DNA of 64,000 nucleotides, from assembly GCF_030684315.1 (NCBI RefSeq), contig NC_081377.1, positions 30,132,001-30,196,000 on the forward strand, in the 5' to 3' direction. Within the stretch, counting starts at the first letter, position 1. The number at the start of each line of letters is the position of its first letter. Positions 1 through 64,000 of the stretch are shown here, in pieces. This stretch comes from Stegostoma tigrinum. Taxonomy: Eukaryota. The notes beneath the pieces are model-generated. The model was not told the DNA's origin and ran no database searches. It saw only the letters and a list, made by a program, of their open reading frames with translations. Position numbers and translations under genes: made by a program.

Positions 1-303
1 GGAAGATGGTAGGAAAGAGGGAAGATGGAGTTGCAACACAGAACAGTTACAATCCTGTTATGTAACAGAGCAGGCTCTAGAAGTTGAATTGCATACTCTT
101 GTGCCTATATTGCAAAAACATTGTTGACTCTAGTCTGTACAAGGGTGTAAGTGAGACAATTCATTCATTCACTGCATTTCAGATTGCCCCTTCTCCTACA
201 TGATTCTTCCTTCTGAAACGCAAAATCTGCTGTTACATGAAAAAACCATGTGTAAGTCAAGGCTCCTTTAGTTTAACCAGCAGGCTCACATTTTCCTTGG
301 GTC

Positions 304-350
304 GGGGGGCGGGGGGGGGGGGGGGGGGGGGGTGGAGTGGGGGAGGGGGG
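304..350 (+). repeat. Poly-G / G-rich tract (G-quadruplex-forming potential)
   Basis: ggggggc followed by a run of over 20 G, then tggagtgggggagggggg; homopolymer length may be inexact in the assembly. Confidence 0.8.
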
Positions 351-562
351 TGTGGTGTGATTGTGGTCACGGTCACCTGCCCGGTGTCAGATCTTGTCCT
401 GCACCATTCAATTCAACAGTTTTTCAATGATCATTTGCTGGGGGTGCAAGTTTGAAAAGCAAATACACAGTGAGAGCAAAGCAGTATTCAGGACTTTGAT
501 TGATGGAATCAATTATCCCCCTCATTAAACAGTGAAATTAAAGGATCAAGAGAGGAACAGCA

Positions 563-680
563 GGCTCTTGTGGCAGTGTGGTAGTGCTCCTACCTCTGAG
601 TCAGAAGGCCTGGGATCAAGTCCCACCTGCTCCAGAGGTGTACAGTAACATCTCTGAACAGGTTGATTAGAAAATATCTA
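563..680 (+). mobile_element. tRNA-derived SINE 5' head fragment
   Basis: ggctcttgtggcagtgtggtag...gggatcaagtccc has A-box/B-box-like motifs; a similar copy lies at about 4887-4970. Confidence 0.6.
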
Positions 681-717
681 GAGGAATAACAGAAGGAAAT
701 ATTGAATTAGAATCAAA

Positions 718-748
718 TGAGAGAGAGAGAGAGACAGAGAGAGAGAGA
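718..748 (+). repeat. (GA)n microsatellite
   Basis: gagagagagagagagacagagagagagaga. Confidence 0.9.
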
Positions 749-2039
749 AATAAAGGAAGGAGGAACGGTTTGTCTTCAGAGAGAGATAAAAAAAAAAGAG
801 ATTTTTAAATTTTAACATTAAAGTACAATTGACCAGCTGCAGGAATGAGAATTTGCAGTTTTTGTGTGCCAAATTGGAGAGCTTAAGGGACTTTGTCATT
901 TTGAGGAGCTTTACAATGTTATATATCAGTTCTATCTTTGTAAGGTGTTTGGTGGCTAATTAATGTGAAAATGCAGCTCATTTCTCAAGAATTGCTGGGG
1001 TGGTGGTGAGGCAAAGATACTTTTCTCATGAAGCTAAAGGCAGGAGGAGGAAAAACAAACATTCATTCAGCAACTTGTGGTGATTAGCAGCTCAAGGGGT
1101 ATCTCATCCTCTAAATAAATGTGCAAAACAACAAGTGAATAACAGTGAGTGCCTTCAATCTCACTTAACTTCCAAAGTTCTGTGCTTGTATTCCAGTTAC
1201 AGTGGCTGTATTTTCTAACACAATGATACTTAATACTTCCAGTCAGTGCAAGCTTGCAATTACTTGCTGTCCTGGGACAGGTAGGAACGGGATCAAACAA
1301 GATGATGTGCACTAAAGGAGATAGCAGAAGAGGATCACCATGTAATGGGAAAACGTGGTCCTACAACCTTGAAGGAAAGCAACTGGTAAGTGACTTGATA
1401 GAGACAAAGAAAAGCATAGGATCGAAATTCTATGCCACAAACACTGCTTTAGATTTAAGAGTAATGAATTACAAATTCAGACTCGTTGGAGACAAACGTA
1501 AAACTCAATTAAGAATTGCCTCTCAGTCTCAAGGTCAACATGCAAAACGAACTGCTGGGCGGAATACTGGAATCAAAAACTATAAGCAATTAAATACCTC
1601 GGATGGAAAGTGCAGGGGGAGCAGGGTAAAAGTTCTAGCTGATTGGCCGAACTGGTTTCATAAATCTCAAACAGACAATAGTCCGACAGGCCTTGTGCTG
1701 CACATAGACACGAAACCTGCCTATTTCCCTCGGTACTAAGTCGCAATGAGTCCCTGTTTTGAGTCAAATGTGACTCCCTTACTTTCTTCACGGAAACTAC
1801 CAGATCTTCTGCGTTTGTCCAGCATTTTGTTTTTATTTCAAGTCTCCAGAATCTGCGCTATTTTATTTATTATTTTAGAAATCTTTGCCGAAATCCCATT
1901 AAAAATAAGCATATGCCCAGTTCATTGTTCCTGTTTCCACTAACTCGAAGTGGCTCAGATTGTTCAAATGAAGCAACTGCACCATCTAACGGTCAAAATT
2001 CCATACTGCAAGTCAAAGGGAAACAGTCGACGCTTTATG

Positions 2040-3000
2040 AAAAACTGAGAGGACTGCGGATGCTGTAAATCAGAAACAAAATCAGAAGTCGCCGGAAAAG
2101 CTCAGCAGGTCTGGCAGAATCTGTGAAGAGAAATCAGAGTTAACGTTTCGAGTCCGATGACCCTTCCTCAGAACTCATGGTAGCTAGGAAAATGTCAGTT
2201 TATATGCAGAAGATAGGTGGTAAGAAGTAAACAATATATGTGGGAGTAGAGCCCAAAGAGAGAGAGAAGAGCAGTTGGACAGACGAAGGATTGGATAACG
2301 GTCAGGCTCAGAGGGTGAATAGCTGTTAATGGAGACTGTAATGGCTTACAATGGATTGTGTGCAATACAGGCTGTGAGATAACCAGGCCTGGTGCGTGTG
2401 TGGAGATGGTGGTTAAGACATGGGAGCCCTAAAGTTATTAAACTCGATACTGAAAGGGTCCCCAAGCAGAAAATGAGTGTTGTTTGTTCTTTCAGCTTTG
2501 CTGGGGTACTGCAGCAAGCCTGAGACACAGATGTTGGCCAGGGAACAGGGTGGTGCGCTAAAGTGGCAGGAAACTGGAAGCTCTGCCTCATTTTAGCAGG
2601 CAGAGTGTGTGTTCTGCGAGATGGTCAATCTACCCTTCGTTTCTGCAACATAGAGGAGACCATATTTGAGCGCAACAACTACAGTAGACCAGATTGTGCA
2701 GATAAAGTGCTGCTTCACCTGGAAGGTACGTTTGTCCCCTTGGATACTAGAGAGGGAGGAAAGTAATTGGCAGGTGTTACACCTTTGGCAGTTGCAGGGG
2801 AAGGTGTAGTGGGGCTGTTGGAGGCAGGGTGGACCAGGGTGTCCTAGAAGGAGTGGTCCCTGCAGAAGGTGGACAAGGGAGGGGAGGGGAACATGTCTGG
2901 TGGTGGCACCTCGCTGGAGATGGTGGAAATGGCAGCTAATGATCTTCTGGATGTGGATGCTGATGAGACATTACGTAAGGACAAGGGGAACCCCTACGCT
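2040..3000 (-). mobile_element. Degenerate Penelope-like element 3' part (GIY-YIG region plus terminal repeat with hammerhead core)
   Basis: The reverse complement of 2780-2950 resembles the PLE segment 'PSPPLSAFRRDHSL...TFPCN' seen intact at 16640-16750; the terminal repeat is at 2040-2176. Confidence 0.7.
2137..2176 (-). ncRNA. Minimal type I hammerhead ribozyme motif
   Basis: Minus strand GAGTT-CTGAGGA-A-GGGTC(ATCG)GACTC-GAAA-CG-TT-AACTC: 5-bp stem I, CUGANGA, 5-bp stem II, GAAA, loopless palindromic stem III. Confidence 0.75.
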
Positions 3001-5124
3001 ATGGTTGACTGGAAGAGCAGAAGCCTTGATTAAGGTATGTGACCAGGCACAGGGTAGGGGACTAGCTGTGGAAGTACAGCCTGTTTTGTAATACTTGCCT
3101 TCAACGAAGGTTGCATTTTACCTTTTCTCAGTAGTTGCTATGCCCCTGATTTTCTCTCATATCATGTGACCCAGATTATCAACTCAACAAATTTGTGGCC
3201 TCACCCTACACCAATACTGATACAATGGTGTATTAGGGTTGTCAACTCTCCAAGATTGTCCCAGAGTCAGCAGCAATTAAACATTAACATCCTAGGCGAT
3301 GGAGTGAGAAGCCAAGGAGAAAAATCATAGTAGTACTTAAAAATCTCTCACTTTCTTTGAATACTTTTTTTTGACTTTATAAAAATGGAATATTGGCTAC
3401 TTGACAGGGCAGTATTGCTGAAGGCAGGAAGTCATGTGATTAAACCTCCAGGAATATGTCCAGAATTAGCAATCCGATATGTAATGGATGTACTACATGA
3501 TACATCAGCAATGCAGGGAAATCAAGTTAAAAGTACATCATAATTTTAAAGTCTTTTTTAAAAAAAATCTAAAAATAATAAGCTGGCATCAGAAGAGGCA
3601 ATCCTGAAGCTGTCAGGTTATTGGACAAACCTAACTAGTTCACATGTTAAGACATCCTTACCTAATTCGGTGTGCAGTATTCAGTATCTAGACCTACAGT
3701 GTAGTTGACCTTTAACTATCCTCTGAAGTGACAGAGCTGAAACGTTATTCTGGGACATCTAGCTCTGCTCCTATCCTGGTAATGAACATGAGAAGGCAAT
3801 GGCAACAAACAGAAGCACTGTCAGCGTCAAATGGTTCTGAAGATTATTCCTATTTTCCTGAAAATATTAACCTGGTTTCTATTTCCACAGATGCTGCAAG
3901 GACCTATGGAGTTTTTAACAGTAGTTTGTTTTTATTTATTAGCATGTTTGATCATTTTGGTATTTTCTTGGGTCATACAGATTATTTGAAAAGCCAAATA
4001 ACTTGGCTTGCTTGCCAAAGTACTGGAAACACAAGGACCATGAGGGAGAATGAATTATTGCAAGGATAATTAGGGTTTGGTGATGAGTGTCAGCCTTGCT
4101 CAACAATCATCTTGTTAAAAAAAAATGGAAGAAACTTCACTACAACTTTTCCATCACAAGGACTGTCAGCTTCCACCTTCGCAATATCACTCATCTTCTC
4201 AAAACTCGCTATCACTCATCTCCAACTGTTACGTTAGTTCTTCTGCTGCTGAAATTTTCACACTTTATAAATATCAGCTCATCCAAAGCTCTGCTGACCC
4301 ACATCCTCCTCCTTGAACTGCAATGGCTCACGAAACTTTAGCATCTTTAATTTTTCATGCTTATTCTCAGATTTAAATAGACCCAGATGGAAACAGGGGA
4401 ACCGTGGTGCAGCTAGTTTGGGAACTACAGGCCCAAAGTCTTATCGTCTTCCAAGTACACTACATTTAATATGTCTGAACTTGCTTACATACTCAAATGT
4501 TATTTTCAGAAAAAAATCTAAATAAACCAATATTAACTGCTTCTGCCAATTCCACATGAATCTATTTTACGAATTGTCCACAAGACTCAACTGAATTTTT
4601 GAAATGGGTTTAAAATTCAGTTGCTTCAAGCACAGGCCATGACCTCTGGTTCTATTTTTATGAACAATGGGGAAAACAGCTTGTCACTGTTTACAGCACT
4701 TGGATACTTGTGGTTTGTATGGCTCAGTCACTACACCATGAGAACTTATTTCATGTCAGGTGCAAACAGCCTGGCTATATATTTCCTGTTTTTTTATATC
4801 TTTCAGACAGACACACCAAACTGGGTGCTTGTGGCTTTCAGTAGGAAATGCTAACAAAGCTAATTTTCTACAGTTATAATGCCTAAGGCCCTCTTGCGGG
4901 ACAGTGGCAGTGTCCCCAGACTGGGAGGAACAGGTTCAAGTCCCACCTGCTCAAGCGGTGTAGAACATTGCTGACAGTGAAGGACATAGCAGTGCATTCC
5001 AAGTCAGGATCATGTACATCTTGAAAAGCAACCTGCAAGCGGTGGTGTCCTTGCACTAGTTAATGGAGATCAAGGTTTTAGAAAGTGCTGTTGAAGAAGC
5101 CTTGAGGAGTTGCTGCACTGCAGT

Positions 5125-5422
5125 GGGTAGCATGGTGCTTCAATGGTTAGCACTGCAGCTTCACAGTCCCAGGGACTGATTCCAGCTTTGGGTCACTGTC
5201 TGCGTGAAGATTGCATTTACTCCCTACATCCGCATGGGTTTCCAATGGTGCTCTGGTTTCCTCTTACAGTCCAAAGATGTGCAGGTTTGGTTGATTACCC
5301 ATGGTAAATGCATAGTTCTGGTGATAGAGTCAAGGGTTGGGTCTGGATGTGATGCTGCTCATGGGGTTGGTGCAGATTCAATGGGCCGAATGGTATCTTT
5401 CTGCACTGTAGGGATTGTATGA
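5125..5422 (+). mobile_element. HE1-like tRNA-derived SINE
   Basis: Head ggtagcatggtgcttcaatggttagcactgc; body ggtttcctcttacagtccaaagatgtgcagg; tail gggccgaatgg...gggattgtatga. Similar copies at 33275, 33849, 36731 and 37214. Confidence 0.75.
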
Positions 5423-5665
5423 TCTTGCAGATGATTTGGAGGTTGTGAAGAGCCTTACGTGAATGCATGTCTGTTCCTCCTGAAAGGAGCAGACAAGCCT
5501 CCTGTGACACCAGTCAGAACCCATTTCATGCTCTCTTTGCCTAACCTATGCTGCAATTTACCCAGAAGTCCTCAGCGCAGTTGTTTTGTACCTGAAATCA
5601 AAGGCATCCTATTCCTTAATCTGACAATGAGCAATAAATTAAAGAGGAAGGGAGAAACCAGTCAC

Positions 5666-5860
5666 CTGCGTTGCCCGGAGCATGTGGAAGATGTCCATTG
5701 TACGTGCCACAATGTCCTGAACAGTCTCCTGGCCAACTTTGCAGAGGGTGACACATGTGATCTCACGCAGGGCACTTTGAGGCTGCTGTGGGGGTACTGG
5801 CGCTGCGGTCTGAGAGTGTAGGCCAGGAATCCTTGGCCCAGCGCCAGGTAGTGCTGTCAT
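5666..5860 (-). CDS. MED30: MED30-like (Mediator subunit 30) first coding exon, 65 codons; downstream exons not found in window
   Basis: MTALPGAGPRIPGLHSQTAAPVPPQQPQSALREITCVTLCKVGQETVQDIVARTMDIFHMLRATQ matches the recalled MED30 motif (A)REVNTASLCRIGQETVQDIVYRTMEIFQLLRNMQ. Ends at a phase-0 donor CAG|gtgact. A polypyrimidine acceptor tttcttctctag| lies 17 nt upstream of the ATG (exon starts at 5877). Confidence 0.85.
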
Positions 5861-6789
5861 GACTGACTAAGGCAACCCTAGAGAAGAAACAAATTAGGTC
5901 AGAGAAGTATGTAAGCGATTACCTGAACAGATTTGGGGTTTAGGAAGTGGAGGCTGATCAGATCAGATTGTTTTAAATGATTCAAAAGATATGATTCATC
6001 AGAGCAGTTCTAGTTGGTAGGGGAAGCCCAGAAAAAAAAAGAGCTTGATTTTAAAATTTGGGCTCAGCTTTGGAAAGCAACTAACATTTATATAAAATGC
6101 CCAATGTCGTAAAATTTCCCAAAGCAATTCAAAAGAATGTGACCCAACAAAAAATTGACACCAAGCTACAGGAGGAAAATTTGTGTCAGGTGACCACAGG
6201 CTCAGCAAACCGGTGAATATATGGAGCATTCCAAAAGTAAAAAGGTAGAGTCAGAAAGGGTCAAGGAATTCTAGGGCTTGGAACCAGGCACTTGAGGCAC
6301 AAATGCCAAAAGATAAAATGTCATAACTGGAGAAGCAGGGATCAGAAGGACACAGTGAAATCCATACATTTCTCTCCCCCACCTCCTCCCCCCAACACCA
6401 GGTAGAGAAATTTGTGGAACTCCGATTCCTAAAGTCTGTGAATTCTGGAAATCATCAGAACTTGCACAAAATCCGTAAATATTTATTGGGTAAGGGCATT
6501 GGGAAATAGCAAACAAAGAATGGTTAATCATGTCAGGAACAGATTAGCCATGATCTGCTGAATGGAGTTCTATGCAATACCTTGTCACAGCTGTCTGTAT
6601 CACCCAACTTTCCAGCTAGATAGATTTTGATCATACATGAAAATTAGAAATTAATGTAGACAAAGAAAATTAACAGTATGAGAATAATCTCCAGGAAATA
6701 AAAGTATCTATTTTACAGAAAGCCATCCCTCAGTTTGTATAGTCACCTTGAAATCGGAAACTTCAAAACTCACTCCAAGAATTGGTGCA

Positions 6790-7150
6790 GAGAAATGAAG
6801 GCTGGCATTCCACGGCAGTATCAGTGGAATACTGCACTGGCAGAAGTGCAGATTTTTGCATGAGACATTAAACCTGTCCACCTCCTTAACAAGATGTAGA
6901 AGATCCCATGGCACTATTTTGAAGACAAGTGCGAAGATCTCCTTAGTGCTGCAGCTGATATTTGTTCTTCTGCTAACACCAATACTGTAAATAGCAAATT
7001 ATCTGGATAGTATTGCTATCTGGTATGACCACAATGGTTGCTGTTTCCTCCATTACACAGTGACCAGACTTCAAAAGCCCTTAATTAACGTAAAGCACTT
7101 GGGCCACAACAGATCATAGAACATGCTATTTGACTCAAGTCTTCCTTCTT
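6790..7150 (+). mobile_element. Deu-domain SINE (SacSINE1-like) relic
   Basis: gcagtatcagtggaatactgcactggcagaagtgc...gagacattaaacc...gatcccatggcactattttgaaga; related copies at about 14050-14330 (-), 49230-49650 (-) and 53800-54210 (+). Confidence 0.55.
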
Positions 7151-7319
7151 TTGATTCGCAGTTAGTTTTACATTTAATTCAGCAAAACTCTTCGCACAGC
7201 AATGAATGAACTCTCTCATTGAAGAAGGATTCAAATCCATATAGCTATGGAGCTATAGCTAGCTACATGAACCTGGCTCGCTCCACAATTAAACAGGCCA
7301 CTGTGCACACAGTCACTGT

Positions 7320-7740
7320 TCCTAAAATGTTTAGCTAATTCAAAACTCAGCACAAAATAGGGTATAAACTGCAAAGTCCCATTCACCCATCATACTTGTG
7401 TTAACAAACCTACACCTGCTTCCAGTCTAACAATAGCTTGATTTAAAATAAAAAGTGTTCATCCTGTGTTTAGATTCCACCATAGCTCCAACTTTTCTTT
7501 ATCTCTGATGTCCAGTGCTGCACACCTCAGATCTCTATACTCCTGTAACTTTAGCATCCACCGCCGCGCCCCCCCACCCCCAAAACTTCCTGTCACCTTT
7601 AGCAGCTGCGTGTTCAGTCACTTGGAGCGCAAGCTTTGGAAATTTCTCCCTTAGCTTCTTCATTCTCTGTAAAATCTCTCAAAGACCCTTTGACCAAGCT
7701 TCTCATCGATCCTGCTACCTCCAACTTTGGCTCTGTTTCT
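7320..7740 (+). mobile_element. L2-like LINE 3' relic
   Basis: cacccatcatacttgtgttaacaaacctacacctgcttccagtc resembles the L2 ORF2 C-terminal 'ITPVLxxLHWLPV' region; similar relics at about 4130-4320 and 11930-12280. Confidence 0.45.
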
Positions 7741-9099
7741 CGGATTAATTGCCTGGTGTTCTTTCAGATTTGTTTCACCAAAAGATACAGTTTTTAAACT
7801 TCAGGTCATGGCATCACATATGGTAAACATGCTGCTTATAGTGGCACAGAGCCAGCAAATATCAAACTGATGAAATGGACTACGGATTATTGTCACGTGC
7901 TTGTTTTTTCCATTATGCAGAATGCCAAAGCCAAATCCCTCCCCCAACCTTTTAAAATATATTTTATGGTTATTATTTTTATTTTTTAAAAAAAGTTATC
8001 AGTCTTGGGATATGAATGTAACTGCCAAGGCCAGCATTTATTGCTCATTTTTCTTAAACTGTTCTGCTAAGTAGTGTTGCTATTTCTCTTGATCTGTACG
8101 CCTAAATTTCCTCCGTTCCCTTATCCCTGTCTCTCACTCATTAGGAAAAATTCACAATACAAACCCTAGAAGGGTACAATGTATGTAGTGCATGAGTAAA
8201 AGGTGCTGATCAGATGGTAATTAGACATTTTCCAAAGGAGCTTTTGACCTCCTTACCCTTCCGCTAGGATTGTACGTCGGAGCTGTGTTATCATTCACAG
8301 ACACATTCTGCAAGCTAATAATATTTTTTTGTACTGTGTAGCAGTCCTCCCTGTATTAACTACAGTGTGGTGTCACTGGCCACCTCAAAACTTGCCAATA
8401 AAAAACCTGTCCTCCTCAATCTTCCAAACATTCACGTGCACTCAAAACATGCACAAATTTCACTGGTTTGTTTGTAGAGGCATACCCTGATGTTGCCTGC
8501 CTCAGCCTGGCTGGATTGAATATTAAAAGGTGATGCTTCTTCGTTGCATTTTTCTTGAGTTTTTAAAACCGAAGCTAACAAAATTCTGGTTCATGGAACC
8601 TGTCCTTTAGAGAAAAGTAATTGTTCGTGGGATGTAGCTTTCACTGGCTAGACTAGCATTTCTTAACCGTCCTCAATTGCCAGGAACTGACTGGCTTGCT
8701 AAGTCCATTTCAGAGAGCGATTGAGTCACATGCAGGCCAGACCTTGTAAGAGTGACAGATTTCCCTGTGTTAGCCAGATGGGTTTTTGAACAAATGTCTC
8801 CATCAGGAAAGTCTTTTTTTAAAAAAAAATTCCAGAAATTAGTCTGAAACCTGGATTTACTAGTCCACTTCGCAGATCACTTAAAGAAAGAAGGGGCTGG
8901 AATGAGAATAAACCTTGATATGTTCCCCTGTCTTTAAAAAGATATGTGAGTATTCAAAAGTGTTAGTAAAATAATTGGACCTGCTTTTCCTGGTCTCGGT
9001 CAAATCAACGAAAGGGTTCTTGTTGGGATAAACCGATTATCAAAATAACATTATTTACCCACGTGCTGAAAGAGAAGTATGCTGACAAAGCTATTTTAC

Positions 9100-10330
9100 A
9101 CTCTTGCTATGTAGGTAGGCGTCCTTTTCAAAATTCCAAACGCCCAGAAACAGATTGAGAGGAAGTAACCCCCGCGAAAAGCCCAGGTGTAGCAAACTAC
9201 TTCCCCCAGGAAAGGAGACGATTCGATTTAAAATGCAACACACAGACGTGAGAGCGAGAGAAACCAACCCTCACTCTTAAAAGTATTTTAATTGAATTAG
9301 TGTATGGGGGTGGGGGACGGGGGGACGGGAGAAAGACATGTATAACTGTGTAGAAGAAAGAGGACGGAATTTTCTGAAGACATTACGAATAGGAAACGGC
9401 GCTGCCTTATGTAACGGAAGGCGGGGGGGTTACCGAGCGCCGATGGCAAAGTAGAGAAGAGGGAGAGGAAGGCCAAGTCTGTCTCATAGAGGGAGGGGGC
9501 AGTGACAGCATATTTGTCAGTTTCAAAGGGAGACTCGGAGACACTGTATCCAACATTTCGAACCCTGGTGAAATCAACATTCCGAGACAATGTTGCAATG
9601 TTCTAAACAAGCTGCTACAATGTATCACAGCACGTCAGGCATTCCACAGCCGCTCCCCCACCCCCAAATCTGCCAAAAAACCCTCAAAACACTTTTCACT
9701 TACTTTAATTCAGAAACAAAATTGAACGCAAGAACGATAGACTGCGCGGCATTGACTCAACCACTTCTTGCTAGCAACAGAACATCACCGAATCTTTTGT
9801 CCATAAAAAGTTGGCGTGTTTACGTTCCTATGAGACCCACACACAAATGAGGAAAGAACCGCGCCTCGTCCCCGAAACAAATACCTTTCTAAGCTTTAAC
9901 TCCAAAACCGCCAGGTTTCCCGCTCCTAGTTCGCTCTACACTCTTTCTTATGTAAAATAGAAACTTTCAATGTTGTAGCAGGAAGCGGTCTCGTTGTTCG
10001 TGAACAAATCAGTGATCGAAGGTGATGACTTCACTTCCGCACTGCTAAGCATCGTTCCATGATTGAGTGGTTCTTCGATTGCGGGAGTTGGCGAATGGAT
10101 TTGAACGGATTTTTGTGCGGCCCTTCCAATACAACGAAATGGGGACATTGTTACATCAAACATACAACGTCTCTTTTATAGAGAGATGGAGCTTACCAAA
10201 TCGTACACGAAGAAATGAAACAAGTAAATGACAAATAATACTGCTGCTAATAGACATGCCGGTGCCTCCTGATTGGCTAAAAGCGTACTACCAGATTCCG
10301 CACGGATTTCCTCCACAGGTAGAGAGGACT
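9100..10330 (-). promoter_or_regulatory. CpG-enriched region, probable promoter and non-coding first exon of the MED30-like gene
   Basis: Visibly higher CpG density than the flanks; ETS-type cacttccgc at about 10031; CCAAT (gattggc) at about 10271; candidate donor AAAG|gtattt at 9885/9884. Confidence 0.5.
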
Positions 10331-10399
10331 GTGAAAAGACAGGCGAGCAGACTATTCATTCCCCCACCGAAAGGCTACATCTAATCTTTGAATGGGCCT

Positions 10400-10815
10400 G
10401 AAAACAAAATAAAAATGTGGCATCCACGGAGACAAAGCAAGCTAACGTTTCGAGACGAAATAAAGTCCAGAGGTCAGAGATGGTGGGAACTGCAAATGCT
10501 GGACAATCCGAGATAACAAAGTGTGGAGCTGGATGAACACAGCAGGTCAAGCAGCATCTTAGGAGCAAAAAAGATTTTCTGATTAAGGGTCTAGGCCCGA
10601 AACGTCAGCTTTTGTGCTCCTAAGATGCTGCTTGGCCTGCTGTGTTCATCCAGCTCCACGCTTTGTTATCTCTAAAGTCTAGAGATCTCTGATGAAGAAG
10701 CTACAGTCGAGACGTTAGCTTGCTTTCTCTCCACGGATGCTGCCTGACCCGCTCTAATCTCCAGCATTTGTTTTGTTTCAGCTCATAGATAGCACCTGCA
10801 GTAATTTGCTTCCTA
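10400..10815. mobile_element. Nested palindromic PLE-derived elements (inner 10473-10672 with 12-bp TSD inside an outer fold-back element)
   Basis: Inner arms gataacaaagtgtggagctggatgaacacagc / gctgtgttcatccagctccacgctttgttatc; TSD taaagtccagag 10461-10472 / taaagtctagag 10673-10684; outer arms gcatccacggagacaaagcaagctaacgt / acgttagcttgctttctctccacggatgc. Confidence 0.8.
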
Positions 10816-11193
10816 CTCTGAATGGGCCTCTTGGTGAGGCCAGGGAGCAGAGCGGCTGACTTGCGCCCTCACTCCCTGAACTCGGCGCTGACCAAAGGTC
10901 AGGAATGTTGGACAGAAGCGGGGTCAGATTGCGAAATAGCTCCCCTAAAGAATACACACTGATTTGAAAACCGGACCCATACACACCGCTTAGGTTACAA
11001 TCAAAGACAGACATTTCTGGAGAAATTCAGCAGCATCTGTGGAGATCTGTTCAGCTTCTCCAACAAGTTGTTTTTATACCAGATTTTCAACAGCGCAGGT
11101 CTTTGATTTTAGTAGGCCGGAATCCGTGAAGTGACTTTAAAAGGAACTGTCAGATAACATTGATCCGTGCAACACGCTCCACTCTAGATTCGA

Positions 11194-11285
11194 GATAACA
11201 AGGTGAAGAGCTGGATCAACACAGCAGGCCAAGCAGCATCAGAGGAGCAGGAAAGCTGACGTTTCGGGCCTAGACCCTTCTTCAA
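11194..11285 (-). mobile_element. Short PLE terminal-repeat insertion with 9-bp TSD
   Basis: tagattcga at 11185-11193 and 11286-11294; the element begins inside the hammerhead core (tgaagaagggtctaggcccgaaacgtc). Confidence 0.75.
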
Positions 11286-11816
11286 TAGATTCGACTGAGT
11301 GCAGGGACAAGACTGTCACCCCGACAGACACAGTCGAAGTAGAAGATAAAGTGAAAGACGGTGGTGGGCTCAGGAGCAGGCCGTACAGGCAGCCCCTCTG
11401 CAGTTGAACAGCACAGAAGATATTTCCTGAGATCCCGCCCAAAATTCAGGGTTACTGGAACCTTTGCATTTCCACTTGATAATTCGGTGAGGTTGTTCCC
11501 AACAGGAGCATTCCTGCTGTCAGTCAAACTGCCCGCGTGCAGAGAAAGCAATTGTAGTTACCATCATATCGTTTCATTATGTGAATGAGGTGGTTTCTCC
11601 TTTCATTACAAAAGATTTACCATGGCATTTTAATAAGACCTGTATGGATTTAGCTTTTCGCCATAATCAAAATGTCTCAAGGAACTTTACACAACAAGTT
11701 ACAGCCATTTTGTTCTTTAAAGATCCCTCAAACTTCCAGAAACGTTGTCTCCATCAATGCCTCGGCCCAGCTGTTGAAAACTTCATGCTTGACTTTGCTA
11801 CCTGCAAAATCTGTTG

Positions 11817-12872
11817 TTTCAATAAATGTTTATTCTTGTTTAGCAAAACATTTATTAAAGCAGTGTGGCATAAATATGAAGAACTCAGATATAGACAATT
11901 CCGAAAACAATGAATGATAAACTTAACTGACAGCTTCCATCTCTGCATCTTCTGTAAACTTGAGCTCATCTAAAACTGCACTTCATATTCTAGCTTATAC
12001 CAAGTCCTGGTCATCATTATTCCAGTGTTCATGGACCTGCAATGCCTTGACTTTAAAATTCTCAACCTTATGTTTAAAGTTTTTCCATTGCCTCACCACT
12101 TCCCTACCTCTAAACTCTTCCATAAAACCACAGTGCTCTGAGATCTGTGTGCACCTCAAATTCTGCTTTTATGTACTTTCACAATTATGTCTTTAGCTGG
12201 AATTCCCTCACAATCACACAACTATCTCTCTTTGCTCCTCAAAACCTGTTTCTCTAAGCTTTTGGTCAACTGTCACAATAACCAAAGGAGCTTAGTTTTA
12301 TTGATTAAATCACTACCAACATAAACACACATTATTTTCTGGTGTATTATCTCACCTGCAGACTTTATTCTGAACTAAAAAGGAGGTACGGTGTTAAATC
12401 AACATTCACCCACAACTCCAAAAGCAACATTCATGCTCTCTGGCTTGATTGGTAGGTACTAATTGACACCAATTAGCTTCATAGAGTGATGCAGAAAGAG
12501 ACCATTCAGCCCATCATGCCTGTGCTGGGTCCTTGAAAGAACTGTCCAATTAGGCCCACTCTGAAGCTCTTTGCGGACCATTCTGTCAAATGTTCCCCCT
12601 CATTTATCCATTTTGTTTTTAAAAAGTGCTTCCATCACACTTTTCAGGCAGTGCACCTCCATTCATAACTTAATGTAAAACATTGTTTCTTCAAGCTTTG
12701 TCCAGTTCAATTTAGAGATATTGGCAAAAGACTCAATCTGACAAAATTTTGAATTACAAAATTTCAATAAATGTTTATTCTTGTTTAGCAAAACATTTAT
12801 TAAAGCAGTGTGGCATAAATATGAAGAACTCATATATAGACAATTCCGAAAACAATGAATGATAAACTTAAC
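11817..12872 (+). repeat. 111-bp direct repeat pair (11817-11927 and 12762-12872), 1 mismatch
   Basis: tttcaataaatgtttattcttgtttagcaaaacatttatt...gataaacttaac occurs twice, offset 945; each copy has two minus-strand AATAAA hexamers. Confidence 0.95.
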
Positions 12873-13337
12873 AAAATTGTCAACATTGGTTTCCCAGCAC
12901 CAGGAAAAAAGAACAGTTCTATCTAACACAAAAAATTATATTCATGAAAATCGATTGTCTCAATTCAAAGACAAAGTTCTCTCTCCCAACCATTCTCCTA
13001 GAGGACATCGACACATCCAGAGAACGATTTTGCTGGTGTGAGATGAATATCCAATTGACACATTTATGGTCATGTTTAATTCTGGATCTTAATTAATCAC
13101 TGTGCCCAATATGTACACAAAAATGACTTAAAAGCCTTAATCTTGCATTGTACTAAAGTACACTGCAACTCACTGCCACTACACTGGCTGGGGTCTGGTT
13201 GAATCGGCAGTCAGATAACTTCACACACCACCTTTCCTTTTGTACACAACTCATTCCAGATGAGATTCTCCAAGAAATGAACTCATGATGCCTCTCTCAA
13301 ACATACAGATGAGAGGAACTCTATGCACTGGTGGGAA

Positions 13338-13483
13338 CTAATCTCTGGGCTCCTGGCATTCCCTACAATTGACCATATCATCAGAGTAATTTTCTATTTG
13401 GATGGTGATGGAATGGAAGTCAAACTTGCTTTGGAGTACGTGGTTAGCTTTAGCCAATATTTCCTGAGCATTTGCATCCTCAT
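13338..13483 (-). CDS. SLC30A2: SLC30A2 exon 8 (146 nt, terminal coding exon)
   Basis: ttgcag|AT; (D)EDANAQEILAKANHVLQSKFDFHSITIQIENYSDDMVNCRECQEPRD*; ZnT C-terminal TIQIE and CxxC. Confidence 0.95.
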
Positions 13484-14385
13484 CTGCAAGAAACACAGCC
13501 ATTAAAGTTCACAAATCACAAAAAACTAGCAAACATGAAGAGAAGAAATTGAAAAGGCTAATGGAATTGTGATCTTCATCTCAAGTGAATTCACTACTAT
13601 GATGCTGTAGCCTTAGTCTGAAAAAATATTGTCATTTCTGTTTTAAATTGTGGGCCTGTAATTTTATAAATGGAACGAGATTAGTATTGATTAGTAAAGG
13701 GATCAAAGGTTACAGGAAGAAAGTAGGAGACTGAGGTTGAGAAACATAGCCATGATTGAATGGCACAGGAGACTTGATGGACCAAATGGCCTAATTTTGC
13801 TCCAATGACCTTATGGTGTTATGAGACTTAGGCCATTTCCTGAATTTAGATTTCTTGATTAATATTTTGTAAGATAATGCCTTTAATACATTGAGGCACA
13901 AAAAAGGTCTTGGTAGATTTTTGAAGGGAGACAGTATCATGGACCTGCAATTTTTTTATAGGAACTGGATTGATTATGAAACATGGTTGTGTGCAGAAAA
14001 ATTCTAGTAAATGTGTCAACCAATTTTCACGTAGTAAGGTCCTAAACTTTGGTGACAATTAGAATTATCTGTGTTTGAGAGATTGTCAATGGGATAAACA
14101 TTGGACAGAGCACTAAAGAGAACTCCCCTCCTCTTCCCATAGTGCCAGGAAATCTTTTACGTCCATGCAAGGGCCCAGGTGAGACCTCATTTAACATCCC
14201 AAACAAAAGATGACAGCTGACAGTCAGCATATATGCATTACTGTGCTGATACTTTTCGCTTGAATTGGGTGTAAAAAGAATTAAACTCATAACCATCCCA
14301 CTCGAGAGGAAAGTGAGTCATGGGCTATACAGCTTTAATATACTTCCAGCAATCCATGTCAAAAGCCAAATACATTAACACTTAC

Positions 14386-14520
14386 CGATGGCAATGTGGA
14401 CAGACAACAACGGTTGGTTGATTGTCAGTGCCCAGATGTGGAGGCTATGCATAGTTTTCACGCCATCAATTAATAGGAGCGATTGTTTAACCTGATTAAA
14501 ATCCATTCCTTTTGGAGTTC
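14386..14520 (-). CDS. SLC30A2: SLC30A2 exon 7 (135 nt)
   Basis: tgacag|GA...ATCG|gtaag; (G)TPKGMDFNQVKQSLLLIDGVKTMHSLHIWALTINQPLLSVHIAI. Confidence 0.95.
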
Positions 14521-14769
14521 CTGTCAAAATGCAGTGCTGAGCTTCAGGAGGAATCGTGTTTGTCAATGAACATATTGTACTCTTATTTTCAGTCTTATAG
14601 TTTCCCATAACAACAAATGAATATCTCCAAATCTCTTGCTTTCTTGTCTTAGTTCTTCTTTTCTATGCGAAGACTGCTTCTTAACTGACTTCAACTCACT
14701 CCATGTCTGAAATTCAAACCCTGTCTCCCACACATTAGCAGAATGCAAAGGAAGATACATGTCATCCCC

Positions 14770-17633
14770 GATAACAGTGTGGAGCTGGATGAACACAGCA
14801 GGACAAGCAGCATCTCAGGAGCACAAAAGCTGACATTTCGGGCCTAGACCCTTCATCAGAGAGGGAGATGGGGAGAGGGAACTGGAATAAATAGGGAGAG
14901 AGGGGGAGGGGGACCGAAGATGGAGAGAAAACAAGATAGGTAAAGAGGAGAGTATAGGTGAGGAGGTAGGGAGGGGATAGGTCAGTCCAGGGAAGATGGA
15001 CAGGTCAAGGAGGTGGGATGAGGTGGTAGGTAGGAAATGGAGGTGCGGCTTGAGGTGGGAGGAAGGGATGGGTGAGAGGAAGAACAGGTTAGGGAAGCAG
15101 AGACACGCTGGGCTGGTTTTGGGATGCAGTGGTGGGTGGGGAAGAACTGGGCTGGTTTTGGGATGCAGTGGGGGAAGGGGAGATTTTGAAGCTTGTGAAG
15201 TCCACATTGATACCATTGGGCTGCAGGGTTCCCAAGTGGAATATGAGTTGCTGTTCCTGCAACCTTCGGGTGGCATCATTGTGGCACTGCAGGAGGCCCA
15301 TGATGCACATGTCGTCTGAGGAATGGGAGGGGGAGTTGAAATGGTTTGCGACTGGGAGGTGCAGTTGTTTGTTGCGAACCAAGCAGAGGTGTTCTGTAAA
15401 GTGGTCCCCAAGCATCCGCTTGGTTTCCCCAATGTAGAGGGAGCCACACCGGGTGCAATTGATACGATATAACACATTGGCAGATGTGCAGGTGATCATC
15501 TGCTTGATATGGAAGGTCATCTTGGGGCCTGGATAGGGGTGAGGGAGGTGGTGGGGGGGCAAGTGTAGCACTTCCTGCGGTTGCAGGGGAAGGTGCCGGG
15601 TGTGGTGGTGTTGGAGGGGAGTGTGGAGTGGACATGGGAGTCGCAGAGAGAGTGGTCTCTCCGGAAGGCAGACAAGGGTGGGGATGGAAAAATAGCTTGG
15701 GTGGTGGGGTTGGATTGTAGATGGCGGAAGTGTCGGAGAATGATGCGTTGTATCCGGAGGTTGGTGGGGTGGTATGTGAGAATGAGGGGGATCCTCTGGG
15801 GGCGGTTGTGGCAGGGGCAGGGTGTGAGGGATGTGTTGCGGGAAATGCGGGAGATGTGGTCAAGGGCGTTCTCGACCACTGCGGGGGGAAAGTTGCAGTC
15901 CTTGAAGAACGTGGACATCTGGGATGTATGGGAGTGGAATGCCTCATCCTGGGAGCAGATGCAGCGGAGGCGGAGGAATTGGGAATAGGGGATGGAAGTT
16001 TTTCCAGGAGGGTGGGTGGGAGGAGGTGTATTCTAGGTAGCTGTGGGAGTCAGTGGGCTTGAAATGGACATCAGTTTCTACCTCGTTACCTGAGATGGAG
16101 ACTGAGAGGTCCAGGAAAGGAAGGGATGTGTTGGAGATGGCCCAGGTGAACTTGAGGTTGGTGTGGAAGGTGTTGGTAAAGTGGATGAACTGTTCGAGCT
16201 CCTCTGGGGAGCATGAGGCGGTGCCGATACAGTCATCAATGTAACGGAGGAAGAGGTGGGGTTTCAAGCCCACTGACTCCCACAGCTGCCTAGAATACAC
16301 CTCCTCCCAACCACCCTCCTGCAAAAATTCCATCCCCTATTCCCAATTCCTCCGCCTCCGCCGCATCTGCTCCCAGAATGAGGCATTCCACTCCCATACA
16401 TCCCAGATGTCCACATTCTTCAAGGACCACAACTTTCCCCCCGCAGTGGTCGAGAACACCCTTGACCGCGTCTCCCGCATTTCCCGCAACACATCCTTCA
16501 CACCCCGCCCCCACCACAACCGCCCCCAGAGGATCCCCCTCATTCTCACAGACCACCCCACCAACCTCCGGATACAACGTATCGTCCTCCGACACTTCTG
16601 CCATCTACAATCCAACCCCACCACCCAAGCTATTTTTCCATCCCCACCCTTGTCTGCCTTCCGGAGAGACCACTCTCTCCGCGACTCCCATGTCCGCTCC
16701 ACACTCCCCTCCAACCCCAACACACCCGGCACCTTCCCCTGCAACCGCAGGAAGTGCTACACTTGCCCCCACACCTCCTCCCTCACCCCCATCCCAGGCC
16801 CCAAGATGACCTTCCATATCCAGCGGATGTTCACCTGCACATCTGCCAATGTGTTATATTGTATCCACTGCACCTGGAGTGGCTTTCTCTACATTGGGGA
16901 TACCAAGTGGAGGCTTGGGGGCTGCTTTACAGAACACCTCCGCTCGGTTCGCAATAAACAACTGCACCTCCCAGTCGCGAACCATTTCAACTCCCCCTCC
17001 CATTCCTCAGACGACATGTGCATCATGGGTCTCCTGCAGTGCCACAATGATGCCACCTGAAGGTTGCAGAAACAGCGACTCATATTCTGCTTGGGAACCT
17101 TGCAGCCCAATGGTATCAATGTGGACTTCACAAGCTTCAAAATCTCCCCTTCCCCCACTGCATCCCAAAACCAGCCCAGTTCTTCCCCACCCCCCACTGC
17201 ATCACAAAACCAGCCCAGCTCGTCCCCTCCCCCCACTGCATCCCAAAACCAGCCCAGTATGTCTCTGCTTCCCTAACCTGTTCTTCCTCTCACCCATCCC
17301 TTCCTCCCACCTCAAGCCGCACCTCCATTTCCTACCTACCACCTCATCCCGCCTCCTTGACCTGTCCATCTTCCCTGGACTGACCTATCCCCTCCCTACC
17401 TCCTCACCGACACTCTCCTCTCCACCTATCTTGTTTTCTCTCCATCTTCGGTCCGCCTCCCCCTCTCTCCCTATTTATTTCAGAACCCTCTCTCCATCCC
17501 CCTCTCTGATGAAGGGTCTAGGCCCGAAACATCAGCTTTTGTGCTCCTGAGATGCTGCTTGTCCTGCTGTGTTCATCCAGCTCCAGACTTTGTTATCTTG
17601 GATTCTCCAGCAACTTCGGTTCCCATTATCACT
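14770..17633. mobile_element. Head-to-head (fold-back) Penelope-like retroelement with RT C-terminus and GIY-YIG endonuclease; 16-bp TSD
   Basis: Left arm (minus) has RT 'FLRYIDDCIG' and 'LPFLDL'. Right arm ORF 16407-17060 has 'CNRRKCYTC' and 'NVLYCIHC...LYIGDT...EH...VANHFN'. TSD gatacatgtcatcccc at 14754-14769 and 17634-17649. Confidence 0.92.
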
Positions 17634-18189
17634 GATACATGTCATCCCCACTGGGGAGCTTTAGTCCTCAGCATTCCTCTCACTTCTTTCTCCTTCCACA
17701 CCACCACTGTCAACACTCTTCTCATAACTCTTCAAAATCAATGCAACCATCTTAATTAATTTTTGCTATACTCAACAGGCTTGATTTAGTGTGCTGTTCA
17801 GATTTCAGGTGACAGCACATCTTAAAGAGAACTTTGCTCAACATAAATTATTTGTTCTATGCACAGCATATTTCCAATTGCTGCATAAACACACATCTTA
17901 GAAACCATTTGCACGGCCTCCTCACTGCTGTAAATATTCCTTCATAGTTATTCTACCTCTTTCCATTTAACTCAAAGACTGACAATGTAATTTCCTACAG
18001 AAACTGATTCTTCCCTTACTCATTTACTCCTCATACCTTTCCAAATTCATAGTCTTCAGAAAGCCAAGGAAGATCATTCTTGATTTGCTTCAGATGTTCC
18101 CATGCTTTCTTCACTCTGTGGCATTCTGCATCTTTATATAACTTTTCTCAGCAGATCATCATGTTAATTTCCTGAACTTCACTGAATTG

Positions 18190-19150
18190 TTACGATTCGA
18201 CAGGAGACCATTCAGCCCATCATGTCTGACCACTGTCCAATGATCATTATGACTTAGTTCCATTCACTAGTCTTTTCCACATACCATTGCATGTTGTTTC
18301 AAATTATAAAAGCATCTAATGTCCTATTCAATGTCTCAATTGACTCCGTCTTCAACACACTTCCAGGCTGTGAATTTCAGACATAAACCACATACCGTGT
18401 GAAAGGTTTTTTTTCACATTACAATTTCTATATTTTCCAAATCGCTTTAAATCTGTCGCGCCTCGGTCTCAATCCTCTTACACATAGGAAAAGTTTGCCC
18501 TTGTACTGACTATACAGATTCCTTTATGATTTAGAAATCTTCTATCCAATCTCTTAGCTGCCCTTTCTCCAGGCCCAAATTCACCAATATTTCCCCATAA
18601 CTGAAGTTTCTCATCACTGGGATCATTTAAGTATATCCCTTCTGCAATGCACTGATATCCTTCCTATAGTATAGTGCCCAAAACACATACAATGCATCAA
18701 GCCTAACGACTGTCTTGCAAAAATTTAACGTAACCTCTTTGCTTTTGTACTCCATGACCCATTTATAAAGCCGAGGATCCTGAATGCTTTCTTAACTCCT
18801 CTCTACCGGACTCAAACTGTTTTCTCAAAATCACTCTTCACTTCTCTAATATGCTTTTTCATCTCCTCTTTGAACACCAGTCATTTTCTTAAGTGTCAAC
18901 TACACTTTCAACTGGAGACTTGTCATGAGCATTCGTTTACTTCTTTTTTGTTAATTTTTACATTTTTTTCACCCAGAGAGCTCTAGATTTGTTTGCCTTC
19001 TCTTTCAAGGAGAACATACATTGGATTGTACCCAAACCCTTTCTTCTTTGAAGATAGAACAATGTTTTCCTGCAGGTTTATCTTATCAACATTTCATTCT
19101 ACATGCCTCAGGTCCATTTTTTTTCAAACATTAAAATCAGCTCTCCCCTA
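18190..19150 (-). mobile_element. Degenerate CR1-like LINE relic
   Basis: Reverse complement resembles CR1 ORF2 3' end and tail (gggctgaatggtctcctg); many stop codons. Confidence 0.5.
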
Positions 19151-19163
19151 GTTAATTACTTGC

Positions 19164-19269
19164 CTTCCATCAGAATGCAGAGAACGTCCCTCAGGATAGA
19201 GATGGTTGTCCCCAGAACAAGAATGGAAAACAGGAAGGTGCAGATTGGATCCACTATCTTATATTCAGG
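19164..19269 (-). CDS. SLC30A2: SLC30A2 exon 6 (106 nt), GC donor
   Basis: atttag|CCT; [35 protein letters not shown]; ends GAAG|gcaagt. Confidence 0.93.
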
Positions 19270-20273
19270 CTAAATACAAATGAAACAAAAAACTTATTCC
19301 AATGGTGTGACCAAATATTTAAATAATACTTCACACTTGGAGATATGAAGTTTAACAAAAAATCAGTGGTGATCTGTTCAGGAAACTCTGATTCCTTAGC
19401 TCCTGTGCCAAACAGGAATATTATCAATCCTAGCGGAGTGCTTAAGCATGAACTAAACCTCAATATTTTAAGAGCAAATTGCAGCAAAGTACAATAAAGA
19501 ATAACGTACAATACATCCTCAAATTCCTTCACTGTACAATTGGCAGTTGCATATTCATCTATCTAAACACCAAGACCTGGAATTCTCTCCCTAAACCTCT
19601 CGTTTTTCCCCTATTCCTTTAAATTCCATGTCTTTGACCATCTCTTCAACAACAACTCAGTGCCAAATTTTGCTGAAAGTCATTCCTGAAGGACTCTTTC
19701 TCCTGCCCCTAACAATCCTCCAATAACATCTCCAGGAATTTAAGGCTAGTCATCTCAACATTGATAACAAATGCCTGGAGGAAAAAAAAACCACAGAACT
19801 GTAAAAATTGTTTATCACTCCCATGTGTGTTTTTTTTTAAATATTTTCATTTATTATTTCTAAAGTTATTGAAGATGGGTTAAAAATGCTTTTTGAGTAG
19901 GTGGAAAATCAGAGATGGGGCATGACAGCATATTACAGATTCTCAAGAAATGCAATCTGTAGAAATAGGATGTAATGACCTTGTTGATGAGCCTCAGAAG
20001 TAAGCTGTAATGTAACTGTAAACTCACTAATCATGCACTCATACTCAACTGGCCGGTTGGAGCCTATGAAGTGCAGGATATATTGCTGTGCACCCTTACC
20101 ATCATGTACAGCCTGTTAATAGATGCTGTTCAAAAGTAGCTTAGAAATAATGCCTGTGCTTAGATGAAGATCCAAGAAACACATTCTAGAATTATGCACT
20201 CCCCAAAATGTCCATTTTTAAAATTAGATGTACTCCCTTTAAAAGCCATGTTACTGAAAGACTGTTCCTATAC

Positions 20274-20466
20274 CTTAAAGTAGATGATATAGGCAGCTAT
20301 CAGGACACCAACGCTTTGCAACAGGTCTCCCACAACATGGATGAAGGCAGCTCGTACACTGGCATTCACATGGCTATTGGCATTGGACTCGATATCCTGT
20401 GATCTGACTTCTCCTGTGCTGCCGTGGCTGTGATTATGACCAGACTGATGAAGAATGATGCCCATT
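20274..20466 (-). CDS. SLC30A2: SLC30A2 exon 5 (193 nt), His-rich loop and TM5
   Basis: ccacag|A...AAG|gtatag; MGIILHQSGHNHSHG...NASVRAAFIHVVGDLLQSVGVLIAAYIIYFK (HxxxD zinc site). Confidence 0.96.
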
Positions 20467-21691
20467 CTGTGGAGAGTTAGTGAATAGGAATAGGTAAAAA
20501 GAGAATTTAGAATTGGGTGGATAGCAAAGACTGAAGTTTCAGTATATGGACAAAATTGGAGGTGAAAAGGATGATGGTCAAGTCTTTATTCTACACTGGC
20601 AAATACTGTCATGAACTTCACAGATAGGGAATGACCAAAGGTGTGTTCAGCTCTTAGCTGGAAGAATAAATTTACCATAATTGGTTTCAATGCAACTAGA
20701 ATAAGATGGGAGGGCATTTTATAAAGGATCAGGGAAAGTTTACAATTCTGATTGGTACTAAGTGATCTCTTGTGATATTTACTCCGGAATAAATGTCTGG
20801 CTTTTTAGAAATATTTATCCATAAAATGACAGCATTGCTGACAAGGCCAGCATTTATACCCATTCCTAATTGTCCTTGAGATGTTGGTGGTGAGCCATCT
20901 TCTTGAAATACTACAGTTTATCAAATGAAGGTACACCTACAGCACTGTTAAAAGAGAGCTTGTGAATTTTGACCAGCCAGTGAAAGAACAGCAAATTAGT
21001 TCCAAGTCACGGTGGTATGTAGCTTGGAGGGGAACTTGCTGATGGTGATGTTCCCACACATCTGCTTCCCCTGTCCTTCTTCACAAGACAGGTTATGCGT
21101 GTGGGATCTGCTGCTAATCAAACCTCAAGTTTTGCATATACATCTCTCATCACCACCCTCCGCCGCCTCCCCCCCGACTCCCCCACCCCAGTCCTCATCC
21201 CCAAGCCAAGTTTCCTGCAATGGAGAAGTCAAGCCCACTGATCTGTTGAAGCTCACTTTGACTTGAGCAGATACCAAGCAGCAGATGGGATAAGGCAAAA
21301 TTCAATTCAAGATCACCTGGTTCCCTCAGATTATCCAACCAACAATTCAACTGTGATTGGCTGATGAGGTATGATGTTAAAGAAGAATATAGCTCATCTC
21401 TTTGGGACTGCTGTAGACTCACTGATAGGCATTAATTGTTACGATTCATCAACAACTCTGTATCATTGTATTACACAATTCCTAAAATTGTAGAAGGAAA
21501 GCTCAATGGAATTGGAGTCTTTCTGGACCAATGATTCTCATGTTCTCACAGCTATTCAGTTATACTATTATAGCTAATAGGATAATCACGAGTATTGGAC
21601 TCTGCCTTCAGATAATCTCAATTTCAGTGACAATGGAGGGGGCAAAATTGTCTTTAATATCCCTGGACTCAGGAGGATGGGCAAATTATCT

Positions 21692-21842
21692 CAGAGATAG
21701 TAGGAACTGCAGATGCTGGAGAATTTGAGATAACAAGGTGTAGAGCTGGATGGACACAGTAGGCCAAGCAGCATCTGAGGAGCAGGAATGCTGACGTTTC
21801 GGGCCTAGACCCTTATTCAGACCCTTCATCCAGCTCTATATC
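21692..21842 (-). mobile_element. Short PLE terminal-repeat insertion with small inverted end and 14-bp TSD
   Basis: tgggcaaattatct at 21678-21691 and 21843-21856; contains gctgacgtttcgggcctagaccctt (hammerhead stem II/GAAA, reverse complement). Confidence 0.8.
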
Positions 21843-22480
21843 TGGGCAAATTATCTGTTGGATTTTTGCTCCTAATCTCTGCCCAGTAACTCCTAGTAAA
21901 AAGTGCAAATCCACTTTGAAATTCTCCCATGAAATATGGCAGGCCCACCATTCATTGCCCGTTTCTCACTGACCTCAAATGCAGTGTCTTTTGAGACCAT
22001 TTCAGAGGATAGGTAAGAACAGACAGCATTGTTGTGAATCTACATTCATATGTGGATTAAACCAGGTACAAATGGAAGACTTCCTCTCCCAAGCGATTGT
22101 TGTTATGGTCACCATTCCCAATACAGGATTTATATTCCTGAATTGTTAGATTGAACGCATTTAATCAATTTAAGTTCAATTTTGCATCCACATCACCGGT
22201 TTGCACATCTGGTTTACTAGTCCAGTTACATTACCACTGCATTAACATCTACTACCCAATCTGGTTTCATTGTTACAGTAATCAGTGACACCTGAAGTAA
22301 CAGGCAGAAAAGAATTGCATTTAGGCAATGACAAAAAGAGTGGATAATTAAAAAAGTTACTGAATGGTGGCTAGTGTTTAGAGAAACGACATCCTGGCAA
22401 GAGTCTGATCTCTCCTGAAAGAAGTGAAGGAAGTTCATTTAAAAAGTAACAAAATACTACTTAGACAAGAGGATACTCAC

Positions 22481-22634
22481 ACAATATTGACTGCAACAGC
22501 ACCTCCTGAGGTGATTACCATGGCGCCACCTTTAATCTCGTACTGCCCAGAAATGAGTCGCTCAACCGCCAGATAGACAAGCACACCGGTCACCACCCAG
22601 ATGGACAGCACAGAGACCAGAGCTCCGAGAATCT
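22481..22634 (-). CDS. SLC30A2: SLC30A2 exon 4 (154 nt)
   Basis: ctgaag|AG...ATTGT|gtgagt; (E)[50 protein letters not shown]. Confidence 0.95.
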
Positions 22635-24627
22635 CTTCAGGACACCAGGAGAAGAGCAAAGTTCATTCATATAAAATAATTTGTCAGAACGTCGTACAGG
22701 AAATCTCAAATTTACAATACTAGTAGATAGCTATTGCATCTCAACTAAATGTAATGTACGGAAGTACAAACATCTCAGATTTAACAAAATCCTTCCAGAA
22801 ACCAGATCGAACTTAACATGCCAGCATGCCTTGAGAAGTTAAGGATCAGATTTCTGCAGTAACCTCTGTACGGGACTACGGAATTACTGTGGTTTCATGG
22901 TATTCATCGAAACATGAGCAAAAGCAAGCCTTTCAGCACCTGGAACCTGCTGTGCTATTCCACACAATGGCTGATCATCTGCCTCAATGCAACTTCTCAC
23001 TTATTTCACAGGATATGGGCATTTAAGTTTAATTTTGAGCCCACATCTCCAGAGCACTGATTTGCACATCTGGTTTGCTAGTCCAGTAACATTACCACTG
23101 CATTAACATCTACTACTCAATCTTGTCTTTATTGGCTAGGCCAACATAAATTGCCCACCCCTGATTGGCCAGAGGGCAGTTTTAAGTAATTGCTGTGGGT
23201 CTGGAGCCAAATGTTGGCCAGACCAGGAGAGGATGGCCATTTTCTTCCCCAAAGGAAGAAATGAATCAGATGTGTCTTTTCCCAACAATCAACGTTTTTA
23301 TGGTCAACCTTAAATTGTTAAGTACAGACTTGTTTTTATTGACAAAAGATTGCATCATCTACCAAGGTGTCTTTTGAAGCCAGAACATTACCTGGATTTC
23401 TAGATTAACAGTCTAGTGAGAATACCATTACATCATTGCCTCCACATACCCCTCGATGTCATTATTGTTTGAAATTTATTGCTTCTCTTGAACAAACTCA
23501 ATTACTGAGTTTCTGCTGTCCTCTGGGGATACAGCATTCCAAAGATTCACTATCCTCTGGGTAAAGAAGTTCCTCATCTCAATCCTAAACAGCTTGGCCC
23601 TTATTTTGAGTGAGGTCTCCCCCAAACCTCAAGCCAGTTTTAGACCATCCTACATCCACTCCCAACCGAGAAAAAGATCCTTTGTGCATCCACTCCATCT
23701 AATCTAAATATTGATACCAAAGAGGTCCAGACTACTACTGCATAAACATCTGTCATTGTCTGCACCAAGCTAGAAAATCAAGCTGATTAAAAGTGGTTAA
23801 TGATATCAAGACTGGAAAACCACAAGGCTACAGTTGGGACACATTTTAGATAAAGGAGTGGACCTGGAGAAATGCCACAAAAACAAACCTTTAAGATGTT
23901 ACATGATGAGGAACTTCTGCAATGCAATCCTGCTGATAATGATATCGAAGCCTACTGGTTACAGAACAGGAAAAGAGATGCCAATGACAGATAATCACTC
24001 ACATGGTCTCAGACACACACATATTGGGAGTCTAGCTCAGTTTTCAGCAACAAACGCACAATACTGTCCCTGCCCTCAGCAAATAGCACATAAAACCTCC
24101 AGAAGCAAAACTAGTCTTCATAATCAGCTTCAGCAGGAAGAATAAAAACAAAAATATTTTAAATCAAATCGGATTTGACACTTAAAGCAGATAATTCACA
24201 ACACTCAAAATGAACCTTACCATCTCAATTTCAACTCATTTAGGATTGATCATTAATGGTTTCTCTATATCAATCTCCTGTTTCTTTACCTATGCCTAGA
24301 TCAACCTCTTTTTGCTCTACACCATTATCAATTTTAGTCATTTTATTTCCTGTATCATTGGAATTTCTATTCATTCTTTGCTATCCTTCACTTGGTCACC
24401 TTACCCTTTCTTTGCACTGATATAAAAATTGTTATATTTCTAACAACTTCCAGTTCTGACAAATGACCATCAACCTAAAGATTTGTTTTTTTCTCTCTCT
24501 TCTCAGGTCACCAATTAAGACCAAGAGTTTCCCATGTTTCCAGGATTCACAACATTTTACTTTTCAATTTCTTTTGCAATTTGGCCCACAGGGATCATGG
24601 GCAGCTTTGAAAAGGAAAAGCACCCAT

Positions 24628-25511
24628 TTTTCAAGGACCACAACTTCGGCCTCACAGTGGTCGAGAACACCCTTGACCGTGTCGCCCGCAACTCATTCCT
24701 CACACCTCTTCCCCGCAATAACACCTGCCCCCACACCTCCCGCCTCACCCCCATCCCAGGTCCCAAGAAGACTTTCCACATCAAGCAGACGTTCACGTCA
24801 CCTATGCTAATGTGGTATACTGTATCCGCTTTTCCAGATGGGCCTCCTCTACAATCGGGGAAACCAAGCAGAGGCTTGGGGACCGCTTTGCAGAACACCT
24901 ATGCTCAGTTTGCACCTCCCAGTCATGAACCATTTCAACTCCCCCTCCCATTCCTCAGACGACATGTCTATCCTGGGCCTCCGGCAGTGCCACAATGATG
25001 CCACCTGATGAGTTGCAGGAACAGCAACTCATATTCTGCTTGGGAACCCTGCAGTCCAATGGTATCAATGTGGACTTCACAAGCTTCAAAATCTCCCCTC
25101 CCCCTACCTCATCCCAAAATCAGCACAGCTTGTCCCTGCCTCCCTAACCTGTCTTTCCTCCCACCTATCCCGTCCTCTCACCTCAGGCCCCACCCCCATC
25201 TCCTAACTACTAACCTCATCCCGCCCCCTTGACCTGTCCGTCCTCCCTGGACCGACCTATCTCCTCCTTTACTCCCCACCTACACTCACCTTTACTGGCT
25301 CCAACTCTGCCTCTTTGACCTGTCTGTCTCCTCTCCACCTATCTTCTCCTCTATCCATCTTCAATCTGCCTCCCCCTCTCTACCTATTTATTTCAGAACC
25401 CCCTTCCCCATCTCTATTTCTAAAGAAGGGTCTAGGCCCGAAATGTCAGCCTTCCTGCTCATCTGATGCTGCTTGGCTGGCTGTGTTCATTCAGCTCCAC
25501 ACCTTGTTATC
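24628..25511 (+). mobile_element. Internally deleted Penelope-like element 3' part
   Basis: Colinear with the 16420-17597 arm (FKDHNF..VVENTLDRV..., TCPHTSRLTPIPGPKKTFHIKQ); ends at accttgttatc. Confidence 0.85.
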
Positions 25512-25638
25512 AAAGCACAGAGTGGAATGCATTACTAGCTGATTTACTCAAATAAACATAAACAAAGAAACATACAATCACTCATGTTGATGAGTGACCT
25601 CTCACTATTTTTACATACAAATACCGACCTGGTCTCAC

Positions 25639-25785
25639 CTGAACGATGCCAACCAAAGTTCATGGTTTTAGTTGCAGGCCGAGAAGAAATCCACAGTGAG
25701 AACAAGCTGACAAGCATGGTGGCAAAATCTGTCAAAAGATGAGCGGCATCAGTCATGATAGCCAGACTCTGGGCCAAGTATCCCC
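25639..25785 (-). CDS. SLC30A2: SLC30A2 exon 3 (147 nt)
   Basis: attcag|GG...TCAG|gtgaga; [48 protein letters not shown] (CDF signature, HxxxD). Confidence 0.97.
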
Positions 25786-26549
25786 CTGAATGAGAGAGAC
25801 AGATCATAGGCAAGGATCAGAACAAAGGATTTCAGTATCCTCCCTATTTATTCCAATATCCCGAGTATCCAGGATAATACCTTGACACAATATCCCTACT
25901 CCATTTTAATTTTCTGCCCATCTCTACAAGAAAGTTTCCCTTTCTGGACATAATTTCAGCACTAACTGTTTTACAAATAACCAAACTTCAAGGATGAAGA
26001 AGTTTTATTCATCTAGTTAATCCTAAATTCTGTTCTAATGTATGTACACATGTCCTTTACCATTAGAAACGGTCAAGAGTGAAAATTCTGGATGATTTCA
26101 ATCATCCTTCCCAAATACACCAAGGCTGATTGAAATGACCCACCCAAGCATGGGCATGGTTGACTCAGCAAAGTCAATTTCTGACTCGTGGTTCTTTACT
26201 AAATTGGATCTGATAAAAGGGAGGTATTTTCAAAAAAAATGGCTTAAGCATATTCTTTAATGGAACCCAAATAACACCAGTTTCAAACCAAACATAGAAT
26301 TGAAATGCTTGGATGGTCCAGCCACAAAATTATCTTTCCATTCTTTTGTAGAAGAGTAGCCACAACTCAGAGGATGGCACAAAGCTGGCTGTGGTGTCTG
26401 TCCTTCATCAAGCTGGACACAAGCCATGTTTACCTTCAGCTGCAGTTCAACCAGAATTCCCAGAAGTATGGCACTATGAACCCTATAGGGGTCAGTATTA
26501 ATATACAAGACTGTCATTTGGAGTATCATCAGCCTGTGCCATTTTTCAG

Positions 26550-29094
26550 CAGACGATAGATAACATTTTACAAGGTTTAATCCAGGTCCCCATTTATCTG
26601 GTTGACATGCTAATAACAGGGAAGACCAATATAGAGCAATTAGAGAACTTTGAAATAGTCCTTAGATGTTTCTCCCAGATAGGTAAATGTCTTAGAAGGG
26701 AAAAATGTGTGTTCCAGGCACTCTAAGTGACCTACTTGGGTTACAGAGTCAACAAAACTGGGTTATACATTTTGCAGGATAAAGTGAGGACAATCAAAGG
26801 AGCCCCAGCTCCCATGCCTGTACCGGAGCTTGATGAATTTATTATGGCAAGTTCATTCGTAACGTGGCCTTCATCCTGGCACACTTACACCTGTTATTGA
26901 CAAAGGGTCAGCCTTATAAATGGTGTCATAGCCCAAATGTAGGCAAGTAAAGAAGCAGCTATCATCTATGGTGTTGGCCCACTATGATCCCAAGCAAGAT
27001 CTGGTGCTGACATGTGGTGCTTCCCTGTACAGTATCAGGATAACGTTGGCACACAGATGGACCATTGGAGAGGAACACCCAATAGCGTACGGTTCCTGAA
27101 CTTCGGCTGATGCAGTGTGCAAATACACAAAGAAGAAGAAGGAAGGTTTAGCAGTGAGAAAATACCACCACTATCCTTATGGACGTAAATTTGTAATAGT
27201 AACAGACCACAAACCCCTGCTAGGTTTACTGGACAAGGCCGTGCTGCCCATGCTTCAGGTCAAATCCAGTGATGGGCTCTCATTCTAATTGCACACAATT
27301 ACAAGTTGGAACACCATCTGAGAGTCCAAGTAACAAATGTGAATGCATTGAGCCACCTCCTGCTGGCAGATGCACCACTGGTGGTGTCACCACTCGAAGA
27401 GTCCATTCTAGTTTTAAACTTCACGGACTCCCTTCTTATCATCACTGACAATATCACACTGTGGACACAAAGAGATCAAGTCCTGGCAAAACTGAAATAG
27501 TTGGTGGTGATGGAGAAACAAATGGGCGGTCACATTAGAATCAAAACCTTCCAGGACCTGGTGAGACCAGATCTCCATAGAGGACAGCATATTATTACGG
27601 GGAGTAACAGTGTTTGTCCTGAGTAAAGACTGGCTGAACTCAAACAGGGTTATCCAGGGATTTCAAAAATGAAAATGTTGGTGAGAAGTTATGTCTGGTT
27701 GCCAGAATTGGATGCAGATATAGCCCTATTGGTGGGGCAGTACCAGGGTGCCAACAAGGTCAAAAATTACCACAAATTTGTGCCAATGACAGGATATACC
27801 CTGGACTCAGTTACACATTGACTACACTGGTCCTTTCATGTGTTCAACATTCTTATTCATTGTGGATGCCCACAGAAGGTGATTGGACATGCATTGAGTT
27901 CATTTGTCAAACACGGGGGAAGACAACAGAAAAACTACATGTATCTTTTGCAATGCACAGTCTTCCTGGAAGTGCCAGTCACAGATAACGAGCCATCAGT
28001 TACCAGCAAAGAATTTGAGTATTTTCTAAAGTCAAACGGCATTCAGCATATAAGCACAGCTCCAACCCATTCATCTTTCAGAGGTCTGGCAGAAAGAGCA
28101 ATCCAAATTTTGAAAGCAGGCTTAAAGAAGCAGCCTGTAGCTTCACTCGATAACAAGTTGTCCAGATTCCTTTCTGATTATCAGGCCTCCCCTCACGTGA
28201 CTAGTGATAGCTCCAGCAGAGCTGCCAATGAAGAGAACACTCCGCACCAGATTAAATCTGAACTTCCTGGATCGGGGGGGGGGGGGGGGGGGGGGGGGTG
28301 GGGTGGTGGTGATGGTGGTGGTGTGGGGGGTGAGGGGAATGTGGTGTGAAACGGCATCAGGAAAGCCAATGCAGGACACAAGACTCCTCCTCTAAGCAAG
28401 GGACATAGATTGCTTCAGGGGATGAATTTGGTTCTGAAAGATGGAAATGGGTAAGGGGCATGGTCAATGCGAGGTCAGGTCCCTTGGTGTACAAAGTTTG
28501 GGTAGGTGAAGCAGTGCTGCACAAGTATGAAGAGCACATGAAAACTGCAAAGGGGGCAGGAGCAAAACATCCCCAACCCCTCAAAACAGCCGGAAGACTG
28601 TCAGGACACAGAGGTTCTCACCCTCCATCTAGCATCAAAGAAACTTTGGAATCTGAGATGGACGTGGCAGATGTCACATCTTCAATACCTTTACTGCCTG
28701 AAGTGGAGGATGAACTTCTTCTGAGACACTCTGGGCACATAGGATAGGCAATGGTCCAGTACACATGCCTGTAACTGAGGCGGAACTGGAGGAACTAGAC
28801 CTGGTGCAAAAATTTTCCAGGAGAGGCTGCAAGTCTCTGGACTTATACAGGGAGAGATGTAATGGCTGTAGCAAGGTCGGCCAGGTCGATCTCATAGGAT
28901 ATGAGTTCTTTGATTGGAGCTATTAACCTGGTCCAACCAGGCAGCCATGGCTGACGGCTATAAACAGGAGTGTCAGAGGTTCTGTTCACTCTGAAACTTA
29001 GCTCTAAGGAAGGCCAGCCCAGTGTCAAATACTGCGCACATGTAAATAAAGAGTGACTTGGTGACAGGATACCAGCCTCTGCCCAGTTATTTCA
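26550..29094 (+). mobile_element. 5'-truncated, degenerate Ty3/Gypsy LTR retrotransposon (RT end, RNase H, integrase, PPT, 3' LTR)
   Basis: RNase H-like 'FVIVTDHKPLLGL' near 27190; integrase 'VTDNEPSVTSKEFEYFLKSNGIQHISTAPTHSSFRGLAERAIQILK'; domain order RT-RH-IN; PPT agggagaga then TG at 28858. Confidence 0.85.
28858..29094 (+). repeat. 3' LTR of the Gypsy element
   Basis: Starts tgtaat right after the PPT and ends ttatttca; internal tataaa at about 28959 and aataaa at about 29045. Confidence 0.75.
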
Positions 29095-29321
29095 CATGGT
29101 GCTATTAAAAGAGCAAAGATTAGTCCTGCCTACTGTCCTGGTCAAGATTCATATCTCAACCAATATCATGTAGCAATTATCAAGTTCCTGTTTGTGTGAG
29201 CTTGCTGCGCACAACTGTCAGCTGCATTTCCCATATTACCACAGTGGTTACACTTCAAAAATTGCCTATGAAGTGCTTTGGGGCATGCTAAAGATGTTAA
29301 ATATACCAGATATTCACAATA

Positions 29322-29600
29322 GATAACAAGATATAGAGCTGAATGAACACAGCAGTCCAAGCAGCATCAGAGGAGCAGGAAAGCTGACTTCAGAAATGTC
29401 TACGCCCAAAATGTCAGCCTCCCTGCTCCTCTGATGCTGCTTGGCCTGCTGTGTTCATCCAGCTCGACATCTTAGAACATAGAACATTACAGCACAGTAC
29501 AGACCCTTCGGCCCTCGATGTTGTGCCGACCTGTCATACCAATCTGAAGCCCATATCTTGTCATCTCAGATTCTCCAGCATTGGCAGTTCCCACTATCCC
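29322..29600. mobile_element. Palindromic PLE-derived element with an inserted SINE/LINE tail fragment
   Basis: Arms gaacacagcagtccaagcagcatcagaggagcagg / cctgctcctctgatgctgcttggcctgctgtgttc; insert agaacatagaacattacagc... at about 29473-29550. Confidence 0.7.
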
Positions 29601-29632
29601 AGATAATTACAAGTTGTTGTTTCCTTCTTTAC

Positions 29633-29841
29633 CTATTACTTCACTAATTATAAAGACCAAGCAGACAGCAGAAGCTAGATACAGCCTCCTACGGGCAATC
29701 TCTTTATCTACGTCCTTATGATCTCCAGAGGATTGGCTGGAATGGCAATGCCCAGGCTCCAGTTGTTCTAGAACAGGGTCCACACGTGTCTGACCGTCAT
29801 GCAACTTGGTTGACAAGGTTTCACGGCCCTCCAGGGACGTG
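29633..29841 (-). CDS. SLC30A2: SLC30A2 exon 2 (209 nt)
   Basis: ttttag|C...ATAG|gtaaag; TSLEG...EPGHCHSSQ...ARRRLYLASAVCLVFIISEVI (HCH motif, TM1). Confidence 0.93.
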
Positions 29842-30794
29842 CTAAAAACCAAAAGAAGAAAACAAAACCTATAATTATAATGAAGGGAAATGGCAATATA
29901 GTGGTAATGTCAGTTTACTAATAATCCAGAGGCCCAGACTCATGCTGAGTTCAAATCCCCCTACATGACAGCTGTTGGAAACTAAATTTAATCAACAAAT
30001 GTCTTTACGTTACAAAGTACAGACTATGATCTTCAATTTCCACTGGTCAATTTAATACCTGGAATTTATGTGCAAGGAAACAGCTTCTAAGAAAGGAACT
30101 CAAAACACTGGCATAAAATGGCCACAGTGATCATCTGACTCACACAGGTTAGTTTCATTAAATCAGTATGGATTAGATCAAATGTAGTCTGAACTGAAAT
30201 TAACATTCTCCTTAAGGGCATTCAAATCAGTCCCGTGAGAAGATTGAAACGGTTCTTATGTGCTATTTGACCCACACCATTATGAGAATCTTTACATGTT
30301 AGAGGTAAAGAATTTATTGCACTTATCCATCCAAATAACATCCCCACGAACATGGAATATATACTCAGCTTTTATTACAAAGGAGCTTATTTGGCAAACC
30401 AAGAGAACTAGAATTGAGAAAGCAGAACTGATCATACGTTGAGAATTTTGAAAAGCGTGAAGATTTGCTTCAGTAGCTACAGTTGAAGAGGTGCTACAGG
30501 GGAAAGTTAGATCTAAACCAGCAATACATTGATCTCACTGCATCAAAACCTTTGAAACAACTGGAAAAGTAATTCACTGTTATTGGATTTTTAAAATCTT
30601 CTCTGCATTCTTTACCTCCCTCTACCTTAAACTTATTTGTTTTATTTTTCTTTGCATGTGATTGTCTGATAGCAGATTTGGGAACTGGATTATTGCTTTA
30701 ATCAAGCTTTATGTGTGCTGTTTTAATAGTTCTTTTTCTAAAAAAAACCTTGAATGAGTTTTGTTAATAAATACAAATTTAAAACACAACAGAA

Positions 30795-31008
30795 TCTAAA
30801 CAAAAAAAACTGCAGATGCTGAAAATCCAAAACAAAAACAAAAATAGCTGGAGAAACTCAGCAGGTTTGGCAACATCTATGGACAGAAAACCGAGTTAAT
30901 AGTTTTGGTCCAGTAATCCCTTTTCAGGATTAAGCAGTACACAAAATGTTAACTCTATTTTCTCTCCACAAATGCTGTCAGAGCTGCTGGGTTTCTCCAG
31001 CAATTTGA
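30795..31008. mobile_element. Palindromic PLE-derived short element (old)
   Basis: Arms gctggagaaactcagcag...gagttaa / ttaactc...ctgctgggtttctccagc. Confidence 0.7.
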
Positions 31009-32626
31009 GAATCTGTCATTTGAGAATCCAACAAGCGAATCTGCCCAATTTATTTCTCTATATCAGGTATGATTAAGCTTTTCAAAAAAAATTGCAATTT
31101 AAAATTCACTTTTGGTAATTACAGTTTCATACATTAGGAAAGGAAAATAACTTATTCATCTTTTCATCTTAATAGACTTGTAACAATAAAATTTGGAACT
31201 GAAAACTAATCTTAGTGGTGGTAGCCATGAAATTATTGGTAATTATCTTATGAACCCATCTAGTTCACTATTAACGTTTAGGACAGGAAATTTGATAGGC
31301 TTATGTGGTAAGACGGATACGTGACGTTCAACCTTCAACAATGTGGTTAACACTTAACTGTTCTCATGGGCAATAAAGATTGCCCTTACCAGTAACGTCC
31401 ACATCACATGACTGAGTTTAAAAAAAAACAGTCAATTCAACGCTCTGAATGCCTTTGCCCACCTTTTCTATCAGTTCTCTCTTTTTAATTCCAATTTCCT
31501 GCTGTTTTCTGACAGAATTCCATACCCTTACCTTCAAAGCCTGATTCTAGTACTGATAAATTTTGCAAAAATGGCCTGCTGCGGGTATCTAGGGGTTCCT
31601 GATTTCACTCTACTTTTTGTAAAGGCTCTACTACCCAGTTTATCACTGCAAAAGTACTGCTTTCTTCAGGCTTTTGCCCTTTTCAAAATTATGTTCTAAG
31701 GTATAAATCGCCAGTTTAGGTTGGGTTAAATAAAATTCAAAACAAAAATGTTTAATTTTTTTTAGGCAGCTCGCCTTGCTACTGTCATTTCCCATGGCAC
31801 TAGGGATACTCTGCAAGTTGTCAGATTGACTTTAGTCTCTTGCTACGTATGGATTGTTGTGATGTAAGAAAGATGGCAGCCAGTGGCCAATTTCAGTCGT
31901 ACCTCAAGTGCTTTGGGACAGCCAGCTCTCACTGAAGGCACTTTTTCAATGCAAGTCTTTTAGCCCGCTTCTCTAACTACTAGCTTTCAAAAGCAAATCT
32001 TGGCATTGTTCCAGCTTTATTTCATGTTACTTTCTTTCATCGGGATTTCCCTGTACTCCCACCATCTTTTTTTTCTTCCCCTCATCCCTTGCTGGTTCCT
32101 CCAGTTTCTTGTTTGTGTTCTCACCCAAGCAACCGTTCTTCCATGTCGCGAGGCAGGAAGCTATCCGAGTGTAATGGGCATCGCATATTTGATGCAATTC
32201 TTGCCCCACTTCCATTTCCAGAAACACGCATCATCCCATTGGTGAAGGGGGAAGTGCTGGAGAAATTCAGCATGTACGGCATCTTTAGAGAGTCTCAACA
32301 CCCGAACCTGGTCTCCCCATAGATGCTACCAGATCTGCCGAGGTTCCCCAGTACTTGCTGACTTTTTTTTAAAATTTAGATCTCCAGCATTCGCTGTTTA
32401 CTCAGGAATTTCATTTTCACCTCTCTGACTTAGCAACGAGTGCAGTTTTTCTCCCAAGTTAGTGACCAAAACCAGGAACGTGGAATTCTAACACTACATC
32501 CAAACAGCAAGAGTCAAAGAGTTTTTGAATTTCGCAACAACCCTGCACGAGGATCAAAAGGGTGATGTTAAAGGTTATTTTTGAAAGCGGTCGAGAAGAG
32601 GCAGAGAGTTTTTGACTATCACTCAC

Positions 32627-32697
32627 CCGGCGGAGGAACTGCTTCTCGGGACCAGAGAGTTCTTCAGAAGCGGAGACGTTTCACGCATTTCATCCAT
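32627..32697 (-). CDS. SLC30A2: SLC30A2 exon 1 coding part (71 nt)
   Basis: gcgATGG Kozak context; MDEMRETSPLLKNSLVPRSSSSA(G); strong donor GG|gtgagt; phase 2 joins exon 2 in frame; lies in a CpG-enriched region. Confidence 0.85.
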
Positions 32698-32884
32698 CGC
32701 TTTCCCAACTTCTAAACTCGAGGCGAGATCTCACAGTTTGGAGCAAGTTCCCGGGGGACTTCAAATAAAAAGCTGCAGATTTCCTCTGAGGAGGTTAAAG
32801 TGATCAGGAGACCTGGGCCGTGTGTTCTGGCATTTTTTTTATCTGGAGTTTCGGACCGTGTGGAATTACTGAAGCCGGCTCTCT

Positions 32885-32895
32885 CCGTGTGCAAA
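32885..32895 (-). promoter_or_regulatory. Metal response element (MTF-1 site)
   Basis: Minus strand TTTGCACACGG contains the TGCRCNC core plus GG flank, about 190 nt upstream of the SLC30A2 ATG. Confidence 0.7.
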
Positions 32896-33274
32896 TAGCA
32901 ACTCGGGGGCAAACGAGGAAACAACTTTAAAGCAAAGATACGGGCGAGCTTTCCAAATATCATAAGTACGCCTGAAAATTGAAACCTTACCGATAAGCCC
33001 GTTCAAAAGTAACATTTTTATTTCACCAACGTGGGTTTTTGGTGGGAAATTTACACAAACTCACAGCGTTATAGATAAATGAGTGTTATTCCGCTCCGGC
33101 TCAATCTCCTGGTGTTCGCACGGCTCGCCTAAGCAAAAGGAGCTTCTCACAGTTCAACAACAAACCTGCATTTCCACGCGTGGGACTGTGAACCAGAGTG
33201 CTGAGGATCAGGCTGAGCCAGCTGCGTACGTGTAACTGCAGAGGGAACACTCACTGTGTAGGCGGCGCCTGGGA

Positions 33275-33578
33275 TCATAGAGTCCTAGCCGCGTGTGGAA
33301 ACAGACCATTCAGCCCAACAAATCTACACCGCCCCTCCCGAAGAGCATCCCACCCAGAACCACCCCCCCCCTACCTTTTCCTCATGTTTAATCCACACGC
33401 CCCTAGGCACTATAGCATTGACCAGTCCACCTAATCTGCACATTTTTGGACTGTGGAAGGAAACCCACACAGGCCGAGGGGAGAATGTGCAAACTCTACA
33501 CAGACCATCACCCGAGGCTGGAATCGAACCCCAAGCGCTCTGAGGTAGCAGTGCTAACTACTGAGCCACCGTGCTGCT
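33275..33578 (-). mobile_element. HE1-like SINE
   Basis: Minus strand gcagcacggtggctcagtagttagcactgct...ggttcgattcc (A/B boxes) through gggctgaatggtctgtttcc tail. Confidence 0.8.
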
Positions 33579-33848
33579 GCAAGAAAGGCTAGCTAAACGC
33601 CTGCACTCAATGATGATGATCATCCATTGGGCAATTCAGAGCTATCTAACAACTGCAGAACTAATAACGTATTGCTTTTCAAACGATTATCTGATGTGCA
33701 GCACCGTGGAAGCTTTTTTTACTAGTTCAGAATTGTAGTTTTCGTTGGGTTGCCTGCATGGCTAGTTTGCAATGCACAGTGATGCCAACGCCATGCATTC
33801 AAGTCCCACATTGCATGAGGTTACAACTAAGGCTAAGATTACTCCTCA

Positions 33849-34133
33849 GCAAGTTGCCTCAGTGGTCAGCACTGCTGCCTCATAGCACCAGGGACCTGGG
33901 TTTCCTTCCACCCTCAGGCAACTGTTTGTGTGGAGTTTGCACATTCTATCCTGTGTCTGCATGGGTTTCCTCCCATAGTCCGTTTAGGTGGATTGGCTAT
34001 GCTAAATTTTTGCAGGCTTGGTGGATTAGCCATTGTAAAGGTGGTGATGGGGTGTCTGTCTGTCTGGGATACTCTTTGGAGGAACAGTGTGGGCTGAATA
34101 GCCTGATGCCACACTTTAGGGAGTCTATGATTC
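33849..34133 (+). mobile_element. HE1-like SINE
   Basis: cctcagtggtcagcactgctgcctcatagcaccagggacc...tgtgtggagtttgcacattct...gggctgaatagcctg. Confidence 0.75.
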
Positions 34134-34479
34134 TCAACCTCTCCCCTCACCTGAGGCACAGTGACCTTAAGGCCAAACACTTACCTGCCATCGCACACTG
34201 GTCAGAGAGTAGCCCTCTGCGACAATGATGACTTCTGCTTACTTTCACACAGCCTGGCATCAGAGCAGGGCAGAGACAAGCTCAGAGTTGGGCAGCAAGC
34301 CAGGATGTGGGGTGGTGGAACAATTTCTCAGTGGGGCAGCCAGCCACTTGCTGGAGTGGGGAGTGAGACAAGCTCATGGTGGGATGAAGAGATGAGCACT
34401 GGTTTGGTTGGTGATCCATGGTTAACTAGAAAAGTTAAAAGAAAAAGTATTGAGTTGCTTTTAATTGAAAATTGGTAGC

Positions 34480-36730
34480 AGGTCAGAAGGTTGGGCAGAA
34501 TGTAAACAAGCAAAAAAAGACTAAAAAACTCATAAGGATGGAAAGTTAGCTCAAAATATAAAAAACAGATACTAAGGGTTTCTATAGATATTTAAACAGG
34601 AAAGACATTAACAATCTGAGAGTTGTCCTGTAGGAAGTGAGTCTGGAAAATTAGAATTAGAAAATAAGGAGATGGCAGGTGAATTGAATAGTTTTTTATT
34701 CATGTTCACTATAGAGTATACAAAAAACATCCCAGAATTGGCTGCAAATCAGGAAATAGAATGGAGAGAGGAATTCACAATTACAATCACAAGAAAAGTG
34801 GTACTGAGCAAATTGTTGAAGTTGTGAGTTGAAAAGTCCCCAGTTACCATTAGACTACATCTTTTAACAAAATGAAAGATTACTGAGATAACGATAGTTT
34901 GATTTTAATTCTCCAAAATTCACTAGATTCAGTAAAGACTGGAAAACAGCAAATGTAGTTCCTTTCATCACAAAAGGAGGAAAATTACAGGCCAGTTAGC
35001 TTAACATCTATCATTGGGAAAAATTTAGAAGTTATTATTAACTGAGTTACAAGAGGGCACTTTGACATCATCAAGGTAAACAGACAGAGTCACCATTGTT
35101 TTATGATAGGTAAATTATGTTTAAAATAATTAAAGGGAAACTGGTGGATGTACTGTACTAAAATTTCCAAGGGGCCACATAGGGTTATTGTGGAAAGCAG
35201 TCATGTAGTGGATGGGGTAATATATTGGCATGGATAGAAGATTGGCTATTGTGCAGGAAACAGAAGACATAAATTGGTTAACAAATTGTCATGAGTTTAT
35301 GTTACGGGGATCAATGCTGGGTCCCCAACTTTTCACAATTTACGTAAGTGAATTGGATGAATGAATCAAAGTTATATTTGCTAAATTTGCTGATTATACA
35401 TACAAAGGTAGAAAAGTAAGGTGCAAAGACAACACAAGGAGACCATAATTGGATATAGATAGGCTAACAGAGTGGATAAGATCTAGCAAATAGTGTATAA
35501 TGAGGGAAATGTGAAATTTTTCATTTGGCAGGAAATTTAAAAAAGATGCATATTATGTGAGTGAAGGGATGATCCCGAACTGAGATGATGAGGAATTTCT
35601 TCAGTCAGAGGATAGTGCATCTGTGAAACTCATAGTTCATAGAATGCCATGGGGGGCAATTCATTAAGTGTCTTTAAGACAGAGATAGATAGACTGTTGA
35701 TGAGTAAGGGGATCAAGAGTTAGGGAGGTATGGCAGGAGAATGGGGTTGAGAAACGTTTGCCAAGGTCAAATGGTGGAGCAACCCTAATGGGCCGAATGG
35801 CTTGATTCTGCTCCGATATCTTTTGGTCTTATTATTATCTAAATGATGAACAATTTGAGAACTCTGAAATGTAGAGTGAACCTGATCTCCTGGCACAGTA
35901 TTTGCAAATGTTATTAGGTGAATACAGCAAGTAATTTTGAAAACTAAAAAAAGTATCAATTATTGTGTAGGGAATTGAATTCAAAGTAGGAATGTTATAC
36001 TTCGTTATCCAGGTGAGACTCTACACAACACTAGTTCCCTTTGTTAAGGAAGTTTATAAATGCATTGGAAGCAGTTCAGAGAAATATTTTTAAACTTATA
36101 GTTGAAATTTGCAGGAAAGGTTGGACATGTTAAGCTTTGTTCAAATGAAGATTAGCAGAGTAAGAAATGATTTGATTGGAATATGAATGTTTCTGAGGGG
36201 TCTTGACAAATGAAGTGAGAATGATATTTCCCTTGCAGGAGAATCTGGAATCAGGAGTCACTCTTTTAAAATCGGGAGTCACCATTCTGAGACAAAGGGG
36301 AGAAGAAGTTCTTTCTCACAGAGGGTCATGAGACTTAGACTGCCCTTCCCATGATCTTACTGCATGTTGGAGCAGATTTAAGGTGCTGAAAGGCCTCCTC
36401 CTATCCTCTCCCTAATTTGAATATTTGTCTTTATTAGGTCTTTAATATAATAAAATATCCCATGACAATAATACAAGTTTATATGTATTTATAAGTCTTG
36501 ATGAAGGAATCAAACGTCTGGAAACTACATTTGCTGATGATTTGTTGATATTTAGGAAAGTAGGTCAAAAAAGTACATAAGGAGTCTGCAAAGGGCCTTT
36601 GATTAATTAAATGGGCATATATTTCTTAGCTGGAGTATAATGCAGGAAAAGATTTATTTGTGCACTTTGACAGAAAGAATAGAAAACCAATATATTACCA
36701 GATAGAGAGCACAGGGGGATCTAGGTATTA
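34480..36730 (+). mobile_element. Cluster of degenerate CR1 LINE fragments
   Basis: RT relics 'GSMLGPQLFTIYV..LD...KFAD' near 35305-35400 and 'NYRPVSLTSI' near 34985; many stops and frameshifts. Confidence 0.75.
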
Positions 36731-37027
36731 TTGAATCCGTACAGTGTGGAAACAAGCCCTTCAGCCCAACAAGTCCACACTGACCTTCAGAGCAACGCAC
36801 CCAGACCCATCCACCTAATCTACACATCCTGGAACACTATGGACAATTTAGCATGGCCAATCCACCTAGCTCGCACATCTTTGGACTGTGGGAGGAAAGT
36901 GGAGCACCTGGAGGAAGCCCTGGGAGAACGTGCAAATTTTATACAGACAGCCACCCAAGAGTGGCATTGAACTTGGTTTCCCGGTGCTGTGAGGCAGAAA
37001 ATGTTAACCACTGAGCCACCGTGCTGT
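36731..37027 (-). mobile_element. HE1-like SINE
   Basis: Minus strand cagcacggtggctcagtggttaac...caagttcaatgcc...cccacagtccaaagatgtgc. Confidence 0.8.
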
Positions 37028-37213
37028 CTATCTTGGTGCATGGATTGTAGGAAGTTACTATTTATTCCAGGTAGAGTGTTGTTAGCAAGAAGAGGGAATG
37101 GAATTTAAAAGTAAAGTAGGAATAGTTTGTTTCAGTTGTACAGAGCATTGGTGAGATCACTTCTGAAGTGTCATATACTTTTTTGTCTCCTTATTTAAGA
37201 GCATCTTAAACAG

Positions 37214-37515
37214 GGAGGCACAGTGGCTCATTGGTTAGCAGGGCAGCCTTACAGCACCAGGGACCCAGGTTCAATTCCAGCCACAGGTGACTGTCTGTGT
37301 GGAGTTCCTCCAGGTGCTCTGGTTTCTTCCCACAATGTAAAGATGTGCAGGGTAGGTGGATTGGCTGTGCTATACAGCCCAGGGATGGTTAAGTTGGGTG
37401 AGTTAGACATGGGAAATGCAGGGATAGGGGAATAGGCCAGGGTGGGATGCCACATGGGGCATAGGGACCACATGGACTTGTTGAGCTAAATGGCCTGTCC
37501 CCACCTCTAGGGATA
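37214..37515 (+). mobile_element. HE1-like SINE
   Basis: ggcacagtggctcattggttagca...gggacccaggttcaattccagcc. Confidence 0.8.
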
Positions 37516-37517
37516 TG

Positions 37518-38520
37518 TCAACAGGAGTTCTTTAGGGGTAGCATCCTAGCCCAATATTCTTCAGCTATTTCATTGATGAATTTCTCATCATCATAAGGTC
37601 AGAAGTGGAAATGTTGGCTGATGATTGTACAATGTTCATAACCAGTCACAACTCCTTAAACACTGAAACAGTATGTGTGCAAATGTAGCAAGACCTGGAC
37701 AAGATTCAGGTTTGGACCCACAAATGGCAATCAATAGTTGCATCACATAAGTGTCAGGTTGTAACCATTTCCAAAGCAAAAATATCAAACTGTTATTTTG
37801 TTGATGATCCATGACATTATCATCATTGGCTCCCCCGCTAACAAAATCCTGGAAGTTGTCACAAACTGAACTGGACTTGCTATAGACATACTTGGCTATA
37901 AGAGCGAGTCACGGGCTAGGAAGCTTGCTGTGAGTAACTCAACTCTTTACTCCCTAACTCCTGTCCACGATCAACAAGGCTCAAATCTCAAGTGTGATGG
38001 AATATACCCCACTTGTCTGGATGAGTGTAGCTCTAACAACAGAGTAGAAACTTGACACCATCCAGGACGGAGTGATCTGCTTTATTGGCACCCCATCCAC
38101 AATATTCACTCCCTTCACCACTGATACAGCAGTGTGCACTATCTACAAGATTTACTGCTGAAATTCACCAAAACTCCTTAAACAGCACCCTCCAAAATTC
38201 ACAACTATTTTATAGGAAAGTTATTCAGTGGAATAAATGTTTGAAGTTAGATTCTTTGGCACTTGAAGGACATGTGAACACCACCACCTGAAAATTGCCC
38301 TCCAAGCCACTCATCATCCTGAATTGGAAATTTTTTGCCATTCTTTCAGTGTAATAGCCAAAGCCCCGAAACTTCTTCCCCAGTGGCATTATGGGTGTAT
38401 CTACAGCAGCTGGACTGCAAATGTTCAAGAAGGCCTTCCTACCACCTTCTAAAGGGCAACCACAGATTAGGCCACCATATTTTGCCTATCAGCAGTAGTG
38501 ACATCCTATGAATGAATTGA
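37518..38520 (+). mobile_element. Degenerate LINE (CR1/L2 group) RT 3' half, same family as 61870-64000
   Basis: caggagttc...agcatcctagccca...ttcagct; gctgatgattgtacaatgttc (ADDCTMF); colinear with 62640-63190. Confidence 0.7.
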
Positions 38521-41084
38521 GAAAAAGAAATGGTATGGATGAATTATAGCAGATCAGAGAAAGGTTATGACTGATACCTGCAAGGGTGGGGGTGGGAAGT
38601 TTATCTTATGAGGAAAGGTCGGACAGACCAGACCTGTATCAATTGCAGTTTAGATGAATAAGAGGTGATTTTATTGATAATCATAAGATCTTGAAAGACC
38701 TTGACAGTGTGGATGGTGAAAAGATGTTTCCGCATGTGGGAGAGACTAGAATTAGGGAATGCAGTTTAAAGATAAAAGGAGAGGTTCTTGAGTCTTTGGA
38801 ACTCTCTTCCATCAGGAGAGGTGGCAGCGAGGTCTTTGAATATTTTTAAGGCAGAAGTCAATACAGTCTTGGCTAACAAGCAAGTCATAGGGCATTGTGG
38901 TTGGCAAGAATATGAATATGATCATAATCAGATGATCCATGTTCTTATTAAATGGGGCAGCAGATCAAAAGTGACTGAATTGCCAACTCCTCCTAATTGA
39001 CATGTTCCTGTGACATTATTAAACAACATTTGACAAAGAGACACATTAAGACGATATACAATTGGAACTGTTCTCCTTGAAGAGAGGTCTGAGAGGAGAT
39101 TTGATAGACATTCACTGTGACAAGATGTCTGGATAAAGTAGATAGGGAGACACCATTGAGAATGACAGCAATCAGATTTAAGTTAAACCACAAAAGGAAC
39201 AATGATGACAAGAGGAAATACATTTTCATGGAGTAAATGTTTACGCTCTAGAATGCACTGTCTGTGACAATGGTGCAGCCAGGATCAATTGAGATCATTG
39301 GCTGAAAAAGAAAAATTTTGCAAGTGTGCAGGAAGATGGCCAGGGAGTGGAACTTGGCGAAATGCTCCTTCATGGTGCTAGCACTCCACAACAGGTTGAA
39401 TATCCACGTGTTATGCTGTAACTGTCCTGTAATGCTATATTACTAAAACTGATCAAAATTCTGGTAAATTTTAAGGTGCATCTGAAAAGAAGATTGAGGG
39501 AGAATTCTGAAAGAGTTCTGAAGAAGGGTCTAGGCCTGAAACATCAGCTTTCCTTCTCCTCGGATGCTGCTTGGCCTGCTGTGTTAATCCAGCTCCACCC
39601 CTTGTTTACTTAAAATCATGTATGGGCTACAGTTAGAATTGGGAGGGTGTCGTAGACAGAGACTTTTATATTTGAATTGTGAACTTTTCATGACCTCCAG
39701 CCATCTGAATGTGCTTTACATGTTTACACAATGAGTATGTTTTGAAGTCTAGTTACTAGCGTAATGTATATCTCAAAGAGTTGTGCTGGAGGGAGTTACA
39801 GTAAAAGGAATGTAGGAAGTAAGAACAAGAGTATGTCATTAATTTGTCAAATCTACGTTGACAGTCGACTAGATCGTAACCGATCATTTACCTCAAAGCC
39901 ATGTTCCTGCATTAACCCATAGTCCTTAATTTCTTTAATGCCTGAAAATCTATAATGTCTACTTTAATCTCAATGGTTCAGCTTCCACGACATTCTAGAG
40001 TAAGGAATTCCAAAGGTTCAAAAATAGGAATGGATAAGGCCCCTGAAGGGATACAAAACCAAGGTGAAAATTTTCAACTAAGGACAACCAGATCAGTAAT
40101 AACTATCCTCTACTTGGGGCAATTAAGACATTGAAAGCAGCTTTTGACGAAGTCAAATTTGAGTTGTATTAACTACTAGAGATGGAAAACTGGCAAAGAA
40201 GGCATTTTATTACTCAAATCTAGGGATAACAAATGCATGGATGAGAGTTCCAGTAGTGAATGAACTGAGGCAACAGTGTTTTGAATTGGCAACACAAACA
40301 AACCATAGAGCCTAAAGGGCCAGTGACATTGTTTATTTTCACACAGGCGTTCTCCCACTCTAGATCATTTCATCCTATCAGCATATTATTCTGCTCTTCA
40401 TTTTCTCCCTCTACTTATCTAACTTCCCCTTCAACGTGGATATGCTGTTCATTTCAACTGGTCAGTTCCATGAACTGAGAATTACACAGAGGCCTTTAGT
40501 CATTTTCCCTGTTGACCAAGGCCATATAATCCACAAAGCACTAAGTTGAAAGGACTCTTCATTATGAAATACAGTCTCAAGCGTTGTAAATATTAACTGT
40601 TCAGCATGCAGTGTTTGCAAAGGTACCACCCAATTTCTATTAGTTTTAAATGACCATTCCTTGTGAAAGAATGTGCCTGACATCACTGGGAGAAAGACAA
40701 AAACAGAAACTATTCTAGCAGATCTGCTCAGTTGTGCAATTTATCCAATGAAAACCTGTCTTTTGCCTTTATATTGCAGCAAATTGATCTGAGATTTTCT
40801 CTCTGAAATGTGCACTGACCCATTCCTTTAGGAAGACCCTAAAAACTAACCTCTTTGACAAAGTTTCTCAGTCATGTGCTCTAAAATCTCTTACCTTGAT
40901 AGATACAAAATTTTGTTTGATATTTCTCCTGTGAATTTTGGAATATTTTTACTTTTGTAAGGCACCAGATAAATGCATGCTGTTCAATACTAGTGAAGTT
41001 ACTGGTAGACTAGTGATTCATAACCAACACTTAACTTCATCTGTTAGACTTTTCAATTGTTTCTTTTTCTTTTCACAGTATGGT

Positions 41085-42055
41085 TGCTGAAGATCTGAAA
41101 CAAAACCAGAAATTGCTGGTAAAGCTCAGCAGGCGTGGCAGCATCTCTGGGAAGAAAACAGTTAACGTTTTGAGTCTGGTTTACTCTTCATCAGAACTGA
41201 GCAGCTCAGAGAATGTGGTATTTCTGCTGAAGATGAGTTTGGGGAATGGGGGATGGGGGAGAGATGAGCAGATAGGTGGAGTCAAAGCCCAGGGAAAAAT
41301 ATATGAAAGGGGTGTCAGATGAGGGAAAGTGAGATGTTGTTCTTTGAGCATTGACAGCAACTGAAATGTTTGCATGGTATCCCTGTGATGCAACACTTCA
41401 GACACAGGCCTGCAGCAGTATTCTAGCTAGCCTCAGTCCAAGCTCAAAGAACAGCATCTCATCCTCTGCTTGGGGTCCCTGCAGCCTCTAGAGCTCAGAG
41501 AAAAATTTCAGAGAATGAGTCTGTCTTCCTGTTATTTCACCTACGTCCACATGCAGTCCTGTCATGACATGGATTGCTTTCAGCATAGCCTTTCTATTCT
41601 CAACTACTGTCTGCTCTCATTATCTATTTATTCTGAGGAAGGGCCACTGGGCCCAAAATGTTAACTCTGTTTTTCCCTTCAATGATGCTGCCAGACCTGC
41701 TGAGCTTTTCCAGTAACTTTGTTTTTGTTCCTGATTTACAGCCTCTGCAGTTCTTTCGGTTTTTATCTATTTATTCAAGTTCTCTTCTGTACTGGCTTAC
41801 TATCAATAATTTCCTCATTTGCCCACCCCTTTCATATACATGTCTCTCTCTCTCTGTCTCTCTGGGTTTCATCTCCATCTATCTGCTCACCTCTCCCCAC
41901 TCTGTCCGTACCCCATCTTCAGCAGGAATACGACTTTTTCCTTGCTGCTGTTAGCTCTGATGAGTAGTCACCAGATTCAAAATGTTAACTTCATTTTCTC
42001 CCCACAGATGCTGCAGCCCAGCTGAGTTTCATCAGCAGTTTCTGTTTTCTTGTTT
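41085..42055. mobile_element. Compound fold-back PLE relic with three decayed hammerhead-like cores
   Basis: 41090-41320 is an inverted repeat of about 41820-42055; cores at 41159-41199 (-), about 41630-41668 (+) and about 41955-41990 (+). Confidence 0.7.
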
Positions 42056-44704
42056 CCATGTGGTTTATTGGAATTGATAAGTTAATGGAATAGTTCTTGA
42101 GAAATTTCTGTGTGACAAATAGTATAATAGCAACATTTTAAAAAAACATTCAGATAGGTACATGGATGGGAATGGTTTAGAGCAATATGGACCAAATACA
42201 AGCAATTGGAATGAGCTGAGTGGGCACCAGGGTCAGCATGGACCGAGTTGGGCTGAAGGGCCTGTATTACTCTATGACTCTGTGACTATGACTAGATGTC
42301 TTAGAGTAGTTTTGCTCTCTTACCACTTATGATGTAAAATCTTACAGAAGCTTGAATGATGTGGGCTATGGCAAGAAATATTGGAGAATCATCTGAGAAG
42401 TCAGGCAATTTTTTTTCAACAGATTATCTGGTCATTATCAGGTTACTGTTTGTGGGAGTTTGTTCTGTGTAAATTGGCTGCAACATGTCTACAGTTCAAC
42501 AGTGACTACATTTCAAAACTATTTCATTCGCTATAAAGTGCTTTGAGATGTCTTGTGGTCATGAAAGGTGCTATTTAAATGCAAGTCTTTTATTTTTTTC
42601 ACTAGTGGCCTTTTCTCACTTCTGGCTTAGTCCTTTCTGTATCATTTCCATGCTTTCTTATTTTCTTCGCTGATCTTCCAAACCTGGTCCTGAGTTGATC
42701 AATTTCTCTCTGAACCTTTCTTGCTATTTGCTGGTCAACCATTCTGGTGGTTGGCAGAATGATTAAATTCATCTCTGAAGCCTGCATTGCCAGGAACATG
42801 GAACATAGAAACAGGATTAGGCCTTCAGCTAGTCAACCTTAATCGTCTACCCCAACTGCAATTCCCATCTAATCCCCATATCTCTAGGTTCCCTACGTGT
42901 TCAAAATCTATTGATTACTTTACATAAAATAGTCAATGACTAAATTGATCGATGATTGATCCATACCCCTCTGCGATGTGGATTCAAAGGATTCTCTGAG
43001 TGAAGCCATTCCCCTCCTCTCCATTGTATGTGGTCAATCCTTCATCCTGATACTACAAGCATATGTTTTCTAGACTCCAGGCAGTAGAAGTAACTACTTA
43101 CCATCGACATAACATATCTTCATAAGTTAACTCCTGAAGACAACCTATCATTCTGGTGTTGTTTCTGAAGAAGTGTCTCTAGACTTAAAATGTTAACTCA
43201 TCTTTCTCTCCACAGATGCAGGCAGACCTGCTGATGTTTTTCAGCAAATTTTGATTTTTCTTTTATCTTTCTGGTGATTGATGTTTGAGGCCATTCTGGT
43301 CTTCCTAAGGTGATATGTCTAGTCCTGAACATGATAATATGGAAGATCAATAAATTGATCAAAGGCGATTGCACATTTTGCCTGGAAATTTTTTACTTCA
43401 TCACAAACCAGTTATTAGAAGAGTGGGAAGCACTGAAAAAGAAAACAGCTAAAAATATCCAAGAAATTGAGGTAAACCAGAGAAGGTCATATAGAGATAA
43501 GTTTATTGATATGGAATAATTTCAAACAACATACAGGCATGAAAATGAAGTGACTATCATAATGGAGCTTTTAAACTGACATCTCAGGAATCTGCTACGA
43601 CTAAAAATCTGTTCTTCAAAATAGTAATTGACTTGCCACCTACTTGCACCATTTTCTATTTCTTATTTCAAGTCTCCAGCGTTAATTCATTTAATTTTTT
43701 AGAATGATCTGATAGTTTTAATATTTCCTTGTTTCTTTGCTCTACATTTGCCGCCTTTAATGCATTCAGTTTTCATTTAGTGATACTGAGAGCTGTGGTT
43801 CTCAAACTGGGGTCCCAGGGATTTAATAAAGTCTTTTCAGGTACTGTGGGAAAGAAGGTAAAGGGGATCTATTGCTGTGATGATGTGAGCCTGGCATACA
43901 CTGTTGGCTATTATTTTGGTTGCTTTGGATCTTCTGGAGGGACAAATCTGAGAGTTCACTCACTGTAATAGGATTAGCAGGGATTTGGACAGACTGAAAA
44001 TCCCAACAGTGCAGGTAAGAGATAATGGAGGGACCAGGAATGGGTTCCTGGGTCTGAACTCAGGAAAGGGTATGAAGGAGTTGCTACATCAACCTTGTCC
44101 AGAGGATCCAGAAAGACAATCAATCAGTGATGCAACTGGGCTTTAAGTCAGAACTAGAGAAAAGCTACAAAGCCCTTTAATGGGGATACAAATTAATTTT
44201 ACTTGCAGAAATGCCAAAATGAAAGAAGTTTATACTGTGAGAATTCAGATAGGACGAAGGGGTCTGTGATGACTGAAACCATTTGCAAAGGGGATTTACA
44301 AGCAAAAAAGTCCATGAACTAGTGACTTATGGAAGCATCTTTGCCTATCACTAACTGGGGATTGCGACAATGTAGTGCTTCAAGTAAAAATCTAATGGAA
44401 TAGCAGACATATTGCAGATGGTGGACTTAAGCTATGCTGAATGCTAAGTCTCATTGTTTAAAAAAAATACAATGAATTATCAACCCATTGTATTATATAC
44501 AAAAATAAGATATAAAATGTACAAAACCCTTAATTTTGCACCATATAAAAACACTTGTTTTTGTTTTTTTTTAAAGACAGTTTTATGAACAAAAAGAAAA
44601 TTGTTGAACAAGTTGGACTTCTTCTTCAGCTGTCTGTGATTCAGGGGGAGTGAGATAATCCCAAGAATTCACAAAAGACATTCCACGTCATCACCACAAT
44701 GGCG

Positions 44705-44715
44705 TCACTGCTGGT
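44705..44715 (-). CDS. TRIM63: TRIM63 exon 9 coding part (11 nt, (D)QQ*)
   Basis: ctctgtcctacag|AC CAG CAG TGA; phase 1 fits exon 8; parallels the very short terminal coding exon recalled for mammalian TRIM63 (..HQ*). Confidence 0.75.
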
Positions 44716-44841
44716 CTGTAGGACAGAGCATGAAACAAACATTATCACTATGCTATTTCCCTTGCTCAGAATTTCTCATAACCCTTGCAGCATCCCTCAT
44801 CTGTCTCTGCTGGAAGCCCCAACCATTGCTGAGTTTCAGAT

Positions 44842-45020
44842 TCAGAAATCACACAACATCAGGTTATGGTCCAACAGGTTTATTTGAAATCACAACCTTT
44901 CGGAGCGCTGCTCCTTCGTCTGGTGAAGCTTGTGATTTCAAATAAATCTGGTGGAGTATAACCTGACGTTGTGTGATTTCTGACTTGTCCACCCCAATCC
45001 AACACCGTCACCTGCACATC
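44842..45020. mobile_element. Palindromic PLE-derived element (third family) with central hammerhead-like core
   Basis: Arms tcagaaatcacacaacatcaggttat...atttgaaatcacaa / ttgtgatttcaaat...ataacctgacgttgtgtgatttctga; centre on the minus strand is ccagacga-a-ggagc(agc)gctcc-gaaa. Confidence 0.8.
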
Positions 45021-45235
45021 AGAGCATCGGGTTGCCAGCTGAAATGCAACCCCAGTGGCTGCCAATGTCAAAACATCATAAACAGTGTCCCCTTCAATCC
45101 CTCAAAGCCCACCATCATGGGCAGTGGTAGATGTTCCCAGTGGGTTTGGGAAATCTCATTCGCCAAAATTGTACCCACACACACCCTGCCAATTTTCCAG
45201 CTCCCAGTTTGTGTTGTAGCTTGCTAGACTTGCTA

Positions 45236-46602
45236 TCAGGAGATATTGCTCACTAAGTAACCACTTTTTATATTTTGTTGTACTGAAGATGATCTTGTTA
45301 ATCCCACTTGCTAGACCAGAAACCTGGTTTGCAATGTGACTGCAGTGTCTCACATCTCATAGACCTGGAGAGCATTTGTTATTTTTATACCAGATAGCTG
45401 CAAAATCCCTTGACAGGGCCATTTGTCAACAATGACACAAACATATCTGCACTTTCCAGAGGTGAAACTACAGCCAATAACGGAAGTCTATAAAACCAGA
45501 AGTGGGAAAAGTATGACCAGTCAATAAGTTTAACCGAACAATTGACAGTATAATGAAATTTTTACAGTGATTGGTGAAGTGAGCAATGACCAAGTAAGAA
45601 CTCTCCTGTTAACCCATTGTTGTTCAATGTGCAATTAACTTATAAATACTGGTTGCACCTGAGTGAGGCAAAATCTGGCTAAGCCATAAAAGGAAGCACT
45701 GCATCAGATTGACCAGCTCTGTATTAAGGAAGGAATGGGTGCTGCCATCAACATTCACCCTTCTGGAAATAGCCACTACCTTCACCACTCTCCCTGGTCA
45801 CTGTCTCAGACTGAACCCGTGCTGGGTGAGCAGGACTTAGAGTGCAACTTTCCCTCCTCATGAGAGAGTGGTGGGGAGAAGGGGGACTAAGTAGGTGAGT
45901 TGGCTATGACAAGGTACTCTACACCTTCTTACCTCCTCACTAATTAGGTTCTAGGCATGAAAATGTGTGATAACCTTCTTGACCACTCACTAATCAAGGC
46001 CTTTACATTGTCAATAATTGACCATCTGAAGGCCTCAATTCGCCAGAGGAGAAAAGGTAGCTAGTGAGAAACCGGAGTGACCTGACTGCCAGGTGATGGA
46101 GGAAGAGGGGCTGGGGAGTACTCCATTTACTCAAATCTAGCAGGCATAGATGTGGTCCAAAGCAGTGGGCTCTGACAGTCATTTCCCTGCTCTTACATCT
46201 GAGCTCCACATTCTGGCCAGCCTTGGCCCACAAGAACAGGATAAAATTTATTGAACTTCATCCTGCTGGATCCCTGAGGAAATTTCTTTCACCAGTGGTC
46301 CTTAAGATCCAGAAACTGCTGGGCCTCTGTCCAGCAGCTTCTTCTAGCCCAAGACACCAGTGTCAAGGCTTGCAATAGACTGAGAAAGCTCGTTCTCTCT
46401 TAACATGTTTGCCTCCACACTTCCTTTTTTTGACCAAGGGAAAATTGCACTCCTAGAGTGAGAGTTAGGGTTCAGGCACCAGAATTTCGGATGCTGTCTA
46501 GTTTATGGAAATACAAAGTGAGAGGTTGTTCAGGAGATATTGCTCACTAAATAACCACTTTTTATATTTTGTTGTACTGAAGATGATCTTGTTAATCCCA
46601 CT
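45236..46602 (+). repeat. 73-bp direct repeat pair (45236-45308 and 46530-46602), 1 mismatch
   Basis: tcaggagatattgctcactaa(g/a)taaccactttttatattttgttgtactgaagatgatcttgttaatcccact occurs twice, offset 1294. Confidence 0.95.
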
Positions 46603-46711
46603 CCACTCAAGACCTCTGGTGGCCTCTTTCCAACATGCCAGCTAGCTGTGCCAGAGTAATTCAGTGAGAGACAACTCAGTCTGATCCGAGTAGAGAACTG
46701 TTTTTCCTCAC

Positions 46712-46777
46712 CATCAGCTTGATCTTCCACTATATCCTCCTCCTCAGTCTCCACTTCTTCCTCTATCTCTTCCTCAT
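46712..46777 (-). CDS. TRIM63: TRIM63 exon 8 (66 nt), acidic tail
   Basis: ctctccag|AT...GATG|gtgagg; (D)EEEIEEEVETEEEDIVEDQAD. Confidence 0.85.
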
Positions 46778-48486
46778 CTGGAGAGAGAGAACATTTATAT
46801 CTGTCACTCCTCTTTCTCAGTGTAGCACATGAAGACTGGTAGTTTGTACTATTTAGACATATTTGGGTAGATATTGAGCTAATTTCTGAATTAAAGATTT
46901 GTGCAATGGCCCTACAGCATTCGTAGCTTATGTTCTGATCAAAAATCAGATCAGTTAGACACCAAAAGAAAAACATTGTTGGCAAAAACCCTGATCTCAG
47001 TTGGTAATTTCACTGAGAAAGTAAGAATGATTCTAACTGAACATCACTTTCAAAGAGCCAGAACAAGCTTGATGAACCAACAGGCCTGCTTCTGTGCTGT
47101 ATTATCCTATAATTCTATGAGGAAAATGTTTTGTTTAACTGTCAACATATTACATCTCTTAGAAATACCTTTTAAAAATGGGAGATGGTGACAAAGTGGT
47201 AATGTTTATTGCCTAGTAATCTATAGCCCCAAGCTATTGTGCTATGGCATGGATTGAAAAAAGCTGGTAGAATTTGAATTCAATTAAAAAGCCTGAAATT
47301 GAAAGCTAGTCTCAGTAATGATGACCATGAAATATCATTGGTTGTCATTAAGACCTATCCAGTTCACTAAAATCTCTTAGGGAAAGAAAACTGCCATCCT
47401 TGCCTGATCTAACCTACTTGTGACTCCAGACCTACAGCAACGCTGCTGATTCTTAATTGCTCTATGAGATGCCTAACCAAGCCACTCAGTTCCAGAACAA
47501 TTAGGAATGGGCAACAAATGCTGATTTCACTGGCAACATCCCATAAGAAAATAAACTAATACAATTGTTTACTTACTATCCCTCAGGCCAATGACAAAGC
47601 CATGTTATGATGGTTATCTTTATGGGCTGTACCATTCTGTGAGATCCAAGGTTCAATCTGAGGTCTGTACTGAGTTAGCTGAGTACAACTAAGGACAGGA
47701 ACAGAAGAGTAGCCATTTCTGACAGTGCCCCGAGATCTAAGAGAGGGTAAATCAGACTGAATTCCTGCCATTTGGTTGCTATTCACTGACAAATGTTGAG
47801 ACCAAGACATGAAATGATTGGGCTTAGCCACCAGGGCATGTCCACATTTCAATTATCAGCCAAAATTCACTTCCTAGTTGTATTAAAGCTTTAGGGTTGA
47901 AGACCTGTTTATATGTTCATTGACAGTATTTGAGTATCGCTGGCCAGGCCAGTATTTATTACCCAGCTTAACAACACAGACGGAAGTTTAAAGTCAACCA
48001 CATTGCTGAGGGTCTGGAGCCATGTGTAGGTCAGACCAGATAAGGGTGGCAGTTTCTTTCCCTAAAGGACATTCATGAGGCAGGTCAATTTTTTCAACAA
48101 TCGGCTATCGTTTCACAGTCATCATTAGACACCTAATTACAAAACATTAGCAGTGTCTCTGACCAGTCTAGCAATAATACCACTAACTCTCCTAGTTAGC
48201 TGGATGGGAATAGTTAGATAGGAGTTAGGACAAAGATTAGTCATGATCAAATTGAATAGTGGAACAGGTTACAATGTATGAATGCCCTCCACCTGTTCCG
48301 AAGTTCCTTCCAATAGAATTGAATTGAAACCAGTTCCTGTGTCCATTCTGAATAACATTTGAGTTATAGCGTGTCTATGGTCCCCAGGATTGAATGCTCA
48401 TTGTACTGAACTACTGTCCTCACCCACAATATATACTTTTTGCCAAATACCAATATATACAATGGTAATACATACAATGGTAATAC

Positions 48487-48611
48487 CTATTCCAAATCTT
48501 ATATTCTTCAGGGTTTCCTCTGCCATTTCCAGATCCACTGAAAATTGGTCCATATTTTCAAACCCGTCTTCATATTCTGGTATGTGGGAGGTTCTGGAGG
48601 CATCAACGATC
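48487..48611 (-). CDS. TRIM63: TRIM63 exon 7 (125 nt), COS box
   Basis: tttcag|G...ATAG|gtatta; IVDASRTSHIPEYEDGFENMDQFSVDLEMAEETLKNIRFGI. Confidence 0.93.
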
Positions 48612-50848
48612 CTGAAATTTGAATGAAGAAAATAACTTAGATGTGTTTAGGCTGTAAGGTAATCAAGAGATAGATGATTAAGCAGAAACGTGAAGCTGAA
48701 GTAGGAGATCAGCCGTGACTTTATTGAATGTCAGAGCAGGCCCAGAGGGCTGTATGGCTTCCTCCAGTGGCTCTTTCTTTTTGTGTTCATAAATGTTAAA
48801 CCGAACCTGCACAATTCCTTTTATCATCAGTGCATTTCAATTCGATGAAAGAACTAAAGAAATTGAGGAGACCTTTTTCTTTGCAGAGGGCTGTTATGAT
48901 CTGGTGTACCAGCCTGAAAGGATGGTAGAAGTTGATTTGATTGTGACTTTGACTTCTTTGAAAATGTGAGAAAAAAAATTACAGGATTCTGAAGAAAGAG
49001 CAGGCACAGGTTTGATGTGCTGAATGGCTTCACCCTGTCCTATAATGTTCTATAAATGTATAGTTATACAGAGCCTTATCTCATGCAAAGGGTGTCCAAA
49101 GATAAATGACCACATTGTCCTGTTTCTGTGCTTATCATTCTATCAGTCTGCATTTATGTGCAGCTATATTGTATGTACAGGATCTTGAATAGACAAAGGG
49201 TGAGAATCTTTGGTTTTGGTGGTATTGGTTAAAAGGAAAGACAGGCCCATATTATCAAAATACTTTTCATGAGCACCCACAGATATCTTAGTGCTTTAAT
49301 GCAGTCACATTCAGAACGTTGGAAATGCAGTGTGCGTCCCTGCTCTGCAAACTCCAACAAACAGCAATGTGCTAATGACTGGGTAATCTGTTTCTGTGAT
49401 GTTGACTGAGTGATAAATATTGACAAAGAAACCAGGGAGATCTCCCCTGCTCTTCTTCAAAATAGTGCAATGAGATCTTTTATGTCCACCTGATCATAGA
49501 GAGGGCCTCAGTTCACTACCTAATTAAGCCCCTCTTGACAGGTCAGCATTCCCACAGTACTGCACTGGAATGTGTTTATGATTCTGGAGCTGGGCTTAAA
49601 TCATGAGACTTAGAGGTGAAAATGTCATCAATTGAATGACAGCTGACACCCATGAAAGAGAAATGTTGGCCGGAACTCCAGGGATGTCAAACTACTTTGT
49701 AGCTTGGGTTTTTCATGAACATTAATGCTTGCATTATATGTATTGCAAGAGGTTAAAAGTTAATTATTCACATTCAACTATTAAAGTAGTGTGTATCTCT
49801 ATTTATACAGCTCCAAGTGTAAAGAACCTTCCCCTCTCCCAAACTGTGCCTAAAATTTACAGAAGTGGTATTTTCATTTCTTACACCCTCTCTCTAAATA
49901 GACATGCTAACTGAAACTGCTTGGATCAAAATGAAGAAAAAAGAATAACTACAAAATGTTGGAATCATACAGATAAATAGCTCCAATTTATGAACTGACC
50001 TCCCCTAGTTCTGTGATTGGAAGGGAGCATAATGTTCAGGCACATAGCCTGGGCTAGCAGAGAGGGAAAGAACAGCTAGGACTCCCAATTTTAAACTGTT
50101 GACTGCTTGGACCAATTGTAACATTCCAGCACCTCCAGCCTGCCTCAACCCAGAAAGTTATGAGTTCAAATCCTATTCCAGTATTTATCTGCATATTCTA
50201 GGAAGAGACAATGTCAATGGTACTAATGTTGATTGTTCAGCCCTTTATTTGTAGAGTAATTCATAAAAGATTCCAGCGCAGAAGAGATCTTCCAGTCTAT
50301 GTTGATGCCAGCAAAAGTAGATGGCCTGTCAATTGACATCATCATTTGTGTAATTTTGCTGTACACGCATCACATGATGCATTTCCTTGCAACACATAAA
50401 AGATTTCACTTCATAAAAAGGCCTGTAATGCACTTTGGGACCTACCAAAGGAATGAACTGTGCTATATTAATGCAATCCTATGGTTCTAAGATCTTTCTT
50501 TTCTGTATTACTGCAAGGTCAATTGACTTTCATTGGAAGGCAAATGTTGGTGTGGACAGGGTGAGATTCAGTCGTGATGCCTTCCCCTGTAAATCCGCTT
50601 GTCTAACATTCACTATTTTGACTCACTGATCATGATATTGGAGAGCAAACAGCTCTCACAAACCATGTCCCAAAAAAGGTCAAATGAATCTTGACAACGT
50701 TCAGTTGATCCAATTGATCATTAGATTTAATACTTTCATCTCCAAAACGGAAGGGATAATTGAGTAATATATGCTGGATAATAAACAATTTATCTTTTCA
50801 AAAAAACATGTAATGAGACACATGTTCATTTAAACTCAGATAACTTAC

Positions 50849-50871
50849 TTTTCCAAGAGTTTCTTTGCATT
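50849..50871 (-). CDS. TRIM63: TRIM63 exon 6 (23-nt micro-exon)
   Basis: tttccacag|AAT GCA AAG AAA CTC TTG GAA AA|gtaagt; NAKKLLE(K); needed to keep the frame between exons 5 and 7. Confidence 0.9.
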
Positions 50872-51354
50872 CTGTGGAAAGGAATAGAAAATTGATTAGT
50901 TATTTGAAGATTTCATCCTGTAATGTAAAGGAAATCTTTCACAGTAAGTGATAAATCTGATAGTGCATTTAGAGCAAAATATCAGCTTCTACTTTGACTT
51001 GCATCTGATCTCTCTCCTGTCTTGTGAAAGACATTTTATACGTTTAACAGATTTCTTGGGAGGTAGTTAGCAGCATCAGGGGTAAGACGTTGGGAATATA
51101 AATATTAAGTACTATCAGCTTCCTGAAGACCTTCAGTGGTTTGACTCTGTATGGTACTGAACCGTATCTGGACGAGGGGAGATTGCAACATTGGAAACTC
51201 TATGGAGTTGTTTACTGTGGATTTGGGCGGTAGTTGTGGGTTAGAATTGCACTTCACACTTCAGGGACAGAGAGGTAGATTTTTAGTGCATAAAGTGTAA
51301 TAGGACTCAGGCGAAAATGCTACTCCTCAAGCCACCAGTGGTATTGTGTTTCAG

Positions 51355-51795
51355 GACTTCCACAAGCTTCAAAATCTCCCCTCCCCCTACCGCAGCCAAA
51401 AACCAGCCCAGCTTGTCCCTGCCTCCCTCACCTGTTCTTCCTCCCACCTATCCCCTCCTCCCACCTCAAGCCCCACCCCCATCTGCGACCTACCAATCTC
51501 AACCCGCCCCTTCACCTATCCGTCCTCCCTGGACTGACCTATCTCCAAACTACCTCCCCACCTACACCTACTTTACTGGCTCCATCCCCGCCTCTTTGAC
51601 CGGTCTGTCTCCTCTCCACCTATCTTCTCCTTGATCCATCTTCTATTGACCTCCCCCACTACCTCCCTATTTATTCCAGAACCTCCTCTGCCTCCCCCAT
51701 TTCTGAAGAAGAGTCCAGGGCCTGAAACGTCAGCTTTCCTGCTCCTCTGATGCTGCTGGGCCAGCTGTGTTCATTCAGCTCTACACCTTGTTATC
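51355..51795 (+). mobile_element. PLE 3' fragment
   Basis: ggacttccacaagcttcaaaatctcccct...ctgaagaagagtccagggcctgaaacgtcagc...accttgttatc. Confidence 0.85.
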
Positions 51796-51966
51796 ACTAA
51801 TATTGTGTGATGAACTGCCCGGATGTAAGCAATAGGCTTTGTGCTGGTATAGAATCCAATAGCAACTCACAACTATGTCCATAAGTGGAACTGTGCATTA
51901 CTGAGCAGAACATCACAGCGGTGAGTCTGTTTGGGGAAGGCAATACAAACTGTAAATGTCTCTTAC

Positions 51967-52200
51967 CACGAGAAAGGAAGCTATTCCAGGTTCCTCCATG
52001 AATTGAATTGCATTTTCTATCAGTTTAGAAGATGCCTCTAGATGCTCTTTGTGCTGCCTGATCAGATCTTTGATGAATGCAACTCTGTCCTCCTGTTCTT
52101 TTGTAATTGATTGAAGCATGTCATTTTTCCTTTGCTCCAGAATAGTGTATAACTTGTCAAACTGTTCCATGAGCAAGTGTTTCTGATGTCTGCTGTTCTC
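51967..52200 (-). CDS. TRIM63: TRIM63 exon 5 (234 nt), coiled coil
   Basis: cctcag|GAG...GTG|gtaaga; ENSRHQKHLLMEQFDKLYTILEQRK...IENAIQFMEEPGIASFLV. Confidence 0.95.
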
Positions 52201-53428
52201 CTGAGGAAAGAAGAAACTTTTAGCATATGCTACAAAGTACATGCTTGTCCAGCAGATGTCACCAGTTTCACTTAATTGTTAACACAGTCCTTCTATTTCA
52301 CCTGAGAGACAGCCAGCTCTGCTTAGATCGCACATGGTTTGCGAATACCTTGTTGAATCCACTAATTAATCAGTTACTAGTGTTGGAGCATAGACTCAGG
52401 ATTTTCTCCAGAAGTGAGTATTTTTTATGCAGACAATTGTCACAGTTTAAGGATACAGAATGGGCCATTTAAGACTAAGATGAGAAGAAATTTCTTCACC
52501 CAGAGAGTGGTGAGGTTATGGAATCGTAGCCACTGAAAGTGGTTGAGGCCAAATCATTGAATGTTTTCAGTGAGGAGTCAGATATAATTCTTCAGGCTAA
52601 GGGAGCAAAGGGTGTCAGAAAAAATGGTAAAAGTATTCGAAGTTGAATGATCAGATAATATTGAATAGTGGAGCAGTCTTGAAGGGCTGAATGGCCTACT
52701 CCTGCTTGTATTTTCTACGTTTCCATTTCGTCACCACAAGTGTTGCTCCGAATGATGAAGGCAAAAATCCAATTAATGACCAGTCTGTAACAGGCACCTT
52801 CCAAATTGAGAGAGCCAGTTGTGGAATGCTTCTCCATTACTCAGTCTCAAATAAATTATCATCATCAATTCATTTTAACTTTTAGTTATGCACCTAAGCT
52901 AATCTTAGTCAGTATTGTTTTCCTTTTTAATTAATGAATTGTCACAGAGTAGCCTTGCTATGGCTGGAATTCAGTTCCTTACATACATTATTTTATACTT
53001 ATTGTTAACACTATCATGTTTTTAGCACATTTAACATAGTAAAACATCACAAAGCACTTTACTGATTGCTGGTAAAGGACAAAGTTTAAGATGGTATTTA
53101 AACAAGTGGCCAAAAGAATAGGCAAAGTGGTACATTTTAGGAAGTTTTAGAGTCTAATTCCTCCTTAGTGAAGAATCCTGTTAACTTTGTATTATTTACT
53201 CAGCCCTCCACAAAGAGTCATAATAAAAACTGTATTACACACAATACACAAGCAAAAAATTCTTGGGATTTTTTTAAAACTGGTTTATTTTACATGAGCT
53301 ATTTTAGAAGAGATGTGAGCAATTCTACTAATTAGGGATGATGGGCATTACCACAAATATGAAGGAAGAATGCAGGCATTCTATTTAAGAGACCCACTGC
53401 TCAGAATTCTCTGTCAGTTATACTGTAC

Positions 53429-53524
53429 CTCAATGCTTTTGCATGTCTCTTCCAATTGATCAACAATAACCTGGACCCTGTCGTTGCCAGCCACAAGCAT
53501 CGCAATTCCATCAGTCAGTTCTGT
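53429..53524 (-). CDS. TRIM63: TRIM63 exon 4 (96 nt)
   Basis: ccgtag|ACA...GAG|gtacag; [32 protein letters not shown]. Confidence 0.95.
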
Positions 53525-54571
53525 CTACGGAAACACAAGGAGAACATACATGTCAGAAGAACAGACAGTTTTAAATAATTCACTATCCTGTAATAGGTAG
53601 AATAGGGTCTGAAATAGGAAATCAGTTCTATTCTGCAAACATTTCTGCAATTGGCAAAAGATGGTCAGGTTTTGCTACATCTTAGTACCAGTATGGGCCC
53701 CAGAGCAGAAAGGATCAGGTACGTTTCTAGAGGATGTGAATGTAGTCACTTCTAACTCAATAAAAGTTAACAATAGCTACCTATGACAGACTGACTAGGG
53801 ATGGCCATGATTCAGTGAGTAGCACGTTGATTCCCTAGAAGGGCCGGGGTTCAAATCTGTTCTAGGCAACTGAACAAAAATCTATTCTGACATTCTGGTG
53901 CAGTACTCAAGGAGAGCTGCATTGTCAGAGGTGCTGACCTTCAGATGTGCCTGAAGCCCTGCCATTGTTTCAATAGAAGAACAATAGGATAGTTCGCCTT
54001 GATATCCAGTTACTGCTGATTAATTTAAGTGAATGAAAATATTACCTGGTCTTTATCACATTTTAGTTTCTGAGAACTTTCTGTGCATTAGTTATTTGTT
54101 GTATTTCCTGTGATATAACAGTGACTGCACTTTACTAGTATGGAATTTCTGTAACACACTTCGTGATGTTCTTAGATCATGAAAGCTGCAAAAGAAATGC
54201 AAGTCCTTCCTGGCCCAGTGACTCACAGCAATTAAAGGACAGACAAGTTGAAGCAAAAATAATGCCAATGCTTTCAAACTAAAATTTAACAAGAAACTTG
54301 TTTCTCTTGCTTATAGAATAATATACAATCTGAGTAACTAGGTAATAAGTTAGCATTTTGAAAATGTTATGGCATAGCATTTTAACAATTGTAATACACC
54401 CTTGATACGAGCCCTGAAGTGAAATCAACAGCCAATTCTTCTCTGTAGGACAGAAGTAGTTTATGCCCGAGAAGGAAAGCCAGTAACCCTGGTGAATGAG
54501 ACATACTGGTCCAATTCATCCAATATACTTCAATATAGAGGACTGATACAGCCAGTACATTCATTTCCAAT

Positions 54572-54838
54572 TAAAAACCAAAAGAACTGCAGATGCTGTA
54601 AATCAGGAACAAAAATGGAAGTTTGCTGGAAGAGCTCAGCAGGCCTGGCAGCATCTGTGAAGAAAGGATCGGAGTTATTGTTTCAGGTCCACTGACCCTC
54701 CCACAAAACTGGGCTTTCCCTAAACTTCCTCAGTTCCAAGGAAGGGTCACCAGAACTGAAACATTAACATTGATTTTTTTTCTTCACAGGTGCTGCCGGA
54801 CCTGCTGAGCTTTTCCAACAACTTCTGTTTTTGTTCCT
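54572..54838. mobile_element. Palindromic PLE-derived element (second family) with decayed hammerhead cores
   Basis: Arms aggaacaaaaatggaagtttgctggaagagctcagcagg / cctgctgagcttttccaacaacttctgtttttgttcct; likely TSD tacattcattt at 54556 and 54838. Confidence 0.8.
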
Positions 54839-55843
54839 ACATTCATTTCTAAGCTGTCTTTTTACTAGGATCCCACATTGCATTTACTGCTACTTTCCAA
54901 CCTAACTGTGATAATAACATAGCTCTTGTGCTCCCCAGTGGGGGTTGGAGAGGTCGGTACTCTGTTTGCCCACAGGCCAGGCCTGAGGTAGCAGAGTTCA
55001 GCCACATGGTGGCAGTACATTTGGTTTGTCTGCCCGACAGTTCAGCAGAGGGGAAATCCAACCAGGGGCCCTTTTCCTGGTTATGATCATTGAATCCAGC
55101 TGGAAACTGACAGCGTTTGGACAAGCTCGAGTGCTTCTACAGTGACCCTCAAACAAAAATAACTCTCCCAGCATTTTTGTCAGTCTGACTGAGGAAGCGT
55201 ATGGTCACAGTTGATCATATCTGCGACCCGCTGTGCAGCTGTGGATGGCACTGTCATACAATTCAAGGAGACCAAAGCAGGTTTTGCAAAGTACAATGCA
55301 GCTTAAATTTCTCCAAGTAAGCAGGCAGACAAGCTGAAATGTGGGAAACCATAGCTGTGAAGAATTCTCTCCTCACTTCCCCCCCAGCCCAGCTGTCGCA
55401 CTGCGACACACGTACTAAAATTAGCCAGAGCATCAAGAGGGTTTATGCACAAGGTTATGTTAACCCCTTGTTGCCCGGGTGTTGCTAATTGCTACTTTAT
55501 TCTGGTTGAACACAACAGGTTTACGTTTGCATGCCATTTGAGCCAAACGCTACGTACAAATTTCCTGTCTTATTGTTTTCCATTCCTCAGCTACATTTCC
55601 TCAATTCCCTTCTCTTTCCTGTCAGGTTATGGATTCATTATGACATGGAATGCAGTCACTTGGCTTATCAGATGCATGCTTTTATATCATTTTATCCCAC
55701 TATTTCATGGCCAGAGCTATGCATGTGGTCGAACCAAAGCTCTAAGCAAGTTTAAGATAATTTCTCTGCATTGAATTCCAATCCTCATTAAAATGAACCC
55801 CAGTGCTTTGATTGTACATTTTAAAGGAGTAGTTAATATGACT

Positions 55844-56264
55844 AGCCCAGCTCTTCCACTCCCCCCACTGCATCCCAAAACCAGCCCAGCCTGTCTCTGC
55901 CTCCCTGACCTGTTCTTCCTCTCACCCATCCCTTCCTCCCACCCCAAGCCACACCTCCATTTCCTACCTACTAACCTCATCCCACCTCCTTGACCTGTCC
56001 GTCTCCCTGGACTGACCTATCCCCTCCCTACCTCCCCACCTATACTCTCCTCTCCACCTATCTTCTTTTCTCTCCATCTTCGGTCCGCCTCCCGCTCTGT
56101 CCCTATTTATTCCAGAACCCTCACCCCATCCTCCTCTCTGATGAAGGGTCTAGGCCCGAAACGTCAGCTTTTGTGCTCCTGAGATGCTGCTTGGCCTGCT
56201 GTGTTCATCCAGCTTCACGCTTTGTTATCTTGGATTCTCCAGCATCTGCAGTTCCCATTATCAC
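55844..56264 (+). mobile_element. Young 5'-truncated PLE with 13-bp TSD and intact hammerhead core
   Basis: agttaatatgact at 55831-55843 and 56265-56277; CTGATGA-A-GGG(TCTAGG)CCC-GAAA-CG-TC at 56138-56165. Confidence 0.9.
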
Positions 56265-56349
56265 AGTTAATATGACTTGTCAGCTTTATTGATTTTAAAT
56301 GATTTGACCCATGCCTGTCCTTCCTTTCGCTTCCTGAACCATTCCTCAC

Positions 56350-56518
56350 CTTTTGCTGTTGAAATACATTCTGCAGGGGAGCCACCTCACAGTCCTTGTG
56401 GGCACCAAAGACCTTGCACATTGAGCAGGTGGGAACTTGGCAAGAGATGCAGTAAATGTTGATCTTTTCATCTTCGTGCTCTTCACACATGGGCTGATTG
56501 CCTTTCTTTAAGGGTCGG
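56350..56518 (-). CDS. TRIM63: TRIM63 exon 3 (169 nt), B-box 2
   Basis: atacag|C...AAG|gtgagg; [56 protein letters not shown]. Confidence 0.97.
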
Positions 56519-59247
56519 CTGTATGTCAAAGGAGCAGATATACGTTCATCAGTATGTTGTCAATCATAAGGAAATATTAGAGGAACGATGTGAATTACAT
56601 GGAGTTTGCAGCACAGAAACAGGTTGTTTGCCCATTCTGGCCTCTGGTGGTGTTTATTTTCCATGTGAGCTTTTCCTCACCCCTATTCATTTCAAGCTAT
56701 CCCTGTCTTCTCCCTTCACCTTATCCACCTTTCCCTTAAATGTATCTTAACGGAAATCTCTAAAGACACACAGTAGATCTGTGCGCATAGAACAAAAATG
56801 AAAAGCCAGGTAATTGCACCAAAACATATCCTGTTTCTTTCAGATGCTGATGAACTGTTTGTGCTTTTCCAGATGTTGCTGTTTGGATTTCAGATTTCCA
56901 ATACTCAGGGCTAGTTGTCTTCAATTCCTATTGAGTGATTGTGCCTGTTTTTGTTTTAGTGATATAAACCGACACCACCCCAAATGCCATTAAGTACCTG
57001 TGCATCCTGCACCCAGCAAATGCATGAGGCTTTTGACACAACTAATACAAGAGAGTGAGCTATAACATGATTGGAGGTATATGATTTTGAGGAGGGAGTG
57101 GAAGGTATGGGTGGATGTGCTGAGTGGCTGTGGGGTAAAAAGGAAGCTTAAAGACAGCAGGATTAAGAAGTAAGCATCTGCACCAAGTGAGACGTACAAG
57201 ATGTAACATGGAGGGGAGTCTGGATGTGGTGGAGAAGGTGCATTAAACAGTGAACCCAAATTAGAGGGCAGCAGTAGGTTTGGATGTAAGGCTGGGAGAG
57301 TTTTAAAAATTCATTCGCAACCAGTTGACATTGCTGGCTTGATTGTCATTTATTGTCCATCTTCTGTTTGGCCTTAAAAGGGTCATGGTGGTTCCTCATC
57401 TTTAACAACTATGGCCTGTGAAGAAAGTGCTCTCACAGTATTGTTCCATAATTTTGATTCACTGATGAAGGAATGGTGATATTTGCCTAAGTCAGAATGA
57501 AGTGGATTCAGAAGGGAACTTGCAGGCAATGGAATTCCCATGTGGCTGCTGCCCTTGTCCTTCTGGGGTTCAAGCTACTGAGATGAAAATCCTATCCTCA
57601 TTGTGCCAGCTCTTCCCTATCACTGGTGATGAAAGCCAATCACTGAATGGTACTTAAACGGTCATAGTTCTTTAAAATTATTTATTCTTGCTGGAGCTGC
57701 ATTTCAGAGATGATCATTGTTCATAAAATTAAATCTCTTACTATTAGACGTTCTAAAAAATACTGTTTTATATCAACGTATTATGACATTTTTATGTAAC
57801 TAATTTCATTCATGGCCAAGTGTTTTTTAAAGGCACAGCTCAGCAAAGCTGGGTAGTTACTGACCGACTATTTTTAAACATTTAGAAACAGCTGGACTAA
57901 AGAACATTTGTGTCATCGTTACCAGTTGAAACCTTGCCCAGATGACCTTGAGAATATGAATGCGGTGGGAAGTCACTGTAACTTAACATGGGGAGTGAAA
58001 AAAAAGTTCTTCAGATGTTGTTTCATCTGATTTTCATCTAAAATATGTACCCTATGGTCAATCGATTCCTTCTTTTCTACCAATAGAATCTGAAATGGAA
58101 AAGTAATTTTCCTTTATTTCACATCTTATCCAACCCTCAGTCATTCCCCACAGTGATTGAAACACAAATCATTGCTTTTGAAGGGACACCACTTGTTGCT
58201 CCATAGACTAATTAATGTAGCGCAACCTTTGCAGACTCAAAATAATTCAAATTGCAGGTGATGTTTTATATTAGCTGCAAAGTTGTTTTATCCTAATCTA
58301 CACTGAAAAGTATGATAAAATTCAGAAAACTTTAAAGGCCTTCTGGTTTGTGAAATCAGCATCTATTTCACATCAAAAATCTTACAGTTGCTCCACATAC
58401 TTTGAACTTTTTATCTTCCTCTGGTCACATTTACAATGTTTATTAAAAATTGGTGCTTATTAAAACTAGTTACACTGTAATTACACCCTCCTACCAGTGA
58501 AGGCATTGTAATATTAACATAAATTGAAGGATGTTATTACATAGGATTTTTCAATTCAGAACATAAGATCTTTGCTGGCATTTACACTCATTGTGGGCCT
58601 TCTCCCAACTGCCTTCTCCAACCTACTTTCTTGCCATGTCAACAGATCCTTTTATTTGTTTTTCTCCATGATGTATTTATCTAGCTTCCCTTTAAAACCA
58701 TCTACAATAATCTCCTTCAACCACTTCATATGGAAGCAAGTTTCACTGAGTTAAGAAACTGCTCCTCAATTCTATATCAGTTTGATTAGCTATGTCTTAA
58801 TTTTGTAACACCCTTGGTTCTGGATTCCCTTACAGGTGGAAACATCTCTATATCTGCTCCATCAAAGGCCTTCATAATCTTCACTGTGAGTTGTTCACGT
58901 GGGCAGTTTCCATTAAAGAAGGAAACATATGAACTTGTAACAGAACTGTAGAAGTACACACAATATATAACAAACTGAGCTAGCATCTTTGTAACTCAGT
59001 CCAACTGTCCCTGAACTTATTCCCACTTCAACTGAAAAATACAAGATTTGGGTTCTTGATGTGTTCACATGATATCTCAGCAAATACCTCCAGGAGGCAT
59101 CATTGCAAGCAATGCATAAGACGTATCATAATAATCACTTTCCCAGCCTGGCAAACGTATTTCCATCTTCTCTTCCCATCACCCACCTGTACCTCTGACC
59201 CGAACAACAAGCTTGATGCAGAAGATGAAATGGTTCCCCAAGCTAAC

Positions 59248-59414
59248 CTGATTCCCTCTTCCTTGTAGATATCAATGATGTTCTCCACCAGTAGGTTCCT
59301 CTGCAGTCCATATACCCCATGACGGTCCAGGATAACTTCATGTCGACAGGATGGGCACCTGAACCTACCTCCAGAAATCATGGTACCTCGACCCTGCCAA
59401 TATGGATTAGCAGC
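59248..59414 (-). CDS. TRIM63: TRIM63 exon 2 (167 nt), RING C-half and MFC motif
   Basis: ttttag|GCT...CAG|gttagc; [55 protein letters not shown]. Confidence 0.97.
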
Positions 59415-60277
59415 CTAAAAAAAGCACATACATATATGTATCTAGAAAATGTTTAGCACAAGCTCACAGGTTAGCACTGTACCAAAACTGGATGCAACAT
59501 TATACCTACTCATCATTTTTAAAAATAATGTCAAAAGATATCACACTTTTTAAAGTTTCTGCTTTAAAAGATTTTCAGAAATACTTACTCACCTAAAGGT
59601 TTGTTAAATTTTATATTAAAGAGGTCTCCCTAAGTCTTGAAGATCATTCCTATATTATAACAGTAACTTTACTTGAAAAATATACTTCATTGATCATAAG
59701 ATGCTTTGGGACAACCTGACATTGTGAGCAGTGTTAATGAATTCAAATTCTGCCTTACATCCTAGCTTTCTAATCTGTCTTTCTTAACTGCCAATAGTGC
59801 AGACTGTGCACGGTCCAGGTTCACTTTTAAGTTTATGTTCAACTAGCTGATCTCAGACTTCAGTTGAGTTGCTGCAATTGGCTTCAATGGCCTTGGTCTG
59901 AGGAAATGGGGAGAAATTAAACCATGGCTCCCATTGGAGTTAGTGCAGGTGCAAGTGAGGTATGGGGACACAGGAGGGACAGCAAAACTCCAAGTTCTAT
60001 TTGTATAGCACTCGTGGCATGGTGCAAACATCCCAGGGCATTTCACAGGGGTCATATTAAACAATACTTGACACCAAGCCACCAACTGAGATATTAGGAC
60101 AGAGGATTGAAGTCAATATCTGTGCCTTACTGCAACCCAGCAAGTGGTCAGAGCTCTCCACAGAAAGTTGGAAAGGAGTTACCCATTTCCAAATGTTACT
60201 GTCTTTGAAAGTTTGGAACACTGATAAGAAACCCCAGTTTGCCGAGTTTTGAATGGACACAGCTTAAAAGCACTAAC

Positions 60278-60436
60278 CTGGAATACATCATTGGCACATT
60301 TTCTGCACAGATTGTGTTGGCATGGCAGGATCACAACCGGCTTTTCAAACATTTCAAGACAAATCGGGCAGATGAGTTGCTTCTCCAGTGTCTCCATCGT
60401 GCTGGATTCTCGGATAATATTCGGCTGGAACTCCAT
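60278..60436 (-). CDS. TRIM63: TRIM63 (MuRF1) exon 1 coding part (159 nt), RING N-half
   Basis: [53 protein letters not shown]|gttag; TRIM63 preferred over TRIM54/55 because of the short N-terminus, short acidic C-terminus and adjacency to SLC30A2. Confidence 0.95.
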
Positions 60437-60619
60437 CTCCAAATATAGCAAACACCACTTAAAAACCTGCTGAGTTGCGTTGCCTTTTTCTTCTCCCTGT
60501 CACTCTCGTTGCTTTCAGACAAATTCCGTGTTAGTATCCTCTTCAGAAGAGATTCAGTGGAGCTCAGGCGTCGTGATAAGATTACTCCTTGTTCCTTTTC
60601 TGTCTGTGCATGACAGCTC

Positions 60620-60830
60620 GTCCTTTTTATAAAGATTTCCAGTGTCACATGATAGCTGAGGTGGGGGGTGGGGGAACCTAGTCCTCAACATAACTTTTCC
60701 CATATTAGAAACTTGCAACGTGAAACTGAGAACAAGCAGGACCCGGAGATGCAGTCACATGTGACACTCAGAAAAACAACTTACACAGAAAGAATAAATA
60801 AAAATAAAGTTGCTAAACATTTTATATAAC
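60620..60830 (-). promoter_or_regulatory. TRIM63 proximal promoter: TATA box and two MiT/TFE-type E-boxes
   Basis: TATAAAA on the minus strand at 60625-60631; GTCACATGA at 60644-60652; perfect palindrome GTCACATGTGAC at 60754-60765. Confidence 0.7.
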
Positions 60831-61869
60831 TGCCAATCGATCAAGGTGAGTAGAAAACATCCTGTCCAAAATGCCCAACAAAAACAATTTTGTTTTCACT
60901 GTGCATCAAGGGAATTTTGAAAGCGCTTTGACAGGATTTGTAGACAATCGTGAACATTGACAATGAGGGAGGAAGGCATTAGAAAGTTAATGTAGGGCTT
61001 GGTTATCTGGATACTTCTGAAAGCAGGAAAGGAGATTGTGAAGAAGTGCAGTCTTTTGGGGATAGGGATACTCTCAGAGCAGGGGATGTGATGGTGGAAG
61101 AGTAGAATGAAGCATCCAGCAGCCAGGAGTGAAATGAAGAATAGGCCTAGCTGGGTTTGCTTGGTGAGTCCAGAAATATTTTAGATGTGGCTGATATTAA
61201 AGAAAATACAAATCCTTTCCACTTATCAATTGCAAAGATTCTTCAGCTGTTGAATTTAAAATATCTATTAAGAGCCAACGACATTGACACCCCAAGAATG
61301 AAGTTTGTAAAAACCAGCAGATATAAGTCCTGGAGTTTCCTCCACATATTTGCCCAGCTGCCTGAAAAGTGTTCAAGCCAATCTAACGGCTTAAAAATTG
61401 GACATGTGAGTCATGAGCATAACTAGAATAACATTCTGATTTTCCTCAATGTTAATAACCACGGAAACTGTCCAAACAGGTTTCCACCCACACCACTGGA
61501 GACAACCCCCTACAACCCCAACTCTCAATTACAAGTAACTCGATTGTCCTTGTTTACAAATCTCACCAGGACATCTCGTGGTACCATCACAATCTCAGCC
61601 ACTGGACCAGAATGACTGGGTGTCAATCCCACTGCAGGTTTTAATGGCCAAGAAAGGTATATTCATAATGGCCAAATATGCTGAGATCAATTGACAAAAT
61701 CCTTCCAACATGAGCCAGTGATGGCGTTTAAGGAAAGGAGATATTCCTGATCAGCCATGTGATAGAACGAATATCGGACGCTATGCCATCACAACCTACA
61801 ATTCTGACTGCAACACACATTTTAAAATTTATTTACTTATGGGACATGGGCATTGCTGGCTGGCCAGCA

Positions 61870-63190
61870 TTTATGGTGGTGAACAATTAAACAACTCACA
61901 GGAGGAGGACACTCTACAAGTATCCCCATTCTCAGTGAAGGAAGAAGCCTGACACATCATTGCAAGAGATAAGGCTGAAGCATCCACAGCAATCTTCAGC
62001 CAGAAGTAATGAATGGATGATTCATTTTGGCCTCCTCCAGTGGTTCCCCAGCATTATAGATACCAGTCTTCAGTCAATTCAGTTCACTCCACATGATATC
62101 AAGAAAGGAATAGAGACACTGGATACTACAAATGTATGGGACCTGACAAATTCTGGCAGTAATACTGAGGATTTATGCTACAGAACTTGCTGCTCCCCTC
62201 ACCAAGCCATCCCATTATAGTTACAAAACTGGTATCCACTCAACAATGTGGAAAATTGCCCACATATATCCTGTACACAAAAAGCCAGACAAATCCAACC
62301 CAGCCAAATACCACCCCATCATTCTAGTCTCCATTACTAGTAAAGTGATGGAAGCTGTCATCAACAATGCTATTCAGCATCACCTGCTCGCCAATAACCT
62401 GCTCACGAACACTCAGTTTGGGCTCCACCAGGGCCACTCAGCTCCTGATCTCATTACAACCTCAGTTCAAACATGCACAAAAGAGCTGGATTCCAGAGGT
62501 AAAGTGAGAGTGACAGCCTTGACATCAAAGCTGCAATGTAGCATCAAGGAGCCTTAGCAAAACTGGAATCAATGGATTCACACTGTCACATGGGAAGATC
62601 GTTCTGATTTTTGGAGGGTATCTCAGCTCCAGGACATCTCGGCAGGAGTTTCTCAGGGCAAAATCCTAGGCCCAACCATCTTCAGCTGCTTGGTCAACAA
62701 CCTCCCCTCCATCATAAGAATGTTCACTAGCGATTGAACGATGTTCAGTACAATTGCTACTCCACAGATATTGTAGCAGATCATGTTCAAGAATGATTCA
62801 TGCCACATAAGTGCCAGGCTATGATCATCACCAATCTAACAACCAACCCCTTGACATTCAATGGTGTTACCATCATTGTATCCCCACTGTCAGCATCCTG
62901 GGGCTTATCATTGACCAAAAACACTGCTGGACTCACCGCTTAAACACTGTGGCTACAACAACAAGTTAGAGGTTAGGTATACTGCAGTGAGTAACTCATC
63001 TCCTCAATCCCCAACGCTGCCACATTCTACACCATCACTTGCAAATTCCTTTCTAAGCCAGTCACTATCCTAGATCAAAGCCCTGGAATTCCCTTTTTAA
63101 GGGTATTGTGGGTTCTACCTACTTCACACGGTCTGCAGTGGTTCACTGCAGAACCACCTTCTCAAGGGAAATTAGGGAATGGCAATAATT
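61870..63190 (+). mobile_element. Degenerate LINE (CR1/L2 group) ORF2 RT region
   Basis: WKIAHIYPVHKKPDKSNPAKYHPIILVSITSKVMEAVIN...LLTNTQFG; 'GVSQGKILGPTIFS' near 62645. Confidence 0.85.
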
Positions 63191-63191
63191 T

Positions 63192-64000
63192 TTCTTATTC
63201 ATTTGTGGGATGTGGGTGTCGCTGGCTGGACAGCATTTATTGCCCATCCCTAGTTACTCTTGAGAAGGTGGTAGTGAGCTGCCTTCTTGAACAACTGTAG
63301 TCCACCTGCTCTGGATTGACCCACATTTCCATTTTGGAGGGAATTCAGGGAATGCAGTGAAGGAACGGCAATATGTTTCCAAGTCAGTATCATGAGTGGC
63401 TTTGAAGGGAGCTTGTATCTGCTGTCTAGTCCTTCTAGATAAAAGTGGTTGTGGGTTTGGAAGGTGCTACCTAAGGATGTTTGGTGAATTTCTGCTGTGC
63501 ACCTTGTAGATGGTACCCACTGTTTTACTGAGCATCTGCGGTAGTGGGAGTCAATGCCTGTAGATATGGGGCTAATCAAATGGATTGCTTTGTCCTAAAT
63601 GGTGTCAGGCTACTTGAATGTTGTTGGAGCCACACCCTTCCAGGCAACTGTGGAGTATTCCATCACACATCTGACCTGTGCTTTGTAGATGTGGGCAGGC
63701 TTTGGGAGCCAGGAAGCGACTTATTAATCACAGTATTCATAACCTCTGACCTCCGCTTGGAGCCACTGTGGTTTTGTGGTGATTTCAGCTGAATTTCTGT
63801 TCAGTGATAACCCCCAGGATCTTGATAGTAAGGGATTCAGTAATGGTAACACCATTGAATATCAAGAAACGGTGGTTAGATTATCTCATATTGGAGATGG
63901 TCATTGCCTGGCATTTGTGCAGACTGAAAGTTACTTATCACTTGTTGTCCAGATCTTTTTGGATTTGAAAATGGACTGCTTCAGTATCTGAGGATTCGCG
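63192..64000 (-). mobile_element. Second copy of the same LINE family, tail-to-tail with the previous one; runs off the window
   Basis: Minus strand 3' end gggatgggcaataaatgctgtccagccagcgacacccacatccc; ORF relic 'RRCSVKQWVPSTRCTAEIHQ' colinear with 38100-38500. Confidence 0.8.

Follow-up and report, generated by a model that had tools for sequence, protein, structure and literature searches.

Hammerhead cores of two families in a carpet shark locus follow Neptune-type Penelope remnants and lie in insertions whose ends suggest internal priming in an uncut RNA tail

The stretch of Stegostoma tigrinum DNA analysed here (the window; 64,000 nt, positions 30,132,001 to 30,196,000 of NC_081377.1) contains 20 hammerhead cores from families A, B, D and C, a density of one per 3.2 kb and a higher count than the roughly 15 given in an earlier note made from the sequence alone; the motif was present at 16 of the 16 sites which that note had listed. 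An iterated profile of core plus tail gave 28 matches in the window. The search with a minimal type I hammerhead model that the note had proposed used a strict descriptor (CUGANGA, stem II of at least 3 bp, GAAA, Watson-Crick 15.2-16.2, UH and stem I of at least 2 bp), which had two zero-mismatch matches, 2171- and 56138+ (cores are named by the position of C3 and the strand), and seven at one mismatch or fewer. None of 30 dinucleotide shuffles held an intact match, with a mean of 0.03 at one mismatch or fewer, which upholds the two cores that had been called intact, 2137-2176 in family B and 56138-56165 in family A.

Family A has its C3 positions at 10579+, 11285-, 14859-, 17506+, 21820-, 25420+, 39518+, 51703+ and 56138+, with an extra, more decayed core at about 29391+, and family B at 2171-, 41194-, 41633+, 41957+, 43165+ and 54736+, and also at 54706- and 30927-. 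Family C is a single core, 44923-, and family D, absent from the earlier list, has its core at 10689+. Stem I has 2 bp and stem II 4 bp in family A, as in the intact hammerhead at 56136..56167 (+; GUC cut site, cut after 56165), and both stems have 5 bp in family B, as in the intact hammerhead at 2137..2176 (-; GUU cut site). Stem III is a palindromic 15.2-16.2 without loop 3, reading CG in A, B and D. The tails of A, B and D are homologous, a profile from A retrieving B and vice versa, and C is, within the window, a single insertion and not a family. The C core, too, is damaged: U4 is changed, the letters read GAAA-GG-TT, and because the core is decayed and the inverted arm shows AAGCTT, stem III of family C is, from its letters, most likely GC and not the CG shared by A, B and D. 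A GC stem III is also found in one relative (L021).

The intact family A core sits in an insertion with 3' UTR, a long tail and a 13-bp target-site duplication (55844..56264, +), inside an intron of a TRIM gene and antisense to it. A head-to-head family A insertion at 14770..17633 has two 1.3-kb arms with cores 14859- and 17506+, one CpG change per core and a 16-bp duplication; the arms carry RT core, thumb, Cys linker, GIY-YIG and 3' UTR, and the left tail is short and the right one long. A second A subfamily is represented at 24624..25511 (+; endonuclease remnant, 25420 decayed, short tail, 7-bp duplication) and, with 3' UTR, at 51350..51800 (+; 51703 decayed, short tail, 8-bp duplication). 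Smaller family A insertions comprise a short head-to-head one at 10476..10672 (G8 changed in 10579+, a long and a short tail, 12-bp duplication), a 92-nt insertion from the C3 position at 11194..11285 (-; short tail, 9-bp duplication), a short copy at 21692..21842 (-; G8 of 21820 changed, long tail plus 18-nt inverted arm, 14-bp duplication), a short head-to-head one at 29318..29599 (decayed core at about 29391+, long arm broken by another repeat) and a short copy at 39516..39610 (+; two CpG changes in 39518, no duplication found). The insertion at 10476..10672 splits a family D head-to-head insertion at 10401..10818, which has the decayed core 10689+ and a 14-bp duplication with one mismatch.

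In family B, the intact core is followed past its cut site by a long tail (2040..2141, -), and upstream of it lies the 3' part of a decayed PLE ORF (2386..3222, -) with thumb, Cys linker and GIY-YIG remnant. Upstream 3' UTR is retained at 41082..41295 (-; G12 of 41194 changed) and 41859..42055 (+; 41957 decayed). Short family B copies lie at 41631..41762 (+; start at C3 -2 to +1, long tail, 14-bp duplication), 43162..43263 (+; C3 at 43165, short tail, 13-bp duplication with one mismatch) and, head-to-head, 30798..31007 (30927- decayed, 7-bp duplication). Cores 54706- and 54736+ share a head-to-head insertion at 54571..54837, each arm beginning about 5-7 nt before C3, with one long tail, one short tail and a 12-bp duplication. 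Family C is a head-to-head pair at 44835..44985 with the decayed core 44923-, stem I CAC/GTG and a 5-bp stem II, for which neither an ORF link nor a convincing duplication was found.

The CpG decay of the cores that the earlier note described is confirmed by a hand count over 17 A and B copies, in which 19 of 34 core CpG sites are changed vs about 11 of the 170 remaining conserved positions in the core, in a window with a CpG observed/expected ratio of 0.27. As two of the 20 cores are intact, the copies are mostly fossils. That the dispersed copies are active ribozymes cutting host transcripts, and retained for that role, is very improbable. The two intact cores would fit such a role, and at 2171- the hammerhead fold lies within 0.3 kcal/mol of the best fold, but 18 of 20 cores are damaged, mainly at CpG, and 56138+, antisense to its host gene, favours a register-shifted hairpin in folding (-11.4 vs -3.6 kcal/mol for the hammerhead, and -38.0 vs -5.5 kcal/mol as a dimer). 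Published results, in the parts of the sources available, point the same way: single minimal hammerheads did not cleave (PMC4209133), eight of nine frog dimers were uncleaved, and the anole hammerhead needs protein for cleavage (PMC11167929). Dimers of PLE hammerheads are also the subject of Lunse et al. 2017, as cited in the accessible text of the review PMC6765202. For self-cleavage as a dimer or with protein, folding favours family B and disfavours family A, whose 2-bp stem I had been suspected to leave it inactive and for which the predicted preference is indeed an inactive hairpin.

The extra A after A9 and the G are invariant in 16 of 16 aligned motifs, and the G10.1-C11.1 pair is present in 16 of 16. 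In a comparison of 4 motifs from the window with 12 from invertebrates, pairing holds in 93% of the 128 cells compared, with 44 double changes spread over seven of eight pairs, a level reached by 0 of 500 shuffles, although the covariation is partly built in because the invertebrate motifs were picked by a descriptor demanding 2-3 pairs; within that limit, stem II differs in sequence yet pairs across families, as had been proposed. Rfam covariance models produced 12 matches with an E of 10 or less and no hammerhead family for these motifs without loop 3, the matches being chance microRNA-like ones that correspond to head-to-head pairs. Neither the metagenome contigs nor the prokaryote genomes searched contained a match to the A/B/D pattern. 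A shorter pattern led to five viral loci, none of which matches the descriptor.

The Penelope origin that had been proposed for all families holds for A and B by their ORF remnants, which lie upstream of the cores on the same strand, and is suggested for C and D by their architecture. In family A, cores 14859-, 17506+ and 25420+ are preceded by RT core, Cys linker and GIY-YIG, and the remnants share 80-82% identity with proteins of the zebra shark and the whale shark; in family B, the remnant at 2386-3222 is on the same strand as 2171-, ends about 215 nt before the core and matches a whale shark protein at E 2e-24. Pfam scores of the window ORF pieces alone are weak (E 0.019), and those of relatives are better. 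The tblastn matches of 50 relatives included no ORF remnant beside C or D; family D has the common tail and a duplication, and family C the head-to-head layout only. Both A and the B remnant have the CX2-5CxxC linker that joins RT to EN and is also common to Nematis; we read the Penelope ORF remnants upstream of the A and B cores as Neptune-type, an assignment that is linker-based, not tree-based. The window contains no full-length PLE in partial tandem with a 5' pLTR, an arrangement seen in relatives L002 and L038.

Target-site duplications score at least 7 in 13 of 15 insertions vs 12 of 300 random pairs, with boundaries refined after a first, looser set in which 8 of 20 tests scored at least 9 vs 7 of 300; among the insertions tested, no duplication was found at 39518 or at C. 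In each of the 10 short copies from A and B, homology to the long copies ends 0-7 nt upstream of C3, and local scores upstream of C3 are 10-21 vs 28-96 between long copies. The duplication directly adjoins the core at 11285, 41633 and 43165, at five further sites C3 is preceded by the insertion's own inverted arm, and eight copies extend at least 100 nt beyond the C3 boundary. The 3' ends group at two positions, C3 +92 and about +125 to +130, and the stretch of about 35 nt between them corresponds to the tail known from PLEs. Exactly one long tail is present in each of the seven head-to-head insertions of A, B and D, two of these assignments being soft. Short copies occur in both A subfamily types, each matching its own long copies. 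The earlier note overlooked these sharp insertion ends, which hold mechanistic information.

Contig evidence outside the window came from four sequencing runs, among them one of the same species and two of other organisms, and loose ends were taken as the best 24 of 1,321 rows, the best six per run. Loose ends before 56137 were present in four of four runs (1,074 contigs in the same-species run, and 383, 53 and 32), long and mixed with an agreement of 0.37-0.43; the exact boundary base of this pile is approximate, and part of it reflects divergence from the reference because its consensus ends in second-subfamily letters. Loose ends behind 56230 occurred in four of four runs (1,742, 526, 98 and 29 contigs) and behind 56262 in three of four (1,116, 53 and 36), an opposite-strand joint 56137-56186 was found in four of four, and none of the best six per run lay at the cut site. 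There is little probability that the 5' boundary is an alignment effect, in which core and tail are conserved and the upstream sequence differs among many unseen families. Such an effect is visible between invertebrate families, cross-family alignments begin at C3 -1 to -6 simply through conservation of the core, and both other-organism runs show a collapse of depth at 56085-56135. Against this stand the duplications adjoining three cores, the inverted arm upstream of five more, and the loose-end agreement, which is near that of unrelated AT-rich flanks.

The contigs also bear on whether the short copies could form a non-autonomous class of their own (SINE-like or retrozyme monomers), with short masters moved in trans by the PLE enzyme. 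Tandem 130-nt units do exist, with joints from 56262-56265 back to 56133-56137 in 13 and 6 contigs, and the available part of a 2026 preprint describes tandem retrozymes derived from pLTRs and present in one cartilaginous fish (bioRxiv 10.64898/2026.07.22.740005). We nevertheless regard a separate class as improbable: tandem units each with a complete hammerhead, the retrozyme criterion, are absent from the window, with rare joints elsewhere; many masters would be required because short copies follow both A subfamilies, B and C; seven short copies have an inverted two-ended PLE structure; and unit length depends on the tail site.

The reading that we favour, and consider probable, is that the insertions are retrotransposed 3' ends of Neptune-type PLEs, the short copies likely reflecting internal priming in an uncut RNA tail and, likely, run-off. 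The identity of the insertions is nearly certain, as A and B cores follow same-strand RT and GIY-YIG remnants and the insertions have 7-16-bp duplications. The two kinds of 3' end would be produced by two internal RT start sites, as in the anole element, and one end of each kind per head-to-head insertion would be expected if both target strands were nicked and primed. The template was very probably uncleaved RNA, since copies span the cut site without piling up there. The 5' pile-up at C3 -7 to 0 may mark the RNA 5' end, with run-off, a step that we hold at slightly short of an even chance. A transcript beginning at stem I would carry core and tail in its leader; priming in the leader tail would give 90-130-nt run-off copies, and priming at the downstream pLTR long truncated copies. 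As the literature has it, the ribozyme would have the tandem RNA of the element itself as its substrate, working as a dimer with element protein; in this reading the dispersed copies are passengers decaying at CpG.

A rather unlikely alternative is that the 5' boundary is set by structure, through enzyme stalling, or cDNA fold-back with trimming or joining, at the foot of the hammerhead's closing hairpin. All families do have their boundary close to the outer helix, which in A is the trap hairpin, closing at C3, and in B and C is stem I, closing at -5 and -3 respectively, and at inverted junctions (21820; the 56137-56186 joint) letters of the tail show short matches to the core 5' box. An enzyme travelling from 3' to 5' would, however, have unwound the hairpin before reaching C3, family B boundaries spread from 0 to -7 and are not fixed at -5, and eight copies run at least 100 nt past the site. 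No special tail fold emerged (z-scores -1.4 to +1.3 in eight folds; two consensus helices with 0 double changes), and no extra 5'-junction G, as a cap trace, was present in the three cleanest copies. The tail as a conserved ORF start was rejected, as A and B continue in different frames after the ATG that they share. A boundary splice acceptor like that of D. virilis was not supported, with AG at -3 in B, not A, and flanks without a shared exon. In favour of an RNA start near C3, the first ATG in relatives is at +29 (L002), +3 (L004) and -19 (L009) from C3, with the core at or before the ORF start. Against it, the D. virilis start site is not at stem I but 46 nt plus a 75-nt intron farther upstream, and of nine second copies in invertebrate relatives chosen for their ORF, two begin near C3 (L011 at +1, L023 at about -6) and the remainder at -46 to beyond -300.

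With a genome of 3-4 Gb, the window density extrapolates to about a million cores, roughly 10,000 to 400,000 of them intact, if the window is typical. We tentatively suggest, extending the internal-priming reading, that 'strong-stop' Penelope by-products in carpet shark genomes may number around a million and that the element's RNA would begin within stem I, at an initiator-like +1 four bases before C3 in three family sequences, the uncut ribozyme being a leader copied to its end. The sharp 5' boundary amounts to a single-base prediction of the RNA 5' end. If the suggestion is true, each short insertion records the start site and the priming site used per target strand, and the genome offers a fossil readout of a mechanism so far known from one test-tube system. 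The PLE transposition route and the role of the hammerhead are open questions in the portions available of PMC8557442 and PMC11167929, and copies that span the cut site with two priming sites, one each per two-ended insertion, provide a second-clade, in-genome confirmation.

Minimal hammerheads in Penelope pseudo-LTRs are an already published class (PMC4209133, available in part), here extended to carpet sharks at high density. The likeness covers the type I form, the extra base after A9, G10.1-C11.1, the palindromic 15.2-16.2 and missing loop 3, so that the anatomy in the earlier note agrees with it, as well as a short stem I, the presence of several families in a genome, a predominance of single copies linked to truncated PLEs and some close opposite-strand pairs. 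The shark copies differ in a stem II of 4-5 bp, in an apparently much greater density than that of the 9,000 found in Xenopus, and in insertion ends, which are absent from the portion of that account available; its available text names no shark, and six shark or skate names are absent from one of its two supplementary files. In the literature covered (outside Repbase, Dfam and subscription journals) we found no account of shark PLE hammerheads or core-positioned 5' ends; a whale shark preprint (10.1101/443036), in its available part, describes Penelope expansion in introns.

Neptune EN+ PLEs, as far as the available text of PMC8557442 goes, likewise have RT, Cys linker and then C-terminal GIY-YIG, 5' truncation, an adjoining inverted copy, a 30-40-bp tail at one end only and a hammerhead in the pLTR. 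Unlike them, the shark copies have no visible microsatellite targeting, clear 7-16 bp duplications, and 5' ends clustering at the hammerhead, of which the same text makes no mention. The Anolis Poseidon element PAc (PMC11167929, in the part available) also has two internal start sites defining the tail, priming on both target strands, an uncleaved RNA template and no ends at the cut site; it belongs to another clade, its ORF starts inside the hammerhead, whereas the shark tail shows no evident start of this kind, and that text reports no 5' pile-up at C3 like that of the shark copies. Finally, animal non-LTR retrozymes (PMC7229834 and the 2026 preprint, both available in part) are, like the shark copies, short, non-coding, type I and pLTR-related, and occur in a cartilaginous fish. 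Retrozymes are tandem 150-400 nt repeats yielding circles, whereas the shark copies are dispersed, single or head-to-head units of 90-130 nt that have duplications and span the cut site.

Minimal type I hammerhead motifs had been listed at sites dispersed through the window, and the motif is present at all of them (16/16); in total, 20 cores were counted, 10 of family A, 8 of family B and one each of families C and D. With a descriptor search, two cores matched strictly (the family B copy 2171- and the family A copy 56138+, named by the first catalytic-box position, C3, and strand) and seven matched with at most one change, while 30 shuffles gave 0 strict matches and a mean of 0.03 at the looser setting. 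The proposed decay at CpGs is likewise seen: a hand count gave changes at 19 of 34 core CpG sites versus about 11 among 170 conserved positions outside them. The division into families needed revision. The family C core is present, but damaged rather than sound, and family C is a single insertion within the window; its stem III, read from the inverted arm, is probably GC. The separation of A and B is qualified by a homologous 100-nt tail that A, B and D have in common, and profiles derived from A or from B returned an identical 28 hits in the window, five of them older remnants. One older core at 3833-3905 (+), with stem I GGTT/AACC, carries this common tail, and with four further remnants (1761+, 10997-, 32290+ and 56818+) it suggests older families beyond A-D.

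The Penelope origin claimed in the earlier note is confirmed for families A and B. Family A cores lie downstream of Penelope-like element (PLE) ORF remnants at 14770-17633 and 24624-25511, the former consisting of two 1.3-kb arms, head to head, with RT core, thumb, Cys linker and GIY-YIG. The PLE protein at 16263-17057 has identities of 82%, 80% and 59% to zebra shark, whale shark and bamboo shark proteins, respectively, which makes a carpet-shark host most probable. For family B, the end of a decayed ORF (2386-3222) lies about 215 nt upstream of the 2171 core, and this ORF matches a whale shark protein in one frame (34%, E 2e-24); from sequence, family B is assigned to a second, older PLE. 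The linker, judged by the definition in PMC8557442 rather than a tree, points to the Neptune clade. No ORF was found beside families C and D in the window. The surrounding sequence is of vertebrate type and holds minus-strand exons of two genes, one a TRIM gene (RING and B-box, about 46.5-60.4 kb) and the other encoding an SLC30 zinc transporter (at least 20.3-29.9 kb). Further remnants come from a LINE-type RT at 62147-62557 (+) (RVT_1, E 5.5e-06) and from an integrase at 27822-28349 (+) (Pfam rve, E 0.002). Two direct-repeat pairs, each 99% identical and about 1 kb apart (11817-11927/12762-12872, 111 bp; 45236-45308/46530-46602, 73 bp), are either recent duplications or assembly effects.

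Copies of these elements run across the cut site, have their 3' ends at two tail positions and show target duplications. Contigs from four public runs were aligned to 55830-56310, with results taken from the best 24 of 1,321 rows. Among these rows, all four runs have mixed long flanks starting behind 56230, and three of the four also have them behind 56262, offset by a few shared letters. The gap of about 35 nt between the two sites is the known PLE tail, bounded in an anole element by two internal start sites of the RT (PMC11167929). In the window, all seven head-to-head insertions of families A, B and D have one long and one short end, a pattern expected about 1 in 130 under independent choice, with the tail assignments at 21820 and D being soft calls. 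According to PMC11167929, the PLE protein makes nicks in both target strands and extends each of them, initiating within the RNA and with a preference for uncleaved RNA. A head-to-head insertion would arise by joining of two cDNAs, each primed from a different target end and one per tail site.

At the 5' end, all ten short copies of families A and B (single or head-to-head insertions of about 90-130 nt) match long copies for only 0-7 nt upstream of C3, and the family C insertion starts at C3 -3; eight copies extend at least 100 nt upstream, and clear intermediates were absent. Of the 5' piles with long unrelated flanks in the best 24 of 1,321 rows, the one with most support lies a single base ahead of C3, at 56137, and recurs in all four runs (1,074, 383, 53 and 32 contigs); no pile occurs in these rows at the cut site after 56165. 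Counting against a sharp boundary, part of the 56137 pile is subfamily divergence from the reference, and a comparable edge also appears between unrelated invertebrate families, in which second copies start near C3 in only 2/9, the loci having been chosen for an ORF so that lone short copies could not be included. Our tentative preference is that the short copies arose by run-off where the RNA begins. Since full-length relatives have the core at the ORF start, transcription from stem I onwards would place core plus tail in the leader and a second time past the ORF, thus yielding short and long copies without an intermediate class. The motif YYANWYY, its A being at -4, occurs in family B and in the second subfamily of A, while the first has a TCT-type motif with C at -4; both consensus motifs are degenerate and lend weak support. 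The main rival, in which synthesis stalls or ends are trimmed at the base of the hammerhead hairpin, is possible with a lower probability. Separate short masters would fit rare tandem 130-nt joints in the public-run contigs, but short copies match each long subfamily, making this source improbable. The motif, host element, tail and inverted arms are already in print; among the literature listings and passages searched, none describes the pile-up at C3.

Of 15 insertions tested, 13 lie between target duplications of 7-16 bp, compared with 12 of 300 pairs taken at random; the boundaries used here had been refined following a first pass that gave strong hits at 8/20 versus 7/300. In that first pass, the sole test of the B copies 2171, 41194 and 41957, none was found at these three. 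The duplication directly adjoins the core at two sites, 11285 and 41633. A nested case of a PLE inserted at its own pLTR occurs at 10401-10818, where the junction between the arms of a family D head-to-head insertion is the exact position of a family A one. In another family A insertion, the long arm is interrupted by 85 nt (29473-29557) that have a short repeated end and look like a possible reversed 3' tail of a CR1-type LINE.

Among metagenome relatives, 18 of 79 loci passed the descriptor, and 12 of the 38 with room have a motif at most 900 nt past the ORF. Across 4 window and 12 relative motifs, 93% of 128 cells in stems I and II were paired, with 44 double changes, a result in part built in through selection by descriptor. 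In full-length relatives the core is also at the ORF start, with the first ATG at C3 +29, +3 and -19 (L002, L004 and L009). In two of these, ribozyme and first in-frame ATG overlap, at the cut site in L002 (1028-1060) and inside the CUGAUGA box in L004 (323-330), so that a cleaved RNA would have its start codon removed or split. In another relative (L046:3748-3785), 1.5 kb beyond the ORF end, hammerhead stem III has a 6-nt palindromic insert.

Predicted folds differ between the two intact copies. For 2171-, the hammerhead fold is predicted to be nearly optimal (-10.1 vs -10.4 kcal/mol); its cut site is GUU, a triplet known to be cut more slowly than GUC. The earlier suspicion that family A may be inactive agrees with the model for 56138+, in which the CUGAUG box would pair with CGUCAG across the cut site (-11.4 vs -3.6 kcal/mol), and two copies of it together are predicted to prefer an inactive duplex (-38.0 vs -5.5). 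In family A, the 12 nt of stem II and its loop (56146-56157, +) are self-complementary when G-U pairs are allowed; this second palindrome, next to that of stem III, is absent from families B and C. The CUGAUGAA box has a near complement in the family A tail, about 45 nt past the cut site (56138-56215, +), which is also the junction match at 21820; it could keep the core inactive, and covariation at N7 is absent from this pairing. Same-strand neighbours in the window comprise two pairs, 10579/10689 and 41633/41957, with all cores damaged. In the literature, single minimal hammerheads show no cleavage and dimers weak cleavage (PMC4209133), 1/9 frog hammerhead dimers cleaved (2026 preprint, bioRxiv 10.64898/2026.07.22.740005) and ribozyme activity requires the PLE protein (PMC11167929).

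One same-species run gave 225,127 contig records on a 481-nt family A stretch, a measure of abundance, not copy number. The density of 20 cores per 64 kb would presumably correspond to about a million genome-wide, extrapolating from one window and assuming a genome of 3-4 Gb. PMC4209133 terms counts of 4,000 and 9,000 hammerheads remarkable; the shark extrapolation is far higher, but based on one window. This shark's cores are a further case of a known kind, PLE-borne minimal hammerheads.

What the first reader, a model, noticed from the sequence alone, without database searches (positions are those of the whole stretch)
5666..5877. Diverged MED30 paralogue next to SLC30A2: candidate retained 2R ohnologue of a Mediator subunit
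Seen: an intact 65-codon exon with the MED30 signature LCKVGQETVQDIVARTMDIFHMLR, on the same strand as and directly downstream of SLC30A2. Established (recalled): human 8q24 has SLC30A8-MED30-EXT1, while the paralogous 1p36 block has TRIM63-SLC30A2-EXTL1 with no MED30, and mammals have a single MED30. Inference: this gene fills the slot that is empty in mammals. Its many substitutions in a normally highly conserved helix (ITCVT vs VNTAS, HMLRAT vs QLLRNM) suit a second, diverged copy that could form variant Mediator complexes. Prediction: EXTL1 lies on the + strand left of this window.
Basis: partly seen in the sequence, partly recalled or inferred. Interest (0 to 1): 0.75.

Follow-up and report, generated by a model that had tools for sequence, protein, structure and literature searches.

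The report
Second MED30 gene kept by fishes
This shark exon begins an intact second gene for MED30, a core part of the Mediator transcription machine; it is shared by sharks, rays, chimaeras and ray-finned fishes, was not found in land vertebrates, likely dates from the first vertebrate genome doubling, and is predicted to take MED30's place in some Mediator complexes.

Summary
Observation confirmed. The minus-strand exon 5877-5666 (AG acceptor, ATG 5860, GT donor) encodes 65 residues identical to the start of a 180-aa RefSeq 'MED30-like' protein of Stegostoma. That species also has a canonical MED30 on another, larger contig, so this is a true paralogue ('B'). Both types occur in 18 of 20 cartilaginous-fish genera with B, and in sturgeon, paddlefish, gar and teleosts; all 14 named tetrapod rows near the B query were canonical type. 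The tree joins shark B with ray-finned B (100/99) and rejects shark-specific and teleost-3R origins. The neighbouring zinc transporter is closer to SLC30A3 than SLC30A8 and fits SLC30A2. A published paralogon table splits the SLC30A2 and SLC30A8 blocks at 1R, so the pair is likely from the first genome doubling; no lamprey or hagfish sequence was available to test this. B keeps the three helices and 33 of 34 large hydrophobic helix sites, so it likely replaces MED30 in the upper Tail. Not wholly new: Bourbon 2008 noted two Med30 genes in three teleosts, and his zebrafish Med30#2 is type B. The shark copy, age and tetrapod loss were not found in print.

The parts
5666..5877 (-). First coding exon of the MED30 paralogue (type B): 17 nt 5' UTR, ATG at 5860, 65 codons (Pro/Gln-rich unstructured N-terminus and helix 1), phase-0 GT donor at 5665
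   Evidence: helix 36-64 in the model
1..5665 (-). Intron after the first coding exon; the remaining coding exons lie left of the window
   Evidence: no second MED30 hit by tblastn; P0002 continues for 115 residues
8500..11000 (.). CpG-rich stretch (observed/expected 0.65-0.91) between the transporter's 3' end and the exon; candidate promoter and untranslated first exon of the paralogue (inferred; the coding exon starts with an acceptor, so an upstream exon must exist)
   Evidence: exon not delimited
13338..32697 (-). ZnT-type zinc transporter, most likely SLC30A2: 8 coding exons at about 32697-32627, 29840-29631, 25786-25640, 22635-22480, 20465-20274, 19269-19162, 14518-14387, 13484-13338
46698..60436 (-). 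MuRF-type TRIM gene, most likely TRIM63 (RING exon from ATG 60436, B-box 56517-56350, coiled coil 52200-51970, acidic tail near 46775); 3' end not delimited

Best explanation
The exon starts an intact second MED30 gene (type B), orthologous to the second Med30 of ray-finned fishes, that likely arose in the first vertebrate genome doubling, was likely lost in the tetrapod line, and is predicted to fill the MED30 slot of Mediator in place of the canonical protein. Shown: the exon, the second locus in the same species, the A/B split before cartilaginous and bony fishes parted, strong conservation of B within cartilaginous fishes, and the three-helix layout with its hydrophobic faces. Inferred: B pairs with MED28 through helices 1-2, packs with MED27/MED29, and joins MED11/MED22 through helix 3, as mammalian MED30 does; a complex would hold either A or B. 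I think the most likely reason both were kept is divided expression (tissue, stage or dose) of two largely exchangeable subunits, with B having changed faster at non-hydrophobic sites and in the linker soon after the duplication.
For: Two loci in Stegostoma; both types in 18 of the 20 cartilaginous-fish genera in which B was listed (lists of A clusters showed 15 of 24 and 15 of 23 members). Careful tree of 66 rows: B one clade 100/99, A 93/86, A+B 97/94 against 13 invertebrate-type rows. AU tests on 28 rows reject a shark-only duplication (p 0.0004) and a teleost-3R origin (p 6e-103). Lamb 2021 (PMC8040251, supplement rows and sections read): SLC30A2 and TRIM63 in quadruplicate B, SLC30A8 and TRIM55 in D of paralogon 11, with (A,B) splitting from (C,D) at 1R, supported for this paralogon by fusions as well as trees. 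An A-type gene model of Diretmus is fused to an EXT1-like domain, and a salmonid med30 sits with ext1c, crybg2 and znf683. Model helices 36-64, 74-108, 137-178; best six Foldseek hits are chains of Mediator structures at 51-58% identity. 33 of 34 large hydrophobic helix sites kept; the Ile whose I44F change causes mouse cardiomyopathy (PMC10252979) is kept as I50. B identity zebra shark-skate 92% and -Callorhinchus 84% (A: 94%, 90%). NP_ records for Callorhinchus and zebrafish B and full-length B proteins on 1-kb contigs point to spliced mRNA.
Against: No cyclostome, amphioxus or tunicate sequence was identified among my proteins, so 1R rests on synteny alone. The canonical shark locus beside SLC30A8/EXT1 and EXTL1 left of the window were not seen. 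The A clade has only 93/86 support. B is far less conserved across classes (shark-gar 59% vs 85% for A), which fits a changed role as well as relaxed constraint. Foldseek TM-scores are low (0.34-0.40, rmsd 14-18 A) because a lone chain does not fix helix angles. Loss in tetrapods rests on lists cut at the best 120 of 297 and 120 of 571 hits; no coelacanth row appeared in either, and no B row for lungfish, bichir or bowfin.
Confidence: 0.6

Rival explanations
1. B builds a biochemically distinct Mediator: it enters the complex but changes upper-Tail geometry or factor contacts, so A- and B-complexes serve different genes.
For: B stem branch 0.57 against 0.16 for A, then short branches within sharks. 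More changes on B than on A in 25 of 25 relative-rate comparisons, 13 of 25 at p<0.05, not independent. 30 columns are invariant but different between 12 cartilaginous-fish A and 12 B proteins; 10 columns differ across all fishes. B lacks the three residues VNK that A carries in helix 3, the helix that binds MED11/MED22.
Against: The hydrophobic faces are kept. The VNK gap is the ancestral state (7 of 7 outgroups lack it) and A's own short isoform lacks it too. The relative-rate test is not significant for Callorhinchus (0 of 5). Many B-specific residues differ again between sharks and teleosts, so no single new surface is shared by all B proteins.
Confidence: 0.25
2. The pair arose by a local segmental duplication before jawed vertebrates split, or at the second doubling, not at 1R.
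For: The tree dates the split only to between invertebrates and the shark-bony fish divergence. MED30 is absent from the part of Lamb's table that is held (file cut, and it lists only trios and quartets).
Against: Both neighbours in the window belong to curated ohnologue families of paralogon 11, whose SLC30A2/SLC30A3 side and SLC30A8 side part at 1R. A and B lie on different contigs in sharks, rays, Callorhinchus, sturgeon and gar.
Confidence: 0.1
3. B no longer works in Mediator and has a separate role (for example as a free MED28-binding protein).
For: Only 57% identity to A over the core, 31% in the linker; no binding shown.
Against: All three helices and the C-terminal end, which have no known use outside the complex, are conserved; 60 columns are the same in at least 90% of both A and B.
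Confidence: 0.07
4. The exon is the only MED30 of this genome (reciprocal loss), a pseudogene, or an assembly artefact.
For: Downstream exons lie outside the window and were not read as DNA.
Against: Canonical MED30 is on record for the same species; the matching protein is full length and its orthologues are 75-98% identical; independent contigs carry the exon unchanged.
Confidence: 0.02

Closest known systems
Teleost Med30#2 of Bourbon 2008 (PMC2475620; zebrafish AAH97178 = NP_001028926, LOC619273)
   Same: Same clade: AAH97178.1 lies in a type-B cluster, and ray-finned B joins shark B at 100/99.
   Different: Bourbon saw it only in three teleosts and called them the only metazoans with two Med30 genes; no shark, gar or sturgeon was examined, and I saw no dating or synteny in the passages read. 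Shark and teleost B are 59% identical over the core.
Mammalian MED30 (TRAP25; PDB 6W1S, 7EMF, 8T1I), upper-Tail partner of MED28
   Same: Pfam Med30, same length class, same three helices, best PDB hits E 4e-55 to 8e-52; type-A exon-1 read-throughs end at the same Gln.
   Different: About 60% identity over the core; lacks VNK in helix 3; different linker; sits beside the SLC30A2-type gene instead of SLC30A8; not found in tetrapods.
Paralogous Mediator kinase-module subunits MED12/MED12L, MED13/MED13L, CDK8/CDK19
   Same: Vertebrate duplicates of a Mediator subunit; MED13/MED13L are described as mutually exclusive and partly redundant (PMC12451381, abstract start in the listing).
   Different: Those lie in the detachable kinase module and survive in mammals (PMC10252979); MED30 anchors Head and Tail and its loss destabilises the core (PMC8432849, abstract).

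Membership tests
MED30 family (Pfam PF11315) | Match to the Med30 profile above its curated cut-off | tested here: met
   39.9 bits vs 28.1 for the exon alone
MED30 family (Pfam PF11315) | Two-helix N-terminal coiled coil, loop, third helix; about 180-200 aa | tested here: met
   Helices 36-64, 74-108, 137-178 in the 180-aa model; layout from PMC7921410 section 9; helix angles not matched
MED30 family (Pfam PF11315) | Hydrophobic helix faces that form the upper-Tail bundles | tested here: met
   33 of 34 large hydrophobic sites kept; helix limits set by me
Mediator subunit (function) | Pairs with MED28 and co-purifies with the complex | not testable with these tools
Orthologue of canonical (8q24-type) MED30 | Groups with tetrapod MED30 to the exclusion of a second gene of the same species | tested here: not met
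   Stegostoma A, not B, groups with tetrapods
Vertebrate whole-genome-duplication ohnologue | Duplication after the invertebrate outgroups and before the shark-bony fish split | tested here: met
   outgroups named as molluscs and a flea where names exist; no invertebrate chordate identified
Vertebrate whole-genome-duplication ohnologue | Copies on different chromosomes of one paralogon with paralogous neighbours | tested here: inconclusive
   B side seen directly (SLC30A- and TRIM-type neighbours); different contigs; A side only indirect
1R (first doubling) pair | Placement relative to cyclostome genes | not tested
   No lamprey or hagfish sequence among the listed hits; synteny argument only
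SLC30A2 (neighbour) | Closer to SLC30A2 than to SLC30A3 and SLC30A8 | tested here: inconclusive
   SLC30A8 excluded as best match; no SLC30A2 sequence available; Atlas name generic
Intact, expressed gene | Full open frame and spliced transcripts | tested here: met
   Full-length records in 20 genera; NP_ records for Callorhinchus and zebrafish; for this species the record is a RefSeq model and only this exon was read as DNA

The most novel reading that the evidence does not exclude
Fishes run two structurally distinct core Mediator complexes, set by a mutually exclusive MED30 A/B choice at the Head-Tail hinge that has lasted since the first vertebrate genome doubling; tetrapods lost B and kept only A with its optional three-residue insert in the hinge helix.
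Probability: 0.2. Interest if true: 0.72.

Novelty: new member of a known kind. Interest (0 to 1): 0.42.

Why it matters
The mammalian Mediator paralogues named in the review read (PMC10252979) all lie in the detachable kinase module, whereas MED30 holds the core together. A MED30 pair kept in cartilaginous and ray-finned fishes since before they parted gives a natural test of whether the core itself comes in variants, and zebrafish has both genes, so the test is easy. It also corrects the natural guess that the teleost pair came from the teleost duplication, warns that single-gene med30 knock-outs in fish may be buffered, and shows that database names are unreliable here: both types are named 'MED30' in some species and 'MED30-like' in others. 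Retained ohnologues lost in tetrapods are a familiar class, and the teleost pair is already in print, which keeps the score moderate.

Tried and rejected
Whole-genome search: no genome held. RNA: no RNA holder listed for 1-8000; this says nothing on expression. tblastn for further exons in the window: none. The 56-residue N-terminal extension of the Rhinoraja model (P0133) gave no real match, so the upstream exon was not found; a scan for GT[AG]AG donors in 8400-10600 printed none. Atlas: generic names only. Pfam scan of 19 long or odd MED30 models for fused neighbour domains: 1 of 19 had one (P0374). The name 'E3 ubiquitin-protein ligase' on B-type P0090 is not backed by any domain, so it was not used as synteny evidence. 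dN/dS could not be computed (no coding DNA of relatives); protein conservation was used instead. No complex prediction was sent (no partner sequence). Paper searches: med30+paralog 40 papers, 25 listed; med30+ohnolog 0; synteny terms 5, none on this gene by title and counts; med30+zebrafish+teleost+duplicat 1; EXT-family terms 2; ext1c+extl1 0, so ext1c = EXTL1 stays recalled; zgc+114119 (identifier recalled) 2 unrelated; med30+shark+mediator 2 unrelated. MED30 not in the held supplements of PMC7269912 or PMC10927551 (3 files searched, 1 not readable). Bourbon's alignment pages are pictures and could not be read. Rejected: shark-specific duplication, teleost-3R origin, reciprocal loss, SLC30A8 identity of the neighbour.

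Full report
Observation. The minus strand holds an exon from 5877 to 5666 with an AG acceptor, 17 untranslated bases, ATG at 5860, 65 codons and a phase-0 GT donor. It matches Pfam Med30 above the cut-off (E 7e-10) and is identical to residues 1-65 of P0002, XP_059510308.1, a 180-aa 'MED30-like' protein of Stegostoma tigrinum; the window is therefore likely from this shark or a very close relative. No other MED30 exon is in the window. Contigs of 4 of 4 public runs (one study) cover the exon at single-copy depth without differences. A CpG-rich stretch at about 8500-11000 is the likely promoter; the untranslated first exon was not delimited.

Two types of MED30. The 120 best of 297 hits to P0002 sort by motif into 103 type B and 17 type A; the 14 named tetrapod rows are all A. 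A search with a fish A protein listed 120 of 571 hits; its 99 new rows are all A. Stegostoma has A on a 130.6-Mb contig and B on a 47.9-Mb contig. B was listed for 20 cartilaginous-fish genera including Callorhinchus, and A for 18 of them; Pristis and Hemitrygon had no A among the members shown, but the A clusters were listed only in part. Sturgeon, paddlefish and gar have both on different contigs. No B row appeared for bichir, bowfin, lungfish or tetrapods and no coelacanth row appeared at all; because the lists are cut, loss is likely for tetrapods and open for the rest.

Age. A careful IQ-TREE tree of 53 vertebrate and 13 invertebrate-type rows (174 columns; rows chosen by me from over 400 held) gives B 100/99, A 93/86 and A+B 97/94. 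On 28 rows the AU test rejects shark A+B as a clade (p 0.0004) and teleost A+B as a clade (p 6e-103). The split thus predates the shark-bony fish divergence. Named outgroups are two molluscs and a flea; no cyclostome or invertebrate chordate was identified, so the tree cannot tell 1R from 2R.

Neighbours. Upstream on the same strand lie an 8-exon ZnT gene and a MuRF-type TRIM gene. Two transporter exons score 75 and 34 bits against SLC30A3 and 62 and 22 against SLC30A8; SLC30A2 is not in the PDB. The B-box ties between TRIM63 and TRIM54; the coiled coil hits TRIM63, the only such chain found. Tandem order without a gene between, and the small chromosomes that carry B in most species, fit SLC30A2-TRIM63 (human strand layout recalled). 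Lamb 2021 (PMC8040251; passages, section 8 and supplement rows read) lists SLC30A3/TRIM54 as quadruplicate A, SLC30A2/TRIM63 as B (gar LG6, chicken 23, human 1) and SLC30A8/TRIM55 as D (chicken 2, human 8) of paralogon 11, with (A,B) parting from (C,D) at 1R. Either identity of the neighbours therefore puts this gene across the 1R split from an SLC30A8-linked MED30. That canonical MED30 lies beside SLC30A8 and EXT1 is recalled for human; indirect support is a Diretmus A-type model fused to an EXT1-like domain. For B, a salmonid block znf683-crybg2-anxa2-med30-ext1c is reported (PMC7662092, passages); which med30 it is, and that ext1c is EXTL1, I did not test. Unchecked notes of this scan put TEKT2 and NR0B2 on the same piece, which fits the human 1p34-36 block (recalled).

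How it likely works. In mammalian Mediator MED30 pairs with MED28; helices 1-2 pack with MED27/MED29 and helix 3 forms a four-helix bundle with MED28, MED11 and MED22 (PMC7921410, section 9 and passages). Its loss destabilises the core (PMC8432849, abstract). The B model has the same three helices, its best fold hits are Mediator chains though with poor overall superposition, and 33 of 34 large hydrophobic helix sites are kept. A and B of Stegostoma are 57% identical over the core: 60% helix 1, 63% helix 2, 31% linker, 71% helix 3. B changed faster: stem 0.57 against 0.16, more changes on B in 25 of 25 relative-rate comparisons, 13 significant, none for Callorhinchus. It is then well conserved within cartilaginous fishes (117 against 126 invariant columns in 12 species each; four of B's are invariant gaps) but not across classes (59% shark-gar against 85% for A). 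A carries three extra residues, VNK, in helix 3; B and 7 of 7 outgroups lack them, and the short A isoforms of Stegostoma, Rhincodon and Acipenser lack exactly these, which suggests an A-specific alternative splice donor (inferred). I infer that B occupies the MED30 slot, one per complex, and that the two genes were kept through divided expression (0.6 for the whole account; about 0.95 for an intact ancient paralogue, 0.85 for genome-doubling origin, 0.7 for 1R). Functionally distinct complexes are the main rival (0.25). Binding and expression pattern are untested.

What is known. Bourbon 2008 (PMC2475620; passages and supplement 6 read, alignment pages unreadable) states that the three fish examined are the only metazoans with two Med30 paralogues and lists zebrafish Med30#2 as AAH97178, which falls in a B cluster. 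RefSeq already models the shark gene. I found no paper on the cartilaginous-fish copy, its age or its loss (open-access library only; supplements of papers not opened may list the pair).

Verdict. Real, intact, ancient paralogue; first reading supported and sharpened to 1R and to all fishes. New member of a known kind; interest 0.42.

Noticed in passing
P0399/P0397, P0296/P0387, P0277/P0415 (canonical MED30 of sharks and sturgeon): Canonical MED30 has 178- and 175-aa isoforms that differ by VNK in helix 3; type B and invertebrate proteins have the short form, so the long form is a vertebrate type-A addition, likely by a second splice donor nine bases on.
   Followed up: partly
P0023/P0293 (Dallia) and ten other teleost pairs: In teleosts A and B often lie on a contig of the same length; the Dallia locus tags are 230 apart. 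Teleosts seem to have kept one copy of each on the same chromosome after their own duplication.
   Followed up: no
P0374 (Diretmus argenteus): Gene model joining the first three MED30-A exons to an EXT1-like GT64 domain; read-through or annotation artefact.
   Followed up: partly
window 15092-17547: Two opposed copies of a Penelope-like element (RT/GIY-YIG-like frames) inside a zinc-transporter intron; already handled in note e1-9835242.
   Followed up: no
window 32000-33500: CpG-rich stretch (o/e 0.72-0.75) around the first exon of the zinc transporter (ATG 32697).
   Followed up: no
window 11654-11969 and 12666-12935: A duplicated stretch of some 150-200 bases downstream of the transporter stop, with repeated AATAAA pairs at 12801/12779 and 11856/11834 on the minus strand.
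   Followed up: no
window 42605-42832 (-): Short frame with a weak Myb/SANT-like (MADF) score, E 0.05, between the TRIM and transporter genes; possibly a transposon remnant.
   Followed up: no
P0391, P0349 cluster (Narcine bancroftii): The same type-A protein is recorded under two distant accession series and two contigs, suggesting a recent extra A copy or an assembly duplicate.
   Followed up: no

Follow-up and report, generated by a model that had tools for sequence, protein, structure and literature searches.

How does a retroelement come to lie in an intron as two long copies of itself facing each other, and does the resulting inverted repeat matter to the gene that hosts it? Both questions are raised by a 2,864-nt unit (target site duplications, TSDs, excluded) in intron 6 of an SLC30A2-like gene of the shark Stegostoma tigrinum. 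The unit lies within a 64,000-nt stretch of contig NC_081377.1, analysed as a whole and called the window here. A preliminary description had presented the arrangement as unusual and proposed several consequences for the host. We find that the unit is a dead Penelope-like element (PLE) insertion, consisting of two 5'-truncated copies placed head to head within one pair of TSDs. The arrangement itself did not prove unusual, since it is the structure published as typical of PLE insertions and recurs in four of the nine units of the family in the window. The length of the arms is the only unusual feature relative to the other units of the window.

Structure of the insertion

Self-BLAST of the window returned a single long inverted match (14764-16064 against 17603-16262), which together with the alignment of the arms confirmed all coordinates given in the preliminary description (Table 1). 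The left arm reads in element-sense on the minus strand, the same sense as the host pre-mRNA, and both 3' ends face outward. The left copy measures 1,492 nt and the right one 1,372 nt, its 36-nt tail included. Neither arm is a plain copy of the other, because the left one has 197 additional nucleotides at its 5' side and the right one 36 at its 3' side. The left arm terminates at a tail-less site that is a general end of the family, as many contigs stop at 17597/17598 with unrelated flanks (353 and 902 in run X1, 915 in run X2). The TSD, reported earlier as perfect, is indeed exact, and neither strand of the window holds another occurrence of it. It encloses the whole unit, which supports the earlier claim of a single insertion event. 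The 197-nt spacer does hold the RT motif previously placed there: its minus-strand translation reads ...PHLFLRYIDD..., with YIDD at 16232-16243. Likewise, the right-arm frame (16245-17060) is open up to the TGA at 17058-17060.

Table 1. Positions, within the 64-kb window, of the parts of the intron 6 unit, the exons around it and the fold-back units of the family
Feature	Position	Strand	Remarks
SLC30A2-like exon 7, ZT_dimer domain	14386..14520	-	peptide 100% identical to Stegostoma tigrinum isoforms
Left TSD, 16 nt	14754..14769	.	exact copy of 17634-17649; unique in window
Left arm: RT C-terminal part, linker C-x4-C-x2-C, GIY-YIG, 3' region, pLTR	14770..16064	-	
Minimal hammerhead core, left arm; CpG-type change in helix III palindrome	14832..14859	-	pattern match
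Unpaired spacer, 197 nt: extra 5' part of left copy	16065..16261	-	
Microhomology at head-to-head joint, 3 nt, compatible with both copies	16262..16264	.	
Right arm, 5'-truncated, element-sense on plus	16262..17597	+	
Hammerhead core, right arm	17506..17533	+	pattern match
PLE tail, 36 nt, right copy only	17598..17633	+	such tails in accessible text of PMC8557442, PMC11167929
Right TSD, 16 nt	17634..17649	.	match in related species' contig begins exactly here
SLC30A2-like exon 6	19164..19269	-	followed by GC donor AAG/GCAAGT
Fold-back	10476-10672		TSD about 12-15 nt with mismatches
Fold-back	14770-17633		TSD 16 nt exact
Fold-back	21692-21842		TSD 14 nt exact
Fold-back, split by later insertion	29321 to about 29600		TSD 14 nt, 2 mismatches, by eye

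Several features go beyond the preliminary description: the tail, the microhomology at the joint, two frameshifts in the left arm (one nucleotide gained near 15997 and one lost near 15532), and three further fold-backs in the window. The microhomology is placed where it is because contigs of the family match the left copy up to 16264; 225, 213 and 49 contigs in three DNA runs track it through this position before diverging. The lysine before PHLF is conserved in both homologues, in agreement with the microhomology. The central joint contains no palindrome.

Contigs were compared from four of the 23 runs listed, over a stretch that left out the left arm, the left junction and exon 7. In two samples of the same species, one of which may be the source of the assembly, single-copy contigs cover this stretch without interruption from 17587, a position 47 nt within the element, up to its end. 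A contig of a related species starts to match at the right TSD, after 183 other letters; it is likely the empty site, as judged from where the match begins. The summed depth of the element exceeds that of the flank by about five orders of magnitude, with approximately 350,000 contigs in X1 and 330,000 in X2, figures that are a sign of a very large family and not a copy number.

Identity of the element

The translated pieces of both arms share 74-88% identity with two shark proteins, P0122 and P0123, over the part that extends from YIDD through GIY-YIG, and the longer homologues contain PF00078, PF26215 and PF01541. Pfam detected GIY-YIG on the left arm under the cut-off (E 0.041), and its scan of the right-arm frame and the spacer gave no match. 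As this direct Pfam evidence is weak, the assignment to PLEs, already made in the preliminary description, is based on homologues and motifs. The unit resembles EN+ PLEs in 1) what reads as an RT followed by a C-terminal GIY-YIG domain in one ORF; 2) a putative minimal hammerhead in the pLTR; and 3) an inverted 5'-truncated copy with a one-sided tail of 30-40 nt and TSDs of variable length.

The RT-EN linker of both arms carries C-x4-C-x2-C. A CX2-5CxxC linker is given for Neptune and Nematis, and as missing from Penelope/Poseidon, in the accessible text of Craig et al. (PMC8557442). The motif by itself points to Neptune/Nematis, and the Penelope/Poseidon clade was discarded because both arms carry it. 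As a further EN+ PLE character, the left arm keeps the C-x2-C inside a CCHH motif and the later histidines, and the right arm lost one cysteine (16878) by a private change. Functional ORFs are ruled out, since both arms are truncated and broken. Foldback DNA transposons and MITEs have equal terminal inverted repeats and TSDs of fixed length. This class was also rejected: the ends of the unit differ by 36 nt, TSDs of the family in the window span 8-16 nt, and the arms are RT/EN coding.

By pattern match, both arms contain a hammerhead core with a bulged base, a palindromic loopless helix III and a CpG-type change in that helix. The decayed ribozyme noticed earlier near 14830-14860 is the core of the left arm. 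Rfam returned no match at gathering score in the whole window. A single minimal motif of such type showed no cleavage in vitro in the accessible text of PMC4209133. The idea that the ribozyme cuts the pre-mRNA was accordingly dismissed, the motif being single and minimal, altered in helix III and paired with the antisense arm.

Other units and repeats in the window

The arms of the intron 6 unit are long relative to those of the other family units in the window. Read by eye, every fold-back has a tail on exactly one arm (4/4), which is the arm reaching further 5' in two cases and the shorter arm in the other two, counts that come from a small sample, in which one unit has an arm no longer than about 25 nt and another a TSD missed by the script. 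The script found no TSD for the units at 24.6, 29.3 and 39.5 kb, and the one at 29.3 kb was later seen by eye past the secondary insertion. In the 10.5-kb unit, one variant is common to both arms and occurs in no other copy of the window. This unit is enclosed by a second fold-back, which belongs to another hammerhead-like family and has its arms at 10420-10453 and 10707-10740.

The 5' ends of the family cluster just before the hammerhead core, with loose ends before 17505 in 618 contigs of X1 and 628 of X2, and four copies of the window (10578, 11284, 21821 and 39517) begin at most 2 nt from family coordinate 17505. This position may correspond to the 5' end of the transcript, where the RT would run off. 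Among the 15 shown of 981 joints, other opposite-strand joints of the family lie at 16353/17205 (two DNA runs) and at 16155/16942 and 16194/17505 (run X5). The latter two belong to other copies of the family and reach a depth of about 270-290 in X5. As this run is RNA-like, their presence suggests transcription of some fold-backs at other loci.

The window holds other repeats. A second, older PLE family is found at 2040-3006 (-), with related ends at 30798-31006, 41631-41764 and 54570-54838; it has a decayed GIY-YIG frame (3006-2428) and a match to the hammerhead core pattern at 2171, and its units at 30.8 and 54.6 kb are self-inverted. Intron 2 contains a decayed integrase-core fragment (27822-28349, +; Pfam rve, E 0.0019, under the cut-off), and a LINE-type RT fragment lies at 62147-62557 (+; RVT_1, E 5.5e-6). 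There are also a 111-nt near-perfect direct repeat (11817-11927 and 12762-12872, spaced by 945 nt) and a 73-nt inverted repeat (45236-45308 and 46530-46602, spaced by 1.2 kb).

Common source and age of the arms

Over 1,294 aligned columns, the arms differ by 71-75 substitutions, depending on the alignment, which corresponds to 94-94.5% identity. Of these differences, roughly one third to 40% fall at CpG sites (24/71 or 32/75, by alignment), so that the earlier estimate by eye, over 90% identity with many differences at CpG, was sound. Differences affect 28% of the CpG columns (24/86) against 3.9% of the others (47/1,208). In addition, a 39-nt unit is repeated twice in the left arm and three times in the right one. 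Over 300 residue positions, the right arm has 18 private changes, including the stop and the lost CCHH cysteine, and the left arm 13. At nine of the 300, the two arms have in common a change, mostly outside CpG, that is absent from two mutually agreeing homologues. The closest copy in the window, at 55.8 kb, is 7.1-7.5% divergent from the two arms, which over the same region differ from one another by 5.4%, and at five sites and one indel in approximately 390 nt the arms jointly differ from that copy and from the outgroups. These comparisons support the derivation of both arms from one source. The single template proposed before thus gains backing, and the argument offered for it was weak, because the copy at 24.6 kb against which the shared variants had been set is about 18% away. 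One RNA molecule, two transcripts of one locus, or early gene conversion would leave patterns that sequence alone does not separate.

The divergence between the arms (5.5%, or 3.9% outside CpG columns) can be compared with that of the flank between this species and the related one (6.1%, 155/2,523). The differences are not clustered and we found no sign that the arms were homogenised, the longest identical run being 92 for an expectation of 84 (P = 0.30). These values fit arms that were identical at birth, an insertion that followed the split from the related species, and neutral decay since then. Apparently, the arms diverged at the neutral rate, and on this measure the insertion is not young. 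There is no A>G bias among the differences between arms (A>G 12, G>A 8).

The host gene and the predicted duplex

By tblastn, SLC30A2-like proteins of Stegostoma tigrinum match all eight coding exons, which are spread over the minus strand between 32697 and 13341. The exon map confirms the placement of the unit in intron 6 (19163 to 14521, about 4.64 kb), of which it occupies 62%, and the end of the left arm is about 250 nt from the acceptor of exon 7, as had been stated. The intron had also been said to have a weak GC donor. It does have a GC donor, whose weakness was overstated: compared with the consensus (A/C)AG/GT(A/G)AGT it has a mismatch at +2 only, as GC donors usually do (PMC2490688, in its accessible part), and it is used in a spliced contig. 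This contig (1,040 nt, depth 223) comes from run X5, which we take as RNA solely because it holds it; none of the listed runs carries an RNA label, which in itself says nothing for or against. In the contig, exon 5 is joined to exon 6, and the match to the compared stretch ends at 19163, the GC donor. Exon 7 probably follows in the other 642 letters of the contig. In all three annotated isoforms seen, exon 6 is joined to exon 7, reading MEGTPKG. X5 represents one sample, and a minor isoform would be compatible with its data; over the unique part of the intron, its cover leaves 12 of 30 bins empty, to which we give no weight. Elsewhere in the gene, two family copies in opposite orientations (21692-21821, -, and 24625-25511, +) flank exon 4 (about 22486-22640). 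The annotated isoform X3 (P0004) is without exon 4, possibly through pairing across the introns or as annotation noise.

A long hairpin in the pre-mRNA, as proposed in the preliminary description, holds as a prediction: the duplex would comprise 1,223 Watson-Crick pairs, 23 GU pairs and 48 mismatches over 1.3 kb, with 12 perfect runs of at least 30 bp, the longest of 91. The intron is therefore likely, given this pairing, to fold into a long duplex. Intronic inverted Alu pairs are known for their role in editing, and A-to-I editing is plausible for intronic inverted repeats at large. By analogy, the duplex may well be edited like any intronic inverted pair, and such editing, if present, would be ordinary. 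The change spectrum of X5 (A>G 16, T>C 33, C>T 30, G>A 16) is similar to that of the DNA runs, such as X1 (17, 48, 55 and 31, respectively); it is dominated by other copies of the family and hence says nothing about this locus.

The DNA fragility suggested earlier should be lowered, not abolished. In yeast, according to the available portion of PMC10164571, rearrangements at inverted repeats decrease about 15-fold at 94% identity and about 20-fold with a 200-bp spacer, and the repeats become potent again when the single-stranded DNA is long. By extension from these effects, fragility at the shark unit would be damped and still possible.

Origin of the head-to-head arrangement

The pattern of an inverted 5'-truncated copy, a 30-40-bp tail at one end and a TSD is documented for PLEs in what is accessible of PMC8557442 and PMC3846280; Arkhipova et al. 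describe a like structure in which the TSD measures 9 bp and the tail 31 bp (PMC3846280). The formation of the inverted structures is left undefined in the accessible text of Craig 2021 (PMC8557442). Frangieh et al. purified a PLE protein of a lizard, for which dimerisation is predicted; it nicks and extends both target strands and uses two start sites bounding the tail (PMC11167929, accessible part). We consider it probable that the shark unit arose by priming at two nicks from one source, with joining by microhomology, and that it has been neutral for the host gene. The process would involve 1) nicking of both strands by the GIY-YIG protein, 16 nt apart; 2) priming by the top-strand end at the tail-less start site, from which 1,492 nt would be copied; 3) priming by the bottom-strand end 36 nt further 3', from which 1,372 nt would be copied; 4) annealing of the two cDNA 3' ends over 3 nt, followed by fill-in; and 5) later divergence of the arms by ordinary mutation, fastest at CpG.

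Two other origins can be set against priming at two nicks. The unit could be a fold-back produced during assembly or library preparation, given that assembly is known to be difficult at inverted PLE structures (PMC8557442, accessible text) and that none of the listed contigs was seen to span the central joint at 16261/16262. This is hardly credible for arms that differ at more than 70 sites, in the number of repeat units and in their 3' ends, inside an exact 16-nt TSD that encloses the unit, with a right junction bridged at single-copy depth in two samples. A real insertion could also have formed by self-priming, one cDNA or antisense template folding back at the 3-nt match to copy itself, after which the endonuclease would trim one end and so leave the tail on one side. 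Both ideas are in print, self-priming in Arkhipova 2013 (PMC3846280) and resolution by the endonuclease in Craig 2021 (PMC8557442), as far as the accessible texts go. The arms would then be identical at birth, which would explain the variants they share, and the 3-nt match is compatible with a fold-back with a loop of 197 nt. Yet the right arm, which would be the copy, has 36 nt that its left template lacks, so that an extra trimming step is needed. Moreover, long and short arms carry the tail equally often (two of the four units each), the joint has no palindrome, and the in vitro data attribute the tail to two RT start sites. We thus regard self-priming as unlikely.

The neutrality that accompanies priming at two nicks has its own alternative, in which the hairpin regulates ZnT2 and was retained for this reason. 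It could act by altering the splicing of exons 6 and 7, by causing hyper-edited transcripts to stay in the nucleus, or through endo-siRNA. The circumstances are suggestive: a predicted duplex of 1.3 kb with a dozen long perfect runs, taking up most of the intron (62%) at 250 nt from the acceptor and with a GC donor, in a gene that is expressed and with an insertion found in two samples. Against regulation stand arms whose divergence is neutral-like and without sign of homogenisation, a GC donor that is otherwise consensus and in use, and annotated isoforms that are normal at the junction of exons 6 and 7. Furthermore, both arms lie within a single intron, and no exon is looped out as a result. 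A regulatory role therefore seems very improbable.

Comparison with known systems

Canonical EN+ PLE units such as Pen2a_Av (PMC3846280 and PMC8557442, in their accessible parts) also have head-to-head copies within a TSD, a tail of 30-40 nt at one end, GIY-YIG after the RT and a pLTR that contains a hammerhead. Their inverted copy corresponds to a pLTR of approximately 200 bp, whereas here it spans 1.3 kb; in contrast with them, both copies are truncated here, without the full ORF, the upstream pLTR or a palindrome at the joint. The lizard element PAc (Poseidon, Anolis carolinensis) likewise has two 3' end points past the hammerhead that bound the tail. Both target strands were extended in vitro for PAc, as would have occurred for the shark unit; the joining of two cDNAs is not shown in the accessible text of that paper (PMC11167929). 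PAc belongs to the Penelope/Poseidon clade, which lacks the CX2-5CxxC linker of the shark element, and it prefers AT-rich targets, whereas the 16-nt target here is 50% AT and the other TSDs of the window are 53-77% AT.

The literature search, which left most subscription journals uncovered, returned nothing on the present locus or on PLE fold-backs of sharks. In L1 twin priming, two nicks in the target prime two cDNAs, which are joined by microhomology and end up within a single TSD. Because the second cDNA is primed at an internal position, the inverted segment is not a duplicate of the 3' segment. In the shark unit, on the contrary, both cDNAs would start at the 3' end and overlap by 1.3 kb. 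An inversion of the L1 type was excluded on this basis, since the two arms have 1,294 columns in common and each extends to the 3' end. Inverted Alu pairs, whose instability is treated in the accessible part of PMC10164571, likewise place a long imperfect inverted repeat in a pre-mRNA, whereas the shark unit results from one insertion and is four times longer.

Implications for the family

The value of this locus is mainly mechanistic and modest; on its own, it is the scar of a dead transposon with a shape already described. If the duplex altered the splicing of the zinc transporter, it would be a lineage-specific regulatory change, and nothing here points that way. What the unit adds is a set of shared and private variants, a microhomology at the joint and unequal ends, which favour priming at two nicks over a simple fold-back. 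We tentatively suggest, and would not yet count on it, that long fold-backs are fossils of a single dimeric RNP, in which each subunit took one target strand and one start site on the same source RNA. This would account for both the presence of exactly one tailed arm and the private variants common to the two arms. If so, shark genomes would offer a very large natural data set on how the inverted ends of PLEs are formed, and the divergence between arms would date insertions, as paired LTRs do.
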